From assembly GCA_051362555.1 (NCBI GenBank), contig CM120647.1, positions 3,844,001-3,908,000 on the forward strand: a DNA stretch of 64,000 bases. Direction: 5' to 3'. Positions 1-64,000 of the stretch are shown piece by piece. The stretch is from Lingula anatina (taxonomy: Eukaryota > Animalia > Brachiopoda). Each line of letters begins with the position of its first letter. The stretch's first letter is position 1. Position numbers and translations under genes: made by a program. Below the pieces are notes generated by a model. It worked only from the letters and a program-made list of their open reading frames with translations. It did no database searches and was not told where the DNA came from.

Positions 1-1889
1 AGTCAAAGAATGGAATAGTTTTTAATATCAAGGTCACTTACAACCCAGTCATTAGGTTACACTGGACAACGAAACAAAGGGGCGACTACCAGTTGTAACT
101 GCCATTGAATGAAATGTAAAAGGTGCGAAATCGGCCACCCCTTAATGCGATCATTAACCAGCAAACAAAGCGTTGTATTGTAATTTCCACCGCCGACAAG
201 CGGGTTATCAAAAAAAGTATGACAGTCTTTTTACTTCCACCATCGATCCCTAGGACGTACATGTACACATGAAAACAACATTGATAACTATTCTTGTTAT
301 AATGCACGAATTAAATTGAAAAAAATTAAAACTATGTTAATTTGGACTTACTTCATACATGATGTTATTGTGTTCACGACAAAGGCTAATCAAATGCCAT
401 TTACCCTTAATGATTTGTTTGGGCGAACTCTCCTCCACAGCATTTGCACACGTATCAGTTAAAGATCATCTTTTAATTAATCTATTTCATAATTCAAGGA
501 GTTGCAGTAAGCGAATGCAGTTATGTGACCGATCTTGCACAAACACTTAAGCCCTTGCCGTTAGGCAAATTGACACACTAAGTCATTTTTGATAATTTTT
601 TCTAATGCCCAACAAGAATTTTTGCATGGAATTATTTTTCCACCGCTCAGCTGGCATTCAGTAATATATCGCGAGGACATTGCACTAACCGATGAGAGGC
701 TGTGGTTTAAGCTAGATGCAACACTCGCCACCGAGCTGTACCCGAAAATTACTCAACCTGTGGCTCGACAATACGCTCGTTATATTTCAAGTTCGGCTCG
801 GCGACTTGTATTGTATCTATCACTTACTACAATGTCCAGGTAGCTTACCCAGCTGTGGTTTTAATTATCGCTATTTAGGTTCCTTTCGAAACCAGCTTCG
901 TCTCCACGAAAACAACATACATGTACAGTGTTTTGGATGTTACTCACACGAAGACCTGGCACGGCTTTGTCGTTGGTATTTTCTTTTTATTGTTTAGTGC
1001 TATCTATACCCCTATCACTTAACCTGAGAAGTTTCCAAACGTAAGGACAAAGAGAAAAGTGTGATGTATCGAGACAAAAGGGAGATCGGTAGATACGTCC
1101 AAAATTAGGGAGACTTCTGCCAAGATCGGAAGAGTTAATTGGTATGGGCCACAGACTGATCGCTCGAGAAATTCACCAAATCTACAAAAAAAAAAATCCT
1201 TCAAATGTATTAAATAGCAGAGGCCCATCCCCCTGATTGTAAGAAGCAAACAAAACAACGAGACAGCAGGTCGACATTCAGCCTAGAGCAAGGTGCAATA
1301 CTGCCAAGTTGAAAGCTGTTAATTAAGTCGGATTATAGCGCGCATCAATTTACTTCCCGTCGCGCTTGGCGAGGACGAACTCCCGTCTCCAAGGGTCGCC
1401 CGTACAATAATTTACATATGTGCTCCTCCCCCTGTGCGCTTAGGCCCTGTATGAGTCCACGTCGCTATTGTTTGCTACCCGCACAGGCTTTTGTAGTTTA
1501 TCAAAACAACCCATTGTCTCTCAGGGGGCGTGAGTACAGAGTTAATACGTACATGGAGTATACGCATACAGATTGTCGCGCGAATTATGAGCACAACCAG
1601 TATTAAAAGATTAGGCGGTTTTTCTTTCATGTACGTCCGCCATTTTTAGGTCACCGGCTTTGTAAAGCCTGGCTTAATTCGTTGAGAATGCGCTCTAAGA
1701 CCCCCTCCTCTTTAACTGATGTCTTACACTGTTAATATTGACCGCACTTTCATATATTATGTAATACACTGACAGACTTTCCCCTGTTGCACGTTGGCGT
1801 TGGATTGTACTTGTGCCTCTGTCAATACACCTCATTTAGTTTAAATATTTTTACCGCATAAACCTTTGTGGTTTAGAGTTAATAAGTTT

Positions 1890-2290
1890 AGTAGTAGGAA
1901 TAGGATGGTTGGACAAAAAGCTTCTAGTCAACTGGCTTAGACCTAGGGTGTGATGCTGCTATCATCCGAGGAAACACCTACACTGAATCCTCTTCCTGAA
2001 ATCCCCCTAGCTGAAACAAAAAATGCCCCTTGAACCGGTCCATTTTTACAGGGTCGAATCATTTTTGATATCATTGAGCGTCTTTAAACGAAAGCTTTTA
2101 AGTGACAAAAACAGAACCGTGTGGTGATTGTTTATTAAAGCGTAGGTTTATTCATCATGATCTATTTTGTAAACAACACATGCCTAAATTTTACTTGGAT
2201 TGATCATCGTCACTGTTTGGCTACTCGCCTATAATGCGTGCTGAACGACAGACAACTTATAAATATTATCTGTGTTACTGTGTATTTGAC
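1890..2290. repeat. Dispersed repeat; second copy at about 43503-43697 and 46991-47095
   Basis: Shared strings such as gaaacacctacactgaa and ataatgcgtgctgaacgacagacaacttataaatattatctgtg. Confidence 0.75.
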
Positions 2291-4109
2291 CAAGTTAAAA
2301 TAGAACGGTGTCGGTGATTTAATCCATCGAACATATTAATATTTCTTCTTTTAAAACCAGTGTTAGGTTAACATCAAGTCAATTTAAGTAAAGCTAAGTA
2401 AAGCATGTTTCTAGTTCATCCACGCTATATAAATACATGAAGGATAACAAGTCTCTGTAGACAATTAACTTTCACAATGCCCTGTGCTTTAGAGTCCCAT
2501 GTTATACAAGCAAATGAGTATGGCCTGAGAGAAATATAAATATGAGGCCGTGTATGAAGATGTTTCAAATAATAAGAATCAAGAATTTAAACATGTTAGG
2601 TACATGCACATCATTTAATAAGTCATTTCACAAAAATGGCATCTAATTTTTCAGATAAACCTCCACTGTTATCGATCTCAACGCCTTGTCTGATGTTTAC
2701 ATGTAGGCGGTATACTCCAATATTAATTGCGAACAATATCAACATGTACAGCGACTCGAGATCGTTGCCTGTCTTTCACACTTTTACACAAACCCATGAA
2801 GGGTTAATAAAAGGATTCGCGTTGCGACATCTATCTCTTTCTTTCGAACAATTAAGCAAAGGGCTGACCCGAAGTAAGCTGGCATAACTAATTTCTCTTT
2901 GACTGTACAAGGGTATATTGTAATTACTCCACTTGGTCGCCTCCATTGTCTTGTAACAGTGACAAAGAATGTGTTTTCACACGCTAGTTTACATAACTCC
3001 TTTGCCTTGTGTCTTTATCAAGGTTATAATCAGATTGAATAGGTTGTCTTGCCTCACTTAAAAAGGGAGTTGTTCTTCACACTGGTTTTTGCCTAACTTA
3101 TGCTAACCTATTTTGTACAAATATGGTTTTAATAAATCGCCAAAATCATGACACTAGTGAACATTGTATATCAAACGTTTTGATACGATTAAATAAATGT
3201 GCAAGAAGGATTACGGAATGAGTTACTATTTACCTCCCCCCACGCCCCCCCTCCCCCCCCCAAAAAAAAATGCTCTTTTGATTTCGAAATGAATTTGTTT
3301 TTAACGTAAAGAAGTCCGATACCCCTTTCACGACTCAGTCATTGTACAGCATGTTGTAATCGATATTTAAAAAAGTTCATAACTTGGACCGGAGTTTGAT
3401 ATACAGTGTACTGTAGCTACAATGGCTCAAGTTGGGTCTGCTGGGGGAGGGGGCATTTAAATGATAAACGAAGAAGTCCACCTGTAAACAGCAGGGGTTT
3501 AAATGATCGCTATCTCGGTTATTTTTCCTTTGACAGCATCATAGAAAATGTTAAGGGAGAAAGTCACACATACCCACGGCGTTGTTTTGTCTTCAGCATT
3601 TCCTCCTTCCTGCTTACTGCAATTATTATCGTCAATTAATTAAACCGAGAAAGCAATTAAATGATGGCACATTGAATATAATCACTATGTGCATTTCGCT
3701 GAGTGTAAACACGATCTAGCGAAACATTTTATTTCAGAAAAAATTTATATGTGATTTCACCTCTGTCGTTTGTGTTATTTCAAACAAAACGATTTCCTGA
3801 AAGACCAACTTTAAAATGTATGTCTATTCAGCAAAATAATGTAATTTAATACAACTATGAGTAATGTATTTAAATTACGGCCGTATATGCGATGGCCATG
3901 TGGGATTATAATTGCATACCTTGATGCAAAACAGTCTATCGTTTCTCCTACCGCGAGTCCCTTTAATTAATGTATTATATTACTCTTTACCCTTTTTATT
4001 TGACACTGTCTCTGTTTCTCTCCCCTTTTCCTTTCTCTTGTAAGAAGGAGGGCAAATAATTAAGCATTCAAAATATGCATCACCAATCTCTAGAAAAGAA
4101 TGAGTGAAT

Positions 4110-6356
4110 CAAGAAGTTATAAAGAGAAGGAGTAGAAACAAGTGGTTTCCTTTCATCCTATCCTCGTAACGGGCTTAATCCTAATAATTACCCAGCTTGT
4201 GGTCTTAGGGAGAGCTTGTGCCTAATACATATTCAAAAGACCGTTCACGTGGGTTGCTTCAGCCAATTGGGATAAAGCCTCGCGAAGTCTCTAATAATCT
4301 CACAGAGAAAACATGGTGGGATTACAGAAAGGTGTAGAGAGAGATTTCAAGCCTGGACGCAACCATTTTGGGAAATAAAACTCAAATCATGCGAGATACA
4401 CCTTCATTTGATCTAGAGCCGATCAGTTATACAAAAATTAGTTTCACATCAAGAATGTATGAGAACAATTTCACAAACCCACCTTCAACGCTAAAATTTG
4501 CACCTGTAGAATTCTCATATTTATTTTAAATTCTTTTTGTTGTGTAAAGGAAATTTACCTTCATCTAGGAATGACACATTCAATTTACAACCGTGTACAC
4601 AAAACAGTAGTACTTGCAATTTCCGCATGCCAGCCTCGTTTCTTTCTTTTTTGGCACATTATTGCTTATATACCAGGTAGAGCTTAAACAGGAAAATTGG
4701 GGAAATGAAAATAAGTTATTGCACTTAGTATGATTCTAAATAAAATTTTATTAATACATATTTTTGTTTATATCTTTGTCTATAACATGAGGCCAAGTAA
4801 TAGTAGACTGATAGTTTAAATTCATTAGAAGAAAAAATCAAAGAAATATTTTTATTGATTGATATTGCTTTATTTCAACATTCGAGCAACTTGTATAATA
4901 TCTAAAACAAAGTACCAGCAATGAAAATATGTCAATATTGTTACACCCAACAGTGATTAAAGCAATACAAAAATGGTTAGTTTTTATTTTGATGTGGTGA
5001 TTATTTTATTTTATACTTTAGACAATTAGCCAGTGAACACTAGATTCCCTTTTAAAACTTGGACCACTAAATTCCCTTTTAAAACTTGCACCTCTTGTGC
5101 ACTATAGTTTAATATTAGTGGTGGTAAGAAAACAGAGCCTTGTGCCTCATCAAGTTGCTGCTGGAAACAATCATTTTGACTGTTCAATTATGGCTACATG
5201 TACTTCTGCCAGCAAAACTTAAGATCTTTCACCTGCATTCTCTTCAACCTGAAATGAGTAAGTGCGGAATTCATTACAAAATATAACTCTATATCCTAAA
5301 CGAAACTCTGCAAACATCATATTGCAATAAAAAAATTGAAAAAAATTCCGAGAGTTCCCTGTCATCAAATTTTGGACCCACCATTTTGAAAAAGCCCCAT
5401 GAAAAGTTGTTTATTTGAAACGATGTTTTTCATCTAAAGGATTGATTCATTTAATATCACAATGATATATTGTAATGGTGCACGTGCTTAACTAACCAGA
5501 AAAAACATAAATTATATGCATACACCACGTTAAAATTACCAAAAATTGTCCCAAACTGTCACCCAACTGTCTTTAACCAATTTAGGGATCCGCCATTTTA
5601 AAAAAGTCGGATGAAAAGTTGTCTATTTGAAACGATGTTTTTCATCTAAAGGATTGACTCATTTAATATCTCAATGATGTATTGTAATGGTGCACGTGCT
5701 TAACTAACCAGAAAAACATAAATTATATGCATACATCACGTTAAAATTACCAAAAATTGTCCCAAACTGTCACCCAACTGTCTCTTACCAATTTAGGGAC
5801 CCGCCATTTTGAAAAAAGTCCGATGAAAAGTTGTCTATTTGAAACGATGTTTTTCATCTAAAGGATTGATTCATTTAATACCAAAGTGATGTACTGTAAT
5901 GATGCCTGTGCTTAACTAACCAAAAAAACATAAATTATGTGCATACATCACGCACTTAAGAAGAAAAAAGTCCTAAACATTGAGGTCCCGCTGAATCGGC
6001 CTCAGATCTTCGAGCTAACGCTGCTTTCTGCACTGACAAATTTGACTGACAGCCACCGTATGAACATAAAACAATGCTCAAAGCAGATTATCAACTCTCA
6101 CTCACCTTTATATCGATCGACTTGGGCGTTTTTCTAAGTATAACTTCCAAATATTCGCATTAAACATGAATAAATCAAGACGTATACGCACTGGTTCAGC
6201 TTCTCCGTCTTGAGTCACGCGGAGGCGAGCGGAGGATTAGACCAGTTACGAGGATCGAATTACAAAGGACGCCGCTTTGAAAAGAATGCTGCGATCTGAT
6301 TGGACGAGAGAGATAATTGATGTCCCGTTTCTACTCCTTCTCATTATAACTTCTTG
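4110..6356. mobile_element. Non-autonomous P-element-like DNA transposon
   Basis: TIRs CAAGAAGTTATAA...TTATAACTTCTTG (about 30 bp) and a 7-bp TSD agtgaat on both sides. The empty site is seen in the host-repeat copy near 31186. Confidence 0.75.
5370..5952. repeat. About 210-bp tandem repeat, roughly 2.7 copies, inside the P-like element
   Basis: gaaaagttgt..atttgaaacgatgtttttcatctaaaggattga recurs at about 5401, 5613 and 5825. Confidence 0.9.
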
Positions 6357-8638
6357 AGTGAATGAACCATTGGGCTGGCCCACAACGTCCGACACAGCAG
6401 AATAAATTAAATAACAGCTTTCACAGATTTAACTGCAGTTAGCTGTATAGCGTCACTATATAGTATACATAATCCGCTGCACGCGCGAAGCTGTTGAACA
6501 AAAGGATAGTTCTCTATGGAAGACCTTTTGTTTACATAAGTACTCTAAGGGGGCGTGCCTAACCAGGCGACAAGAGGATTAGGCTAGTCACTATATTCCG
6601 TCAAATTCGTTTAGCGACCCTATCATTATCACACTCCCTCTATTGTATTTTCTAACGTTATAATTGTATCTAATCTTCTTACGTTAGATGGAATAAATGC
6701 ACACATACATACATACATTATTTTAAGATATGCTGATGTGTAGTTGATATTTCATCTATCTTATATTGACAAATTCAGAAAAGCACCCAAATTTTGACAA
6801 TTTACTGTTAATTACTACCTTAAGCCAACTCGCAGGGTATATTTATTTTGAAAGATAAAAAGTTATCAACAGACCAAAGACAATTGTTATATTTTATTGA
6901 TTCTACTTTTAATAATAATTTTTACATTTGGGGCTACTTACCTGCAAAAAATAATGCAATCAACACAAGAGCAAATGTCATCAGTATTGTTCTAAAGAGT
7001 AATTTGCAAATTAACATACATTTGTGACAAAAGTGAATATTTTCACAATATTCTAACTACTAGTATAGTGATTAATATAAATACATGTTTCCATATCTGT
7101 ATAAAATCACATTACAGTTCATCACATATTTTTTCAAACGGAAGGCCAACTGCCGCATTAAATATATAGTATTATTTAATTCTAATTAATTTTCAAATAA
7201 CAATTACTTAATTGTTTCCTAATTAGTCACATTCCAGTCCATTTTAATTTGGTGCATTTGAAGTGACACATTTAATATATTGCTAATTAAGTAGATATTT
7301 GTCCAACTGCCTTAAATATTAAAATGGCGTATTAAGCATCATAAATGTGTATTGTTTTAAACGTATATTAGTAAGAATGTTGTTAAACTGCACACGCCTA
7401 CTAGAAGACACTTTGGTTGCTATAACCTTCACTACATTGGATTGATACCGCACAGGTTATTATAATGAGGAATAACGACAACAGTCTGGAGCTTTCGAAC
7501 GTTTATTCACCGCCTCTCGCTTCATACAACTTCACAAATATTTATACTCACTCTCTGTACTGACCACGCATTTACTTGTTTTCTTTTCCATTGTCTTTGT
7601 GTGATTACAAAATATATTCCATTCGCATGTTGCAAGTCACCATGCAACATTTCATTATTAGGTAATCCTTAAGAGACTTGTTTTCAATTAAAGATATCTA
7701 AAATATTATTTGGATTACTCATGCTTGGACCTTATCCAAAACTCAGTTATCATGTGATAAATAGATGATCAAAATTAAAATATGTTATGAAATTAACCTA
7801 TCACATTAACTGTTACTGACTTTGACCTTTCCATCTTTTTCTGACATTAAAAACATGTTCTACACTTGTTGACTCTTGGAGAATCTTAACTTACGCTCAA
7901 TAACTCTCTGTCCTTTTACTCTTTTGATTCCGCTTTAATTGCTATCTGCAATTAGTGAAAGTGTAAGTAATTTTCTTTACAACATACACCCCTTCTTCAA
8001 AAGAATTCGTCCTCGAATTCTAAAAATTTAGAACATACGCTCCTTTTTCTTTTTTTTTAAAGCAAAGCAAATACTAAACAACATAAAATACGTAAATTTT
8101 CAAAAAGATTAAATGATAAGGTCACATTTATGTCATCAATTTAAATGTTATATGCAAGTTCATCAGATCCTGCAAAATTAAATAAAATAATAATAAAATT
8201 AATGATAACCTTCCTTAAACACTCCATGTCTATCATAAAGTCAAGCAAAAATATAACTAAGAAAATTAACTTGATATAATTAATTGACACGTAAAATTAA
8301 AAAAAAAACACATTCGACATGAAACCAAAAATATTAATTTGAAGGAAGATAAAGTAATAACTTTTTTATGTAAATCTGTTGCTCTCTTATTATGGTTCTG
8401 AAACAATTTATTATACAGTTTTCTCTTTCGGTTGTCATTAAAGTCATATGAGGAATGCACTGCGTGAGACAATAGGGTCGGCCGTCCCCTGTCCAATGAA
8501 CAGCATTCATCACAACGTTGCTACCAGCGCATCGTTCATGATGAAGTACTTGTTCATCTTCATATTTGTTCACATTGTAGCTCTCCTTTGTGATGACTTC
8601 AAGAGAAACACTTTGTTCATATCAAATTCACGAATCCA

Positions 8639-8687
8639 ATATAATATAATATAATATAATATAATATAATATAATATAATATAATAT
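8639..8687. repeat. (ATAAT)n microsatellite
   Basis: Direct reading of the sequence. Confidence 0.95.
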
Positions 8688-9148
8688 GAGAATATTCCGT
8701 AATGCATATTATCGATTTTATGTCATCATTATTTTAAAAAATTAAATAGACGTTTTATATAACAATGATCATCTGCTAAATATCAATAATCAAATATATA
8801 TAATTTATATTTATAATACTTCACACATTTAATACTCAATACACAATATGCAATATGTCATTAACATGCAATAACATTGTAAAGTAAAATACAGCATGCT
8901 TATAGTAATGATCATGGTTAACACACAATAAAATGTTCATTATTATATATCATAGTACATAGAGATTAAAATTAATAATAATATTCATCACGGCTTAAGT
9001 GTCATGTTAATTTCGTGCATCTCACACACTCTCAATAATAATAATCTGAAATGTCTGAAATTATTGAAGTTACAATAAGAATTAATCATAAAGTCATTAA
9101 TATGTTGTGATCGTACACACACTTCTTATACCAAAAGTTCACTCGCAA

Positions 9149-9807
9149 AGATTAATCCGTTACGTCAATTATAGACACGTGTAGCAAGTCAAGTCAAATT
9201 CAGATTGGATTAAAATTAATCTGCATTGTGATTAAATATTTCGAACTTAATATAAAAAGGTGCACAAGCATGTTTAATGCGCAAAAATGTACAATATTCG
9301 TTCTTGAATAATTTCCTGGGTTAAAAAGCTGTGAAAAGTGACAATGGGATAACTCGTTCTAAAATAACATTTTTGGTTTATCATTATGTTTATACTTGTC
9401 AAGCCATGTCAATGTTTTGACAGATGTAGTTTGTAGATACAAATACATAAATGAACTTGTCGCAATTATTATAGTTATGAATTCACTTTGTAATATGAAT
9501 GAATCTGTGGTTCTAAGTTCTTTAGGCTTATTAATTGATTTTGTTGCGAAATTTTATGATCACTACGGTATTGCAAGCAGTAAGAATAGTTAGAATAGCA
9601 TCTGCCATACAAGTTTGCTCTAAATTGTCTCTTATTGATGCATGGGCTATTTATTTGTAGTTTCAAGTAATCAATGGAATATGTGGAGAGAAAACAGGAA
9701 AAGTTATGCTAAAATAATTGTAGAATATTCAATTTCAAATTTACTTTCAATCTGAATTTGACTTGACTTGCTACACGTGTCTATAATTGACAGAACGGAT
9801 TAATCTA
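9149..9807. mobile_element. MITE-like element with about 60-bp TIRs
   Basis: agattaatccgt..gtcaattatagacacgtgtagcaagtcaagtcaaattcagattg and its reverse complement at about 9748-9806. Confidence 0.75.
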
Positions 9808-11294
9808 ATCCTTAATTAACAGTATGTGAAATTCATATTCTACACCATTCATGTTGTTTAAGCCTATTGAAAATTAAAACTTTAAATAGCATATGATATT
9901 CCAAAACTATGAAAAAATTACATCTCTACTGATTTAAAATGACGAACAGGGAAAAATTTGAAATTCTTCTACTATCACTTTTTACACACACTGCAATTAA
10001 ATATAGTAATAACACATGTATATGATAACGAAGTCTTTAAGCCTTTGTATTAAATATCCCCAATCAACTCGAGTATCAACTGATTAATAAATATAATCCA
10101 TATTTATGTTATTTATCACAAATGTATGCCGTTATATTTACAATTATATATGCGAATGGCAAGTTTACATTTTAAAGTTTCATATACATCTTGTTGGGGA
10201 TATTGAAAATCTCCAAGATACAGGTTTGATGCCATCCCATGAATTTAATATGCTCAAAATGAATTTCAAACTATCTTAAAAATGTCAACTGGAAAAAAGC
10301 TGCATCTTTATTCCAAAAAAGCATGTTTGCATTGGAGATTTATGACACAAGCTAAAAAGGTCGGATTATACTCTGTAAAACCAATACTCGAATATTCCCA
10401 AGCTGTATAAAATTTAAGCAAAGCATATAACGTATATATCGCTCTGTCAATTTTATGAGGCTAAAAATGTGAAAGCCATTGTATAAACGTGTTATTTAAA
10501 CCCTTCTTCGTGCCGCCTTCTTCTGCCATATTTTGTTTAGGGCGGTAGGCCCTTTTCCAAAACGAGTCTACATTTAATAATTGAGAATATCACAGTCACC
10601 TGAGCCAGTGGTTACCTGACTGTTCAGGGAGAAACTACTACCAAGTTTCAATTGATAATAACATATTTCCCTTAGAAATGAAAAAAGAATAAAATATCAA
10701 TGCTGCAGACCCTTTCTGTGATATTATCGCTGCTCTTATAGTTTAAAGAAAATCATTTGGTTGGTCCTATGAAATTCAAAATCGACAAAAAAAAAAAAAA
10801 TAAAAAAATAAAAAATAAAAAATAAATAAATAAATAAATAATAATAAAAAATAAAGAAAGAAATAAAAAGTGCTATTCGCCACTTTGAATGCCACATTGA
10901 TTTTCATTTTCAATGTACATATGTGTGTCTACCTCTAAACCTTTAAACAGAATATTACTTCGATTGGTGCTCTCATGTATAAATTAATATTAGGGATAAT
11001 GGAATTGCTATTCATGTTTTACTATTATGATCGTTGGGATATATATTATAGTACGAAATACTCAAATGAATTCTACATTGTTATATAAAATGATGTACAT
11101 AACTATAAAAGTTTACACACAAATATATGGATTTTAGACAATTCTGAAAACTCATCTTTCTCTCAAAAAAAAAGTGATCGATCACATACTCTGTATATAT
11201 AGTATACTGGTATGGTGAAAAATTATGCAGCGTCTTCCTGACTTTGACTAACTACTAGATGTGAAGCCTGGCAGCCATTAGGTCTAAGGGCACC

Positions 11295-11621
11295 TCACAT
11301 AAACTGCACTGGTAGCTCCTGTACATCCTCTGGTTTCAATGCAAGAAGACCCGCCAGATCAGAACGGTCATTGTCAGCAAACCACGTTCGTAGGTGCATC
11401 ACAGGTTCCTTATCAAATGGGCAGTTTAATACCTTGTGTAATAATGCACTGCGTTTATCTGATGATGTTTTTTCGTGCTTGATTTCTTCAATGTCCGACG
11501 TATCAATGACAAACTTTGAATGAAGAAAATCTAGCAGTCTATTAATTTCAAACCCATTATTTACTATGGAATGCAAATTTTTTCTAAGATTCTCACATTC
11601 AACCTCCCGCCTCCTTGCTTT
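11295..11621 (-). CDS. Terminal exon: CARD domain and stop codon
   Basis: ATTTCAG|AAAGCA acceptor. LRKNLHSIVNNGFEINRLLDFLHSKFVIDTSDIEEIKHEKTSSDKRSALLHKVL...DRSDLAGLL is a typical CARD pattern, ending in TGA. Confidence 0.88.
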   Translation of the reverse strand, partial: KARRREVECENLRKNLHSIVNNGFEINRLLDFLHSKFVIDTSDIEEIKHEKTSSDKRSALLHKVLNCPFDKEPVMHLRTWFADNDRSDLAGLLALKPEDVQELPVQFM

Positions 11622-11846
11622 CTGAAATATAAATACACACCGTACTTACAAACATAGGGCATAAAACTGAGTTTATATTTCCAAACACCTGCAAAATCTA
11701 TATTCTGATAATATGAATTTGCATTTTATATATTTATGTCGTTTAATTAACTCCATATAAAAGCTCATTTAAATCAGGATTGAAGGCATCTTTTAGCATC
11801 TTTCGAACATTCGGACAATATACCAAATGGGTGGAGATTAACTTAC

Positions 11847-12671
11847 TTCAACTTCATCAATTAAGTCCTTTATTTCAGATGGTTTCACTATATCATTCAC
11901 TGTGTCTCTAACCTTCCTCAGCAAATACAGGAGCTGCTGAAATGAACTCTGCAGATGGCAGAAGACAAATTCAACAGGTTTTGTGGGACAACAATCCCGC
12001 AACTGAAGTTCACGCACAACAGCCCTCCAAACTTGTGGGTTTTTCAAAATGCCCTCTAAGTTTGCTTTCACCTTAAAAGGCAAAAACTTATGAAAAACAT
12101 GGACAGATGCATGTGGTGCATCAACTATCAACCCCTGATCTCCATTCTGATGTACAATGGTTTGAATGATATTATTTATTTGTATATTAGGTGGTAAAAC
12201 CCGAGTGTCTGGAAGCTGTTGTTGCTGAGGATGTGCAATTTGGTGTTGTTGATGTTGCAAATGAGATTGCTGTTGCTGAAATTTCTGCTGATGTTGCTGC
12301 AAAGGTTCTGAAAACCCCGCAGCTGAAGGAACTTGCGTCTCGTGGGACACCAAAGGGTTCATAACTGACTGCTGCTGCAATGTCTCTGATATCCCTGTGG
12401 ATGGGAGACCCTCTTGTGCCTGGTGGGACACCACGGGGTTCATAACCGACAGTCGCTGCAATGTTTCTGATATCCCCGAGGCTGTGAGACCCTCCTGTGT
12501 CATGAACGCCAAGGGGTTCATAACTGACTGCTGCTGCAATGTTTCTGATATCCCTGTGGCTGGGAGACCCTCCTGTGCCTGGTGGGACACCACAGTGTTC
12601 ATAACTGACAGGTGCTGCATGGACACATTGGCATCTGGATGAGACTGTTCAGTGTCAGCTACCTTTGTAAT
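11847..12671 (-). CDS. Exon: 26-27 aa tandem repeats, polyQ/H tract and death-domain-like region
   Basis: CTTTCAG|ATTACA acceptor, GAA|GTAAGT donor, 825 nt open frame. LPFKVKANLEGILKNPQVWRAVVRELQL resembles the start of UNC5-type death domains. Confidence 0.82.
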
Positions 12672-12993
12672 CTGAAAGTGTAAGGCTATTATCAGACATT
12701 TGGTTGATGTAATATATATGAAAACCAAATTTTAAAATCTGCTAATGAACCTGACAGTGCTACAGTATAGAGTTATAATGTGGTATACTGTAGCAGTTAC
12801 AGATGTGAACAGAGTATGGCACAATCTGTGTGAAGATTATGCAACATGGCGTTTGCAAACAATGATTCGTGGTGTATTGCTCGCGTAACCAGTGATCAAT
12901 ATTCTTTCATGTGCACTTTTAAGGTTGACATGAAAATCTGCCTCCCTAAAGAGTGACTCCCTAGTCAGATTTTCATTATGAAAAGATGACTCC

Positions 12994-14937
12994 TAGTCCG
13001 GTGGCTTAAGGAAAAAATCGTGACATGGCGGATAAAAGCACTAAATTTTGCATGTGGGTACCTTTTGACATACTAAATCAAATATAAGCCGTAGCCCACC
13101 TACGTTTGGCCAAAAAATCCAAAATGGCCGCCAATTTATGGAATTCTATAGAAATGTGTACATACCTATGTTGATTTTTATCAAATAATTTATTTTCTCA
13201 GAGTTTTCCACGCCCTTATTACCCATTTTATTCATATATGGCAGATAGCAAACAGGTTCCCTTGGAATTTTTGAAAAAATCCAAGATGACGGTCATATGC
13301 CATTAGAAACCGCCATAGGAATACTAGTGCACAACTAATATCAGCTAGAAAGATGCGTTATCCACTATCAAATTAAGTCTGTTTCTCAGATTTTTGTTAC
13401 CCACATAATATGTTTGTGGTGAGTAACTACGAAGTGTTCTTGGGCATTTTGGAAAATCCAAGATGGCTGCCACATGAATTCTAGTGCCACATGAATTCTA
13501 GTATACGGGGGATTCAACTAATGGCAACTGGAAAGATTAATTTTCCACTATCAAATTAAGTTTGTTTCTGGGTGTTTTCCACATCCTTTCCACCCACACA
13601 ATATGCATGTGGTGAGTAACTAACATGTATTCCTGGGCATTTTGAGAAAATCCAAGATGGCCGCCATATGTCTTAAATTCAAGATATTCTAGTATTACAA
13701 AGGGTTGGAACTAATGCCAGCTAGGAAAAACATAATTCACTATCAAATTTAGTTTATTATTTTAGTGTTTTACACGTAATTATTACTCTGTGATACATAT
13801 CTAGCAGGTAATAAATGTGCATATTTGATCTTTTTGAGAAAATCCAAGATGGCCGTCATTGGCCATAGGAATACCACGGTAATTACAACTGCACATCCAT
13901 GGCCTTTCATCTACTACCAGGGTGAAATTGTGTTTGCTTATCAAGTTTTGTCCATCCTTATTAGTCCTATGATATATATCTGGTGGGTAAACAGTGTACA
14001 TCCTTGGATATTCTGAGAAAATCCATGATAGCTACAATTTGACACAGGAATACAAATGGGTGGGTTTCAATTACTGCTAGAGAGGCATATGATTTATTAT
14101 ACAATTACATTACCATGGGTTTGTTTTAAAACCAATTTATGTTTTTCATTCCATTTATTATTATTCCTATGATGTATACCTCGTCTGTAGCATGTGTGTA
14201 TCTTTGAGTATTCTGGAAAAAATTCAAGATGTCTGCCTTTTGTCATTAGAATATTCGAACATATAATCAAATAGTGCCAGAGAATAGTGCCAGAGACACT
14301 GAGTACAATTTAAATGCAGTTAACTTTAGATCGTTTTTAAATGTTTTTCATATCCTATTTATCCTTAAGAAGGTCTCTGTGTGTGTAAAAATTGTATGTA
14401 TCCTGGAGTATTATTCGGAGAAAACCCAAGATAGCTGCAAGTTATAATAGGAATATATCATTCAAATGCAAATAGGTGTCAATCAATGGAACGGTTCAGA
14501 CATTGATTCCAACATGAAATAAAGCCGTTTGATGTTCAAACATGTTGACATCCTTATTAACCTTACTCTATATAAATCTGGTGTGTAGCAAGTGTGTCTT
14601 GCGCATTTGAGAAAATTCAAGATTGCTGCAATTCACAATAGGAATAGTACATTCAACTATTGCCAGAGAGACATTGGGTTCAATGTGACATTAATTTTGT
14701 TTCTCGGTATTTCCCACATTCTTTTTGGACTTTGAGATATCTATCTGGTGGGTAACAAGTGTGTACCCTTAAGTATTTTGACAAAATATCATGATTACCC
14801 TAATTTGCCTTAGAAGTACGTATAAAATCTAATGCACCAGTTTTCCTATGGGGAAAAGAAGGCCATCTTGGACTTCCCCAAAATGATAAAATATGGACAT
14901 TAATTACCTAACAGATATGTATCATGGGATAATAATA

Positions 14938-14991
<54 letters not shown>

Positions 14992-15627
14992 AGAATGACA
15001 ACTGAAGTCCGCTTCATTTTATGTGAATTAAAAAGATGTGGAAAATACTCAGAAACAAACCTTACATATCAATTAATATTATATCTCCATGGCAGAAGAA
15101 GCCCTATGTGTATACTAGTATTCCTTTGATATAGCGGCCATCTTGGATTTTTCTCGAAATGCCTGAGAATAAAGGTTAGTTACTCACCACAAATATATTA
15201 TTTGTGTTATAAGAAACAATTAGATAGTGGGCAATGCATCTTCCTAGTTGGCATTAGTTAGTTGAAAACCCGTGTACATGATCTACAGTAGTATTCCTAT
15301 GCCATATGGCGGCCATCTTGGATTTTTCAAAAAGTCCAAGGACACTTGTTTGTTGTCGGACACATATGCATAATATGGGTAATAAGGATGTGGAAATCAT
15401 TGAGAAAATACTTAATATGATAAAAATAAACATAGGTATGTATATATTTCTACAGAATTTCACAAATTGGCGGCCATTTTGGCTTTTTTGGCCAAACGGT
15501 AATTTTTTTCCGTGGGCTACGGCTCTAATTTGATTTAGTATGTCAAAAGGTACCCACATGCAAAATTTGGTGCTTTTATCCGTCGTGTCACGATTTGGCA
15601 ATTTTTTTGCCCTAAGCAACCGGACTA
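12994..15627. mobile_element. Non-autonomous Academ-like foldback transposon with long TIRs
   Basis: Termini TAGTCCGGT...ACCGGACTA, TIRs over 300 bp, 3-bp TSD tcc, and internal degenerate repeats containing ccaagatggc. Confidence 0.75.
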
Positions 15628-15668
15628 TCCCCAGTAATGAAATGTTCACTACCCCCATGAAATTTATA

Positions 15669-18600
15669 GACTTGCCCTTCAAGAAATCGACGCCTTCAAG
15701 AAATCGACGCAAACCGGAAGTACGTGCTTTTTTTCGCTATTTTTCCAGGCATGCTTTGCGTAAACATTCTGCGTAGTCAAGTAAGTTGTAGCTTCTGATA
15801 CAAAGTAGCGAACGCAACATTTAAACTTTTGTTTACAATACAAAAAGCGTTGATAATGACCTTAGACATGTTGTAGAAGAAGTTAGTTGAACAGAAATAA
15901 TTTTTACTTACATAATTTTCCGTGCTTTTATGCTCTTGTCGACATCCTATTATTTGCGCATCCTTCGTATGAGTAAATTTAATTTATCATTATTTGTTGT
16001 CGCCGGTGAAACTTTGTAAGTTCAAATGAAGTAGAAAAATACCACATTCATCTGCTTTATATTTTCTAGATTTTTAAAATTCTAACAGGTGCGTGTCCTT
16101 TGCTAGAAACGTTACTGGCTGATTGATGTTTTCCACATGTTATCCCAGCCGTAATTCTCTATACCCTGGATGTTTATCACCTCCGTATTACCCGACGTAG
16201 TATTACAGGTACAATGTACACGGCTTGTAAACACATTGCATCAAACTTAGTGATAAACACAAACCTTGAATAAAGGCATCTTAAGTATCCAAATGATGTC
16301 CTTTGTTTTTGTCTCCAATTCATCTCTCTTGTGAGTGTAAATAAAATCGTCCCGATCAATTGTAGTTAGGATTGTTTTCTTGTTTGAGTCAATAAAATGT
16401 GTCACAACATACGTACATATGTAGTAGTTTGGTGAATTGCCGCTAGAGACCCTTACAATAGTACTGTTACAAGACGGGTTACGTACTTAACTGATATTGA
16501 AGTTTAATTTAAAAAGAAATCCTTTAGAATATCCAACTTTAGCAAAGGATGGCCTAGTTCTGTTTGTTTATCTAAAACAAAAGCCCAAATTATGTGTGTT
16601 TACATTTTAAAACAACATTAATTAAACCAAAAATGTCAAATCAGTTTTCAGAATGCCACGGAAATATAACTTAGAACAATTAGATGCAGCTGTTTTGTCT
16701 GTGCAAGAAGGCACGTACACGTTGACTGAAGCGGCACGCGCTTTTGGTGTGCCAGTAACAACGATTGGTGACCATGTGTCAGGTACCGAATCTTAGAATA
16801 TACAAGTAGTGGCTATAAAAGTAATGAACCGGTGAACAATATACGTGAGCATATACGCTGGTAATGACGGTATGAGTTGCATTTTATGTTCGTATTAATA
16901 ACAATAAAAACAAAGAAAAACTAAAATAAAACTTCGCAAATTGATTTGTAAATAAAAATGTTTTTATTCTAATTTTATGAGTATTTCGAAGGAAAGCACT
17001 AACACCAGAAAAACTGTCAGCGTCTTTCAAAACTACAGGGATATGGCCACTCAACCCAAGGCTATAAAGGCAGATAAATACATAGAAAACGACAGAGCAC
17101 ATAAGAAGACAAAGACAAGTGGAGACGTGTGCAGCCTCATATTGGAGTGCAGCGGTGACGACGAAGAGAGAAAAGACCAAACCACTCAGACATATTACGA
17201 TGACAATGGACAGCCGACAGACAAGACGGACTCGATGACGCAAACAGACTCTACTGACGCGACACCTGTCTGTTACTGTGGTCACATATGCAAGATTGAG
17301 CAACACCCAATGGTGAAGATGGGCATAGTGTCTCCAACCATCGCGAAAGTGCTGATTGTACCAGCAGAAGGGGCGCCCATAAGAAAAAGAAGATTTGCAA
17401 CAGATTATAGTAGATCGCAAGTACTGACGTCGGACGAAGTGATGGCAGAAAAAAGAAGAAAAGAGGAAGAAAGCCAAAGGATTGTTCAAGAAAAACAGAA
17501 GAAAAGGGAAGATGCCGCTAAGCGAAGGATAGAGAAGGAGGAGGAGAAGAAAAGAGCGGGCGAGGAGAGGGACAGAAAGAGGGCTGTGGCACACGATCGA
17601 AAGGCACAGAAGGCCTTGGAAGTGGAACGAAGAAAAGAATTAAGAAGACAGGAGAAAGAGAAAAAGAAAGAAGAGAAAAGGAGAAGAGCATATGAAAAGA
17701 GGGCAAAAAGAATTGGCATCGTGGCAGGAATTTTTTTCATTGTAGAACCGCGGGAAGGAACCGTGGCACCAAGTAGACCTACACCCCGTCGTCGGCCGGC
17801 ACCGATATGTACCGTATGCAACGGTATGGAGCCACCAAGTACTAGCACATCTGAGTTGGTGGAGGAAGTGTACGAGTTTATTCGGTGTGTCGTCTGCAAC
17901 GCGCAAGAACATCTTTCTTGCGCGAAAACACCCACATTTTTGGACGTTTTTTTATGTCATAACTGCTGGCAGGCATCAGAATAGAAGAGTATTGGTTTAG
18001 TTCTTTTCAACATGTATATTGTTTATTATTATTATTACAGATTTTCAACGTATTAATATTACAGATAAATTAATGTACATAAATTTGTGCCCCTTCATTT
18101 GCCCCTTCATGTCTGTTGTAAATTCTGTCGTCTGTGATTGTTTGTTTTCTGTCACATTGTTCATCTTGAAAATGATAGATCTTCTAAAATGTGTGTGTAT
18201 TCTTTTTTCCGTTTTGATTAAAATGGGGCGGTATACGTAATTAGGACTACCTCTGTATATTATAAGATTGTAGTGCAAATATAAGTGGTCTTAGAGAAAA
18301 GTAAAATCCTATTATGATCAAACATTATTTGTGGGTCTCGAGTTCGTTCTCAGTACGTTTACTTAAGTTCAATTTCTAATACACTTTCTATAAACATTAA
18401 TGACGCCTCACACGCTCCAAACATTATTAAAAGCCGAATTCGTAAAGCGTTTGAACTTTCTTTAAATGATATGAAAACATGAGACAACACTGAAATATAA
18501 ATCGAAATAAAAAAACACAACTTAGACTTAAATAACTTTTTTTACTTGAAAAAAAAAAAAAACAATACGCGTGGTTTGCAAAGTCATTTGCTTAATATTT

Positions 18601-18911
18601 TGATAAAAAACGAAGTCCTTCTCAACAAAAAATCATCCAGCAACTTCCCAAGCACAATGGAATGACGTCACGACGCACTTCCGGTTTTCGTCGAGATCTT
18701 AAAGGCGTAAGTGTTATGGTTTGCAGCACATTCAGAGCGTTCTATCTCGAAATCTACGTAACCTATTTTATTGAAATTTACAACACTTATTCTTTACATA
18801 ATATCGCACCTATGTGCGAAATCTGAGAGCTTGAGCTTATATACTTTTTCTACAGTGTCCATTCAAATTTGAAAATGAGCTATTTCCCGTCGATTTCTTG
18901 AAGGGCAAGTC
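15669..18911 (+). mobile_element. pogo/Tigger-like transposon, internally deleted
   Basis: Perfect TIR GACTTGCCCTTCAAGAAATCGACG flanked by TA. Contains an HTH exon and a transposase C-terminal region. Confidence 0.85.
16653..17984 (+). pseudogene. Defective pogo-like transposase: HTH_psq exon 16653-16782, GIWPLNP motif, coiled coil and PHD-like finger; DDE core missing
   Basis: MPRKYNLEQLDAAVLSVQEGTYTLTEAARAFGVPVTTIGDHVS; out-of-frame ALTPEKLSASFKTTGIWPLNP near 16995-17057; QVLTSDEV; CTVC...CVVC...HLSC...CHNC. Confidence 0.8.
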
Positions 18912-19239
18912 TAATCCACCCACATAAATCTTATCTTGAGTATATGACCTTTGTATTGTAGTATGTATAACGGAGGATACATTGGCACTTTTTGTTAGTT
19001 TGCAGTTGTGAGAAAAATAAAAATAAAAATATGTATTTTACTACCCAATGACTCCCATATGAAAAAGTTATATATTTGATATTTTGTGGTCATACCAAGA
19101 TCTTTTCTTGCAGTATACTTTATAAAGAATATATTGGAAATATTATAAAGTGTGATGGTAAAATATTGGATGACAAAATTTATAATCATTTTCATACCCA
19201 CGGGATTTAGACTCCAGAGAAGAAAAGGCCCTATTTTAT

Positions 19240-20162
19240 TTTTTAGTTGCAATACCAACTTCTCGGACACTATAGTTTTAAACACTGGCACACCCCAGGG
19301 CTGCGTCTTATCACCTTGTTTATATACGTTATTCACCCACGACTGTGTGGCGAGGGAGGAAAATACATTTTTAATGAAGTTTGCCGATGACACAACTTTA
19401 GTCGGCTTGATACACCATAATGATGAGATGTCATACAGGCAGTCGGTTACAAGTTTAGTAAATTGGTGCACAGACAATGACTTGATATTAAATGTGAGCA
19501 AAACAAAAGAAATGATCATAGACTTCAGAAGAAATCAGATAAGAAAAAATCCCTTGGAAGTTAACGGTAAAGCGGTCGAACAGGTTTCTAATTATAAATT
19601 ACTAGGGGTTCAGCTGAATAATAGGTTAACCTGGGGCGATAACATCACGAAGCTATTGAAAAAGGCACGTCAACGAATGTATTTCTTAAGGAAATTGAAA
19701 GCTTTTACCAGAAATGTGTTTATTTTAACGAACTTTTACAGGTGTGTTTTAGAGAGTATTTTAACTTATTCAGTAACTGTTTGGTATGGACGTGCAACTG
19801 TGGAGGAGAGGAACAAGTTGGAAAAGATCGTCGAAACTGCAGGGATTGTAATTGGAACAGATCTAACTCCCGTCCATACTATATATCTAGACAGGACTAA
19901 AAAGAAAACATTATCAATAATGACAGACAGTTCCCATCCAGCCCATACTCTTTTTAAATTTTTACCTAGCAATTCGAGACTCTTAGCTTTTAAGGGTAGT
20001 AAGCGATTTTTAAATAGCTTTTATCCTTCGGCAGTAACTATTTTTAACTCTAACATGTAATTTTAATTTTCATTTTTTATATTTCAATGGCGCTACTACA
20101 GGGCAAATGATTCCCGATTTTATACATTTGTATTTTATTGGCTTAATAAATTATTATTATTA
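19240..20162 (+). mobile_element. 5'-truncated LINE, Rex1/Babar-like RT C-terminal half
   Basis: GTPQGCVLSP, KFADDT and LNVSKTKEMIIDFRR motifs, stop at 20060, AATAAA plus (TTA)n tail. Confidence 0.9.
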
Positions 20163-20569
20163 TACCATTATTTTCCATATACACTATTCAACATTTGCTA
20201 GGGATCATATTTTTATGGACTGTTATTTTTACTCATGTATATTTTTTTTGGGTCTCCAACATGAGGTTGCACAACCATATGTATTATTCTTTGATGATGT
20301 TGATGCTGTTTTGGTTGAATGCACACAAGAAAAAACACCAAATCTGGTTCTTCAGCTCACATTCAAAAACATGTGTTCATAGTTCAGAAACGTGCTTGGT
20401 CAGTTGAGTGTTGCTGACGGTACAACCAATTCTCCTGATGTGCTTTTCATTGTCAATGTTTAAGATGTCTCCAAGAAAACAGAAAAAATCACTTACAACT
20501 AGCAGAACTAAATTGGGCTATCAGGTTACTCCAGGGTTTCCAGACGCAGTACCAAGTAGCCACTTTCCT

Positions 20570-21480
20570 TGGTGCATCCCTGAGGCAAGTTCAGGTAACC
20601 CGCGTCATGGTGGTGGCCGACAAAGACTGACAACACCTCAGCAAGACCACAACTCGACCTTCCAAGTACACCGGCATCCCTTTGCCCCAGCCTATGTGCT
20701 CCAGAATGATTTCCAGAATGCAACAGGGGTTGCAACTCAAACGGACAGGAGACGTCTGCATGAAGCTTAGTTGAGGGCCAGAAGGCATCTGTTTACACTC
20801 CTCTGACTCAGCAACACAGACAAGCGCATCTACAGTTGGCAAGACATCACAAGCGGTGGACGAGCCAGCAGTGGTCATCTGTGCTGTTCCCAGATGAGTA
20901 AAAGTTTTGCTTGTAGTTTCTGGATCAATACAGGAGGGTGTGGAGATGACCCAGGGAGTGCAGCAGTCAGCCAATCATCTTCGAGCATGATCGATTTGGA
21001 GGACCAGCAGTTCTGGCATGGGGTGGGTTTTTTTATCCATGAGCGTACTGACGAATGGGACTCTCACTGGTCTCAGGTACCGGGATGAGATCGTCGACCC
21101 TATAGTCCGTCCCTACGCAGGCGCTGTTGGTGACAACACCATCGTAATGGATGACAATGCCCGTCCCCATCGAGCTAACATTGTGAATGCTTACTTCGAG
21201 CTGGAAGGAATTACTGATATGGACTGGCCTGAAAGGTCACCAGACCTCAATCAGATTGAACATCTTTAGGATTTGCTCCAAAACCACATTCGAACTTGGC
21301 AGAACGCTCTCATGACGATTCGGCAACTGGAAGATGCTTTAATGAAAGAGAGGGACCAGAACACCCAACAACAGTTATTCCGCTTTATTCAGAGCATGCA
21401 CAGAAGGTGTATCGCGGCAATTCATGCGAATGGTTGTCATACACACTACGGGGGACATTTTGCATCCAGTTTCTTGCTGA
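20570..21480 (+). mobile_element. Degenerate Tc1/mariner transposase
   Basis: GRQRLTT, MDDNARPHRA and WPERSPDLNQIEHL motifs, with frameshifts and stops. Confidence 0.88.
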
Positions 21481-22233
21481 CATGAGACATTTTTCTGATG
21501 CTTGGCATAAAGTGTTTTTAATGTGAACGTGTGTTAAGGCTCTTCTGAAGTGTTCTTGGTGGCAATTGTGTTCTTTTTCAATATATTTTCTCACTTTTAC
21601 TCTACAGTTACTAAAATTTGGGCCCGTTAAGTATTTTTAAGCAACGCAGTCACAATTGTCAAAATATCATTAGGAAAAGAATGATCCAGAGCAAATGTTG
21701 ACTAGTATACTTTGCACTGTGACGTATTTTCTGTTAGTATTTGAGAGATTTTCTTTTTTGCTGGGTGGCTATTATTTCTGGTACCTGTACCACACTGACT
21801 GAATACTCGTACTCCACGAACGATGCAATCAATTAAAATCCCTCAGAGTCTTAGGCTTCGTTCACATGGAAAGACTATTTTCTAAAAATCTATTTTCTAT
21901 TCGCGGTATCTTATGATTATGGTCTGTGCCCTGAATATCCCGCGGCGTAATTACTGGCAGTTCAGTAAAAGCACCACAAATACTACCCCCTGTATATACA
22001 AATACTAGTATATTTTCAATGATATAAACGTTATTTAATAAGAAAGGTTGATGATTTTCCCCATTGAATAAACCAAGCCATTACCATATACCAATATGCC
22101 ATATTCTGAGTACTACTGTAAACCAACTTCCTAGCTAAGAGGGTAAGATTGTCAACACATTAGTGCAGAAAGATGACTCTCTGTGCATTGATGTCATAAA
22201 CAAATTCATAGATGACCTGTAACATGACATTAC

Positions 22234-22419
22234 CTCATGTAATGGGTGGCACACTTCAAGCTCTACTGACGACAGCTGTGCAGCTTCACCCTCGTAACCC
22301 TGTTGGGCCACCAGTATTTTGCTGGTGAAAATTTTGGGGCATGGTGCTGTAGGTTCAGGGTTAAAAGAAAAGAGACAATGTGGTTTTTGGTCATCATTCA
22401 TTTTACTGTAATATAATGT
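22234..22419 (-). CDS. Exon: UPA domain C-terminal part
   Basis: T-tract CAG acceptor, GAG|GTAATG donor, 186 nt. HCLFSFNP...FTSKILVAQQG resembles the UPA HCxFxL...CKIxVxQ motif. Confidence 0.82.
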
Positions 22420-22690
22420 CTGAAAAAAAAACAAAGAGAGTGTAATTATAAATGTATTTTAAGATAAACGGAAGAATGCCCTAAAATTATGCAACCCAAT
22501 ACACAAAGGAATCTTTATCCAATATATAGCTTTTAAAAATACTAAAACCTTATATTTTATAATTTGTGTAAAGAAATAAAAATAAATATCAATACAAGTA
22601 GAATAATATCTGCAGGACTATAAAATGAATATATGATTATTTAGAGAACCGTGACATTGAAATTAAATGATATGTTTAATCATTTTATAC

Positions 22691-22861
22691 CTTTTTATCT
22701 TCCCCATGAAAAGGAATCCATCCTTGATAGTCCTTTAGAGTGACCAGTACATCATGGTTCTCTTCACATACAACTTTGCTATGAGGACAGATATACAGTT
22801 TGAAGATTCCATCAGGTACTATTTGCTTCAGACCATACCTTTTAGCCCAAAAATCGAGCCC
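22691..22861 (-). CDS. Exon: UPA domain middle; absent from the ORF track
   Basis: ATTCCAG|GGGCTC acceptor, AAG|GTATAA donor, 171 nt open frame: GLDFWAKRYGLKQIVPDGIFKLYICPHSKVVCEENHDVLVTLKDYQGWIPFHGEDKK. Confidence 0.78.
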
Positions 22862-23027
22862 CTGGAATATGCATATGATGGAATTTTTTATAGTCTATAT
22901 ACAAGGAAGAATGATTTTAGCACATCTATAAAATTAAAAAAAAAAAAAAAATATCAGCACTATGCATAAGAAAAATGGTTTATCCCAACTGTTTCTTTAA
23001 AGTATTAAAATACACTTAATATATCCA

Positions 23028-23245
23028 CAACTAACACAATATATAGCAAATATGGTGTGTCTCAACTAACACAATTTATATTAGAGATGGTGTCTGAACT
23101 AACACAATATATAACAAAGATGGTGTGTCTCAACTAACACAATATATAGCAAAACTGTTGTGTCTCAACTAACACAATTAATTCGTAAGATGGTGTCCCA
23201 ACTATCACAATATATAGCAAAGATGGTGTGTCTCAACTAACACAA
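23028..23245. repeat. About 36-38 bp minisatellite (caactaacacaatatatagcaaagatggtgtgtct)
   Basis: About six direct copies visible. Confidence 0.9.
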
Positions 23246-24869
23246 AATATGTGTTAATGTGTTAAGATAGAAACTTGAAAATTTCGTCGCTTAAAAATTA
23301 CCAATATTTTAAATTGTGTAAACCCGACGAATTTTTCAAAATTCATTTTCCTAACTCCTGGGAATGACAAAATTTTCAAAACTCTGATCTTCGGGCTTTT
23401 ATCCTTATCAGCTTTTATTCGTGTCCCTCACATATTGTGGGGTATTTATCACTTCCAAAGTCACTTTTTGGTGGTAAATAATAATTTATTTATTACTGCA
23501 TCTCGATTACTTATTATCATTTTACCAGAAAAGAAAGTTGAGAATTGTCTTTTGGTAAGATGCATACATCCAGCTAGAGAAGAGGGGTCAAGATAAGCCC
23601 AATTGCAACATTTCATGATAAATTGAACATGGCATACTGACATTGCTCACTTATGGAGCAACGTTTGTTGCATGCAGGACTTTCTCCAGGATGGGATGTT
23701 AAGCCTTCTAAAATGACCATCTGTAACTTCCTAAAATATTACAGCGAGTCGAACTTTTCTAGGTGCCGTGAGAGGGGGAGGGGTTGAAATAAAATGAAAA
23801 TATATATTTAATATATATTAAAAATATTAAAAGGGGAGAGGTTCAAAATAATGGTCTCACGCTGACTTTCTTTCGCGAACGAAGTTCTTAAGTCGCTTGA
23901 ACTAATATGAGAATTACATTCTGTCCTTGCTTACTATACATCGCAAACAATCTCCCGCTGAAGCTATGGGAATTGCCTTCTCGTCTCATTCGGATGGCAA
24001 CGATATCCCGCTGACGATCTTACGTGAACGAAGTCCTTTAAACAAATATAAAAATGGCCTTTTCGTCCCGCTGGGAACACGAACGATTTGCCCACGATAT
24101 TATGCGATTGGTGTCCCGCTGATGATATCTCGTCTCATTCGGCAAATGAACGATGTCCCGCTGACAATCTTGCACGAACGATCTTCATGTTTACAAACTA
24201 AGCAATCGTAATTGCCCATAGGACATGAATAGAAGTGACAGGTAGGCCTACAATTTCCTTAGAGATAATATCTTGATTTTTTCATTGTATCTTCCTTATT
24301 TAGGATGACCATCGATAACATTAATGTCGTTTTCACTGACAATGAGCCTCGGCCTGTGATTTTAATTTAAACGCACTTTTTGCAAACGTGTGCAGGGGCG
24401 AATTTGGGTCGTCTTTCGGAAGACAGTCAAATTTTCAAGTTTACATTGATGGGTATCAATTTATTTCTGTCAGAAGACGACCAAAAAAGGAGGATGCATC
24501 AATAAAGATAATTTGGAATTCTGTCAGAAAATATCTCAGCATCAGCCTCTGCACTGTGAATGACACACGTAATAATAATGACACTAAAGACAAAAAGGCC
24601 GACGTTTCCGCAATTGAAAACGGAAATCTACATCTTAACCATCTCTAATGTGAGTAGCCACTCGCTGTGGCTCATTATTGTTCCTGTCTCCCTATTTATC
24701 ATGATCGTATTATTGTCTTAAATAAACTGACGCATTGCATTAATGTTTGAGTTGGACTAAGCAGCCATATGAGGTGTCCAGCTTTTCAAAATTATCGAGA
24801 AATTATTTTCAAGACCAACGAAATTTTCAAGCTTTTACCATATTTTCTCACAGCTGCATGTAGCATTAC

Positions 24870-25020
24870 CATAATTTCATCCATAGTATTGCGGATACAC
24901 TTCACTACAACCGAAAGCAGATCTGTCTTTGGATCAAAATTCCCAAATCCTGCAGCCAGCATCTCCTTCTTTGTCGATGATGTGGTGTATTTACACAGGT
25001 TCCACAAAGCCACAGTGCAC
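24870..25020 (-). CDS. Exon: end of ZU5 and start of UPA domain
   Basis: RCTVALWNLCKYTTSSTKKEMLAAGFGNFDPKTDLLSVVVKCIRNTMDEIM aligns by eye with the UNC5-type KxLxLAVF...IRVYC..DT motif. Phase 2 to 0. Confidence 0.82.
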
Positions 25021-25141
25021 CTGCAAAAAGTCAATGTATACATATATCAATATATTTTTGGAACATTTCTACAAAGTCTAAAGTGAACGTTAAAGTTTCA
25101 GTTATGTAACACTATCTAAGACAAATAGAAAATAAAACTGA

Positions 25142-26296
25142 ACTAGGGGATCAGAGAGGCAATACTGCCACTGGGTATTGCAGTCTAAAGGAAAGCAAAG
25201 AAAATGGAAACTATACCATCACTATTGTGCTAGACGAGTTCTACAAAATGCAGTAAACGAGAGTTCTAAATTGTATTTGTTAAAAATAACTGTTCATAAC
25301 AAAATCATGGGAAAAAATAAAAAGACAAATCCAAATTTGTGAAGTGCGACTCACGGAAAAAAAGGTAAAGGTCGAATTCAAGTCACAGGAAGATTGATAA
25401 TATATGAGTTCCTATTCAAGTTCAGAAGTATCTATAAGCATACCCGTGCCAGCTTTGAACTTAAAAGGGACAGAAAATTTGCAAAGAACAGTTCATGGCG
25501 AATTTAGGCCAAAGGTCAATTTCAAGGTTGCAGATGGATAGCCAGTATATGACTTCCAATTAAAGATAAATTTTCACTATCGGCTTCTCTCTGCCAATTT
25601 CAAGGATATAAAGGACTGAAAAGTTGCAAATTCCAGTTCATGGTGAAAAAAAAAACAAAGGTCAATTTCAAGTTCACAGTCGGATTGCACGTGTATAATT
25701 TCCCACAATCCCTTCAGTTCGGGAGATATTTAGCATTTAATTTTGCAAATTTTGGACAAAGGTACAATGTACATTGCGACGACGGCCACACCTAGACCAG
25801 TGCACTGACAAAGCCCAAAGATCGAGTAGAGATGATCGAGTTGTATGTGACCTAAATGCAAAAGACTGATGCATGCCCAGGCTCTTGTTGTCTAGATGGA
25901 GAAGCAGGAACGGTGACGTAGTTGGGGGGGGGGGGGGGGGGGGAGGGGGGGACGAAAATGCAGTTGTATTGAAGTACGAAGAAGCATTAACGCAGTAGTG
26001 GTGTGGAGCATATTTGCAGTAGAAATGCAGTAAAGCCTACTGCAATTTTACTCCAAAAAGTACATACGGTAGGTTTGTACAGTTAATGCAGTGGATTAGC
26101 AGCATGATAGAAGCATGTTCCAAAAATGCTAATTAGCTCCTAAATCGAAGCAGATTTGATGCATCTTTGCAGTATGATTGCAGTAGTCTTCTGCGCTAAA
26201 GTATATCTACTGCGTTTTCGTGCGGGCTATCCGGCGGGCGATACCGGTTGGGACTAAAACCATGTGTACCGCCAGCGCTGAGCTGGTGGTACCATA
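25142..26296 (-). mobile_element. Helentron-associated (HINE-like) element, short copy of the family at 52421-55351
   Basis: Same ends (actag.ggatcagagaggc and aaaccatgtgtaccgccagcgct..gctggtggtac) with about 2-3 degenerate copies of the 146-bp unit. Confidence 0.75.
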
Positions 26297-26773
26297 GCCT
26301 CATAATTGATCATGAAAAAAACAAACAAAACTTTTGAAAAAATAGAACAGCTGAATTTTCAAACTTGATCTGAATTTGATCAATATTCATCAAAATCGTA
26401 AGTTTCAAGATAAAAAGTAAACAGTTTTCTTTTTAATATAATATAATATACAGGTGTATGCTAAAATAATTAAATAGATTAAAAGCACAACTTCCCAATG
26501 CAATAGTGGTCAGATAAAGCTTTTTTCAAACTCGACCTGTATTTTAGTAATATTTATCTGTCCTTTAGCTTTTCCCATTATTGTGTTATCACTGAAATGG
26601 TGCATGATGACGGCGAAGACGGCAACGACAGATGCAGGACGAAGATGATGGTTGATGGCTTTTCTTGTGCGCATACACTGTGACTATATCTTATATCTGT
26701 AAATGATAGTTACAAACATATGTAATGGACGATATTTATTCTTTCGTAATGGAATAAATTGTACGTTTAGTAC

Positions 26774-27212
26774 CTGGTTTGGCTGTAGATCACCACAGGG
26801 TCATTTTCATGGGTTATCCACTTACAAGTCCCCAGCAGATCAGTTTTAGATGTCCAAAACTTTATCTCCGTCTTCGCATCATCAACATTTGGTATACAGT
26901 GAGGAAAGCTGAGATAGACTGGTTTCTGAAAGATCAAATCATGAGGACCACATACAACAATGGGACTTGTTCTTGTCTGCTTGTCTCCCAAATGAGGGTT
27001 ATCACCTGGTCTCCAGCTGATACCAAGGTGCATCTCTGTCACTGTGCCTTCAGGAAGGGAACCCTCTGACACCACAAGTGTGACCCCCACTTCCTTTAAA
27101 TGAACATAGCCGCCATTACTGTCCATAAGGAACTTCTGGATATACATTTTAGATGGAATCGGTACTAACTCATTTTTATCTTTGTTCTTGCCTCCCGGAG
27201 AGAATGTACGAT
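26774..27212 (-). CDS. Exon: ZU5 domain
   Basis: DSNGGYVHLKEVGVTLVVSEGSLPEG...SPIVVCGPHDLIFQKPVYLSFPHC matches ZU5 hallmark motifs. TTTTTACAG acceptor, ACCAG|GTACT donor (phase 1 to 2). Confidence 0.92.
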
Positions 27213-28418
27213 CTGTAAAAATAATTCAAGAGATATTTGGTCTCAAAGTTTTTTTGTGTGCAAATTTACCAATTTTTAACATACTGATTAATTATAACAC
27301 ATACAAAAAAAAAAGAAAAAAAAAAAGAAAAAACACTGTAGTGAGACCTAGTGAACCAGTTTATATGTACGTCAAAAATAAAAATGCACACACTTATTTG
27401 TAATAAACATACTAGTACATGTAGGTTTTACTGCTGTGATTGTCAGAAAGCCCTATGCCCCCAAGGTCAGATTTGACCGACAGTAACGTTTGGCCGACAT
27501 GCGTGGGACAGATGTGTCCAACAGGCCAATTGTGTCCAACAGGCCAATTGTGACAAAATTGGGCTAGGTTTGTCCATTAGAAATAAAAAGATGGGTAAAT
27601 ACAGTAAATACACGAAGAGACCCATAAACCCGTTTGGATAAATCTTAAAATACTGTGTTGGTATCGAATTGTAACTAACTGACATATAAAACACCAAAAG
27701 ACAATGTTTCATTCATAGCAATGAGACTGCCTGGTAGAATGCTTCAATGAAAATGTAAATTAGCTTCACGCAGGAAAGACAAAAACAGTCAAATGAGAAC
27801 AATACCCGTTTTTACATTCTAATATTAAATGAGTTTCTTAAAATTAAAGGGAGTAAAATAAGTAAAATAACATTTTTTCATTCTTTATCAATTATGTAAA
27901 TGAAAAATTATAAGTTTTCCTATTCAGCCTTGTAAACAAAAATCACAGGCAACAAAGATTAAAAAAAATAAATGAAACCGTTGAGATAAGCCGTAGTACT
28001 CAGCCTGGCTTTTGTTGGACCTACTCTGTCTGGTCTGTCAAACAGATCTGACTATGACTAAAATTTAGATCGATCCATCTGGATCGACCTAACTCCCTTG
28101 GGGTTCACGCTTTATCAGGCGATCGCGCACCATAGTTTATTACCCCGTTACAGCTTTTAGTAGGCGGGACAGACATTTAAGCCCGTTAAGCTGACACCAA
28201 TCTAGTGAGACTCTCCAGGGTGATAAATCAATGTAAATATCTATGGGAATGGGGTCTTATATATGGTGGTCGTTTTTGGTCTTTGGTCAACTCTTGCCTG
28301 TGAGACATATTTGATGATCTCCACTTCTTTGCTCCCTTTTTTAAAATTCATATGCTACTGCCTTAGCTAGGCACTGAATATAATCAAATGTGATTGATAT
28401 CTGTGATTGCAAGCAAAC

Positions 28419-28506
28419 CTTTTGTTCTGTCAGAAAGTTCCCCTTGCTGCAACTCATCTTCAGAATCTTCAGAAAGAACTAGAGGACTGGAGTCATCAGA
28501 ACCAAC
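28419..28506 (-). CDS. Exon: acidic linker (VGSDDSSPLVLSEDSEDELQQGELSDRTK)
   Basis: 88-nt AG/GT-bounded exon giving exactly the phase 0 to 1 change needed to join the CARD-like and ZU5 exons. Confidence 0.65.
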
Positions 28507-28856
28507 CTGATTACAGCAACATTGATAAAATTAAACAGGACTTTACAGATGCTAAACAGGGACAAATAAGCAGAAGCTTAAGTTACAGGTAGCTAGAGTA
28601 TACTTTTCAGACACTTACGTATTTGACCTTTACCTGACTTTTGTCCAATTCATATTGTATTTATGCCAATATTGATAATTATGTTTTTAACCTCAGATTA
28701 ATGATTTCATCGTCTAGCTTAATAACATGTTTATTTATAAATGGATTACTAAATCGGGGATTTAAAGTTTTATATATTTTCCTTTTTAGTGACATACATG
28801 TATTGAAGTCCAATCTTGCTTCAGGTAAGATGCAACGTTATGCATTAATTGCTCAC

Positions 28857-29096
28857 CTTTTCAAAGTGCCTGACAATGTCAACTGCTTCCATCGCCGTGT
28901 TCATGTCGTCGACAGTTCCTGGTGACGGAGAAACTCTCTTTAGTAATTCGTGACACCTGTCTTTCCCAATCACATCCGGATCATCTTTATCCAGAACATT
29001 CTTTTCAAAAATGTAGGACAAGCTATCGAGGTCATCTTCTATTTTTGTCCAATTTTCTTTCAGCATTTTGAATTTTCCGTTAGTTCCTTGGGTTTT
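28857..29096 (-). CDS. Exon: degenerate CARD/death-fold-like domain
   Basis: TTTTAG|AAAACC acceptor, AAG|GTGAGC donor, 240 nt, phase 0-0. KFKMLKENWTKIEDDLDSLSYIFEKNVLDKDD resembles CARD helices 1-3. Confidence 0.72.
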
Positions 29097-29869
29097 CTAA
29101 AATTAAATATTCATGACACTGCGTAATTAAATCCGTTCCAAGTTATGATAGGCTTTTATTTTCTTGTATTCGTATATACCCGTGAGTTTAACATGAAGGA
29201 ATTTCCTAAAGGTGCACTGGGCCTCCATGAACTACAAAGATCCAGAGATTAATTAAGACCTTAATAAGCTCTAGTTTAATGAATTTTTATTGGATACGTT
29301 TTATATACTACGTACTTCTATAAATACTACAAATACTACAGTAAATACTACTAAAACTCCCTATGAAGGATAAAGTCTAGTTTTTATACTCAGTTCTAAT
29401 CCTCATTCTTAAACTCATTTTGTCTTGAGATTTTTTCTAGTCTTTAGGACTGGGTACTATAAAACTGCGAGAATGTTGGCGTTTATAATTATGTGCAAGT
29501 AGTAGAATTGAATTGATGGTAGAGGGCAAAACCGGTATGATATATGGTTACTACTTATTTTGGAATATTATTTTTGTCGAGTAAATTTTCTACAGAATAT
29601 TGGTTTTCTCTCTAACTACTTCAAATCCAAAACTGAGGTGTTCCTCCATGTGTAGTCAGGTGTGTTACCTAATTAGCACACAACTCTCGAAGCAATTGAT
29701 GTATGCAGTTGCATGGTCTGTGGTCAGAAATGTGAGGGGTGGTCTTTTCGGCAATTTCTGCCCTTGAAACGCATTGGTTCAGAGAGTATTTAGAGAAGCA
29801 ACATAGGGATCGCTCTGAAATTCTTGCTCTCGTAGAAAATAGCAAGAACGGACAGCCATTGCCAGGCAA

Positions 29870-30690
29870 TGCAACATTTATCAGGAACCGTTAGTTAACT
29901 CTTCTAAAGAAATGCTACAACAGGGGCACCTACTCCAATACCTCGACCAGGGTGTCTGCGTTTCATACCAAGAAGACAGGATCGCCTTCTCCTTAGAGTG
30001 TGCCGTGCTGGTCGTACAAAGACAACCAGTGTCCTCAGAAAAGAGTGGCAGAAAGTCATTCAAACGCCCGTTTCAAGGTCCCTCGTCAACAAGAGAGTAC
30101 TGCAAGCCGGTTATTTTGCACAAAGACCAGTAGGGAAACCACTGTTAACAGCAGGTCATATACAGCGACGTCTGCAATGGGCTGGGGACCACGTGCGTTT
30201 GTAGCCCAAACTCTGGAATCACGTCGTTTTCGGGTTTTTAGGATTGTCGGTCGAAGCCGTGTCCGCCAACGTGTACGAGCGGCATCAAACGGAGATTTTG
30301 CATTGCCTAGGATGCAAGAAGGGGTTGGTAACGTCTCTGTATGGGGAGCATTTCATGCCGGTGCCCAGAACCAGTTTGTTTTTCTGGGAGGCAACTTCAG
30401 CCAGAGTTCCTACAGAGACATTCTACAGCAAACAATGCTTAGAATTGTAAAAATCATTTCCAGGGACAACTTTGTGTACAAAGACGACTGCGCAACCCCA
30501 CATCGAGCTCGCAGAATCACTGTTTTTCTTCGAAACCAATGGGTTCAGCAACTGCCCTGTTCTGTAAACTCCCCAGATATGAACCCAACTGAAAATCTGT
30601 AGGCGGAAATAACTCTCAGAATTAATAGCCATGGTCAACGACCGGTAAATAGTGATGAACTGCGAAAGGCAAATATCACTGCAAATATCA
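29870..30690 (+). mobile_element. Degenerate Tc1/mariner transposase
   Basis: KPLLTAGHIQRRLQWA, VSVWGAF, DDCATPHRA and SPDMNPTENL motifs, frameshifted. Confidence 0.88.
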
Positions 30691-30949
30691 ATATCAAATT
30701 AATACTGACTTCAAACTGTTGATATGGTTTTCTTGGGGTGTTCTTTTCTTTTGAATGATATCTTATGTCAGATTTGATGTTATTGACCAAAATATCTCAC
30801 AAAAGAATACTTGATATTTTCATCAATCAATGACGTACTTTTTTTGATGAATCAAGCCAATTTTTTTTAAAATCAGTACTAAAAAAGTAGGCTTGTTAAG
30901 GGATCAAACGCTGCATTTTATAGTGCAAATGTCTTACTTGGCATAAATG

Positions 30950-32765
30950 TTCCTTGGGCCAAAAGAAGGAATTCTACCCAAAGAGACACGCTCTATCTAT
31001 AAGGGTTATGTACTGATTATAATGGCACACCTTGATGCAAAACAGTCTATCGTTTCTTCAACCTTGGGTCCCTGGTATTTAAGTACCACATTGTATTACT
31101 CATCTTTTCTCTCCCTTCCACTCTCTCTTGTAAGGAGGGGAAATAATTAAGCAACAAAATTCTGCATCGATCTTCAGAAAAGAAATTAGTCAATGAGCCA
31201 GTGGACTGGTCCACAACGTCCAATATAGCAAAATCACATCGAATAACAGCTGACACAATTTTAACTGCAGTTAGCTAGTGTCTCTAAAGAAATAATCCGC
31301 TGCGCGCTTGAAGCTGTTGAACAAAAGGCTGGTTCGCTACCGGCCGCGGAGACCGTTTGTTTACATAAGTTCTCTAAGGGGGCGTACCTACCAAGGCGAC
31401 CAAGGGATTAGGCTAGTCACTATATGCCATCAACAATCGTTTAGCGACCCTATCATTATACACTCCCTCTATTGTATTTTCCACCGCATTAATTGCAGTG
31501 TAATCTTCAAATGGTACACGGGGTAAATATACACAGACTTAATACTAGGACAGTACTATAGATATTGGACTAAATTATGCGCAAAAAACTCATTTTTTAC
31601 CATTATGGAAGTCATTGGTGGCCGTTTTATTTCTCAAATCCAAGATGGCCGCCAAAAACCATTTTGAAATTGGGCATAATTCGCTATTTTGAAACTATAT
31701 GTATAACATCTTTGTAAATGAGTAATAAGTCGTTTTATATTATTTTCTGGTATCAGTTTCATAAAATGTAAGTACAAACTATTTAAGCCTCCAAAACCAA
31801 TATACATGTAGGCTTAAATTTTCAAATAGACTTACATGTGCCATGTAGTCTAATTAGTACAAAATGTTTTATAAAATCCTAAAGATCTTGAAACAAGTAA
31901 AAGAGATCAAAATGGCTTAATTAAAGGTAAAGAACACATACTTTGTGCTTTGGAGACAATTGGTAGCCATTTTGATCCTCAAATCCAAGATGGCCCCCAG
32001 TCACAATTTTGAAATACTGGTAAGGCATACCTCATCAATGTGAAGCTATTGCTCTTAAACTAGTATGTTGTACATCATTTCTTATCATTTGGGTTGTAAA
32101 AATCACGTGTCTTATCTCTTGTGAGATAAAATACAAAAAGAAGATATTACAAGGCTCCAACACCAATATAGGCTTACGTCTTCACCTTCGCTTGTATACG
32201 TCTTGAAGTCAAATTTGTGCAAAAATATGTTGTATAACAATTTTAAAATGGTTTTGCCAAACACAGATTAAGTGCAATAGACCAACATGTTTTGATATTG
32301 TTTTCGTGATAGTAGATTATTTGAAGGGACAAAGAGGGTGTCTTAAATGCCTACCAAGATATGTGTGAACGCTGCAAAACCAAGGATATTGGTAACCCGT
32401 ATTCAAATATATCTCAATGCATTTGAGCACCCCCAAAATAGTAGGAATCTATATATTTATCAAGTATATATAGACCAAACGCTTTTAAATTCAACATAAA
32501 ATAGCAAAATTAGGTCCACTTTCAAAATGCGGCCATCTTGGATTTAAGGCACTAAATGACCACCAATTGCTCCCAAATAATCAGAAATGGGTTTCTTGTC
32601 CCTAATTTAATCAGGTTTGATAATCTATACATATTTCTAGGCCAAAAATTAATGGAAATATGGAATATTATATATATTTTGGCACCTAATTAGCATAATT
32701 TATGCTAATTTATGCATCAATAGAGCGTGTCTCTTTGGATAAACGTTTTTCTTTTGGTCCTTAAC
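30950..32765. mobile_element. TIR element with ccaagatggc repeats, carrying a nested repeat (31025-31490)
   Basis: ccaaagagacacgctctat near 30977 has its reverse complement near 32720. The nested segment matches 3915-4109 plus 6357-6655. Confidence 0.6.
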
Positions 32766-33907
32766 AATCCTACTAAAAAGTAGTAACCCTGTATAGCTCA
32801 GCATATCTAATATCTTATTCGGTTAAGATACCCCCCCCCCCCCGGGCTTAACCTGACAACTGCTGTCCTTGAAAAGAAGTCTAATTTTACGGACACATTT
32901 CTGAACACCTGATCTTGGGTTATGACTTGTTGATAAGAGGAATTGATTGTCATTTGTTTATTTAAAAAAGGGTACACAAATATTAATAAATGTTTGATGC
33001 AGCTATGTTGATTCAACGTTGATCCACCAAAATTAACGTTGAATCAACAGTGAATCAATGTCGTTTGTCTGCTGGGAAGACACTGGGTATTTATTACAAT
33101 AGCTCAGGATATGGTGAGAACATAAGGAATAAGAAATTATAAGAAATATACATGACAGGATAAATCAGGATTTTATATTCTCCAAGTTATGCCGAGAAGT
33201 ATCACCTTAAAAGCCAGTCATTGTCGCGGATACTTTACATGACCGTTATTTAATAACCCCCACACCGAACGTCATATTAGCAGGTTTCCAAATGAAGACT
33301 TTACTGAAGAAAATGATTTTGAGGCCAAATGAGAGCCAGCCAGGGGCCGGTTCGGTACCCTCTACCAGGGTAGCAGATTATATAGGCAAAAACGGAAAAA
33401 ATCAGACCAAAATGACTGTCTATTTATCTAGGAGAATTTCTGTGAATATCTGTGGAAAATCATTCTGTGAATATCTGTTAAAATCAATTTGTTTCTCTGG
33501 TAGAGGGTACCGTTTCAGTATGGCGAAAGGCATGGACAAAAACGAGGAAAAACTGCAAGTCTAAACAGAGTTTATCATTTTAACAAAAAATCCTTGCACT
33601 ATGGTGGGTCAAGGTTTAATGAATGATGGGCAAGGAGGGAAGGGGAGAGAGCTGGTAAAAAAAGAATAAACTCACAGGGAAATATCACAATGTGAATAGT
33701 TAATGTATGTGAGTTGGTCTATGAACATAGAAAGTACATAAAGGTGACTACGTAAGCGATATAGAAATTACAGAAGACAATTTTTTTCCACCAAAAAGTC
33801 CATCAGAATAGAGTAGTGAGTACTTGTCACTAAAAACTGAATCAGCATACACACCAGAAGGAAGTAATTGACTGTAACTGATACTATAGGGTGAGCAATT
33901 TAGAACA

Positions 33908-36620
33908 ATGGCAACAGCTAGTAAGAACAAGAATAAGCCCACAGGAAAAAAAGCTGTAGGCAGTATGGCCAGCCTTCTGACTAGTACTCCAAGAAGTAAA
34001 TCTGACTTTCAGCTAGCTAAGAGACCACATACTGAGGTTGCTATCTGTAGTGCAGAGGAAAAGAAAATAATGATGGACCAAATAGCAGAAATAAGGTCGA
34101 AAATAAAAGAAACAATTAAAAAGGCCGACCTGGAGAGCATGGTAACAAACATTACGAATGTCTTAATGAAAAGAGGGGTTAAAAAAATACTCTGATAGAT
34201 ATAGAATCAAGATTCCAAGAAAATCTGATATCTATGAGACTTGACTATGTTAAACGTGTAGGGGACTTACAAGAACAGATCGACAGTCTACAGCTAGAGA
34301 AGGAAAATATGAAGGAAAATATAAGAGACAATAAAAAAAAAACAGTTGAAACAAATTGGAGAAATCTGAAGCAAAAAGAATATATGTTGCAAGGGAAGCA
34401 TCACAACTTGCTAACAGAAACGGACAATATTCTAGAAAAACTAACATTAGGGTTTTCAATCTACCCGAACAGAAAGATGAGAATGTTCGAGATCTCTTCT
34501 CCGATTTGATAAGAAAAGAACTAAAACTTGAGCTGCATTGTGAAGACGTAATTGTTGCGATTTACCGCCTACTAGCCAAACCAGTAATCAACGGACCACT
34601 GATTGTAAAGATGAGAAACTCCGAGATCAAAAGGAGGATCATGATGAAAAAGAAAGAAATAAAATCAGGGATCCGCATATATGATGACATAAATAAAAGA
34701 AACATGTCATTAATAAATAAGCTGCGACAATACGAAAAAGTAGAAAGCGCCTGGTACGTCAATTGCGGTATATACTCTCAGTTGAAAAGCGGAAAGAGAA
34801 TAAAATGTAACATAAATGATGATCTGTGTGAGAGTTTGAGTGGCTTCAAGTTATTTCTGTTATGCAATTTTGCAGACTTGCTGCATCACACTCGTCGTTC
34901 TTTGTGCAGACACAGATGTGTCTGCACATATAACTGCTATTTGTGTCTGCCGTCGTCATTGTCATCACCGTGACTCTCAAGGATAACATGATAAGTGGAA
35001 AACCACAGGTAAGGTTAGAAAATCAGCTTGTCATATTTTCCCTTCCACTCTTAATGATTAAAATCGCCACAGTAAATTGTCAAGTATTTGGTTATTCAGA
35101 GAAGAGGAAAGACGTTTTAAATTATTATAAAGGAATAATATATTCAGTGATATGCCTTCAGGATACGCACTTTACAACAAAACTATAGCTGCACATTGAA
35201 ACACAATGGGGCTATACTTGTGTCTTTAATTCATACCGCTCACATTGTAAAGGAGTTGCAATTCTTTTAAACAACAATTTTTAGTTAGTTTTGTGCATAA
35301 AACCAAGATGATAAGGGTAACTTACTCGCTGTAGACTTAACTATTAATGGCTGTCGAGTCACGCTATTAAACATTTATGGTCCGAATGAGGATTATTCAA
35401 AATTCTTTGATAGGGTTAGGGAATGCATACTCGATTTCGAAAATTCAAACATTATAGTGTGCGGAGAACTTAATATCACAATGGATCCAATTTAAGATAC
35501 TTTTAACTACGATAGGAATAATACCCAAGAGCTAGAAAAAAGTAATTGAAATTATTGATGAATTGGATCTGGTAGATTACTACAGAGTTATAAATCCTTC
35601 CAAAAGATAATACGATTGGCACAAAAATAACCCAATTAAACATAGTGGTTTGATTATATCCTAATTTCAGATAACCTTTCTTGAAAATCTTGTCACTGAC
35701 ATCTCAATTAAAGCACGTTACAAATCAGATCACTCGTCAGTGGTCTTAGAATTAAAATTTAATGATTTCGTTATGGGCCCCAGTCTATGGAAATTGAATT
35801 GTACTCTTCTAACCAACAGAGAGTTTGTTGACAAAGTAAAACTGGCCATTAAAAGAATAAAAAAAACAATATGCCAATATCTTGTTTAAAGTATCCATAA
35901 TTGATTGTATTCCAGAAGAAGACCTGCAATTATCCATATCCGATAGTCTATTTTTGGAAGTGCTACTAATGGAAATAAGGGGAGTAACTACATGTATATC
36001 ACGTGCAAGTGCAAAGATAAGAACAAGAAGGAAAAGAAACTTATTGATGTGATACAAAAACTTAAAGACGACAATGACGCAGGAAATCTAGTACATAATG
36101 GCATCTTGGAAGAAAAAATACAGTCACTAGAAACATTAAGGAAAGAGAAACTACGGGGAAGCATGGTAAGACCACGTGCATATTGGGTTGACGAGGGGGA
36201 GAAACCGACGCAGTATATTTGTGGTTTAGAGTCCAGAAACTTTCTGAATAAAAGTATTCAGGTGCTAGATATAGATGGAAAAGGAACAGTTTATGAACAG
36301 CCAGAAATCCTTCATGGGGTGAAACTTTTCTATGAAAACTTGTATTCAAGCAAAGAAAATGAAACAGATGATGAAATTTACTAAAACCGTAGTCCTTTAA
36401 TAAATTGGACAATGTTACTGCTCAGGAATTAGATCAAGAATTTACATTAACTTAAATCCTAAGTGTTATTAAATCAATGAAGAATAACATGTCCCCAAGC
36501 AGGAAGTGATGGCTTTACAGCCGAGTTCTACATGTTTTATATCAAGTACTTTATCAAAAGAGCTATAAATGATTTTTTTAAATGTTGCTTATCTCACAAA
36601 GACTCGGAATCATTGTTTGT
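33908..36620 (+). mobile_element. Degenerate L1/Tx1-clade LINE: ORF1 plus ORF2 endonuclease and tether, truncated at the start of RT
   Basis: ORF1 coiled coil with YSRKTNIRVFNLPE and PLIVK; ORF2 IATVNC, ICLQDTH, NIYGPN, SDHS, LWKLN, EGEKPT, DGFTAEFY; many stops. Confidence 0.88.
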
Positions 36621-36819
36621 CTCCCACGTAGCCTCTCAAAATCACAACGCTGTTGGTCTCAAAATGATTGACATAATGATTGACAAAATGTTTTATTACA
36701 TCATTAAAAATATCTTGGTTGAAAATACTTATTACAAGGAAATAGCTTTGGACTAATATATTAGAATCCATATTAGGAAAAAAGTTAACCCAGAACTTAA
36801 ACAGAGCAGATTTTAGCAG

Positions 36820-39800
36820 TTAGCAGATTTCCAATTTTCTGCAATATCTCTGGAACTAGACAGGCGAATATGACAAATGAAGTGTCTTTACCTATATATT
36901 CAGGGTCGAGGAACATTATTAAGATGTTTCTGTTAGAATTAGATTTACGCAATTTTCCTAAATATGCAAATTAGGATCGCCATTACTGAAAAACCGTTTT
37001 ACTTCTGTATCTCTGTAACTAGGCAAGCAAACATGACAAATGAAGTGTCTACACCTATGTTCTCAAGGTCAGGTAATGTGATAAACCAGATGTTTTTTCT
37101 ATCAAACACAAGTCAATCTGCTGATAGTTAGAACCTGCCGTCAGAACTGCTCTTACATGTACATACGTGTCAGCCAAACTACCAAAGCTCACTGCATTGT
37201 CAGGCTTTCCCAGTGAAATATTTAGTGCTTGCCCATTAATTATAAGGCAATGTGAGCAGAGGCAGATCCAGGATTATTTGAAGGGGGTCCGTAGGTGCAA
37301 AGCCGACCCCCCTCCCACTTGGCAACGGGTTAGGGGCCTGTTGTATGGCCCCGAATATTTTTTGGTATTTAAGGGGGCGAACGGTGGCAATTGGTGAAGT
37401 TTACAACTATGATTCAGCTAGTCAAATTTATAATTTTAAGTGGGGGACAAAAATTTGAAGGGGGGGGGGTCAGGACCCCTTTGATCCCACCCCCTCTAAA
37501 TCCGCCACTGGGTTAGGCGTCATTCAGTTTAATTTCATGAGGGCAGACAACGTCTTCTGTTAACCTTTCTGTTAATACAGATTTGGTCTCAACGAAATCG
37601 TTTAGAAGCTAAAGAAACTGCTCAGACGTCTAACTTGCTATTAACACAAAAATGCTTTCCGTATCGTCAATCATTTAATTGAATTCAATATAATGTCAGA
37701 AGATTAAAGCTAAAATTTAAAAAAAATTGTTAATTAAATTGAAACGATATCAATGGGTAACCAGTAATATGCTAATGGAAAAATCGCTGAAATGAATGAG
37801 GTGAGATGCCATCGTGTACTTGAAGTATACACATACATGTTGACATTTAATATGGACAGTTTTAGTTCAAAAGCAAAGTGTTAATGATAAATTAACTTTT
37901 TAGAAAAGTTGATCACATACGACAATTGTGATCAGGTATATGTGTAGCCAGGTGTGTTGGTTATTGTTCATTAGGCTGCTTTCTCTGAAGCGCGGTTATA
38001 TTACATAATATGTGGCAGTTTCTTTGAGCAATCCTCTTTGGCTGGTTACAGAATACGTATAAAAGGGCAGCAGTTCTGCAGAATAAGTCTCCATATATCA
38101 ACAACGTCCAGTCGGAAGAGTTTGATGTTTTGCAGACTCTTAGCTGACCCTATGGTATGTGAACTAACGCCAGCAACTTGCCACACTATTGTTGCATTAT
38201 GCCAGAATGGACAGAAGCAAACTGCTATTGCCAGACAGCTGAATATATCCCAGGGAGCAGTTTCTAACGTCTTACAAAAACACGTCCAGACTGGTACATT
38301 AACACGGAGACCACGACCAGGACGTCCTAAAGTCACCACCAGAAGGGAAGACCGCTTGCTTCTGTGGTTATGTCGCAAGTACCAGACAAAGACAATTCTT
38401 GCTCTACAAAATGAGTGGCAAATAACATTCAAAAGCATGTTTTTAGATCTCTAGCGAATGCAAGGCTACTTTTAGCTGGATATCTCTATGAACAGCCACA
38501 GCACTGGGTTCATGTAGATTTTTACAGATGAGGCATGGTTTGAGTTCCACCACCGCGATGGCTGAATCAGAGTCAGTAGGCTTCCAGACGAGTTACCGCG
38601 CGAGGATTGTTTCACCCTACGGTGATTTGTGGCCGTGGCAGTATCTGTGTATGGGCCGGTTTCCACGCTGGAGCCAAAACACTACTGGTGGAAACCTCAA
38701 CCAGATGAAATACAGGGACATTTTAGATAATACTTGCTTGCAATTTGCAAGAAGGTACTTCCAGGACAACTTCATCCTGCAAGATGACAATGCAGTAACT
38801 GCTTTTCTGCAAAACAAAGTGGTAAACCAGTTGCCTTGGTCGACGAAATTCCCCTGACATGAATTCTATAGAAACATGTGGGCATAAATCGCTAGCAGAA
38901 TCAAGAGTTTACCCGTCCAGCCTACAAATCGGCACAAGCTTAGGCAATCTCTGACTAACACACTAACACTAACTGGATCAAACTCTCAGAAACCTCTCTG
39001 CATGGATCCCTCGCTGAGTGAGGGGTCTGGTTGCAGCTAGAAGAAGCTGCAGGCGTTGTTATCAGTTTCCATTTTTCACATTTGTCATGATGATTCTTTT
39101 GTGTAAGAGAAAACCCTTACCAACTGATATTCTTGATAATATCAAGTTGTTATCCACTATAATACCTCGTTCTCAGCTATAAAATTATCCATGCGCTGTT
39201 TATAACGCTGATTTCAATACGTATTTAAATTAAATTTTTGATGATGTATTCACACGGGTTGATTTATTAAAGCCATATCGAACATGATAACAAGTGTTTT
39301 TTCATTCATTACTAATATATGGGGAAAAAATCAAAGAAAATATGTTTGAAAAATCCATTTTAAATATCAAGTCTGTACATTGCATCACATGAATTACTTG
39401 ATTCAGTAAATCCCTCCATTGCATTAGCAAGGTAATCTTTTTTAAATCTAGCTAAAAGGGGCAGTTGTGTGATCCAAAATGTTTACATCCCAATGGCAGC
39501 GCAGCATTTAATTGCAAAATTCAATTCAGATTCGAATAATTGCTACAATATGACAGTGTATCACTTATTACTGATTTGGTTAAAGTGAAAATTTCTTAAC
39601 CACCTTCCCTAATGCTGAAAACATGGGTGTGGGCACTTCATGTGTCATGTTTGGTTGTTTAGTTAACGTAAGAGCAGTTCTGAAGGCAGGTTCTAACTAT
39701 CAGAAGATTGACTTGTGTTTGACAGATACAGGGAAGAAACAATAAAAGGTGCTACTCACACACGATTCACAAAGTCAGTACTACCCATCAGACAAGACAT

Positions 39801-40067
39801 CTGATTTATCACATTCCCTGACCCTGAGAACATAGGTGCAGACACTTCATTTGTCATGTTTGCTTGCCTAGTAACAGAGATACAGAAGTAAAACGGGTTT
39901 TCAGTAATGGCGATCCTAATTTGCATTTTTAGGAAAATTGCATAAATCTAATTCTAACAGAAACATCTTAATAATGTTCCTCGACCCTGAATATATAGGT
40001 AAAGACACTTCATTTGTCATATTCGCCTGTCTAGTTCCAGAGATATTGCAGAAAATTGGAAATCTGT
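36820..40067. repeat. About 330-bp inverted repeat pair (36820-37155 and 39670-40067) enclosing a Tc1 remnant
   Basis: cagatttccaattttctgcaatatctctggaactagacaggcg... is reverse-complemented almost perfectly at the right end. Confidence 0.85.
38154..39060 (+). mobile_element. Degenerate Tc1/mariner transposase
   Basis: IARQLNISQGAVS, RPRPGRPKVTTRREDR, FTDE and ILQDDNA motifs. Confidence 0.88.
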
Positions 40068-40411
40068 CGGCCACTTTTTTTTACTTTTTATGTCTGGAAA
40101 ACTATATATTTACAAGTGCCTGAAACAAAAAAGACCCCAAGCTTTCAAGGTCTTTTGGGTTACGCAAAATTTATGTATCATGTTTAAAAAAATTATTGCT
40201 TTGCGCCATGGGTCTTGCATATATAACAATTCTTTTAAGCAGTGGGCACAATGGCTGCCACTTTTTGTTGAAGGGGAATAGTAATAGCATCTCTTTCTTT
40301 ATAGTTTGCGATTTCGCTTTTTATTTTATTTCATTTTTTGTTTTATTTTATTACTTTTTGTTAATTAGCAGGGACTTAAAGATGAAGCTACTATATTTGA
40401 GTGTGAAATGG

Positions 40412-40805
40412 CAGGGCCGTAGCCTGAGCAAAATGCCAGGGGGGGGGGGGGCAGTAAGCGGACACGAGGGGGCAAAGCCCCCGAGGGGGGAGGGTGTGGA
40501 AAAATGTTAAGAACTGTATGTATAATGCTGCACTCTGGTGCATTTTAACTGTTATTTATTGCTCAATCAGAAGTCAGAAATTGTGGGTTCATTTTGCCAT
40601 AAGTACAGTCATTTTTTCAACACAACACGCCAATTGGACGTTTTGGCATGAACTGAGTTGGCTAAAACAGTAAACTTTTGTAAACAGATTGTTGATTGAT
40701 TGTCTGGTGGCCATGAGTGCATTTCTCACAGAATTGATACCAACTGTGCAGCTGCCCCCCCCTGCCCCCCCCCCCCCCCCCCCCCCCCCGGAGGCTACTG
40801 CCCTG
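40412..40805. mobile_element. hAT-like MITE with a 5-bp TSD
   Basis: Termini CAGGGCCGTAGCC...GGCTACTGCCCTG, with aatgg on both flanks. Confidence 0.6.
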
Positions 40806-43697
40806 AATGGACAAACAACTGTTTAGTCTTTTTTTGTAAACACATCTGTGTAATGCAATGAAAATATACATGTTAGCAGTGAACAAGTATGAGTGTTGTG
40901 CGCACGTGGGTATGTATGCGTGTATAATAGGAATATATATATATATTGTGTTTATTTATTTACTTATTTTTCCAATAATATTACGATAAAAAATTCCTTA
41001 AATTATTGTATGGCACAACAGGCCATATGTGGATTCGCTTGACGGTGCAGGTAAACAGATATGGCGCATACCCTTAGTTAAAGAGCTTTGAATGTATAGC
41101 TTCTGGGCCATGGAGCCTATCCAAGCCAAAACCAAATGTTCAACGTTGATTGTATATCAAATTTTATCATATGAAGCTAGGCATTTAACAAACCGTATAT
41201 TCAAGTATTCGAATTATATCTCTTATATAACTATGATGTTATATAATTACGATTTGAAATAAAAAGCTGACAGAATAAGACTTTCTTTTGATATGATATA
41301 TGATGTTTTGTGAATATTTAGCTTGGTCAATAAAGAAGCTATATCCCTTCCCCCTCCCAGTACCCATACTTATTTAAACCTGTAAGCTTGGAAAATCGGT
41401 AGTCTGGCTCGGGAGATGAAACGTCACCTTCACATCTGGTTTCTATCAAGCTTGTTCAGAGCTTGGACAAACATATAGGCCCGGAAATCGGGAGATGGGG
41501 GAATGTAAACATTTTGAAAGGAACATGTCTTCGCAATATGGAAATTTCAAACAAAAATAAATGGCTGATACCAAGTCCTACAACGACCATTTAAAAAAGC
41601 GATATTTTACATCTCACAAGTGTAGAGTAACAAAGCTGTGAAACACTGCTTCACTCAGTTTACGCACAGCAAGACTGTACACTCGTATGCAAAATTAAAA
41701 ATTCTTCTATGCACGCGATGCCGAAATATGGAGTTTTTGGAAAGAACCATGCTTTGTTAAAGATCGCCAAAGATATGACCAGCCCTATATAAAGAGCACT
41801 ACCAAATTAAATCATTTCGTATTGCAAAATGCAGCAAAGCTTCAGAAATGGTGGTCAGGTAATTAGTAGCGACACACTTGACTTCACACCTCTTCATCCA
41901 CATATCTTTTATGAGATGTGCTTTTAAAAAAATGCATTTTTCATATGCATACCTTTGAAGATGAAATATATCATATTTGATGTCAATTAAGTAACTTTAT
42001 TATAAGTTCATGATGTGCGTAGCTAAACAATCGAATTTTTTTCAAACTATTAATCAAAGTTTGTAAAACATTGCTTGTTTTATTCTTAGAAAGGAAATGA
42101 AGTGTTCCTGATTTTCAAATCAAGTACTTTCATCAAAGGTTCGTAATCGCCATACCAGGGGAGTCTTTCAATCCACGGTCTCATCCAGTTTTTTCCAGTT
42201 TTTTACTAGAATTTTTTGTCTTCCGAGAGGGGAATTTATGAGAAAGCAGCTACCGTCAAATGTTTGCAACATATATATTATGTGCAACCTTGCTGCTGCC
42301 AGTTGGCAAGCAATTGCTACAGTCCTGAAACCGGATTTGAATAACCAAGTGTTTACTGACAGGTTGTTTATCGCTACGCTAACGGTGTGTGACTGGTAAC
42401 CTACAGTGGTTGTAATAATTTTCATTCCGTTGTATACCGGTTTAACAACGTTTGAAATGTTTTAATCCCTATCTTGTGAATAGAAGGGGGTTGCCAAACA
42501 ATGGAGAGCCGCATAAATCCCTTCAAAATTCGAACGCACAAACACAATAACTTAGGTGGAATAACACAATACTTAAGACGAGAGAACCCCATGACGCCGG
42601 TTTCTGTGGTCCAACCCAAGGGCGACAATCCGCTGTAACTAGGTGTAATTAACAGCAGGATACATCAACCAGAAGGTCCCCATTGTTTGTTGCGGCGATA
42701 GGATTATAGCTTTAAGAGGCTGGAACCCATGCTAACGCATGCCACGCGTAGCGAACTGTCCTTTTGTTCAATAGTTTGGTTCAATAGCTGATTATGTTTT
42801 TAGTGCTGCTAACAAACTGCTAGTTAAATGTATTATCAGTTATTTCATCCAATATGAATTTTTTGGCAGTCACAAATTGAACTAAGTATTGTTTGTTTGA
42901 TTAACATGCATGAGCGTCAGCATCAATCTGTCTAAAAAATCTTATTGCATTAACTTATAAATGGTATAATTTATTTATAAACGTACTGCATTCAAGTATT
43001 TATAAAACATAAATGATAATGAAAGAGGAATAAGGAAAGAATATATTACTTATACTACACTAATATTATAATATTGAAATTAAATTAGCTGCATTGACAG
43101 AGGCGCAAGGATAATCCAACCCAAACGCGCAACAGGGGGATGTCTGACTGTGTGACCATACAATATGTGAAAGTACGGTCAATTTACAGTGTAAATCATC
43201 AGTTACAGAGGAAGGGGTCTTATTATAGCTCGCTATATATTGTTAAACGCGACTGTTATTATCTCTCGAACAAGCTTAAACCATGCCTTTACAATTACTG
43301 TGTCTCCGGCTGCCGTGCAGAAACGCTATGTCGAACGTAATTTGCTTCATGTACAGTTACAAACAAGGTACACTAACGACTTGTTTTAGATCACTCAAGA
43401 AAGAATGTGTACATGCGACACCTGAGGAAAAACAACCAAGTATGCAACTGATCTATTAATTGTAATTGCGCAGTGCATGTAAATAGATCTTTGTCCTAAC
43501 TCAGTAGTTAGGAGTAGGATGTTTGGATAAAAAGCTTCTATTCAGCTCGGTTAGAGCTAGGGCGTGATGCTACTATCATCCGATGAAACACCTACACTGA
43601 ACCCTCTACCTGAACCTGAATTCCCCCTAACTGAAACAAAAACTGCCCCTTGAACATGTCCTTTTTGAATCGTCATAGATTTGTGATTCCATTGAAC

Positions 43698-46600
43698 TAG
43701 ACTAGACGCTGATCCTGAAAAGAGGCTTATAAAGTAACTTTTACTTCCTTGGCAATCTATACTCGGTTTGACACTGGGTTATGATAGACCAATGTTTATT
43801 TTAGGGTGCTCGTCCTATAAAACTATTGGGCCGTGACATTAACAGAGGGCGCCAAAGTCAGCGAAAGGTGCGAAAAATGGACATTTTAGCCTTGTTATCA
43901 ATATTTGGTTGGTAATTACGTAATTTTAGAAGTGAATTGAATCCCAAAAATCTCTGAATCAATCAACAATATTACTTTCAATAAGATAACGGATTTTGAA
44001 GGTTTAAGAACAAATAATCTTTTCAAAATCTTAATTGAAACATAGTCTACTTTTCTGTGCTATTGCAGCAAATTTACTATGTTGGTGGTCTTTGGGCGAT
44101 CATATTTCTTTATATATTGCACTGAGAGTAATACAATTTTCCCTGTCCATTAAAAGTTATATTTCTATCTGTCTTATGAAGTTACACTTGTATTACTTCA
44201 ATATATGCCGTAATGCTACAGTTCAAACATTTCAAATAACAATTCTGGACCATCAAACCACATTTTTTTCTTTTACAAAAACTAGCTTAAAATATGTTTA
44301 TTTCATACGTAAAGGCGTCGAGGTGCAGGCTAAATGATAAACTGCATATTTATAATAACCAAATTTGCCATTTCTATCAAGACATATTTCTCGTATTAGG
44401 TCATACTTGTGAAACTAATAAATGTCATTATGCTAGCTGCATGGCAACATTTTAACACGTGAGTTGAAAGCAGGTATTATGGTTTTTTAAAGTACTTTTT
44501 GATTTATGCAGTGCGTAACTGTTCCATGAAACCATTAACAACATGAATATATATATATCATTTAAGTCATTACAATATTTAAAAAATATCATTTTTTCAT
44601 CTTTATGGATATCTTCATTACTGTCTGATACCTCTCATGTAAGATACACATGAACATTCGGACATTCTATTGGTTAGGTCCATACTGTAGTCTTTGATAA
44701 ATAATTGGGAAGCAACATGTTTTGTTCTGTGTCCATCAATTGATTCCTCGATAATATCACTGCTATCTGCTGCGGCTTGCACAAGAACATTCGGCATCAT
44801 GTCATATGACTATCCAACTCCATCCCTTTGGTTTCGGCAATGACCTCTTAAGAAAGTCTAGTTATTATAACCTTTATAAAGTCATACAGTGTAAGTGATG
44901 CAATGCAAAAGTTGATTCAGTATTTTTATTTATTTATTTATTTATATTTTTGGAAATGGCCATACGGATCACCGTCATGACTGCAATATATCTGCCTCGG
45001 TACTCTCTGACCACAGGGTCCACTGGTGATCTGCTACACATTATTATTGTATTCCTCAATTTTGTATACTATTTTAGAGGGCCCTGTGATACTAGGGGGT
45101 ATATCGCGCGTAACAGCTTGACTCATATGTTGTGCGATTGAAAATATAGGGCGTACGTACCACTGCTTCACCAGACCGCGTTTTACGAGATTTTTTTTCG
45201 GCAACAAGAATAGATAAATGGGCGGATGAAAGCAGTCTTTTGTCTTCTGGAAGACGGTCAAAAACTTACAGTTAAAGGTTTACATTGACGGGTATATATT
45301 TTTTCTGTCGGAAGATGGTCACAAATGGAAGATGGATCAACAAAAATAATTCGGAAGACTCTAGGGGTTGTCAGTCTTACAACGAGCTAACGTTTACAAC
45401 AAGGATTATGCAAAATGCCAAGTCGAAAGCTTTCTCTGAATCTAATTCAAGAGCAATGTCAAAACTAGCCACTTACATACACTTTATTGCCATTTCCAAA
45501 CGTTTCAATGTGCTTTTCTACACTTTTCTGTGCATAGCATTACATTGACTCCTACATTTCGTAGTTAGCCTGAGCAACAGTTAGATATCTGTTCTGTAAT
45601 AAACAATAAAATAGACGCGCTATTTTATGCCCCAGCTTTATCAAGAATGATTTGGGACCTGTTCATTGTACTAATAAGTAGATTAAGTATAGTGTAAGCC
45701 TTTTTGCCAATATACATTTTGTCTTTTGCACAATGGCAAATCAATAGATTAAATTTAATATCTTGAAGTACATGTTGCGACAGATTTAGACGCACTAGTC
45801 TCAGTGGTCTGAACAACGGTGGGTGAGGTAGAGGCATGTGTGAGATTACCTTCACTCTTGTAAGATTAGATCCACTGTCCGATTCAAATTCCCGGCCTTG
45901 TAACATGACGTTAAGGTGTACTAACTTCTCACAAATATACACTGCCATGTACTGATTGATATATTTCCATTTTTTGTGACGAAGGCTTTAAAATTAAATA
46001 TAATATTTTTTTGTATAATTATTCATGTATACAAATGAATATATCGGAGAAGTAATAAGCCGTGTAGGGATCTTGTATCCCGTTAGAACGGTAAGGGCTT
46101 TTTCTATGAATTAAATCTTAACTGTTTTGTTACATGCTTGTACAAGTTATCTCACCTAATAGACTATACAAATTGATGTTGATAATATTTCAATAACCTG
46201 TTTTAAAAACCAATTTATCAATAGAAAATACACGTGTAATGGGTATCATATAGGCCTATATTAGCGGATAGATGCGCGTCGCGCAAGATGACAAATAGAT
46301 ACGTTACCTGGTTTTATTTTATATTTTCATATCTCTACAAATATTTAATCATCATTTAGCCTGCACTTCGGTACTTAATGTGTGAAATAAATATATTTAA
46401 GCTAGTTTTTGTAACTGAAAAAAAAAGTGTTGCTTGATGGTCTAGAATTTTTATTTACGATATTTGATGGGCAGCATAACGGCATTTATTGGAGTAATAT
46501 AAATGTGACTTCATATGACAGATAGTAATATATCTTTAAGTGGACAGGGAAAATTGTAATATATTCAGTGCAATATAAAGAGATATATGATCGCCCAAAG

Positions 46601-46990
46601 ACCACCACCATAGTAAATTTGTCACAATCGTATAGAAAAGTAGACTATGTTTCAATTATAATAATGAAGAGAATGTTTGTTCCTTAGCCTTCAAAACAAT
46701 TTATCTTATTGAAAATAATATTGTTGATTGATTCAGAGATTTTGGGGATTTAAGTCACTTGGAACATTGCGTAATTACCGGTCAAATATTGACAACAATG
46801 CTAAAATGTCCATTTTTCTCACCTTTCTCTGACTATGGCGCCCTCTATCAGTGTCACGGCCCATTGGTTTTATAGGACGACCACCCTGAAATAAACTGTC
46901 ATACATTTGTCCATTATAATCCAGTGTCAAACCGAGTATAGATCACCGAGGAAATAAAAACTGTTTTTCTGGCCCGTAGCGTCTAGCCTA
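43698..46990. mobile_element. Non-autonomous Academ-like foldback element with several-hundred-bp TIRs
   Basis: Termini TAGACTAGACGCT...AGCGTCTAGCCTA, 3-bp TSD aac, and arms 43740-44150 versus 46540-46960 inverted. Confidence 0.78.
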
Positions 46991-47332
46991 AACGTCTTTG
47001 ATCGAGACCTCCCAAGTGACAATAACCGAGGCGTGTGTTGACTATAATGCGTGCTGAACGACAGACAACTTATAAATATTATCTGTGCTACAGGTATATA
47101 GCTTGAGGATGGTCTGTAACAGGTTGCAGACACCGTAAAACAACATTGTTGCAACTGGTTTGCGACTGCTTGCAAATCAAAAGTGGACATAGCTTCTTAA
47201 TTATCGCGCAAAGTGATCGCAAGAGATCGCCAGGTTTTGTGGTTGCCAAAAGGTTGCAAGCGCAGTGTGACCCAGGCTTGAGATTTTATAGTTGCACTAA
47301 TTATAGTTTTCGGTAAAAAAAGGCAATTGTAC

Positions 47333-47393
47333 CTGACTCTCCCCGCCTTCCGCCCCTTCTGGACAGGCCGGACAACGACGACCGCCGCCGGAT
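47333..47393 (-). CDS. Exon: RING 2 final CxxC (RSGGGRRCPACPEGAEGGESQ)
   Basis: 61-nt paralogue of exon 51640-51700 with the same splice phases. Confidence 0.87.
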
Positions 47394-47568
47394 CTGAAAC
47401 AATCGACAGGTTATTAGACTGGGTGTCGGAGTGAGGGGAGGTTAGGCATGCTTACTGATTAACACCCTTCTATACGAACGAAATTTAGAACAAAGACAAC
47501 AAAATTTAAATAGACCCATAAACAGACACAGAAACAGAAAGGACGACATTAGTAAATTTGAACCCTTA

Positions 47569-48060
47569 TACCCCCTTTACACTGGACGGCGTCCTTTCTG
47601 CGTCCTCTCTGCGACCATGAAATTTGGCACTGCTGTGGTCTTAATAAGAAGACACGAGCATTGATTTTGTATCAGAATGAATGCTCAATGATCGGCCAGT
47701 TGTCGGCACGAAAAATATTATAATTTTTTAACTCTCAAATGGGGCCGGACTGCTGGACGCAGAGAGGACGCCGTCCAGTGTAAAGGGGGCTTAAATACAT
47801 ACACGTACACAATCTACTTGTAAGCAGACACAGCAAGGGCCCCTTTACACTGGACGGCGTCCTTTCTGCGTCCAGCAGTACGGACCCATTTGAGAGTTAA
47901 AAAAATTATAATACTTAACGTGTCGACAACTGGCCGATCATTGAGCATTCATTCTGATACAAAATCAATGCTCGTGTCTCCTTATTAAGACCACAGCGAT
48001 GCCAAATTTCATGGTCGCAGAAAGGACGCAGAAAGGACGCCGTCAAGTGTAAAGGGGGTA
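47569..48060. mobile_element. Two inverted copies of a roughly 220-bp PIF/Harbinger-like MITE
   Basis: TIR cccctttacactggacggcgtcct at both ends of each copy (47569-47790 and 47839-48060). The interiors are reverse complements of each other. Confidence 0.85.
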
Positions 48061-48100
48061 TAACTAACCGACAGTCAGAAATATTAATACTTTCTGTTAC

Positions 48101-48279
48101 CTGATGAAGTCATCTAGACACGATTTACAGTGTCTATGTCCACATGGAGCTTTCTCCGGATCTCGAAGCACTAACTTACAGGTTTCACACTTGAAACGTT
48201 CGTCATTGTTTTTTGGAAACTGTGAAAGACCAAAGTTCGTTGGCGGCGGAAATTTTTTCTTTATACTGTAATCTGCATC
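48101..48279 (-). CDS. Exon: TRAF-type RING 2 (duplicate), N-terminal part; absent from the ORF track
   Basis: TTCTCCAG|GATGCAGAT acceptor, ATCAG|GTAACA donor. Translation DADYSIKKKFPPPTNFGLSQFPKNNDERFKCETCKLVLRDPEKAPCGHRHCKSCLDDFI. Confidence 0.88.
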
Positions 48280-48977
48280 CTGGAGAAAAATGATAATATA
48301 AATGTACGTTGTATAAGGAGTTACACGGACGAATGATACACTATAATATGTAAAGTGCTCCTATTTCATTTATTCTAAAAGGAGTAACATGTACACAGGC
48401 GCATGATACATAGGTGCTCCTTTATAATTAAGATGAAAAGGGGGTTTTAATAGTATTTCAGCCGGAGAGAGATAGAGACAGAGAGAGAGGGAAAGTGTTC
48501 CCGGTTTTCAAAATAAAACGAAAGTTTTTTTATGATTAAGTCATATATTATCATCACTTATTATTTTTAAAACGGCAAACAGGCATGTGTTTTTGTCGAT
48601 TATGATTATATGTTTTTAATTGCAATAGGAAAAAGTCAAGTACATAATAAACTTGACAAGCACACAATACTCATTACAATAGCAGAGTCCACAAGATTTT
48701 AACATTAAAAAATTACAGTCAACTTGTATACATGCAACTACACGAATCCATATATACTCATTCATTTCTGCCAAATAACATTGAAATTTTCTACATCTTG
48801 AGATACAAAATAAATATTGATATCTTCGCCGCTAGTTTGCATTTTCTGTCCCAGAGTGCACCAGTGCAAAAATGATCAGGCTTCACTGAGTTGAATAAAA
48901 AAAATCATTTAAATAAATAAATAAATAAATCACATATTTGTATAACTTTAACCTTCGGGTTGCAATATTCCAATAAA

Positions 48978-49025
<48 letters not shown>

Positions 49026-50203
49026 GGTATCTGGAATGAAAATCGCCATTTATAACAAGTTCCATCTGTGATGTGATCATTCATAAATAAAAGCACGTGA
49101 TACTGGGGTTGGGACAACCTTTTAGACCAATGTTGTATAGTCAAATTGAAAACTAACACATTGTATACACATTTAATAAGAAATGATTTTTCTAAATCAT
49201 TTTTCTTCCATTTTATCCTTTTTCTGACTGATTATTGAAAATAGGGATTGAACTTATGTTTTAATGATATGTTTGATGCCATTGTGACATCAGTTTTATG
49301 TATAATTGAATTCGCCAATGAATCAAACAAAAATAGATATCTTGGATCTCTATATTCCGACACAATTACAGAGTAGCAATGTTGTAAAAAAACTGCTTCA
49401 CTCAGTTTACGCACAGCATGCATGCGATGCCGAAATATGGAGTTTTTGGAAATACCATGCTTTGTTAAAGATCGTCAAAGATATGACCAGATGAAAAGGC
49501 AAACAGATATTTTATGAATATTTTCAGGAGGATGGGTAAGTGGGTAGTAGTCTAACAATTTAAAGTGACAGATAATCAAATGGATACCTAATATATAATC
49601 GAGAGAATCTGTTAACCCCACCACTCCCAAGTGATGCACCTTGATTCAAGGCTTACTTAAGTCTTGGGGGAGTAACGAAGTAATTATAATGTAATACTTT
49701 TAAAAAATCAACAAAAGGTTACATAAGAGTGAGATCATCTGTTTACCCTACCTTTACCTGGAGAAATACTTTGATCAATTAATTAAAATCTCTGTACTTC
49801 CATTTGTAGAATTTTCTGAACTCGTACTCCATGAAAATAATTTTTTAACATGAAATTAGCATACAGTATTAATAAAGTATATAAAAACTAAGATTTTAAC
49901 TCTTTTCTTTATATTTGTACATTAATTTAATTTCTTTGGGGAGTTGTCGAGGGGGGGGGGGGGGAGGGGGGGAGGGGGGGAGGGGATTGTCCTGGGGGGG
50001 AATTGTCCGGGGGGAAATTGTCCTGATATCCATGGCATGCTACTTGCATCATATGAAGATCAAATTTTTGATGTCACTCTTTTCATTAATTAATTTAGGA
50101 TTACATATTAAAGCGGTGTGTGTGTGTGTGTGTGTGTGTGAGCGTGTGTGTACGCAACACCCCGTTGATTCCTTCGTGCTCGCACAATACCATTTCAACT
50201 TAC

Positions 50204-50557
50204 TTTTGAATTTCTATCAATCCTTGCAAAGTCTTGTAAATCTTTAATCTGCCAATCTGGAGTAGTGCCGTGTATGCCATATGAGCACAAATAGTTCGTT
50301 TTCGGATGATCTGCAACATGGGTCTCGTTGTAAACACCATCCAATATTGAAGTTGTGGCTCGTTCAGCAGCTCTGGTCAGTTCTTTCTCTTCTTGCATTA
50401 AATATTCAGGTACTGCCGATTGCTTTTGACTATCTGACTGTTTCAAAGTTCCTGTGAAAAGTCTTTGTTCACCACTCTCTGTGTCTCTGTCCGAACGCGC
50501 TCTGAGCTCTGACTCAGGAATAGTGGATTGTCTTAATGGACATGACTTCTCATGATT
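50204..50557 (-). CDS. Exon: end of TRAF zinc finger (HEKSCP) plus linker
   Basis: TTTTACAG|AATCATGAG acceptor, AAA|GTAAGT donor, 354 nt, open frame. HxxxCP completes the zinc finger. Confidence 0.85.
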
Positions 50558-50975
50558 CTGTAAAATATTTAGCGGAATATACAATCAACAGATTTTACAG
50601 AGAAAATTTGTTTGTGTTATAGTCAATCTTGGTGAATATACGGTTCGATCCCGCCGAACATGTCCTAAAACTGATCATGTTTTGCTTAACATTTCAATTA
50701 AATTTCATTTAAATCCATAGTTGCAAAACTATTAACCTAATAGTTAATTTGGAATTCTCTACAGACTGTGAGATGAAGACTGACTAATGGTTAAAGCAAG
50801 ACAAATAAAGAATCTACAATTGAGTCAAAGTGATTATAGGTCACGAGGAGCGCTACAAATGAACCATCTTTAGTGGAGTGTGTGTGGGGGGGTCAGAACG
50901 TGTAGAAGTTCGCTTAAAAGCGCTATACCATATGTTAAAATCAAAATCCTTAGCTATAAGAATTAAGACACAAAC

Positions 50976-51077
50976 CTCCTGGTAGTCACGCAAACATCCC
51001 CTCCATCCACAGCCATCTTGGTCACAGACTACCCTCAGTGTATGAATTTCTTTTCTCATTCCTTTATCCGGAAATAC
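50976..51077 (-). CDS. Exon: TRAF RING-to-zinc-finger linker and zinc finger 1 start
   Basis: VFPDKGMRKEIHTLRVVCDQDGCGWRGCLRDYQE resembles the TRAF motif VFPDxxxxREIxxLxVxCxxxGCxWxG. 102 nt, phase 0-0. Confidence 0.9.
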
Positions 51078-51471
51078 CTGAAACAGTTGAAACATATTTT
51101 CAAAAAGAAGGGTGTAATGCATACAAACTGCATGGGTATATCAATGCGGTGAATACCCACTACTAGAATTTACCCCACGTTTGTTTGCAGTAATACGGAT
51201 TCGACTCGGTGAACGCTGTAATAAATTAGTATTGCATAAGCCGACATGACGTAACGAATTTTATGTTCAGTGATCAAAATACCCTCTCCTAGAGGTTTCA
51301 CTTGTGCTGGCATAAATATTGAAATAATTTTTGATCATTTTATGTGGCAAAGCGTGCTTTTAGAGGTCAGCTTGGAAACGCACTGGTGGTCACTACGAAC
51401 TTTTTCCAACTCAAAATAATGCTAGTATTTATGAGATCAATTTCCATGCTTCCTTTGCAGAAAAAAAAAGA

Positions 51472-51527
<56 letters not shown>

Positions 51528-51639
51528 GATAAATAAAATAAAAAAGATAAAATATACAATAATAATCATAACCCGCTGCTAGGTATAAAATGCATATTTG
51601 GTATAATAGCGTGCAGTAAAAAAAAAATAATAACTGTAC

Positions 51640-51700
51640 CTGACGTTCATCACCTCCTGCGCCTTCCGGACAGGCCGGACAAATTCGACCACTGCTGGAT
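51640..51700 (-). CDS. Exon: RING 1 final CxxC (RSSSGRICPACPEGAGGDERQ)
   Basis: 61-nt exon TTTCAG|ATCC...CGTCAG|GTACAG, phase 2 to 0. It supplies the last Cys pair of the RING. Confidence 0.88.
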
Positions 51701-51979
51701 CTGAAACAATAGACAGATCACCAGAAAAAAGGGCAGACAGTAGGAGTGAGGAGGGTTTGACCTTCTTACTCACAATGACACCCTATACACACGACAGACT
51801 GACAAGCTGACTAACTCAGTGACCCAAAGACCGATAGACAGACGTAGTGACAAAAAATGTCGACATGCATAAATGTAAAGACGAATATGAATATACATAC
51901 ACAAAGGCCAATAAGTTGTATGCAGACACATTGACTGACAGACAGACAGACAGACAGGCTTAAAAATACTTCCTGTTAC

Positions 51980-52188
51980 CTGATGAAATCATCTAGACAC
52001 GTCTTACAGTGCCTGTGCCCACAAGGAGCTTGCACCGCATCTCTCAACACCATCTTGCAAGTTTTACACTTGAAACGTCCGTCAATAGTGCATAGAAACA
52101 GTGCAAGAGCAAAGCCTCCTGCCTTGGGCTGTGTCGTCACGCCGTTTGACGGCTGCAAAGAAATGGACCATATACCTGCATCTGCGTC
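51980..52188 (-). CDS. Exon: TRAF-type RING 1, N-terminal part
   Basis: TTCTCAAG|GACGCAGAT acceptor, ATCAG|GTAACA donor. Translation DADAG...GGFALALFLCTIDGRFKCKTCKMVLRDAVQAPCGHRHCKTCLDDFI matches the TRAF2/3 RING pattern (CxxC...QxxCGHRxCxxC). Confidence 0.9.
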
Positions 52189-52619
52189 CTTGAGAAGAAA
52201 GGATAATAAACGCTGAATTAGAAGGACGAATGATTCATCTGAGGTCTCATTTTATTTACACCATGCAATAGACCCTACATTGTCATTTTTAAAGTAAATT
52301 ATAATTCAAACATATCATTAATAATCATAATCACTAGTTCTGTAATAAATAAATCTTGAATAATGAATGAAAAAACATTGTTTTTTAGATGATAGAGAGT
52401 TCATTATAACAAAATTATAAACTAGAGGATCAGAGAGGCGATACCGCCTCCGAATATTGTACCACCAGCTGGAGCAAGCGCATTTGTATAGACCCCCACA
52501 TACACAAAATAAGGGACACAGCCACCAGTCTTTTGCTTGACAAGCTGTAAAAATGCAATCAACAAGAATTTTCAAAATATACAAAAAATATATATATAAC
52601 TTAAAATGGTACAATCAAA

Positions 52620-54381
52620 GTTAAGTTCATCAAAAGGTAGGTCAAAGGTCAATTTCACAGTAAGATTGCCAGTATATGACTTCCTATTCAAGTTCAATAG
52701 TAAATATGGACCTATCTCTGCCAGGTTAGGAGTTAAAAGAGAAAGAAATTAGCAGAGTTCAGTTCATGGTGAAAAGTAGGTCAAAGGTCAATTTTAAGGT
52801 CACATTTAGATTGCCAGTATATGACTTCCTATTCAACTTCAATAGTAACTATAGACCTATCTCTGCCAGTTTTGGAGATAAAAGGGCAGCAAAATTTGTA
52901 AAGTTCAGTTCATGGTGAATAGTAGGTCAAAGGTCAATTTTAAGGTCACATTAAGATTGCCAGTATATGGCTTCCTATTCAACTTCAATAGTAACTATGG
53001 ACCTATCTCTGCCAGTTTTGGAGATAAAAGGGAAGCAAAATTTGCAAAGTTCAGTACATGGTAAAAAGTAGGTCAAAGGTCAATTTTAAGGTCACATTAA
53101 GATTACCAGTATATGACTTCCTATTCAACTTCAATAGTAACTTTGGACCTATCTGTGCCAGCTTGGGAGATAAAAGGGAAGCAAAATTTGCAAAGTTCAG
53201 TTCATGGTGAAAAATAGGTCAAAGGTCAATTTCAAGGTCATATTTAGATTGCCAGTATATGACTTCCTATTCAAGTTCAATAGTAACTATGGACCTATCT
53301 CTGCCAGTTTTGGAGATAAAAGGGAAGCAAAATTTGCAAAGTTCAGTTCATGGTGAAAAATAGGTCAAAGGACAATTTCAAGGTCACGTTTAGATTGCCA
53401 GTATATGACTTCCTATTCAAGTTCAATAGTAACTATGGACCTATCTCTGCCAGTTTTGGAGATAAAAGGGAAGCAAAATTTGCAAAGTTCAGTTCATGGT
53501 GAAAAGTAGGTCAAAGGTCAATTTCAAGGTCACATTCAGATTGCCAGTGTATGACTTCCTATTCAAGTTCAATAGTAACTATGGACCTATCTCTGCCAGG
53601 TTAGGAGTTAAAAGAGAAAGAAATTAGCAAAGTTCAGTTCATGGTGAAAAGTAGGTCAAAGGTCAATTTCAAGGTCACACTTGGATTGCCAGTATATGAC
53701 TTCCTATTCAAGTTCAATAGTAACTATGGACCTATCTCTGCCAGTTTTGGAGATAAAAGGGAAGCAAAATTTGCAAATGTTAGCTCATGGTGAAAAGTAG
53801 GTCAAAGGCCAATTTCAAGGTCACGTTTAGATTGCCAGTATATGACTTCCTATTCAAGTTCAATAGTAACTATGGACCTATCTCTGCCAGTTTTGGAGAT
53901 AAAAGGGAAGCAAAATTTGCAAAGGTTAGCTCATGGTGAAAAGTAGGTCAAAGGTCAATTTCAAGGTCACGTTTAGATTGCCAGTATATGACTTCCTATT
54001 CAAGTTCAATAGTAACTATGGACCTATCTCTGCCAGTTTTGGAGATAAAAGGGAAGCAAAATTTGCAAAGTTCAGTTCATGGTGAAAAGTAGGTCAAAGG
54101 TCAATTTCAAGGTCACATTCCGATTGCCAGTGTATGACTTCCTATTCAAGTTCAATAGTAACTATGGACCTATCTCTGCCAGTTTTGGAGATAAAAGGGA
54201 AACAAAATTTGCAAAGGTTAGTTCATGGTGAAAAGTAGGTCAAAGTTCAATTTCAAGGTCACATTTAGATTGCCAGTATATGACTTCCCATTCAACTTCA
54301 ATAGTATCTATGGACCTATCTCTGCCAGTTTTGGAGATAAAAGGGAAGCAAAATATGCAAAGTTTAGTTCATGGTGAAAAG
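52620..54381. repeat. 146-bp tandem satellite, about 12 copies
   Basis: tcaaaggtcaatt recurs at 52781, 52927 and onward with period 146. Confidence 0.95.
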
Positions 54382-54590
54382 TAGTCAGGCGGCTCAGTCC
54401 AAATTTTATCCAGAATTGTGCAAAAGATGATAAAAGCATGAAATTTTCCACGATGAATGACCATTGGGTGTTTGTCAACCCCCCGATCCAAAATAAATGA
54501 ACACCCAATGGTCATTCATCGTGGAAAGTTTCATGCTTTTATCATCTATTGCACAATTCTGGATAAAATTTGGACTGAGCCACCTGACTA
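54382..54590. mobile_element. Foldback MITE (TAGTC...GACTA) with about 90-bp TIRs
   Basis: Near-perfect hairpin tagtcaggcggctcagtcc...ggactgagccacctgacta. Confidence 0.85.
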
Positions 54591-55879
54591 TACCGTACTG
54601 CACATTTTGCTTTCACCACCAATATGTACTTTTTGATAGCGTAACTCGAAAACCATTTGGAATACAAAAAAACGGAGACCACTTCCAGTGTTGGGCTTTA
54701 CATGCTCTACAAAATGCAAAAAAGAATGGGTCTCTAGCATTAACGGTTCCCGAATTAGAGACAGTTTTCAGTTTCGGCATCTTATGGCCGCTACTCCCGT
54801 GAAAATGCACCGATTGACCCCAAATTCACGGAGATGAAAGATGACCTGAAGGGTAACACTTTCCAATAATATTATTGGTTAAGTCTGTGTGGTGTCTGAA
54901 TAACAGGGCAAAAAAAATTTTTTTCGTAAAAAAATTTATTTTTTTGAAAATTTTGGCCCGTTTGACCTTGAAGTAAAGGTCAAAGGTCAAATCCAAGGGC
55001 ATATTTGAAATCTACACATATGACTTTTGGAAAGCCGTCTGTAGAAATTTTTCCCATAACCCCCTCCGTAGGGTAGATAATTAGCATTTAATTTTGCCAT
55101 TTTTGGCCAAGGGTGCATTGCAATGAGTGCCACACCCAGACCCCAATACGGGCAAAGCCCAAATTTTACGTGGAACGAGTTGAGATTATAGGTGACCTAA
55201 ATCCAAGAGATGGGTACGGGGGCCCTTACCGTCTAGGAGGAGAAGGGGTAACGGTAGCCGTCCGTAGCCGTCCGTAGGCGGAGCCGGCGGAACGATCTGG
55301 ACGGGACCGAAACCATGTGTACCGCCAGCGCTAACGCTGGTGGTACAATAACCATGCAGTAACTGTTTCAATTAAACTTGCATGCTGTCTACATACATGC
55401 AAACTCTGATAGATATAGATATAGATGTACAATAAAAAGACAATTACATGTGCACAAACACAAACCCCAGTATATTGTTGATGCTTTTGAATAAAATTCC
55501 ATCATGAATAAAATCACTCAATGAGTTGAACCAGTTTGAAACACTTGTGCTTTTTTCATATCCATATCACTAAGAAATGATACATCAGGCTCCTTGACAA
55601 GCTAATAATAATTAAAGGAATTAACAATGCAACAAGTACATCTACCAAATTAACAACAGCTCATTTAAATGTCAGGTAAAAACACAACATCCCTTCATTT
55701 GTTAAAGAGAATTAAACTGTCCTTTCAAATATATGCTAATTGACAGTTCAGTCTTAAATTGTCTTTTCAAACATTTGCAGAATAACATATGAACTCCAAC
55801 TATAATTATTCTAACCACATTGAAAATTCTCAAATCTAATCAACTCATATCAAACCCCATGTCCCTTTCACAAATTCCA

Positions 55880-56741
55880 CATGGTCTCTTTCTTTGCCTG
55901 CCTTTAAGTCACATTCAAATGCTCCCTTCACTTTAAAGGTTTCTCAGACGTGTCTGAATAATACTGTTTGTTTTGTGGTCCTCCACAAGAGCCTGAGACA
56001 CATTTTTTTCTTGGATTGCAGCATTCCCCATGTATTTTCATCAATGATATTACAATATGCGCCTGAATCTGGTAATACAGCTAGTACACTGAGATTAATG
56101 CCGCCTATCTCTATTTCCACCAAGTCTCAGTGTATATTGCATTGGTTACCCCACACCAAATGTATATGCACTCCTGGATTATCATGTTAATAACTGTCAT
56201 ATACATGAATATCAGTTTCAGTTTTGCAGACTTGTTGCACGTTCCATGTTTTCTCAGTCGGGGTGGTTTCTACTTCGTTTTTTCATGTCTGAACTCGTGG
56301 TGTTTAGACTGAGTTGGTTTGTCAAATGACTTCGGTTTTTAACATACTCACAGTTTCTGGAGTTGCACTTTCATTAAAAGCGTTAACAGTCTATGTGTAT
56401 CCATGTTTCACACCTGCAGTACGTTTGGGAGAGTCATGAAAATATCTTGTACACGTGTCCCCCTGAATGCTACATCAGCGCGCGTCTCTTCTGACATGTA
56501 TTTTTTAATTTTCTGTCTTTGTTCATTATTTCTTTTCGTACGTTGGTTCTGCAACGATCAAACCTTTTCCGTCAGCAAATGATTTATCTCTCTCTTTCTC
56601 ATCCTGCAAACTGTCTAGCCAGCGTGGCCCGTATTTCTCCGAACTTCTGTACGCTTCGAATTTCGTAATTTCACGTTTTTCCTCCATTTTCTCAAAGAAA
56701 GTTGGCTTGCAGTTTTGCACTAAAGTTAATCCTCGTCTCCA
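55880..56741 (-). mobile_element. Degenerate Gypsy (Mag-like) LTR retrotransposon: PBS, gag and aspartic protease remnants
   Basis: PBS-like TGGAGACGAGGAT at 56741-56729; gag motifs GPRW, FADGKGLIV, RRAL and VQDIFMTL; protease VEIEIGGINLSVL...DSGAYCNIIDENTW near 56030-56125. Confidence 0.8.
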
Positions 56742-57150
56742 GTGTTGATGACTTCGAATTATATCGCATCACGAATCGAATCAATCAACGAAGTTTGATA
56801 CGCCTGTGCTTCTTCGTATCCACAACTCTAAAAACGCTACATCCGGGTACTTGACCGGCTTGTCATAAAAAGCGGAATTTAAAAATAGCGGAACGAGTAC
56901 TTTGCTCTAAAAAGTTATCAGTTCATTCAAATGACAAGTCCAATTTATATCAAATAGTGCAAATATGATGAGGGGACTTTGAAGAAAAGAGAGAAAGAGA
57001 GAGATAAATCAACATTGATCAAATGACGTTAGTTCAATGCATTCAGCTCACTTGTCAATAAAAAAATAGACAAAAATTAAAAAATTAAAATAATAAAATA
57101 AATAAAAAATAATTTAAAATAAATGACATCACCAAATATTGGCTTGATGG

Positions 57151-57153
<3 letters not shown>

Positions 57154-57232
<79 letters not shown>
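57154..57232. repeat. (TA)n microsatellite (others at 62075-62137 and 62329-62420)
   Basis: Direct reading of the sequence. Confidence 0.95.
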
Positions 57233-57238
<6 letters not shown>

Positions 57239-57569
57239 TTTTTATTTTTTTTTTACAGACACAGATTTGTCTGTATAGGCTTCAAATAGCTGTCACCTGG
57301 GGTCTGTCCTCGCGGTCGGCATGCATACTGTCTCAAGTTGAAATGCAAAAACTGAATCCATGTTGAATTAACATCTTTAACTAATTATAAGTTAATTACC
57401 TCCTGAATAGTCATTATGTTAACTTGAAATGCCAAAGTTGAATCAATGTTAAAACCTGACCAGAAAATCAATGTTGGGAGGAATAATTGAATTAATGTGA
57501 AAAATTTACTCAAACATCAACATTCAAAAATGCAAGTTGAATAAGGTTGAAATAATGTAGGTTTATCAA

Positions 57570-58067
57570 CTCAATCTTACTTCAAAGTTGAATCAATGTT
57601 GACATGCCAACGTTGAATTTGTTGTCGTTGAATCAAAGTTGAATCAATGTTGAAATGTCAACGTTGAATTTGTTGTTGTTGAATCAAAGTTGAATCAATG
57701 TTGATAAGCCAACGTTGAATTTGTTTTCGTTGAATCAACGTTGGATCAATGTTGAAATGTCAACGTTGAATTTGTTGTCGTGAAATCAAAGTTGAATCAA
57801 CGTTGAAATGCCAACATTGAATTTGTTGTCGTTGAATCAACGTTGAATCAACGTTGAAATGCCAACATTGAATTTGTTGTCATTGAATCAATGTTGAATC
57901 AACGTTGAAATGCCAACGTTGAATTTGTTGTCGTTGAATCAACGTTGAATTTGGCATTTCAACGTTGAATTATGGTCGTTGAATCAATGTTGATTCAACG
58001 TTTATCAACGTCTCAACATAAACTCAACGTTGATTCAACGTTGAATCAACGTTGTGTGCCTGCTGGG
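57570..58067. repeat. About 51-bp tandem repeats rich in palindromic caacgttg and gttgaatcaac, ending in a CTGCTGGG terminus (MITE-associated)
   Basis: Repeated gttgaatcaacgttgaaatgccaacgttgaatttgttgtc, with a related end at about 33005-33076. Confidence 0.8.
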
Positions 58068-58076
58068 TTATGTATA

Positions 58077-59729
58077 CACTGATGCTCATAAGTTAAGCAA
58101 CACTTTCTTATTTCTCAAATTTCTCAGCAACCAAGCTTTTTATTGACGCAAAATTTGTACAGTAGCTAGATATTTCTCTTGTTTTTACTTTGACTTACTG
58201 GATCTTGACATTTGAGAACTACAACGTATTTACTGCTGGACACGGTAGAATATGCAATGGGGGTGCCACTTATGAAAAACACAGTTTGGCCATGCCATGT
58301 GGAGCTTCCAGTTTGGCTAGTTTCATGGGCACAATTTGTTATATTGCAGCAACCAATGGTTAGAAGAGGACTTAACGAGGTAATCAGATGGCAAATAATA
58401 GGAATCCATCGTGCTGGGGTGCCAAAGAGACAGATTGCAAGGCAACAAAGAGTAGCGCCAAGTGAAGTGTCCAAGCTGGTAGCAAAATGGCGCCAAACTC
58501 ATCATGTATTGGGCAAGCCTCTTTCTGGTAGACCAATATTCACCGATTCAAGAGATGAAGATGTCTGGTTCGATAACAAGCCACCAGATGTCGCCCAAAC
58601 AACTGAGGAACATCTAGCCTGGATTAGGAAGAGCTCGAATCAGTAGGCAAACAGTCATCAGGCATCTTTTAAAAGCCGAACTTCCATCTAAAAGGCCTCG
58701 TCAAAAGCCACCGTCGACCAACAGACACAAGCAGATAAAATTGGCATGATACCGAGAAAGATGGAATCTCAGGACTGGGCGAAAGGTCCTGTGGACTGAG
58801 GAGACCAGATTCACTTTGATATATGCAAATTGTCGGCTAGGCGTCTGGAGAGGTCCAAACCAAGCGTCTCAGGATGATTGCGTTCTTCCACGTGTTCAGG
58901 GTGGCGGAGTATCCGTCATGGTACGGTGAATATTCTCATATGATGAAAAATTGCCACTGTACGTCATTCAAGGGATGTTCACTGGTCAACAACATAGAGA
59001 CGAAGTACCATTGGGGCGCATACAATCACACATTCAAGAAAATCCAGGAAGAAAAATCATTTTTGTGCAGGACAATGCGCCCATCCAGAAAGCACGGTCC
59101 GTGCACGACGCACTGCAACAGCACGGTATCCCAAATTTAGATTGGTATGGATATTCGCCAACTCTCAATGAAATCGAACATGCTTAGAATATGATTGACA
59201 GGGTGGTAAATGAGAGACAATCTCAACAAGTTAGAAACATTAGAGAGGTCCAGCAGGCAGTAACTGAAGAATGGAACCAAAAGCAAGATTGGCAGAATTT
59301 GGTGGCAAGTTGCAGGAGACAATGTGAAGCTTTTGTTCAAAACCAGGGAAGGCACACCCGATATTTATTGCATAATAGATGATAAATCATCTATTATCTA
59401 CAGTCTTCTTTTAATAAAACTAATTCTTAGATGATTGAACTTTATTTTTTCACAATAAGCTGTTTTAATCAGCACCTACTTTTTGCTGTGTGAGCATACT
59501 TTTTTGACGCACGGTTAGGCATATTTTAGTACCGTTTGGTTAATAAAGTTATTTTGATTATTACAATAAGCTATGTGGTGTATTTCTTTAGCCGAAATAT
59601 TCAATTTGATTAAGTTATTTATAAAATATGAAAGAAATATGCATTATCCCACTAACAACTGAAATAATGATCATGATAGAATTAACTTTTGAAAAAATCG
59701 GGGTGTTGCTTAACTTATGAGCATCAGTG
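58077..59729 (+). mobile_element. Full-length but defective Tc1 element
   Basis: TIRs CACTGATGCTCATAAGTTAAGCAACAC at both ends; HTH (RQIARQ), GRP, VLWTEETRF, FVQDNAP and SPTLNEIEHA motifs with stops. Confidence 0.92.
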
Positions 59730-61754
59730 CACATTAATTGCAGCCAGAGAGAATAGCATGTGAGGAAGATAATTGTCGGGGTGTTGCTTAACTTATGAGC
59801 ATCAGTGCACATTAATTGCAGCCAGAGAGAATAGCATGTGAGGAAGATTCGTTTTTTAGCAGGTTTTGCGGTAAAAAATAAATAAACGAATTTTGGGATA
59901 GCCCAAGGTATTATCGCACTTTGAGTGAGACACACACGGTCACAGCAGTCAGTTACGGAGTTTCTAGGAGCTGATTTTCCTTTTTTTTATGTACAGACAC
60001 ATGACTGCTGTGACCGTGTGTGTGCTCACTCAAAGTGCGATAATACATGTGTCTGTACATAAAGCCATCGTCTAAGTCTGTAGTCGCTGTAACCTCCACC
60101 GTCCCCGTCGTTGATGTGCACTCTCACTGATAACCCAATAAGTGAAAAATCGTTGGACTTATTGTCTTCAAACTTGCAGAACTGATGAACATTAATAAAA
60201 TACAGGGTCCAGCTTCATCAACACTGGATATCGATATTCTATAGATAACAGTATACTTTGGATAGTTTTCCTGAGGATGGCAGCCATTTAACCAGCATCA
60301 GAAAGCAGTATCAGAGACATTACTTCATTACCTCACCCACAGGTAATTACCCAGAGGATAGCAATTTTATCTAATGGATAGTGTTATCCAGAGGATGGCG
60401 CTATACATTCTTAATGAAACTGGACTCAGGTCTAGTTGGGAAATCAGCATGATCTGGCAATTTTGGCAAATGTTGTGATGTTTTTTTTTTCATTTTTAAC
60501 AAATATGCGACACTGATAACACATTTTAATGAAAACCGATAGGCGTCTTGTCTTGAAACTCACAGCAGTGATCAAGCTTATTCAGATACAGGTTAAATCT
60601 GAAAATCAGCTTGATCAGACAATTTTCCAACAGTTCTGTTTTTTCGTATTTTTCATCATATTTTATTCACCATTACATAGATAACATAGAAACCATGTTT
60701 CATTTATCTCATCTTGGCATTTTCAACGTGTGAACTTGATATTTTATGGTCCTGAAGCTTTATGTTTATTACATATTTTAGTAGCATCCGTATTACCTGT
60801 GCCTAATTAGGTGTTTAGCATAATCTAGTATTGCATCAGGATCGACAGTAGCTTATTTTTCCGTCATTATTTTCTGCTTTTGTCCGTACATTTGGCAGCT
60901 TTGTTGCCTTGTTTCATCATATACAACATTGGTCAAAAGGTTGTCCCACCCCCATTTCCATCTACTTTTATTTACAAATGATCACCTCACAGCTGTGAAC
61001 TGTTAGAAATAGTGCTTTTTATTACGGATACAGTGTCTAACATGATTAATGGTTAAAAAAATACAAAATAGTGGTGAAAATATACACATTTTATACCATT
61101 TAGTAAAATTCATAAGAGGTACCCCCTCAAATCGACTGTTTCACTGTGACTTCTACAGATGTAAAGAAATGTCTGTAAAATTGAAAAGATGCCATCAAAT
61201 ATCACCAAATTCACACACAATTAGTTTTAGGGTATGCTCATTAAAGATCACGTGCCCAACAGCGTGTGCGTCTACCGCGTAGTGCAATTATCTCCTGTAG
61301 ATGGCGCGGCAAGCCTTCAACATGGGCAACATATCTGTTATGTGAGATATTTTCCCATTCAGCCTAAAGAACGTGGCGGAATTGGCCAAGATTATTTAGG
61401 AATTGGTTCTCCTTTGCAATGCACATTCCAAGTTATGCCACAGGTGCTCAGTAGGATTAATATCAGCACTCAAAGACGGTTGTCCCATCCTCAGAGCTCT
61501 GTGTTTCTGCAACAAATCGTTTGCCAGACGAGAGCTGTGAGCAAGTGCGTTGTCATAACGAAGCCAGTAGCATCCCTGAAGTCACCTCTTGCAAATGGAA
61601 AGAGATTTATGTTGAGAATGTTACATTATAATGTCCCTGTTACGTTTTGTTCCAAAAGGAACAATGTACTAATACCGTGGGCTTGGAATGTTCTCCAAAT
61701 GCGGATGGAAATGCTACCATTTAACCTGTATGAATTTAGTTTGGTTCAAATTTA

Positions 61755-62030
61755 CCGACCGGATGGCCTTGTAGTTAGAGTGTCCGCCTCCAGAGCAGGA
61801 GGACGTGGGTTCAAACCCAGGACATAACAGTCCTTTATAAACGATACCTGCTGTCTCCCCGCTTGGCACTCAGCACTAAGGGGTTGAAGCAGGGGCCTGG
61901 TCTGGCAGTGGTGTGATGATACGTTGGTTACCTCTGAGCGCCTAATATGGCAGCTGTATTCTCCCCAAGGAGGTGTGAGCGTCTATAGAGTCCAACAGGG
62001 GGGGGGGGGGGACAGGACCAGGTTTCTCAT
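61755..62030 (+). mobile_element. tRNA-derived SINE
   Basis: A-box-like tggccttgtagtt, B-box ggttcaaaccc, then a conserved-looking core gcttggcactcagca. No complete cloverleaf. Confidence 0.72.
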
Positions 62031-62070
62031 GTTTAAAAATAAATTTCATTAAAAAATTAAAAAAATGAAG

Positions 62071-62139
<69 letters not shown>

Positions 62140-62312
62140 CTTCAACCTTTGGGTTGCAATATTTCAATAAAGGTTATTATTAATTTGGTAATGTAATTTA
62201 CGAACTTCATTTAAGCATCTTGTTAACGATTGGGTAAATTTGGATACATTTGGAATAAAATACAATTTATCTTCTAAAATACACCTATACTGTTTATTTT
62301 TCTAGCATCAAT

Positions 62313-63802
<1,490 letters not shown>

Positions 63803-64000
63803 TGTGTGTGTATATATATATATATTGGCATAAAAAACCCTTGGTCCTCTGTTGTGTGTTTTGTGGTTTGGTCCATTTGCACTTTAACAAAACCATTACA
63901 AGAATGACATCGCAACACGTACGCCAAATGAGTGCACACCTATTCATCTTTCCCGGAGGGCTGAAAATCGCACTGTTTACAGGTCATATTGTTCAATAAC

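Follow-up and report, generated by a model that had tools for sequence, protein, structure and literature searches.

The question raised by this locus is whether a TRAF-type RING cassette and a ZU5-UPA death-fold core on the same strand of Lingula anatina contig CM120647.1 are parts of one gene. The window, i.e., the whole 64,000 nt stretch of DNA that was analyzed, contains a predicted gene of 14 minus-strand exons (E1–E14) that runs from position 52188 to 11295; all exon coordinates below refer to this strand. The 13 introns all have GT-AG ends and their phases agree; splicing gives a frame of 3393 nt that encodes 1130 aa plus a stop codon and has no internal stops. The 14 GT-AG exons and single frame of about 1130 aa described in the first-pass annotation are thus borne out. 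Every exon is intact, with neither stop nor frameshift. In a leave-one-out codon model, only 0–12.5% of non-exon open frames equal or exceed each of the 14 exons, and the value is at most 2% for E1–E3 and E5–E8. The 14-exon structure exceeds chance, and the exons likely represent one gene. As an animal gene it is intact, and its predicted product is a cell-death or immune scaffold with ZU5-UPA, a death-like domain and a CARD. E1 begins at a phase-0 acceptor, and its sole in-frame ATG (52053, Met46) falls within the first RING. Since no in-frame ATG precedes this RING, an upstream exon is missing from the model; a search of the window gave neither a first exon nor a start codon for E1.

The TRAF-type RING cassette

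E1 (51980–52188, aa 1–70) encodes the first part of a TRAF-type C3HC4 RING (RING1). It matches Pfam zf-C3HC4 (E-value 1e-4) and the PDB structures of TRAF6 (4e-9), TRAF2 (6e-7) and TRAF3 (4e-6). E2 (51640–51700, aa 70–90) completes RING1 with the last CxxC (Cys77, Cys80). E3 (50976–51077, aa 91–124) carries the TRAF linker helix and the first half of zinc finger 1 (Cys108, Cys113), with matches to Pfam TRAF2_zf (E-value 2e-4) and PDB TRAF2 3knv (1e-7). E4 (50204–50557, aa 125–242) contains the end of this finger (His126, Cys130) and a unique linker that has no Pfam match and no homolog among 237 candidates. E5 (48101–48279, aa 243–302) is a tandem duplicate of E1 and forms the first part of RING2; it matches Pfam TRAF3_RING at an E-value of 2e-7, which is over the family cut-off, and PDB TRAF3 at 5e-9. 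E6 (47333–47393, aa 302–322) ends RING2 at a phase-0 donor, and with its flanks has 80% DNA identity to E2 with flanks. E1–E6 are assigned on these matches as a TRAF-derived RING-zinc finger 1 cassette plus a second RING, which confirms the TRAF-type RINGs of the first-pass annotation.

All eight zinc ligands are kept in each RING. A comparison of RING1 with RING2 gives a dN/dS of 0.18 over 54 codons (Fisher p 1e-5) or 0.30 over 65 codons (p 9e-4); both RINGs are under purifying selection. Because the RINGs retain their ligands and have low dN/dS values, the RING exons need a 3' end. A tblastn search with the gene model shows no second zinc finger exon. The coiled coil and TRAF-C/MATH domain are defining for the TRAF family (PMC5702613). 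Pfam scans of frames of at least 36 codons show no MATH domain in 11 of the 14 exon frames (those other than E2, E6 and E8), in 119 gap frames or in 126 other frames.

The proposed ubiquitin-ligase activity fares less well. TRAF RINGs function as dimers, with E2~Ub bound to one RING and the linker helix and zinc finger 1 contributed by the other, and the TRAF6 mutation I72D/L74R abolishes Ubc13 binding (PMC5702613). At the E2-contact positions of TRAF6 Ile72 and Leu74, Thr and Lys are present in RING1 and RING2 alike. Lys99 in E3 occupies the Arg-link position of TRAF6, and RING2 has neither a linker helix nor a zinc finger 1. Both RINGs are predicted from these residues to be poor ubiquitin ligases, and the TRAF-type ubiquitination claimed earlier is weakened.

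ZU5-UPA core, death-like domain and C-terminal CARD

E9 (26774–27212, aa 432–578) encodes a ZU5 domain (Pfam ZU5, E-value 1e-21). E10 (24870–25020, aa 578–628) contains the ZU5 end and the UPA start, E11 (22691–22861, aa 629–685) the middle of UPA and E12 (22234–22419, aa 686–747) its end; the UPA fold is read from the predicted structure of a paralog, P0002, and not of the window protein. E8–E14 are colinear with two Lingula proteins, XP_013411131.1 (P0001) and XP_013381545.1 (P0002), and E9 has 81% and 69% identity to them, respectively. Each is a gene model whose 'UNC5' name was assigned automatically. The window model, P0001 and P0002 form a three-row clade with support of 100/99. This falls within a 10-row clade (support 100/98) that includes P0002, P0014, P0018 and P0003 and is apart from the UNC5 receptors. 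The N-termini differ within this clade: death plus CARD in P0002, C2HC fingers in P0014, RNB plus helicase in P0018 and Roc-COR in P0003. By tree and colinearity, E8–E14 are placed in a Lingula ZU5-UPA/death-like/CARD clade, in support of the lineage-specific ZU5-UPA death-fold scaffold that had been proposed. A near-identical protein was not found in database searches, which is weak evidence.

At the position of HF/S-type cleavage, E10 has Asn585-Leu586-Cys587 (columns of alignment A1). This N-L-C is present in three of the 42 rows of A1, representing two loci, while 23 rows have HF/S or HF/T; the clade members P0014 and P0018 are among those that retain HF/T. The available part of PMC3210808 describes the Phe of the cleavage motif as a strain anchor and its counterpart in UNC5B as Leu, so that Leu at this position is the UNC5B state. 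Since the site is N-L-C and not HF/S, the core is nearer to non-cleaving UNC5B than to PIDD. The earlier suggestion of a PIDDosome-like core is accordingly weakened: there is one ZU5 and not two, and the paralog model best matches UNC5B.

E13 (11847–12671, aa 748–1022) contains 27-aa repeats (81 bp x 3.5), a Gln-rich linker, a short, conserved motif with beta propensity near aa 910–925 and a death-domain-like helical domain at about aa 936–1022. This domain has no Pfam match. The claimed death domain has as its support a weak profile match to death domains by hhalign (probability 29.6, E-value 6e-4) and the P0002 model, which aligns to UNC5B over residues 214–675 with the death-like region included; the alignment used for this prediction held many distant ZU5-UPA-death proteins and can bias the death-like call. 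In the Atlas comparison the domain is nearest to COMMD helices (0.82), which is a lead only. E14 (11295–11621, aa 1023–1130) encodes a C-terminal CARD and the stop codon. The Pfam CARD match has an E-value of 1e-6, over the cut-off, and the P0002 model aligns to the Apaf-1 CARD with Z 13.6 (88 residues, rmsd 1.1). Support for this CARD is strong.

Exons 7 and 8 and the 18-kb gap

E7 (28857–29096, aa 323–402) is a degenerate, shortened CARD-like helical exon. It ranks 15 of 2001 with a family-CARD HMM, its summed alignment z is equalled by 3 of 3000 shuffles, and its codon score exceeds all 56 null frames. Pfam, Atlas and fold searches show no CARD match; a single-sequence model has three helices, against the six of a CARD fold, with pLDDT 61 and no Foldseek match. 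E7 appears weakly CARD-like, so the flanking CARDs of the first-pass annotation hold for the C-terminal copy and are weak for the middle one. An in-frame ATG at 29066 (Met333), in an A-rich context where the CARD-like helix begins, could open a separate gene; the codons 5' of it stay open up to the acceptor. E8 (28419–28506, aa 403–432) is an acidic linker with weak similarity to the same place in P0001 (score equalled by 52 of 3000 shuffles) and lies within the blastp match of aa 407–937.

E6 and E7 are separated by a putative minus-strand intron of 18,236 bp (29097–47332) that consists of repeats and transposon remains. None of the 119 minus-strand frames of the gap matches any Pfam family at E-values up to 0.005, as had been claimed for MATH, and the plus strand has a transposase-like HTH frame. 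The sole strong splice-site candidate in the gap (46885–46823) was rejected, as it belongs to a dispersed repeat. RNA reads placed in the gap are mostly 90–95% alike, i.e., they come from other repeat copies. A long intron is normal for this gene, since the stretch that is colinear with the paralogs itself contains a 9.5-kb, repeat-filled intron between E12 and E13.

The E6 donor and E7 acceptor are on the same strand, colinear and in phase (0-0), with no stops. The E7 acceptor is weak, with a leave-one-out score of 0.8 compared to about 9–12 for seven of the 13 other acceptors. In four of nine RNA-seq runs, with 6–30% of each run sampled, the E7/E8 depth is 0, 0, 0.12 and 0; no junction of this gene is listed, and no read joins 47333 to 29096 at this near-zero depth. 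CpG counts are 50 (47 expected) in E1–E7 and 23 (56 expected) in E8–E13. The break is between E7 and E8, outside the gap. This pattern fits E1–E7 having come in as one module; the high CpG in E7 equally fits a first exon beside a promoter. The balance of these data leans somewhat toward the RING cassette and the ZU5-UPA core being fused in one chain.

Interpretation of the locus

The best explanation, which we hold tentatively, is one gene in which a TRAF RING-zinc finger cassette was likely shuffled onto a Lingula ZU5-UPA/death-like/CARD adaptor, giving an uncleaved, UNC5B-like autoinhibited scaffold and not a stand-alone ligase. Fusion to the downstream exons is favored because no continuation of the RING exons was found in the gap. 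Points against it are the weak acceptor and own ATG of E7, and the closest two paralogs, which have no RING in public models. The cassette, with its duplicated RING, would have been grafted by exon shuffling. In the resting state the death-like domain would be clamped by ZU5-UPA, in the manner of the UNC5B structure; a signal would release the clamp and let this domain and the C-terminal CARD recruit CARD-caspases or death-fold adaptors. The RING1-linker-zinc finger 1 unit, a poor E2 binder, may act in trans by pairing with a genuine TRAF RING: it could serve as a decoy, or it could supply zinc finger 1 to its partner in the way TRAF5 helps TRAF6. This pairing would tie ubiquitin signaling to the death-fold end. 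The TRAF5-like role is weakened because the Arg-link residue is Lys. An inducible immune or stress cue is our guess for the trigger because the gene is nearly silent in four RNA runs.

It is possible, although we consider it the poorer account, that two adjoining genes are present: a MATH-less TRAF fragment (RING-zinc finger 1-linker-RING) whose end is reached by reading through the E6 donor or lies in an exon that escaped recognition, and an ordinary Lingula CARD-ZU5-UPA-death-like-CARD member that starts at the E7 ATG and has a non-coding first exon. The position of this ATG at the CARD-like helix start agrees with such a division, as do P0002 and the older model P0005, which have CARD and not RING ahead of ZU5, the weak and read-less E7 junction, and the CpG depletion of E8–E13 but not of the RING exons. 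Read-through of E6 adds 11 residues before a stop, with AATAAA sites about 850 nt further on, as expected by chance in AT-rich DNA. Yet the splice sites of E6 and E7 fit in phase, E7 is open upstream of its ATG, the gap has no recognisable terminal or TRAF exon, and a protein of RING-zinc finger-RING only under purifying selection would itself be odd. A juxtaposition that is not a working gene, whether a copy silenced recently or an artificial join of the assembly or of haplotypes over the repeat-filled gap, is very improbable. The scarcity of RNA on E7 and E8, the start codon not found in the window and, weakly, the database searches agree with it, but the 14 intact exons and the selection on the RINGs do not, 6–30% of each run was sampled, and inducible genes are often silent.

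Two other readings accept one chain and differ in function. An active TRAF-type E3 that builds K63 chains on or beside the death-fold platform, with two RINGs as a built-in dimer replacing coiled-coil/MATH clustering, would be consistent with the selected zinc ligands, and RING2 with RING1-zinc finger 1 could mimic the TRAF dimer layout (PMC5702613). It is improbable in view of the replaced E2-contact and Arg-link residues and of RING2 lacking the linker helix, to which part of the dimer interface belongs; it also presupposes a fusion that is itself no more than likely. More doubtful still is a self-arming, inflammasome-like invertebrate sensor of the CARD8/NLRP1 type. It would cleave itself between Leu586 and Cys587 by an N-S acyl shift, the tandem RINGs would trigger degradation of the N-terminal part, and the freed UPA-death-like-CARD half would form a caspase-activating filament, within a family of brachiopod proteins with exchangeable N-terminal bait modules. 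The modules placed on the same death-fold output would be RING, helicase-nuclease, Roc-COR and zinc fingers. ZU5-UPA plus a C-terminal CARD is the CARD8 layout, HF/T is retained in two clade members, functional degradation has been described (PMC7483925), and brachiopods have CARD-caspases and GSDME according to a homology survey (PMC11508797). According to the available part of PMC3210808, Cys may serve as nucleophile and His is partly dispensable in Nup98 and CARD8. Against this, His and the strain-anchoring Phe are both replaced, N-L-C is rare beside HF/S and HF/T, and the E3 activity is doubtful on the residues present.

If the join is real, a TRAF-type RING is fused to a ZU5-UPA death-fold core, and a family with exchangeable N-terminal modules and a constant ZU5-UPA-death-CARD output has taken up a TRAF fragment. 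No RING is present in any of the 160 proteins retrieved, and a protein with both RING and ZU5 was found neither among these nor in the literature searched, in agreement with the unfamiliar architecture noted at first. It would be an invertebrate parallel to the FIIND sensors, of which NLRP1 and CARD8 likewise vary their N-termini. Even without fusion, the Lingula clade with its helicase, Roc-COR and zinc-finger caps, some members with HF/T, offers a lead into the immunity of brachiopods. The overall significance is modest at most, because immune-module domain shuffling is common in marine invertebrates, as stated in the available portion of PMC8195603, and the putative fusion comes from one gene model, with no junction read in the four RNA runs.

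Comparison with known systems

The N-termini of TRAF2/3/5/6 resemble the cassette in the C3HC4 RING, linker helix and zinc finger 1, which match solved TRAF structures. The cassette differs in its duplicated RING, in having no further intact zinc fingers, coiled coil or MATH, and in the replaced E2 contacts and Arg-link. cIAP1/2 (BIR-UBA-CARD-RING) have RING and CARD on one chain, but the RING class and order are different and ZU5-UPA is absent; cIAP1 3t6p is among the matches of the P0002 model as a CARD match only. PIDD1 shares the ZU5-UPA-death-fold core, but it has LRRs and a pair of ZU5 domains that both end in HF/S, whereas the window gene has one ZU5 with N-L-C, no LRR, and RINGs plus CARD in cis. 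CARD8 and NLRP1 are similar in ZU5-UPA, C-terminal CARD and variable N-terminus; the window gene has no SF/S and no NACHT/LRR, and has a Gln-rich linker and a death-like domain between UPA and CARD. The structural alignment of the P0002 model to CARD8/NLRP1 has 8% identity. P0001 and P0002 share with the window gene the order ZU5-UPA, Gln-rich linker, death-like domain and CARD, as well as N-L-C, but their public models have no RING and P0001 starts with a short unique N-terminus. The best fold match of the P0002 model is the UNC5B supramodule (ZU5-UPA-DD, PDB 3g5b) with Z 23.9 (rmsd 3.6, 345 aligned), followed by ankyrin (19.5), CARD8 (15.5) and NLRP1 (14.4). The window model differs from UNC5B in the added CARD(s) and RINGs and in having no membrane span or Ig/TSP1 ectodomain (no Pfam match for Ig or TSP1 in the exon, gap and other window frames scanned), and has in common with it the Leu at the anchor position.

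Gene model and 5' end

The window has the base composition of AT-rich animal DNA. Fourteen minus-strand exons in one open frame (E1–E14, 52188..11295) were proposed in the first-pass annotation, and a manual reading of the minus strand recovers the same exon set. The spliced model is 3393 nt and encodes 1130 aa plus a stop, with GT-AG at 13/13 introns and zero internal stops. In a leave-one-out codon model each exon outscores 87.5–100% of non-exon open frames. Of the 14 exons, 11 had their frames scanned with Pfam: E1 and E5 match RING, E3 TRAF2_zf, E9 ZU5 and E14 CARD, and among the frames scanned E4, E7 and E10–E13 give no match. The gene is real and intact and belongs to a lineage-specific clade of death-fold adaptors; its TRAF-RING cap is likely but unproven.

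The 5' end of the model is incomplete. E1 starts at an acceptor, and the sole in-frame ATG is Met46, within the first RING (RING1). A first-exon scan from upstream of E1 to position 64000 shows transposase frames only. A candidate upstream exon at 56548–56414 was rejected; it adjoins a degraded protease-like frame with no Pfam match, which we take to be a retrotransposon remnant. An in-frame candidate exon at about 24640–24460 was discarded because the paralogs pass directly from E10 to E11.

A 146-bp satellite (52655–54384, 11.9 copies, 93%) is immediately upstream of E1, with a diverged copy inside intron 9 (25333–25705). Intron 12 has a 342-codon open frame on the plus strand (16956–17981) with a charged middle, a Cys/His-rich end and no Pfam match, which is probably transposon-derived. 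Transposon remains are found on the plus strand at 19149–20057, 20991–21482, 33890–36753, 37975–38854 and 58209–59184, and also at 61399–63499. They include a reverse transcriptase frame (Pfam RVT_1) and DDE_3 and HTH transposase-like pieces; a broken run among them, with no Pfam match, is presumably LINE-like. A 500-bp palindromic element in the E5–E6 intron (47566–48063) draws many RNA reads, which come from other copies.

ZU5 half and related proteins

A protein search with E9 returned four proteins among 181 candidates, every one named Lingula anatina, and the best two are 81% and 69% identical. Judged by these homolog names, the source is probably a lingulid brachiopod. Searches with E4 (nothing among 237 candidates) and E5 (nothing among 10) are weak blanks. 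The closest L. anatina paralogs, P0001 (XP_013411131.1) and P0002 (XP_013381545.1), are colinear with E8/E9–E14 and span the 9,562-bp intron 12. The full phmmer search found 386 relatives, 150 of them listed. The tree was built from 36 ZU5-UPA regions, i.e., those of sufficiently long span among named or Pfam-scanned hits, with the rest excluded. The model groups with P0001 and P0002 at 100/99, and a 10-row clade at 100/98 holds the model, seven named Lingula proteins and two unnamed ones. N-termini differ across this clade, on architectures taken from public gene models alone: death plus CARD (P0002), C2HC fingers (P0014), RNB plus helicase (P0018) and Roc-COR (P0003). P0005, an earlier gene model for the P0001 locus, has an N-terminal CARD-like stretch.

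Several relatives are of separate interest. P0018 (L. anatina XP_023931638.1, named HELZ2-like) joins an RNB nuclease and SF1 helicase to a ZU5 whose HF/T motif is intact, and also has a UPA-like region, a helical domain and an end that is weakly CARD-like; on its gene model only, it is a candidate RNA-sensing FIIND-like protein. In the same ZU5 clade, P0014 (XP_013381088.1) has C2HC zinc fingers, keeps HF/T and has a C-terminal CARD_2 match, and P0003 (XP_013388275.1) has a Roc-COR N-terminus and QF/C at the cleavage position. P0036 (Ptychodera flava XP_070578737.1) and P0054 have Rel-homology (NF-kB-type) DNA-binding/dimerisation domains fused to ZU5-UPA-Death. Further fusions among the matches (P0126, P0097, P0026) are LRR-TIR-ZU5, NACHT-ZU5 and SH2-ZU5-UPA-Death.

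Core fold and cleavage position

Fold prediction was made on the paralog P0002 from a 42-row alignment. The mean pLDDT is 73, with domains at about 85–95. The best structural match is the UNC5B ZU5-UPA-DD (Z 23.9, rmsd 3.6, 345 residues, model 214–675), followed at lower rank by ankyrin-B (Z 19.5), CARD8 (15.5) and NLRP1 (14.4). The last domain matches the Apaf-1 CARD with an rmsd of 1.1. The helical domain ahead of the C-terminal CARD may be death-like, as suggested by a weak profile match to death domains (probability 29.6, E 6e-4) and by the paralog model, where the alignment used could bias this call. It has no Pfam match, a custom death-domain HMM made from 27 retrieved domains missed it, and in the Atlas it is nearest to COMMD helices (0.82).

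A short motif rich in Ile, Gln and Asn and with NGDQ at its end (about 12140–12190, minus strand, aa 910–925) is inside an otherwise divergent linker and is conserved across this gene, P0001 and P0002. It resembles a RHIM; the Pfam RHIM profile gives no match to it.

The autoproteolysis position of the window protein reads Asn585-Leu586-Cys587. Across the 42 rows of alignment A1 the motif is HF/S or HF/T in 23, QF/C in 5 and NL/C in 3. PIDD has HF/S and CARD8/NLRP1 have SF/S, and Cys is able to act as the nucleophile, according to PMC3210808; the same paper describes the Phe as a required anchor, with Leu-677 as its UNC5B counterpart. Autocleavage of the window protein is thus unlikely, because N-L-C places Leu at the needed Phe anchor.

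Exon 7

E7 is probably a true exon because its codon score tops all 56 of 56 null frames. Scored with an HMM of the family's CARDs it ranks 15 of 2001. Its alignments to seven CARDs, individually notable for two of them, give a summed score that 3 of 3000 shuffles reach. A CARD is not called in E7 by Pfam, the Atlas, the single-sequence model or Foldseek; the single-sequence model has three helices (pLDDT 61) and no fold-library match. We read E7, which is weakly CARD-like, as a possible shortened, degenerate CARD.

RING half

E1, E3 and E5 match the N-termini of the solved TRAF6, TRAF2, TRAF3 and TRAF5 structures. E5–E6 (RING2) is a tandem copy of E1–E2, including the splice sites. Each RING is spread over two exons, such that the last zinc site is missing from single exons, and the zinc ligands are retained (8/8). 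Comparison of the RING copies gives dN/dS values of 0.18 (54 codons, p 1e-5) and 0.30 (65 codons, p 9e-4).

A 63-nt in-frame segment with strong splice sites (46885–46823) was first taken as an E3 copy. This reading was dropped, since 147/500 shuffles equal the segment's DNA match to E3 and since the segment sits in a 600-bp dispersed repeat, the other copy of which holds the same sequence.

The gene was proposed to encode a TRAF-type ubiquitin ligase. The TRAF-like RING and first zinc finger (ZF1) stand, given the matches to solved structures; autonomous E3 activity appears doubtful from the sequence. In alignment with TRAF6, Ile72 and Leu74 are replaced by Thr and Lys in both RINGs. As we read the alignments, a Lys of unit 1 occupies the place of Arg125, and RING2 is without linker and ZF1; therefore the RING half may not act alone. 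According to PMC5702613, TRAF6 I72D/L74R abolishes Ubc13 binding, linker-helix Arg125 is required, TRAF2 is apparently no E2 binder, and TRAF5 can lend ZF1 to TRAF6 within a heterodimer.

One gene or two

A fusion of the RING and ZU5 halves across the 18,236-bp putative intron (29097..47332) is, in our judgement, fairly probable. E1–E6 and E7–E14 share strand and compatible phase, and the RING exons are under selection with no recognisable tail. The MATH domain was said to be absent, and this is borne out in that 0/119 frames in the intron match any Pfam family; another 126 frames (8 low-complexity dropped, 4 added) gave two DDE_3 and, by chance, one ribosomal family. N-terminus swapping across the Lingula clade also favours one gene, as does a second long repeat-filled intron within the conserved part. 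Against one gene, the E7 acceptor is weak, E7 has an in-frame ATG at 29066, and RING is absent from the nearest paralogs. Also against one gene, 0/160 retrieved proteins show a RING pattern or similarity to the RINGs of the model, whose architecture had been put forward as unfamiliar; among 52 Pfam-scanned proteins, none has RING in the families listed (best five where more).

CpG is depleted in E8–E13 (23 vs 56 expected) and is 50 vs 47 expected in E1–E7. The boundary is sharp, between E7 and E8 (28419–29096). Low CpG in invertebrates is treated in PMC8330077 as a mark of old gene-body methylation. The break is compatible with a grafted E1–E7 module, also with E7 as a promoter-near first exon, and because both readings fit it leaves the question undecided. 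RNA was read over 28400–48350 in 4 of 9 listed runs with the same species label (6–30% of each run). Across E8 and the greater part of E7 the depth is 0, 0, 0.12 and 0, and joints of this gene are absent among the 15 listed, with 8 more joints and 533 loose ends outside the listing. Expression is low in the four samples, and the RNA favours neither side on the E6–E7 join (47333–29096).

Proposed function and comparison with known systems

The window protein would be an uncleaved, UNC5B-like adaptor. ZU5-UPA would keep the death-like domain closed, and opening could give caspases or adaptors access to this domain and the CARD. A genuine TRAF may be the partner of the RING-ZF1 cassette, which would serve it as a helper or act as a decoy. 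Partners for the death-like/CARD end would exist, since CARD-caspases and GSDME are reported in brachiopods by the homology survey PMC11508797. A self-degrading CARD8-like sensor, on the functional-degradation model as outlined in PMC7483925, is very improbable; it requires non-canonical cleavage plus a functional RING.

Among the full-text literature listed by the searches, nothing describes a protein with both RING and ZU5, or the Lingula clade; such a fusion could be contained in the architecture lists in the source data of PMC8195603 or in subscription literature on the immunity of brachiopods. According to PMC8195603, immune domains are widely shuffled, TRADD-N proteins bearing UPA-ZU5 and E3 modules being examples, and Lingula is one of the outliers, so the general phenomenon is already known. 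In the ZU5-UPA tree the UNC5 receptors are separate from the 10-row clade that holds the model.
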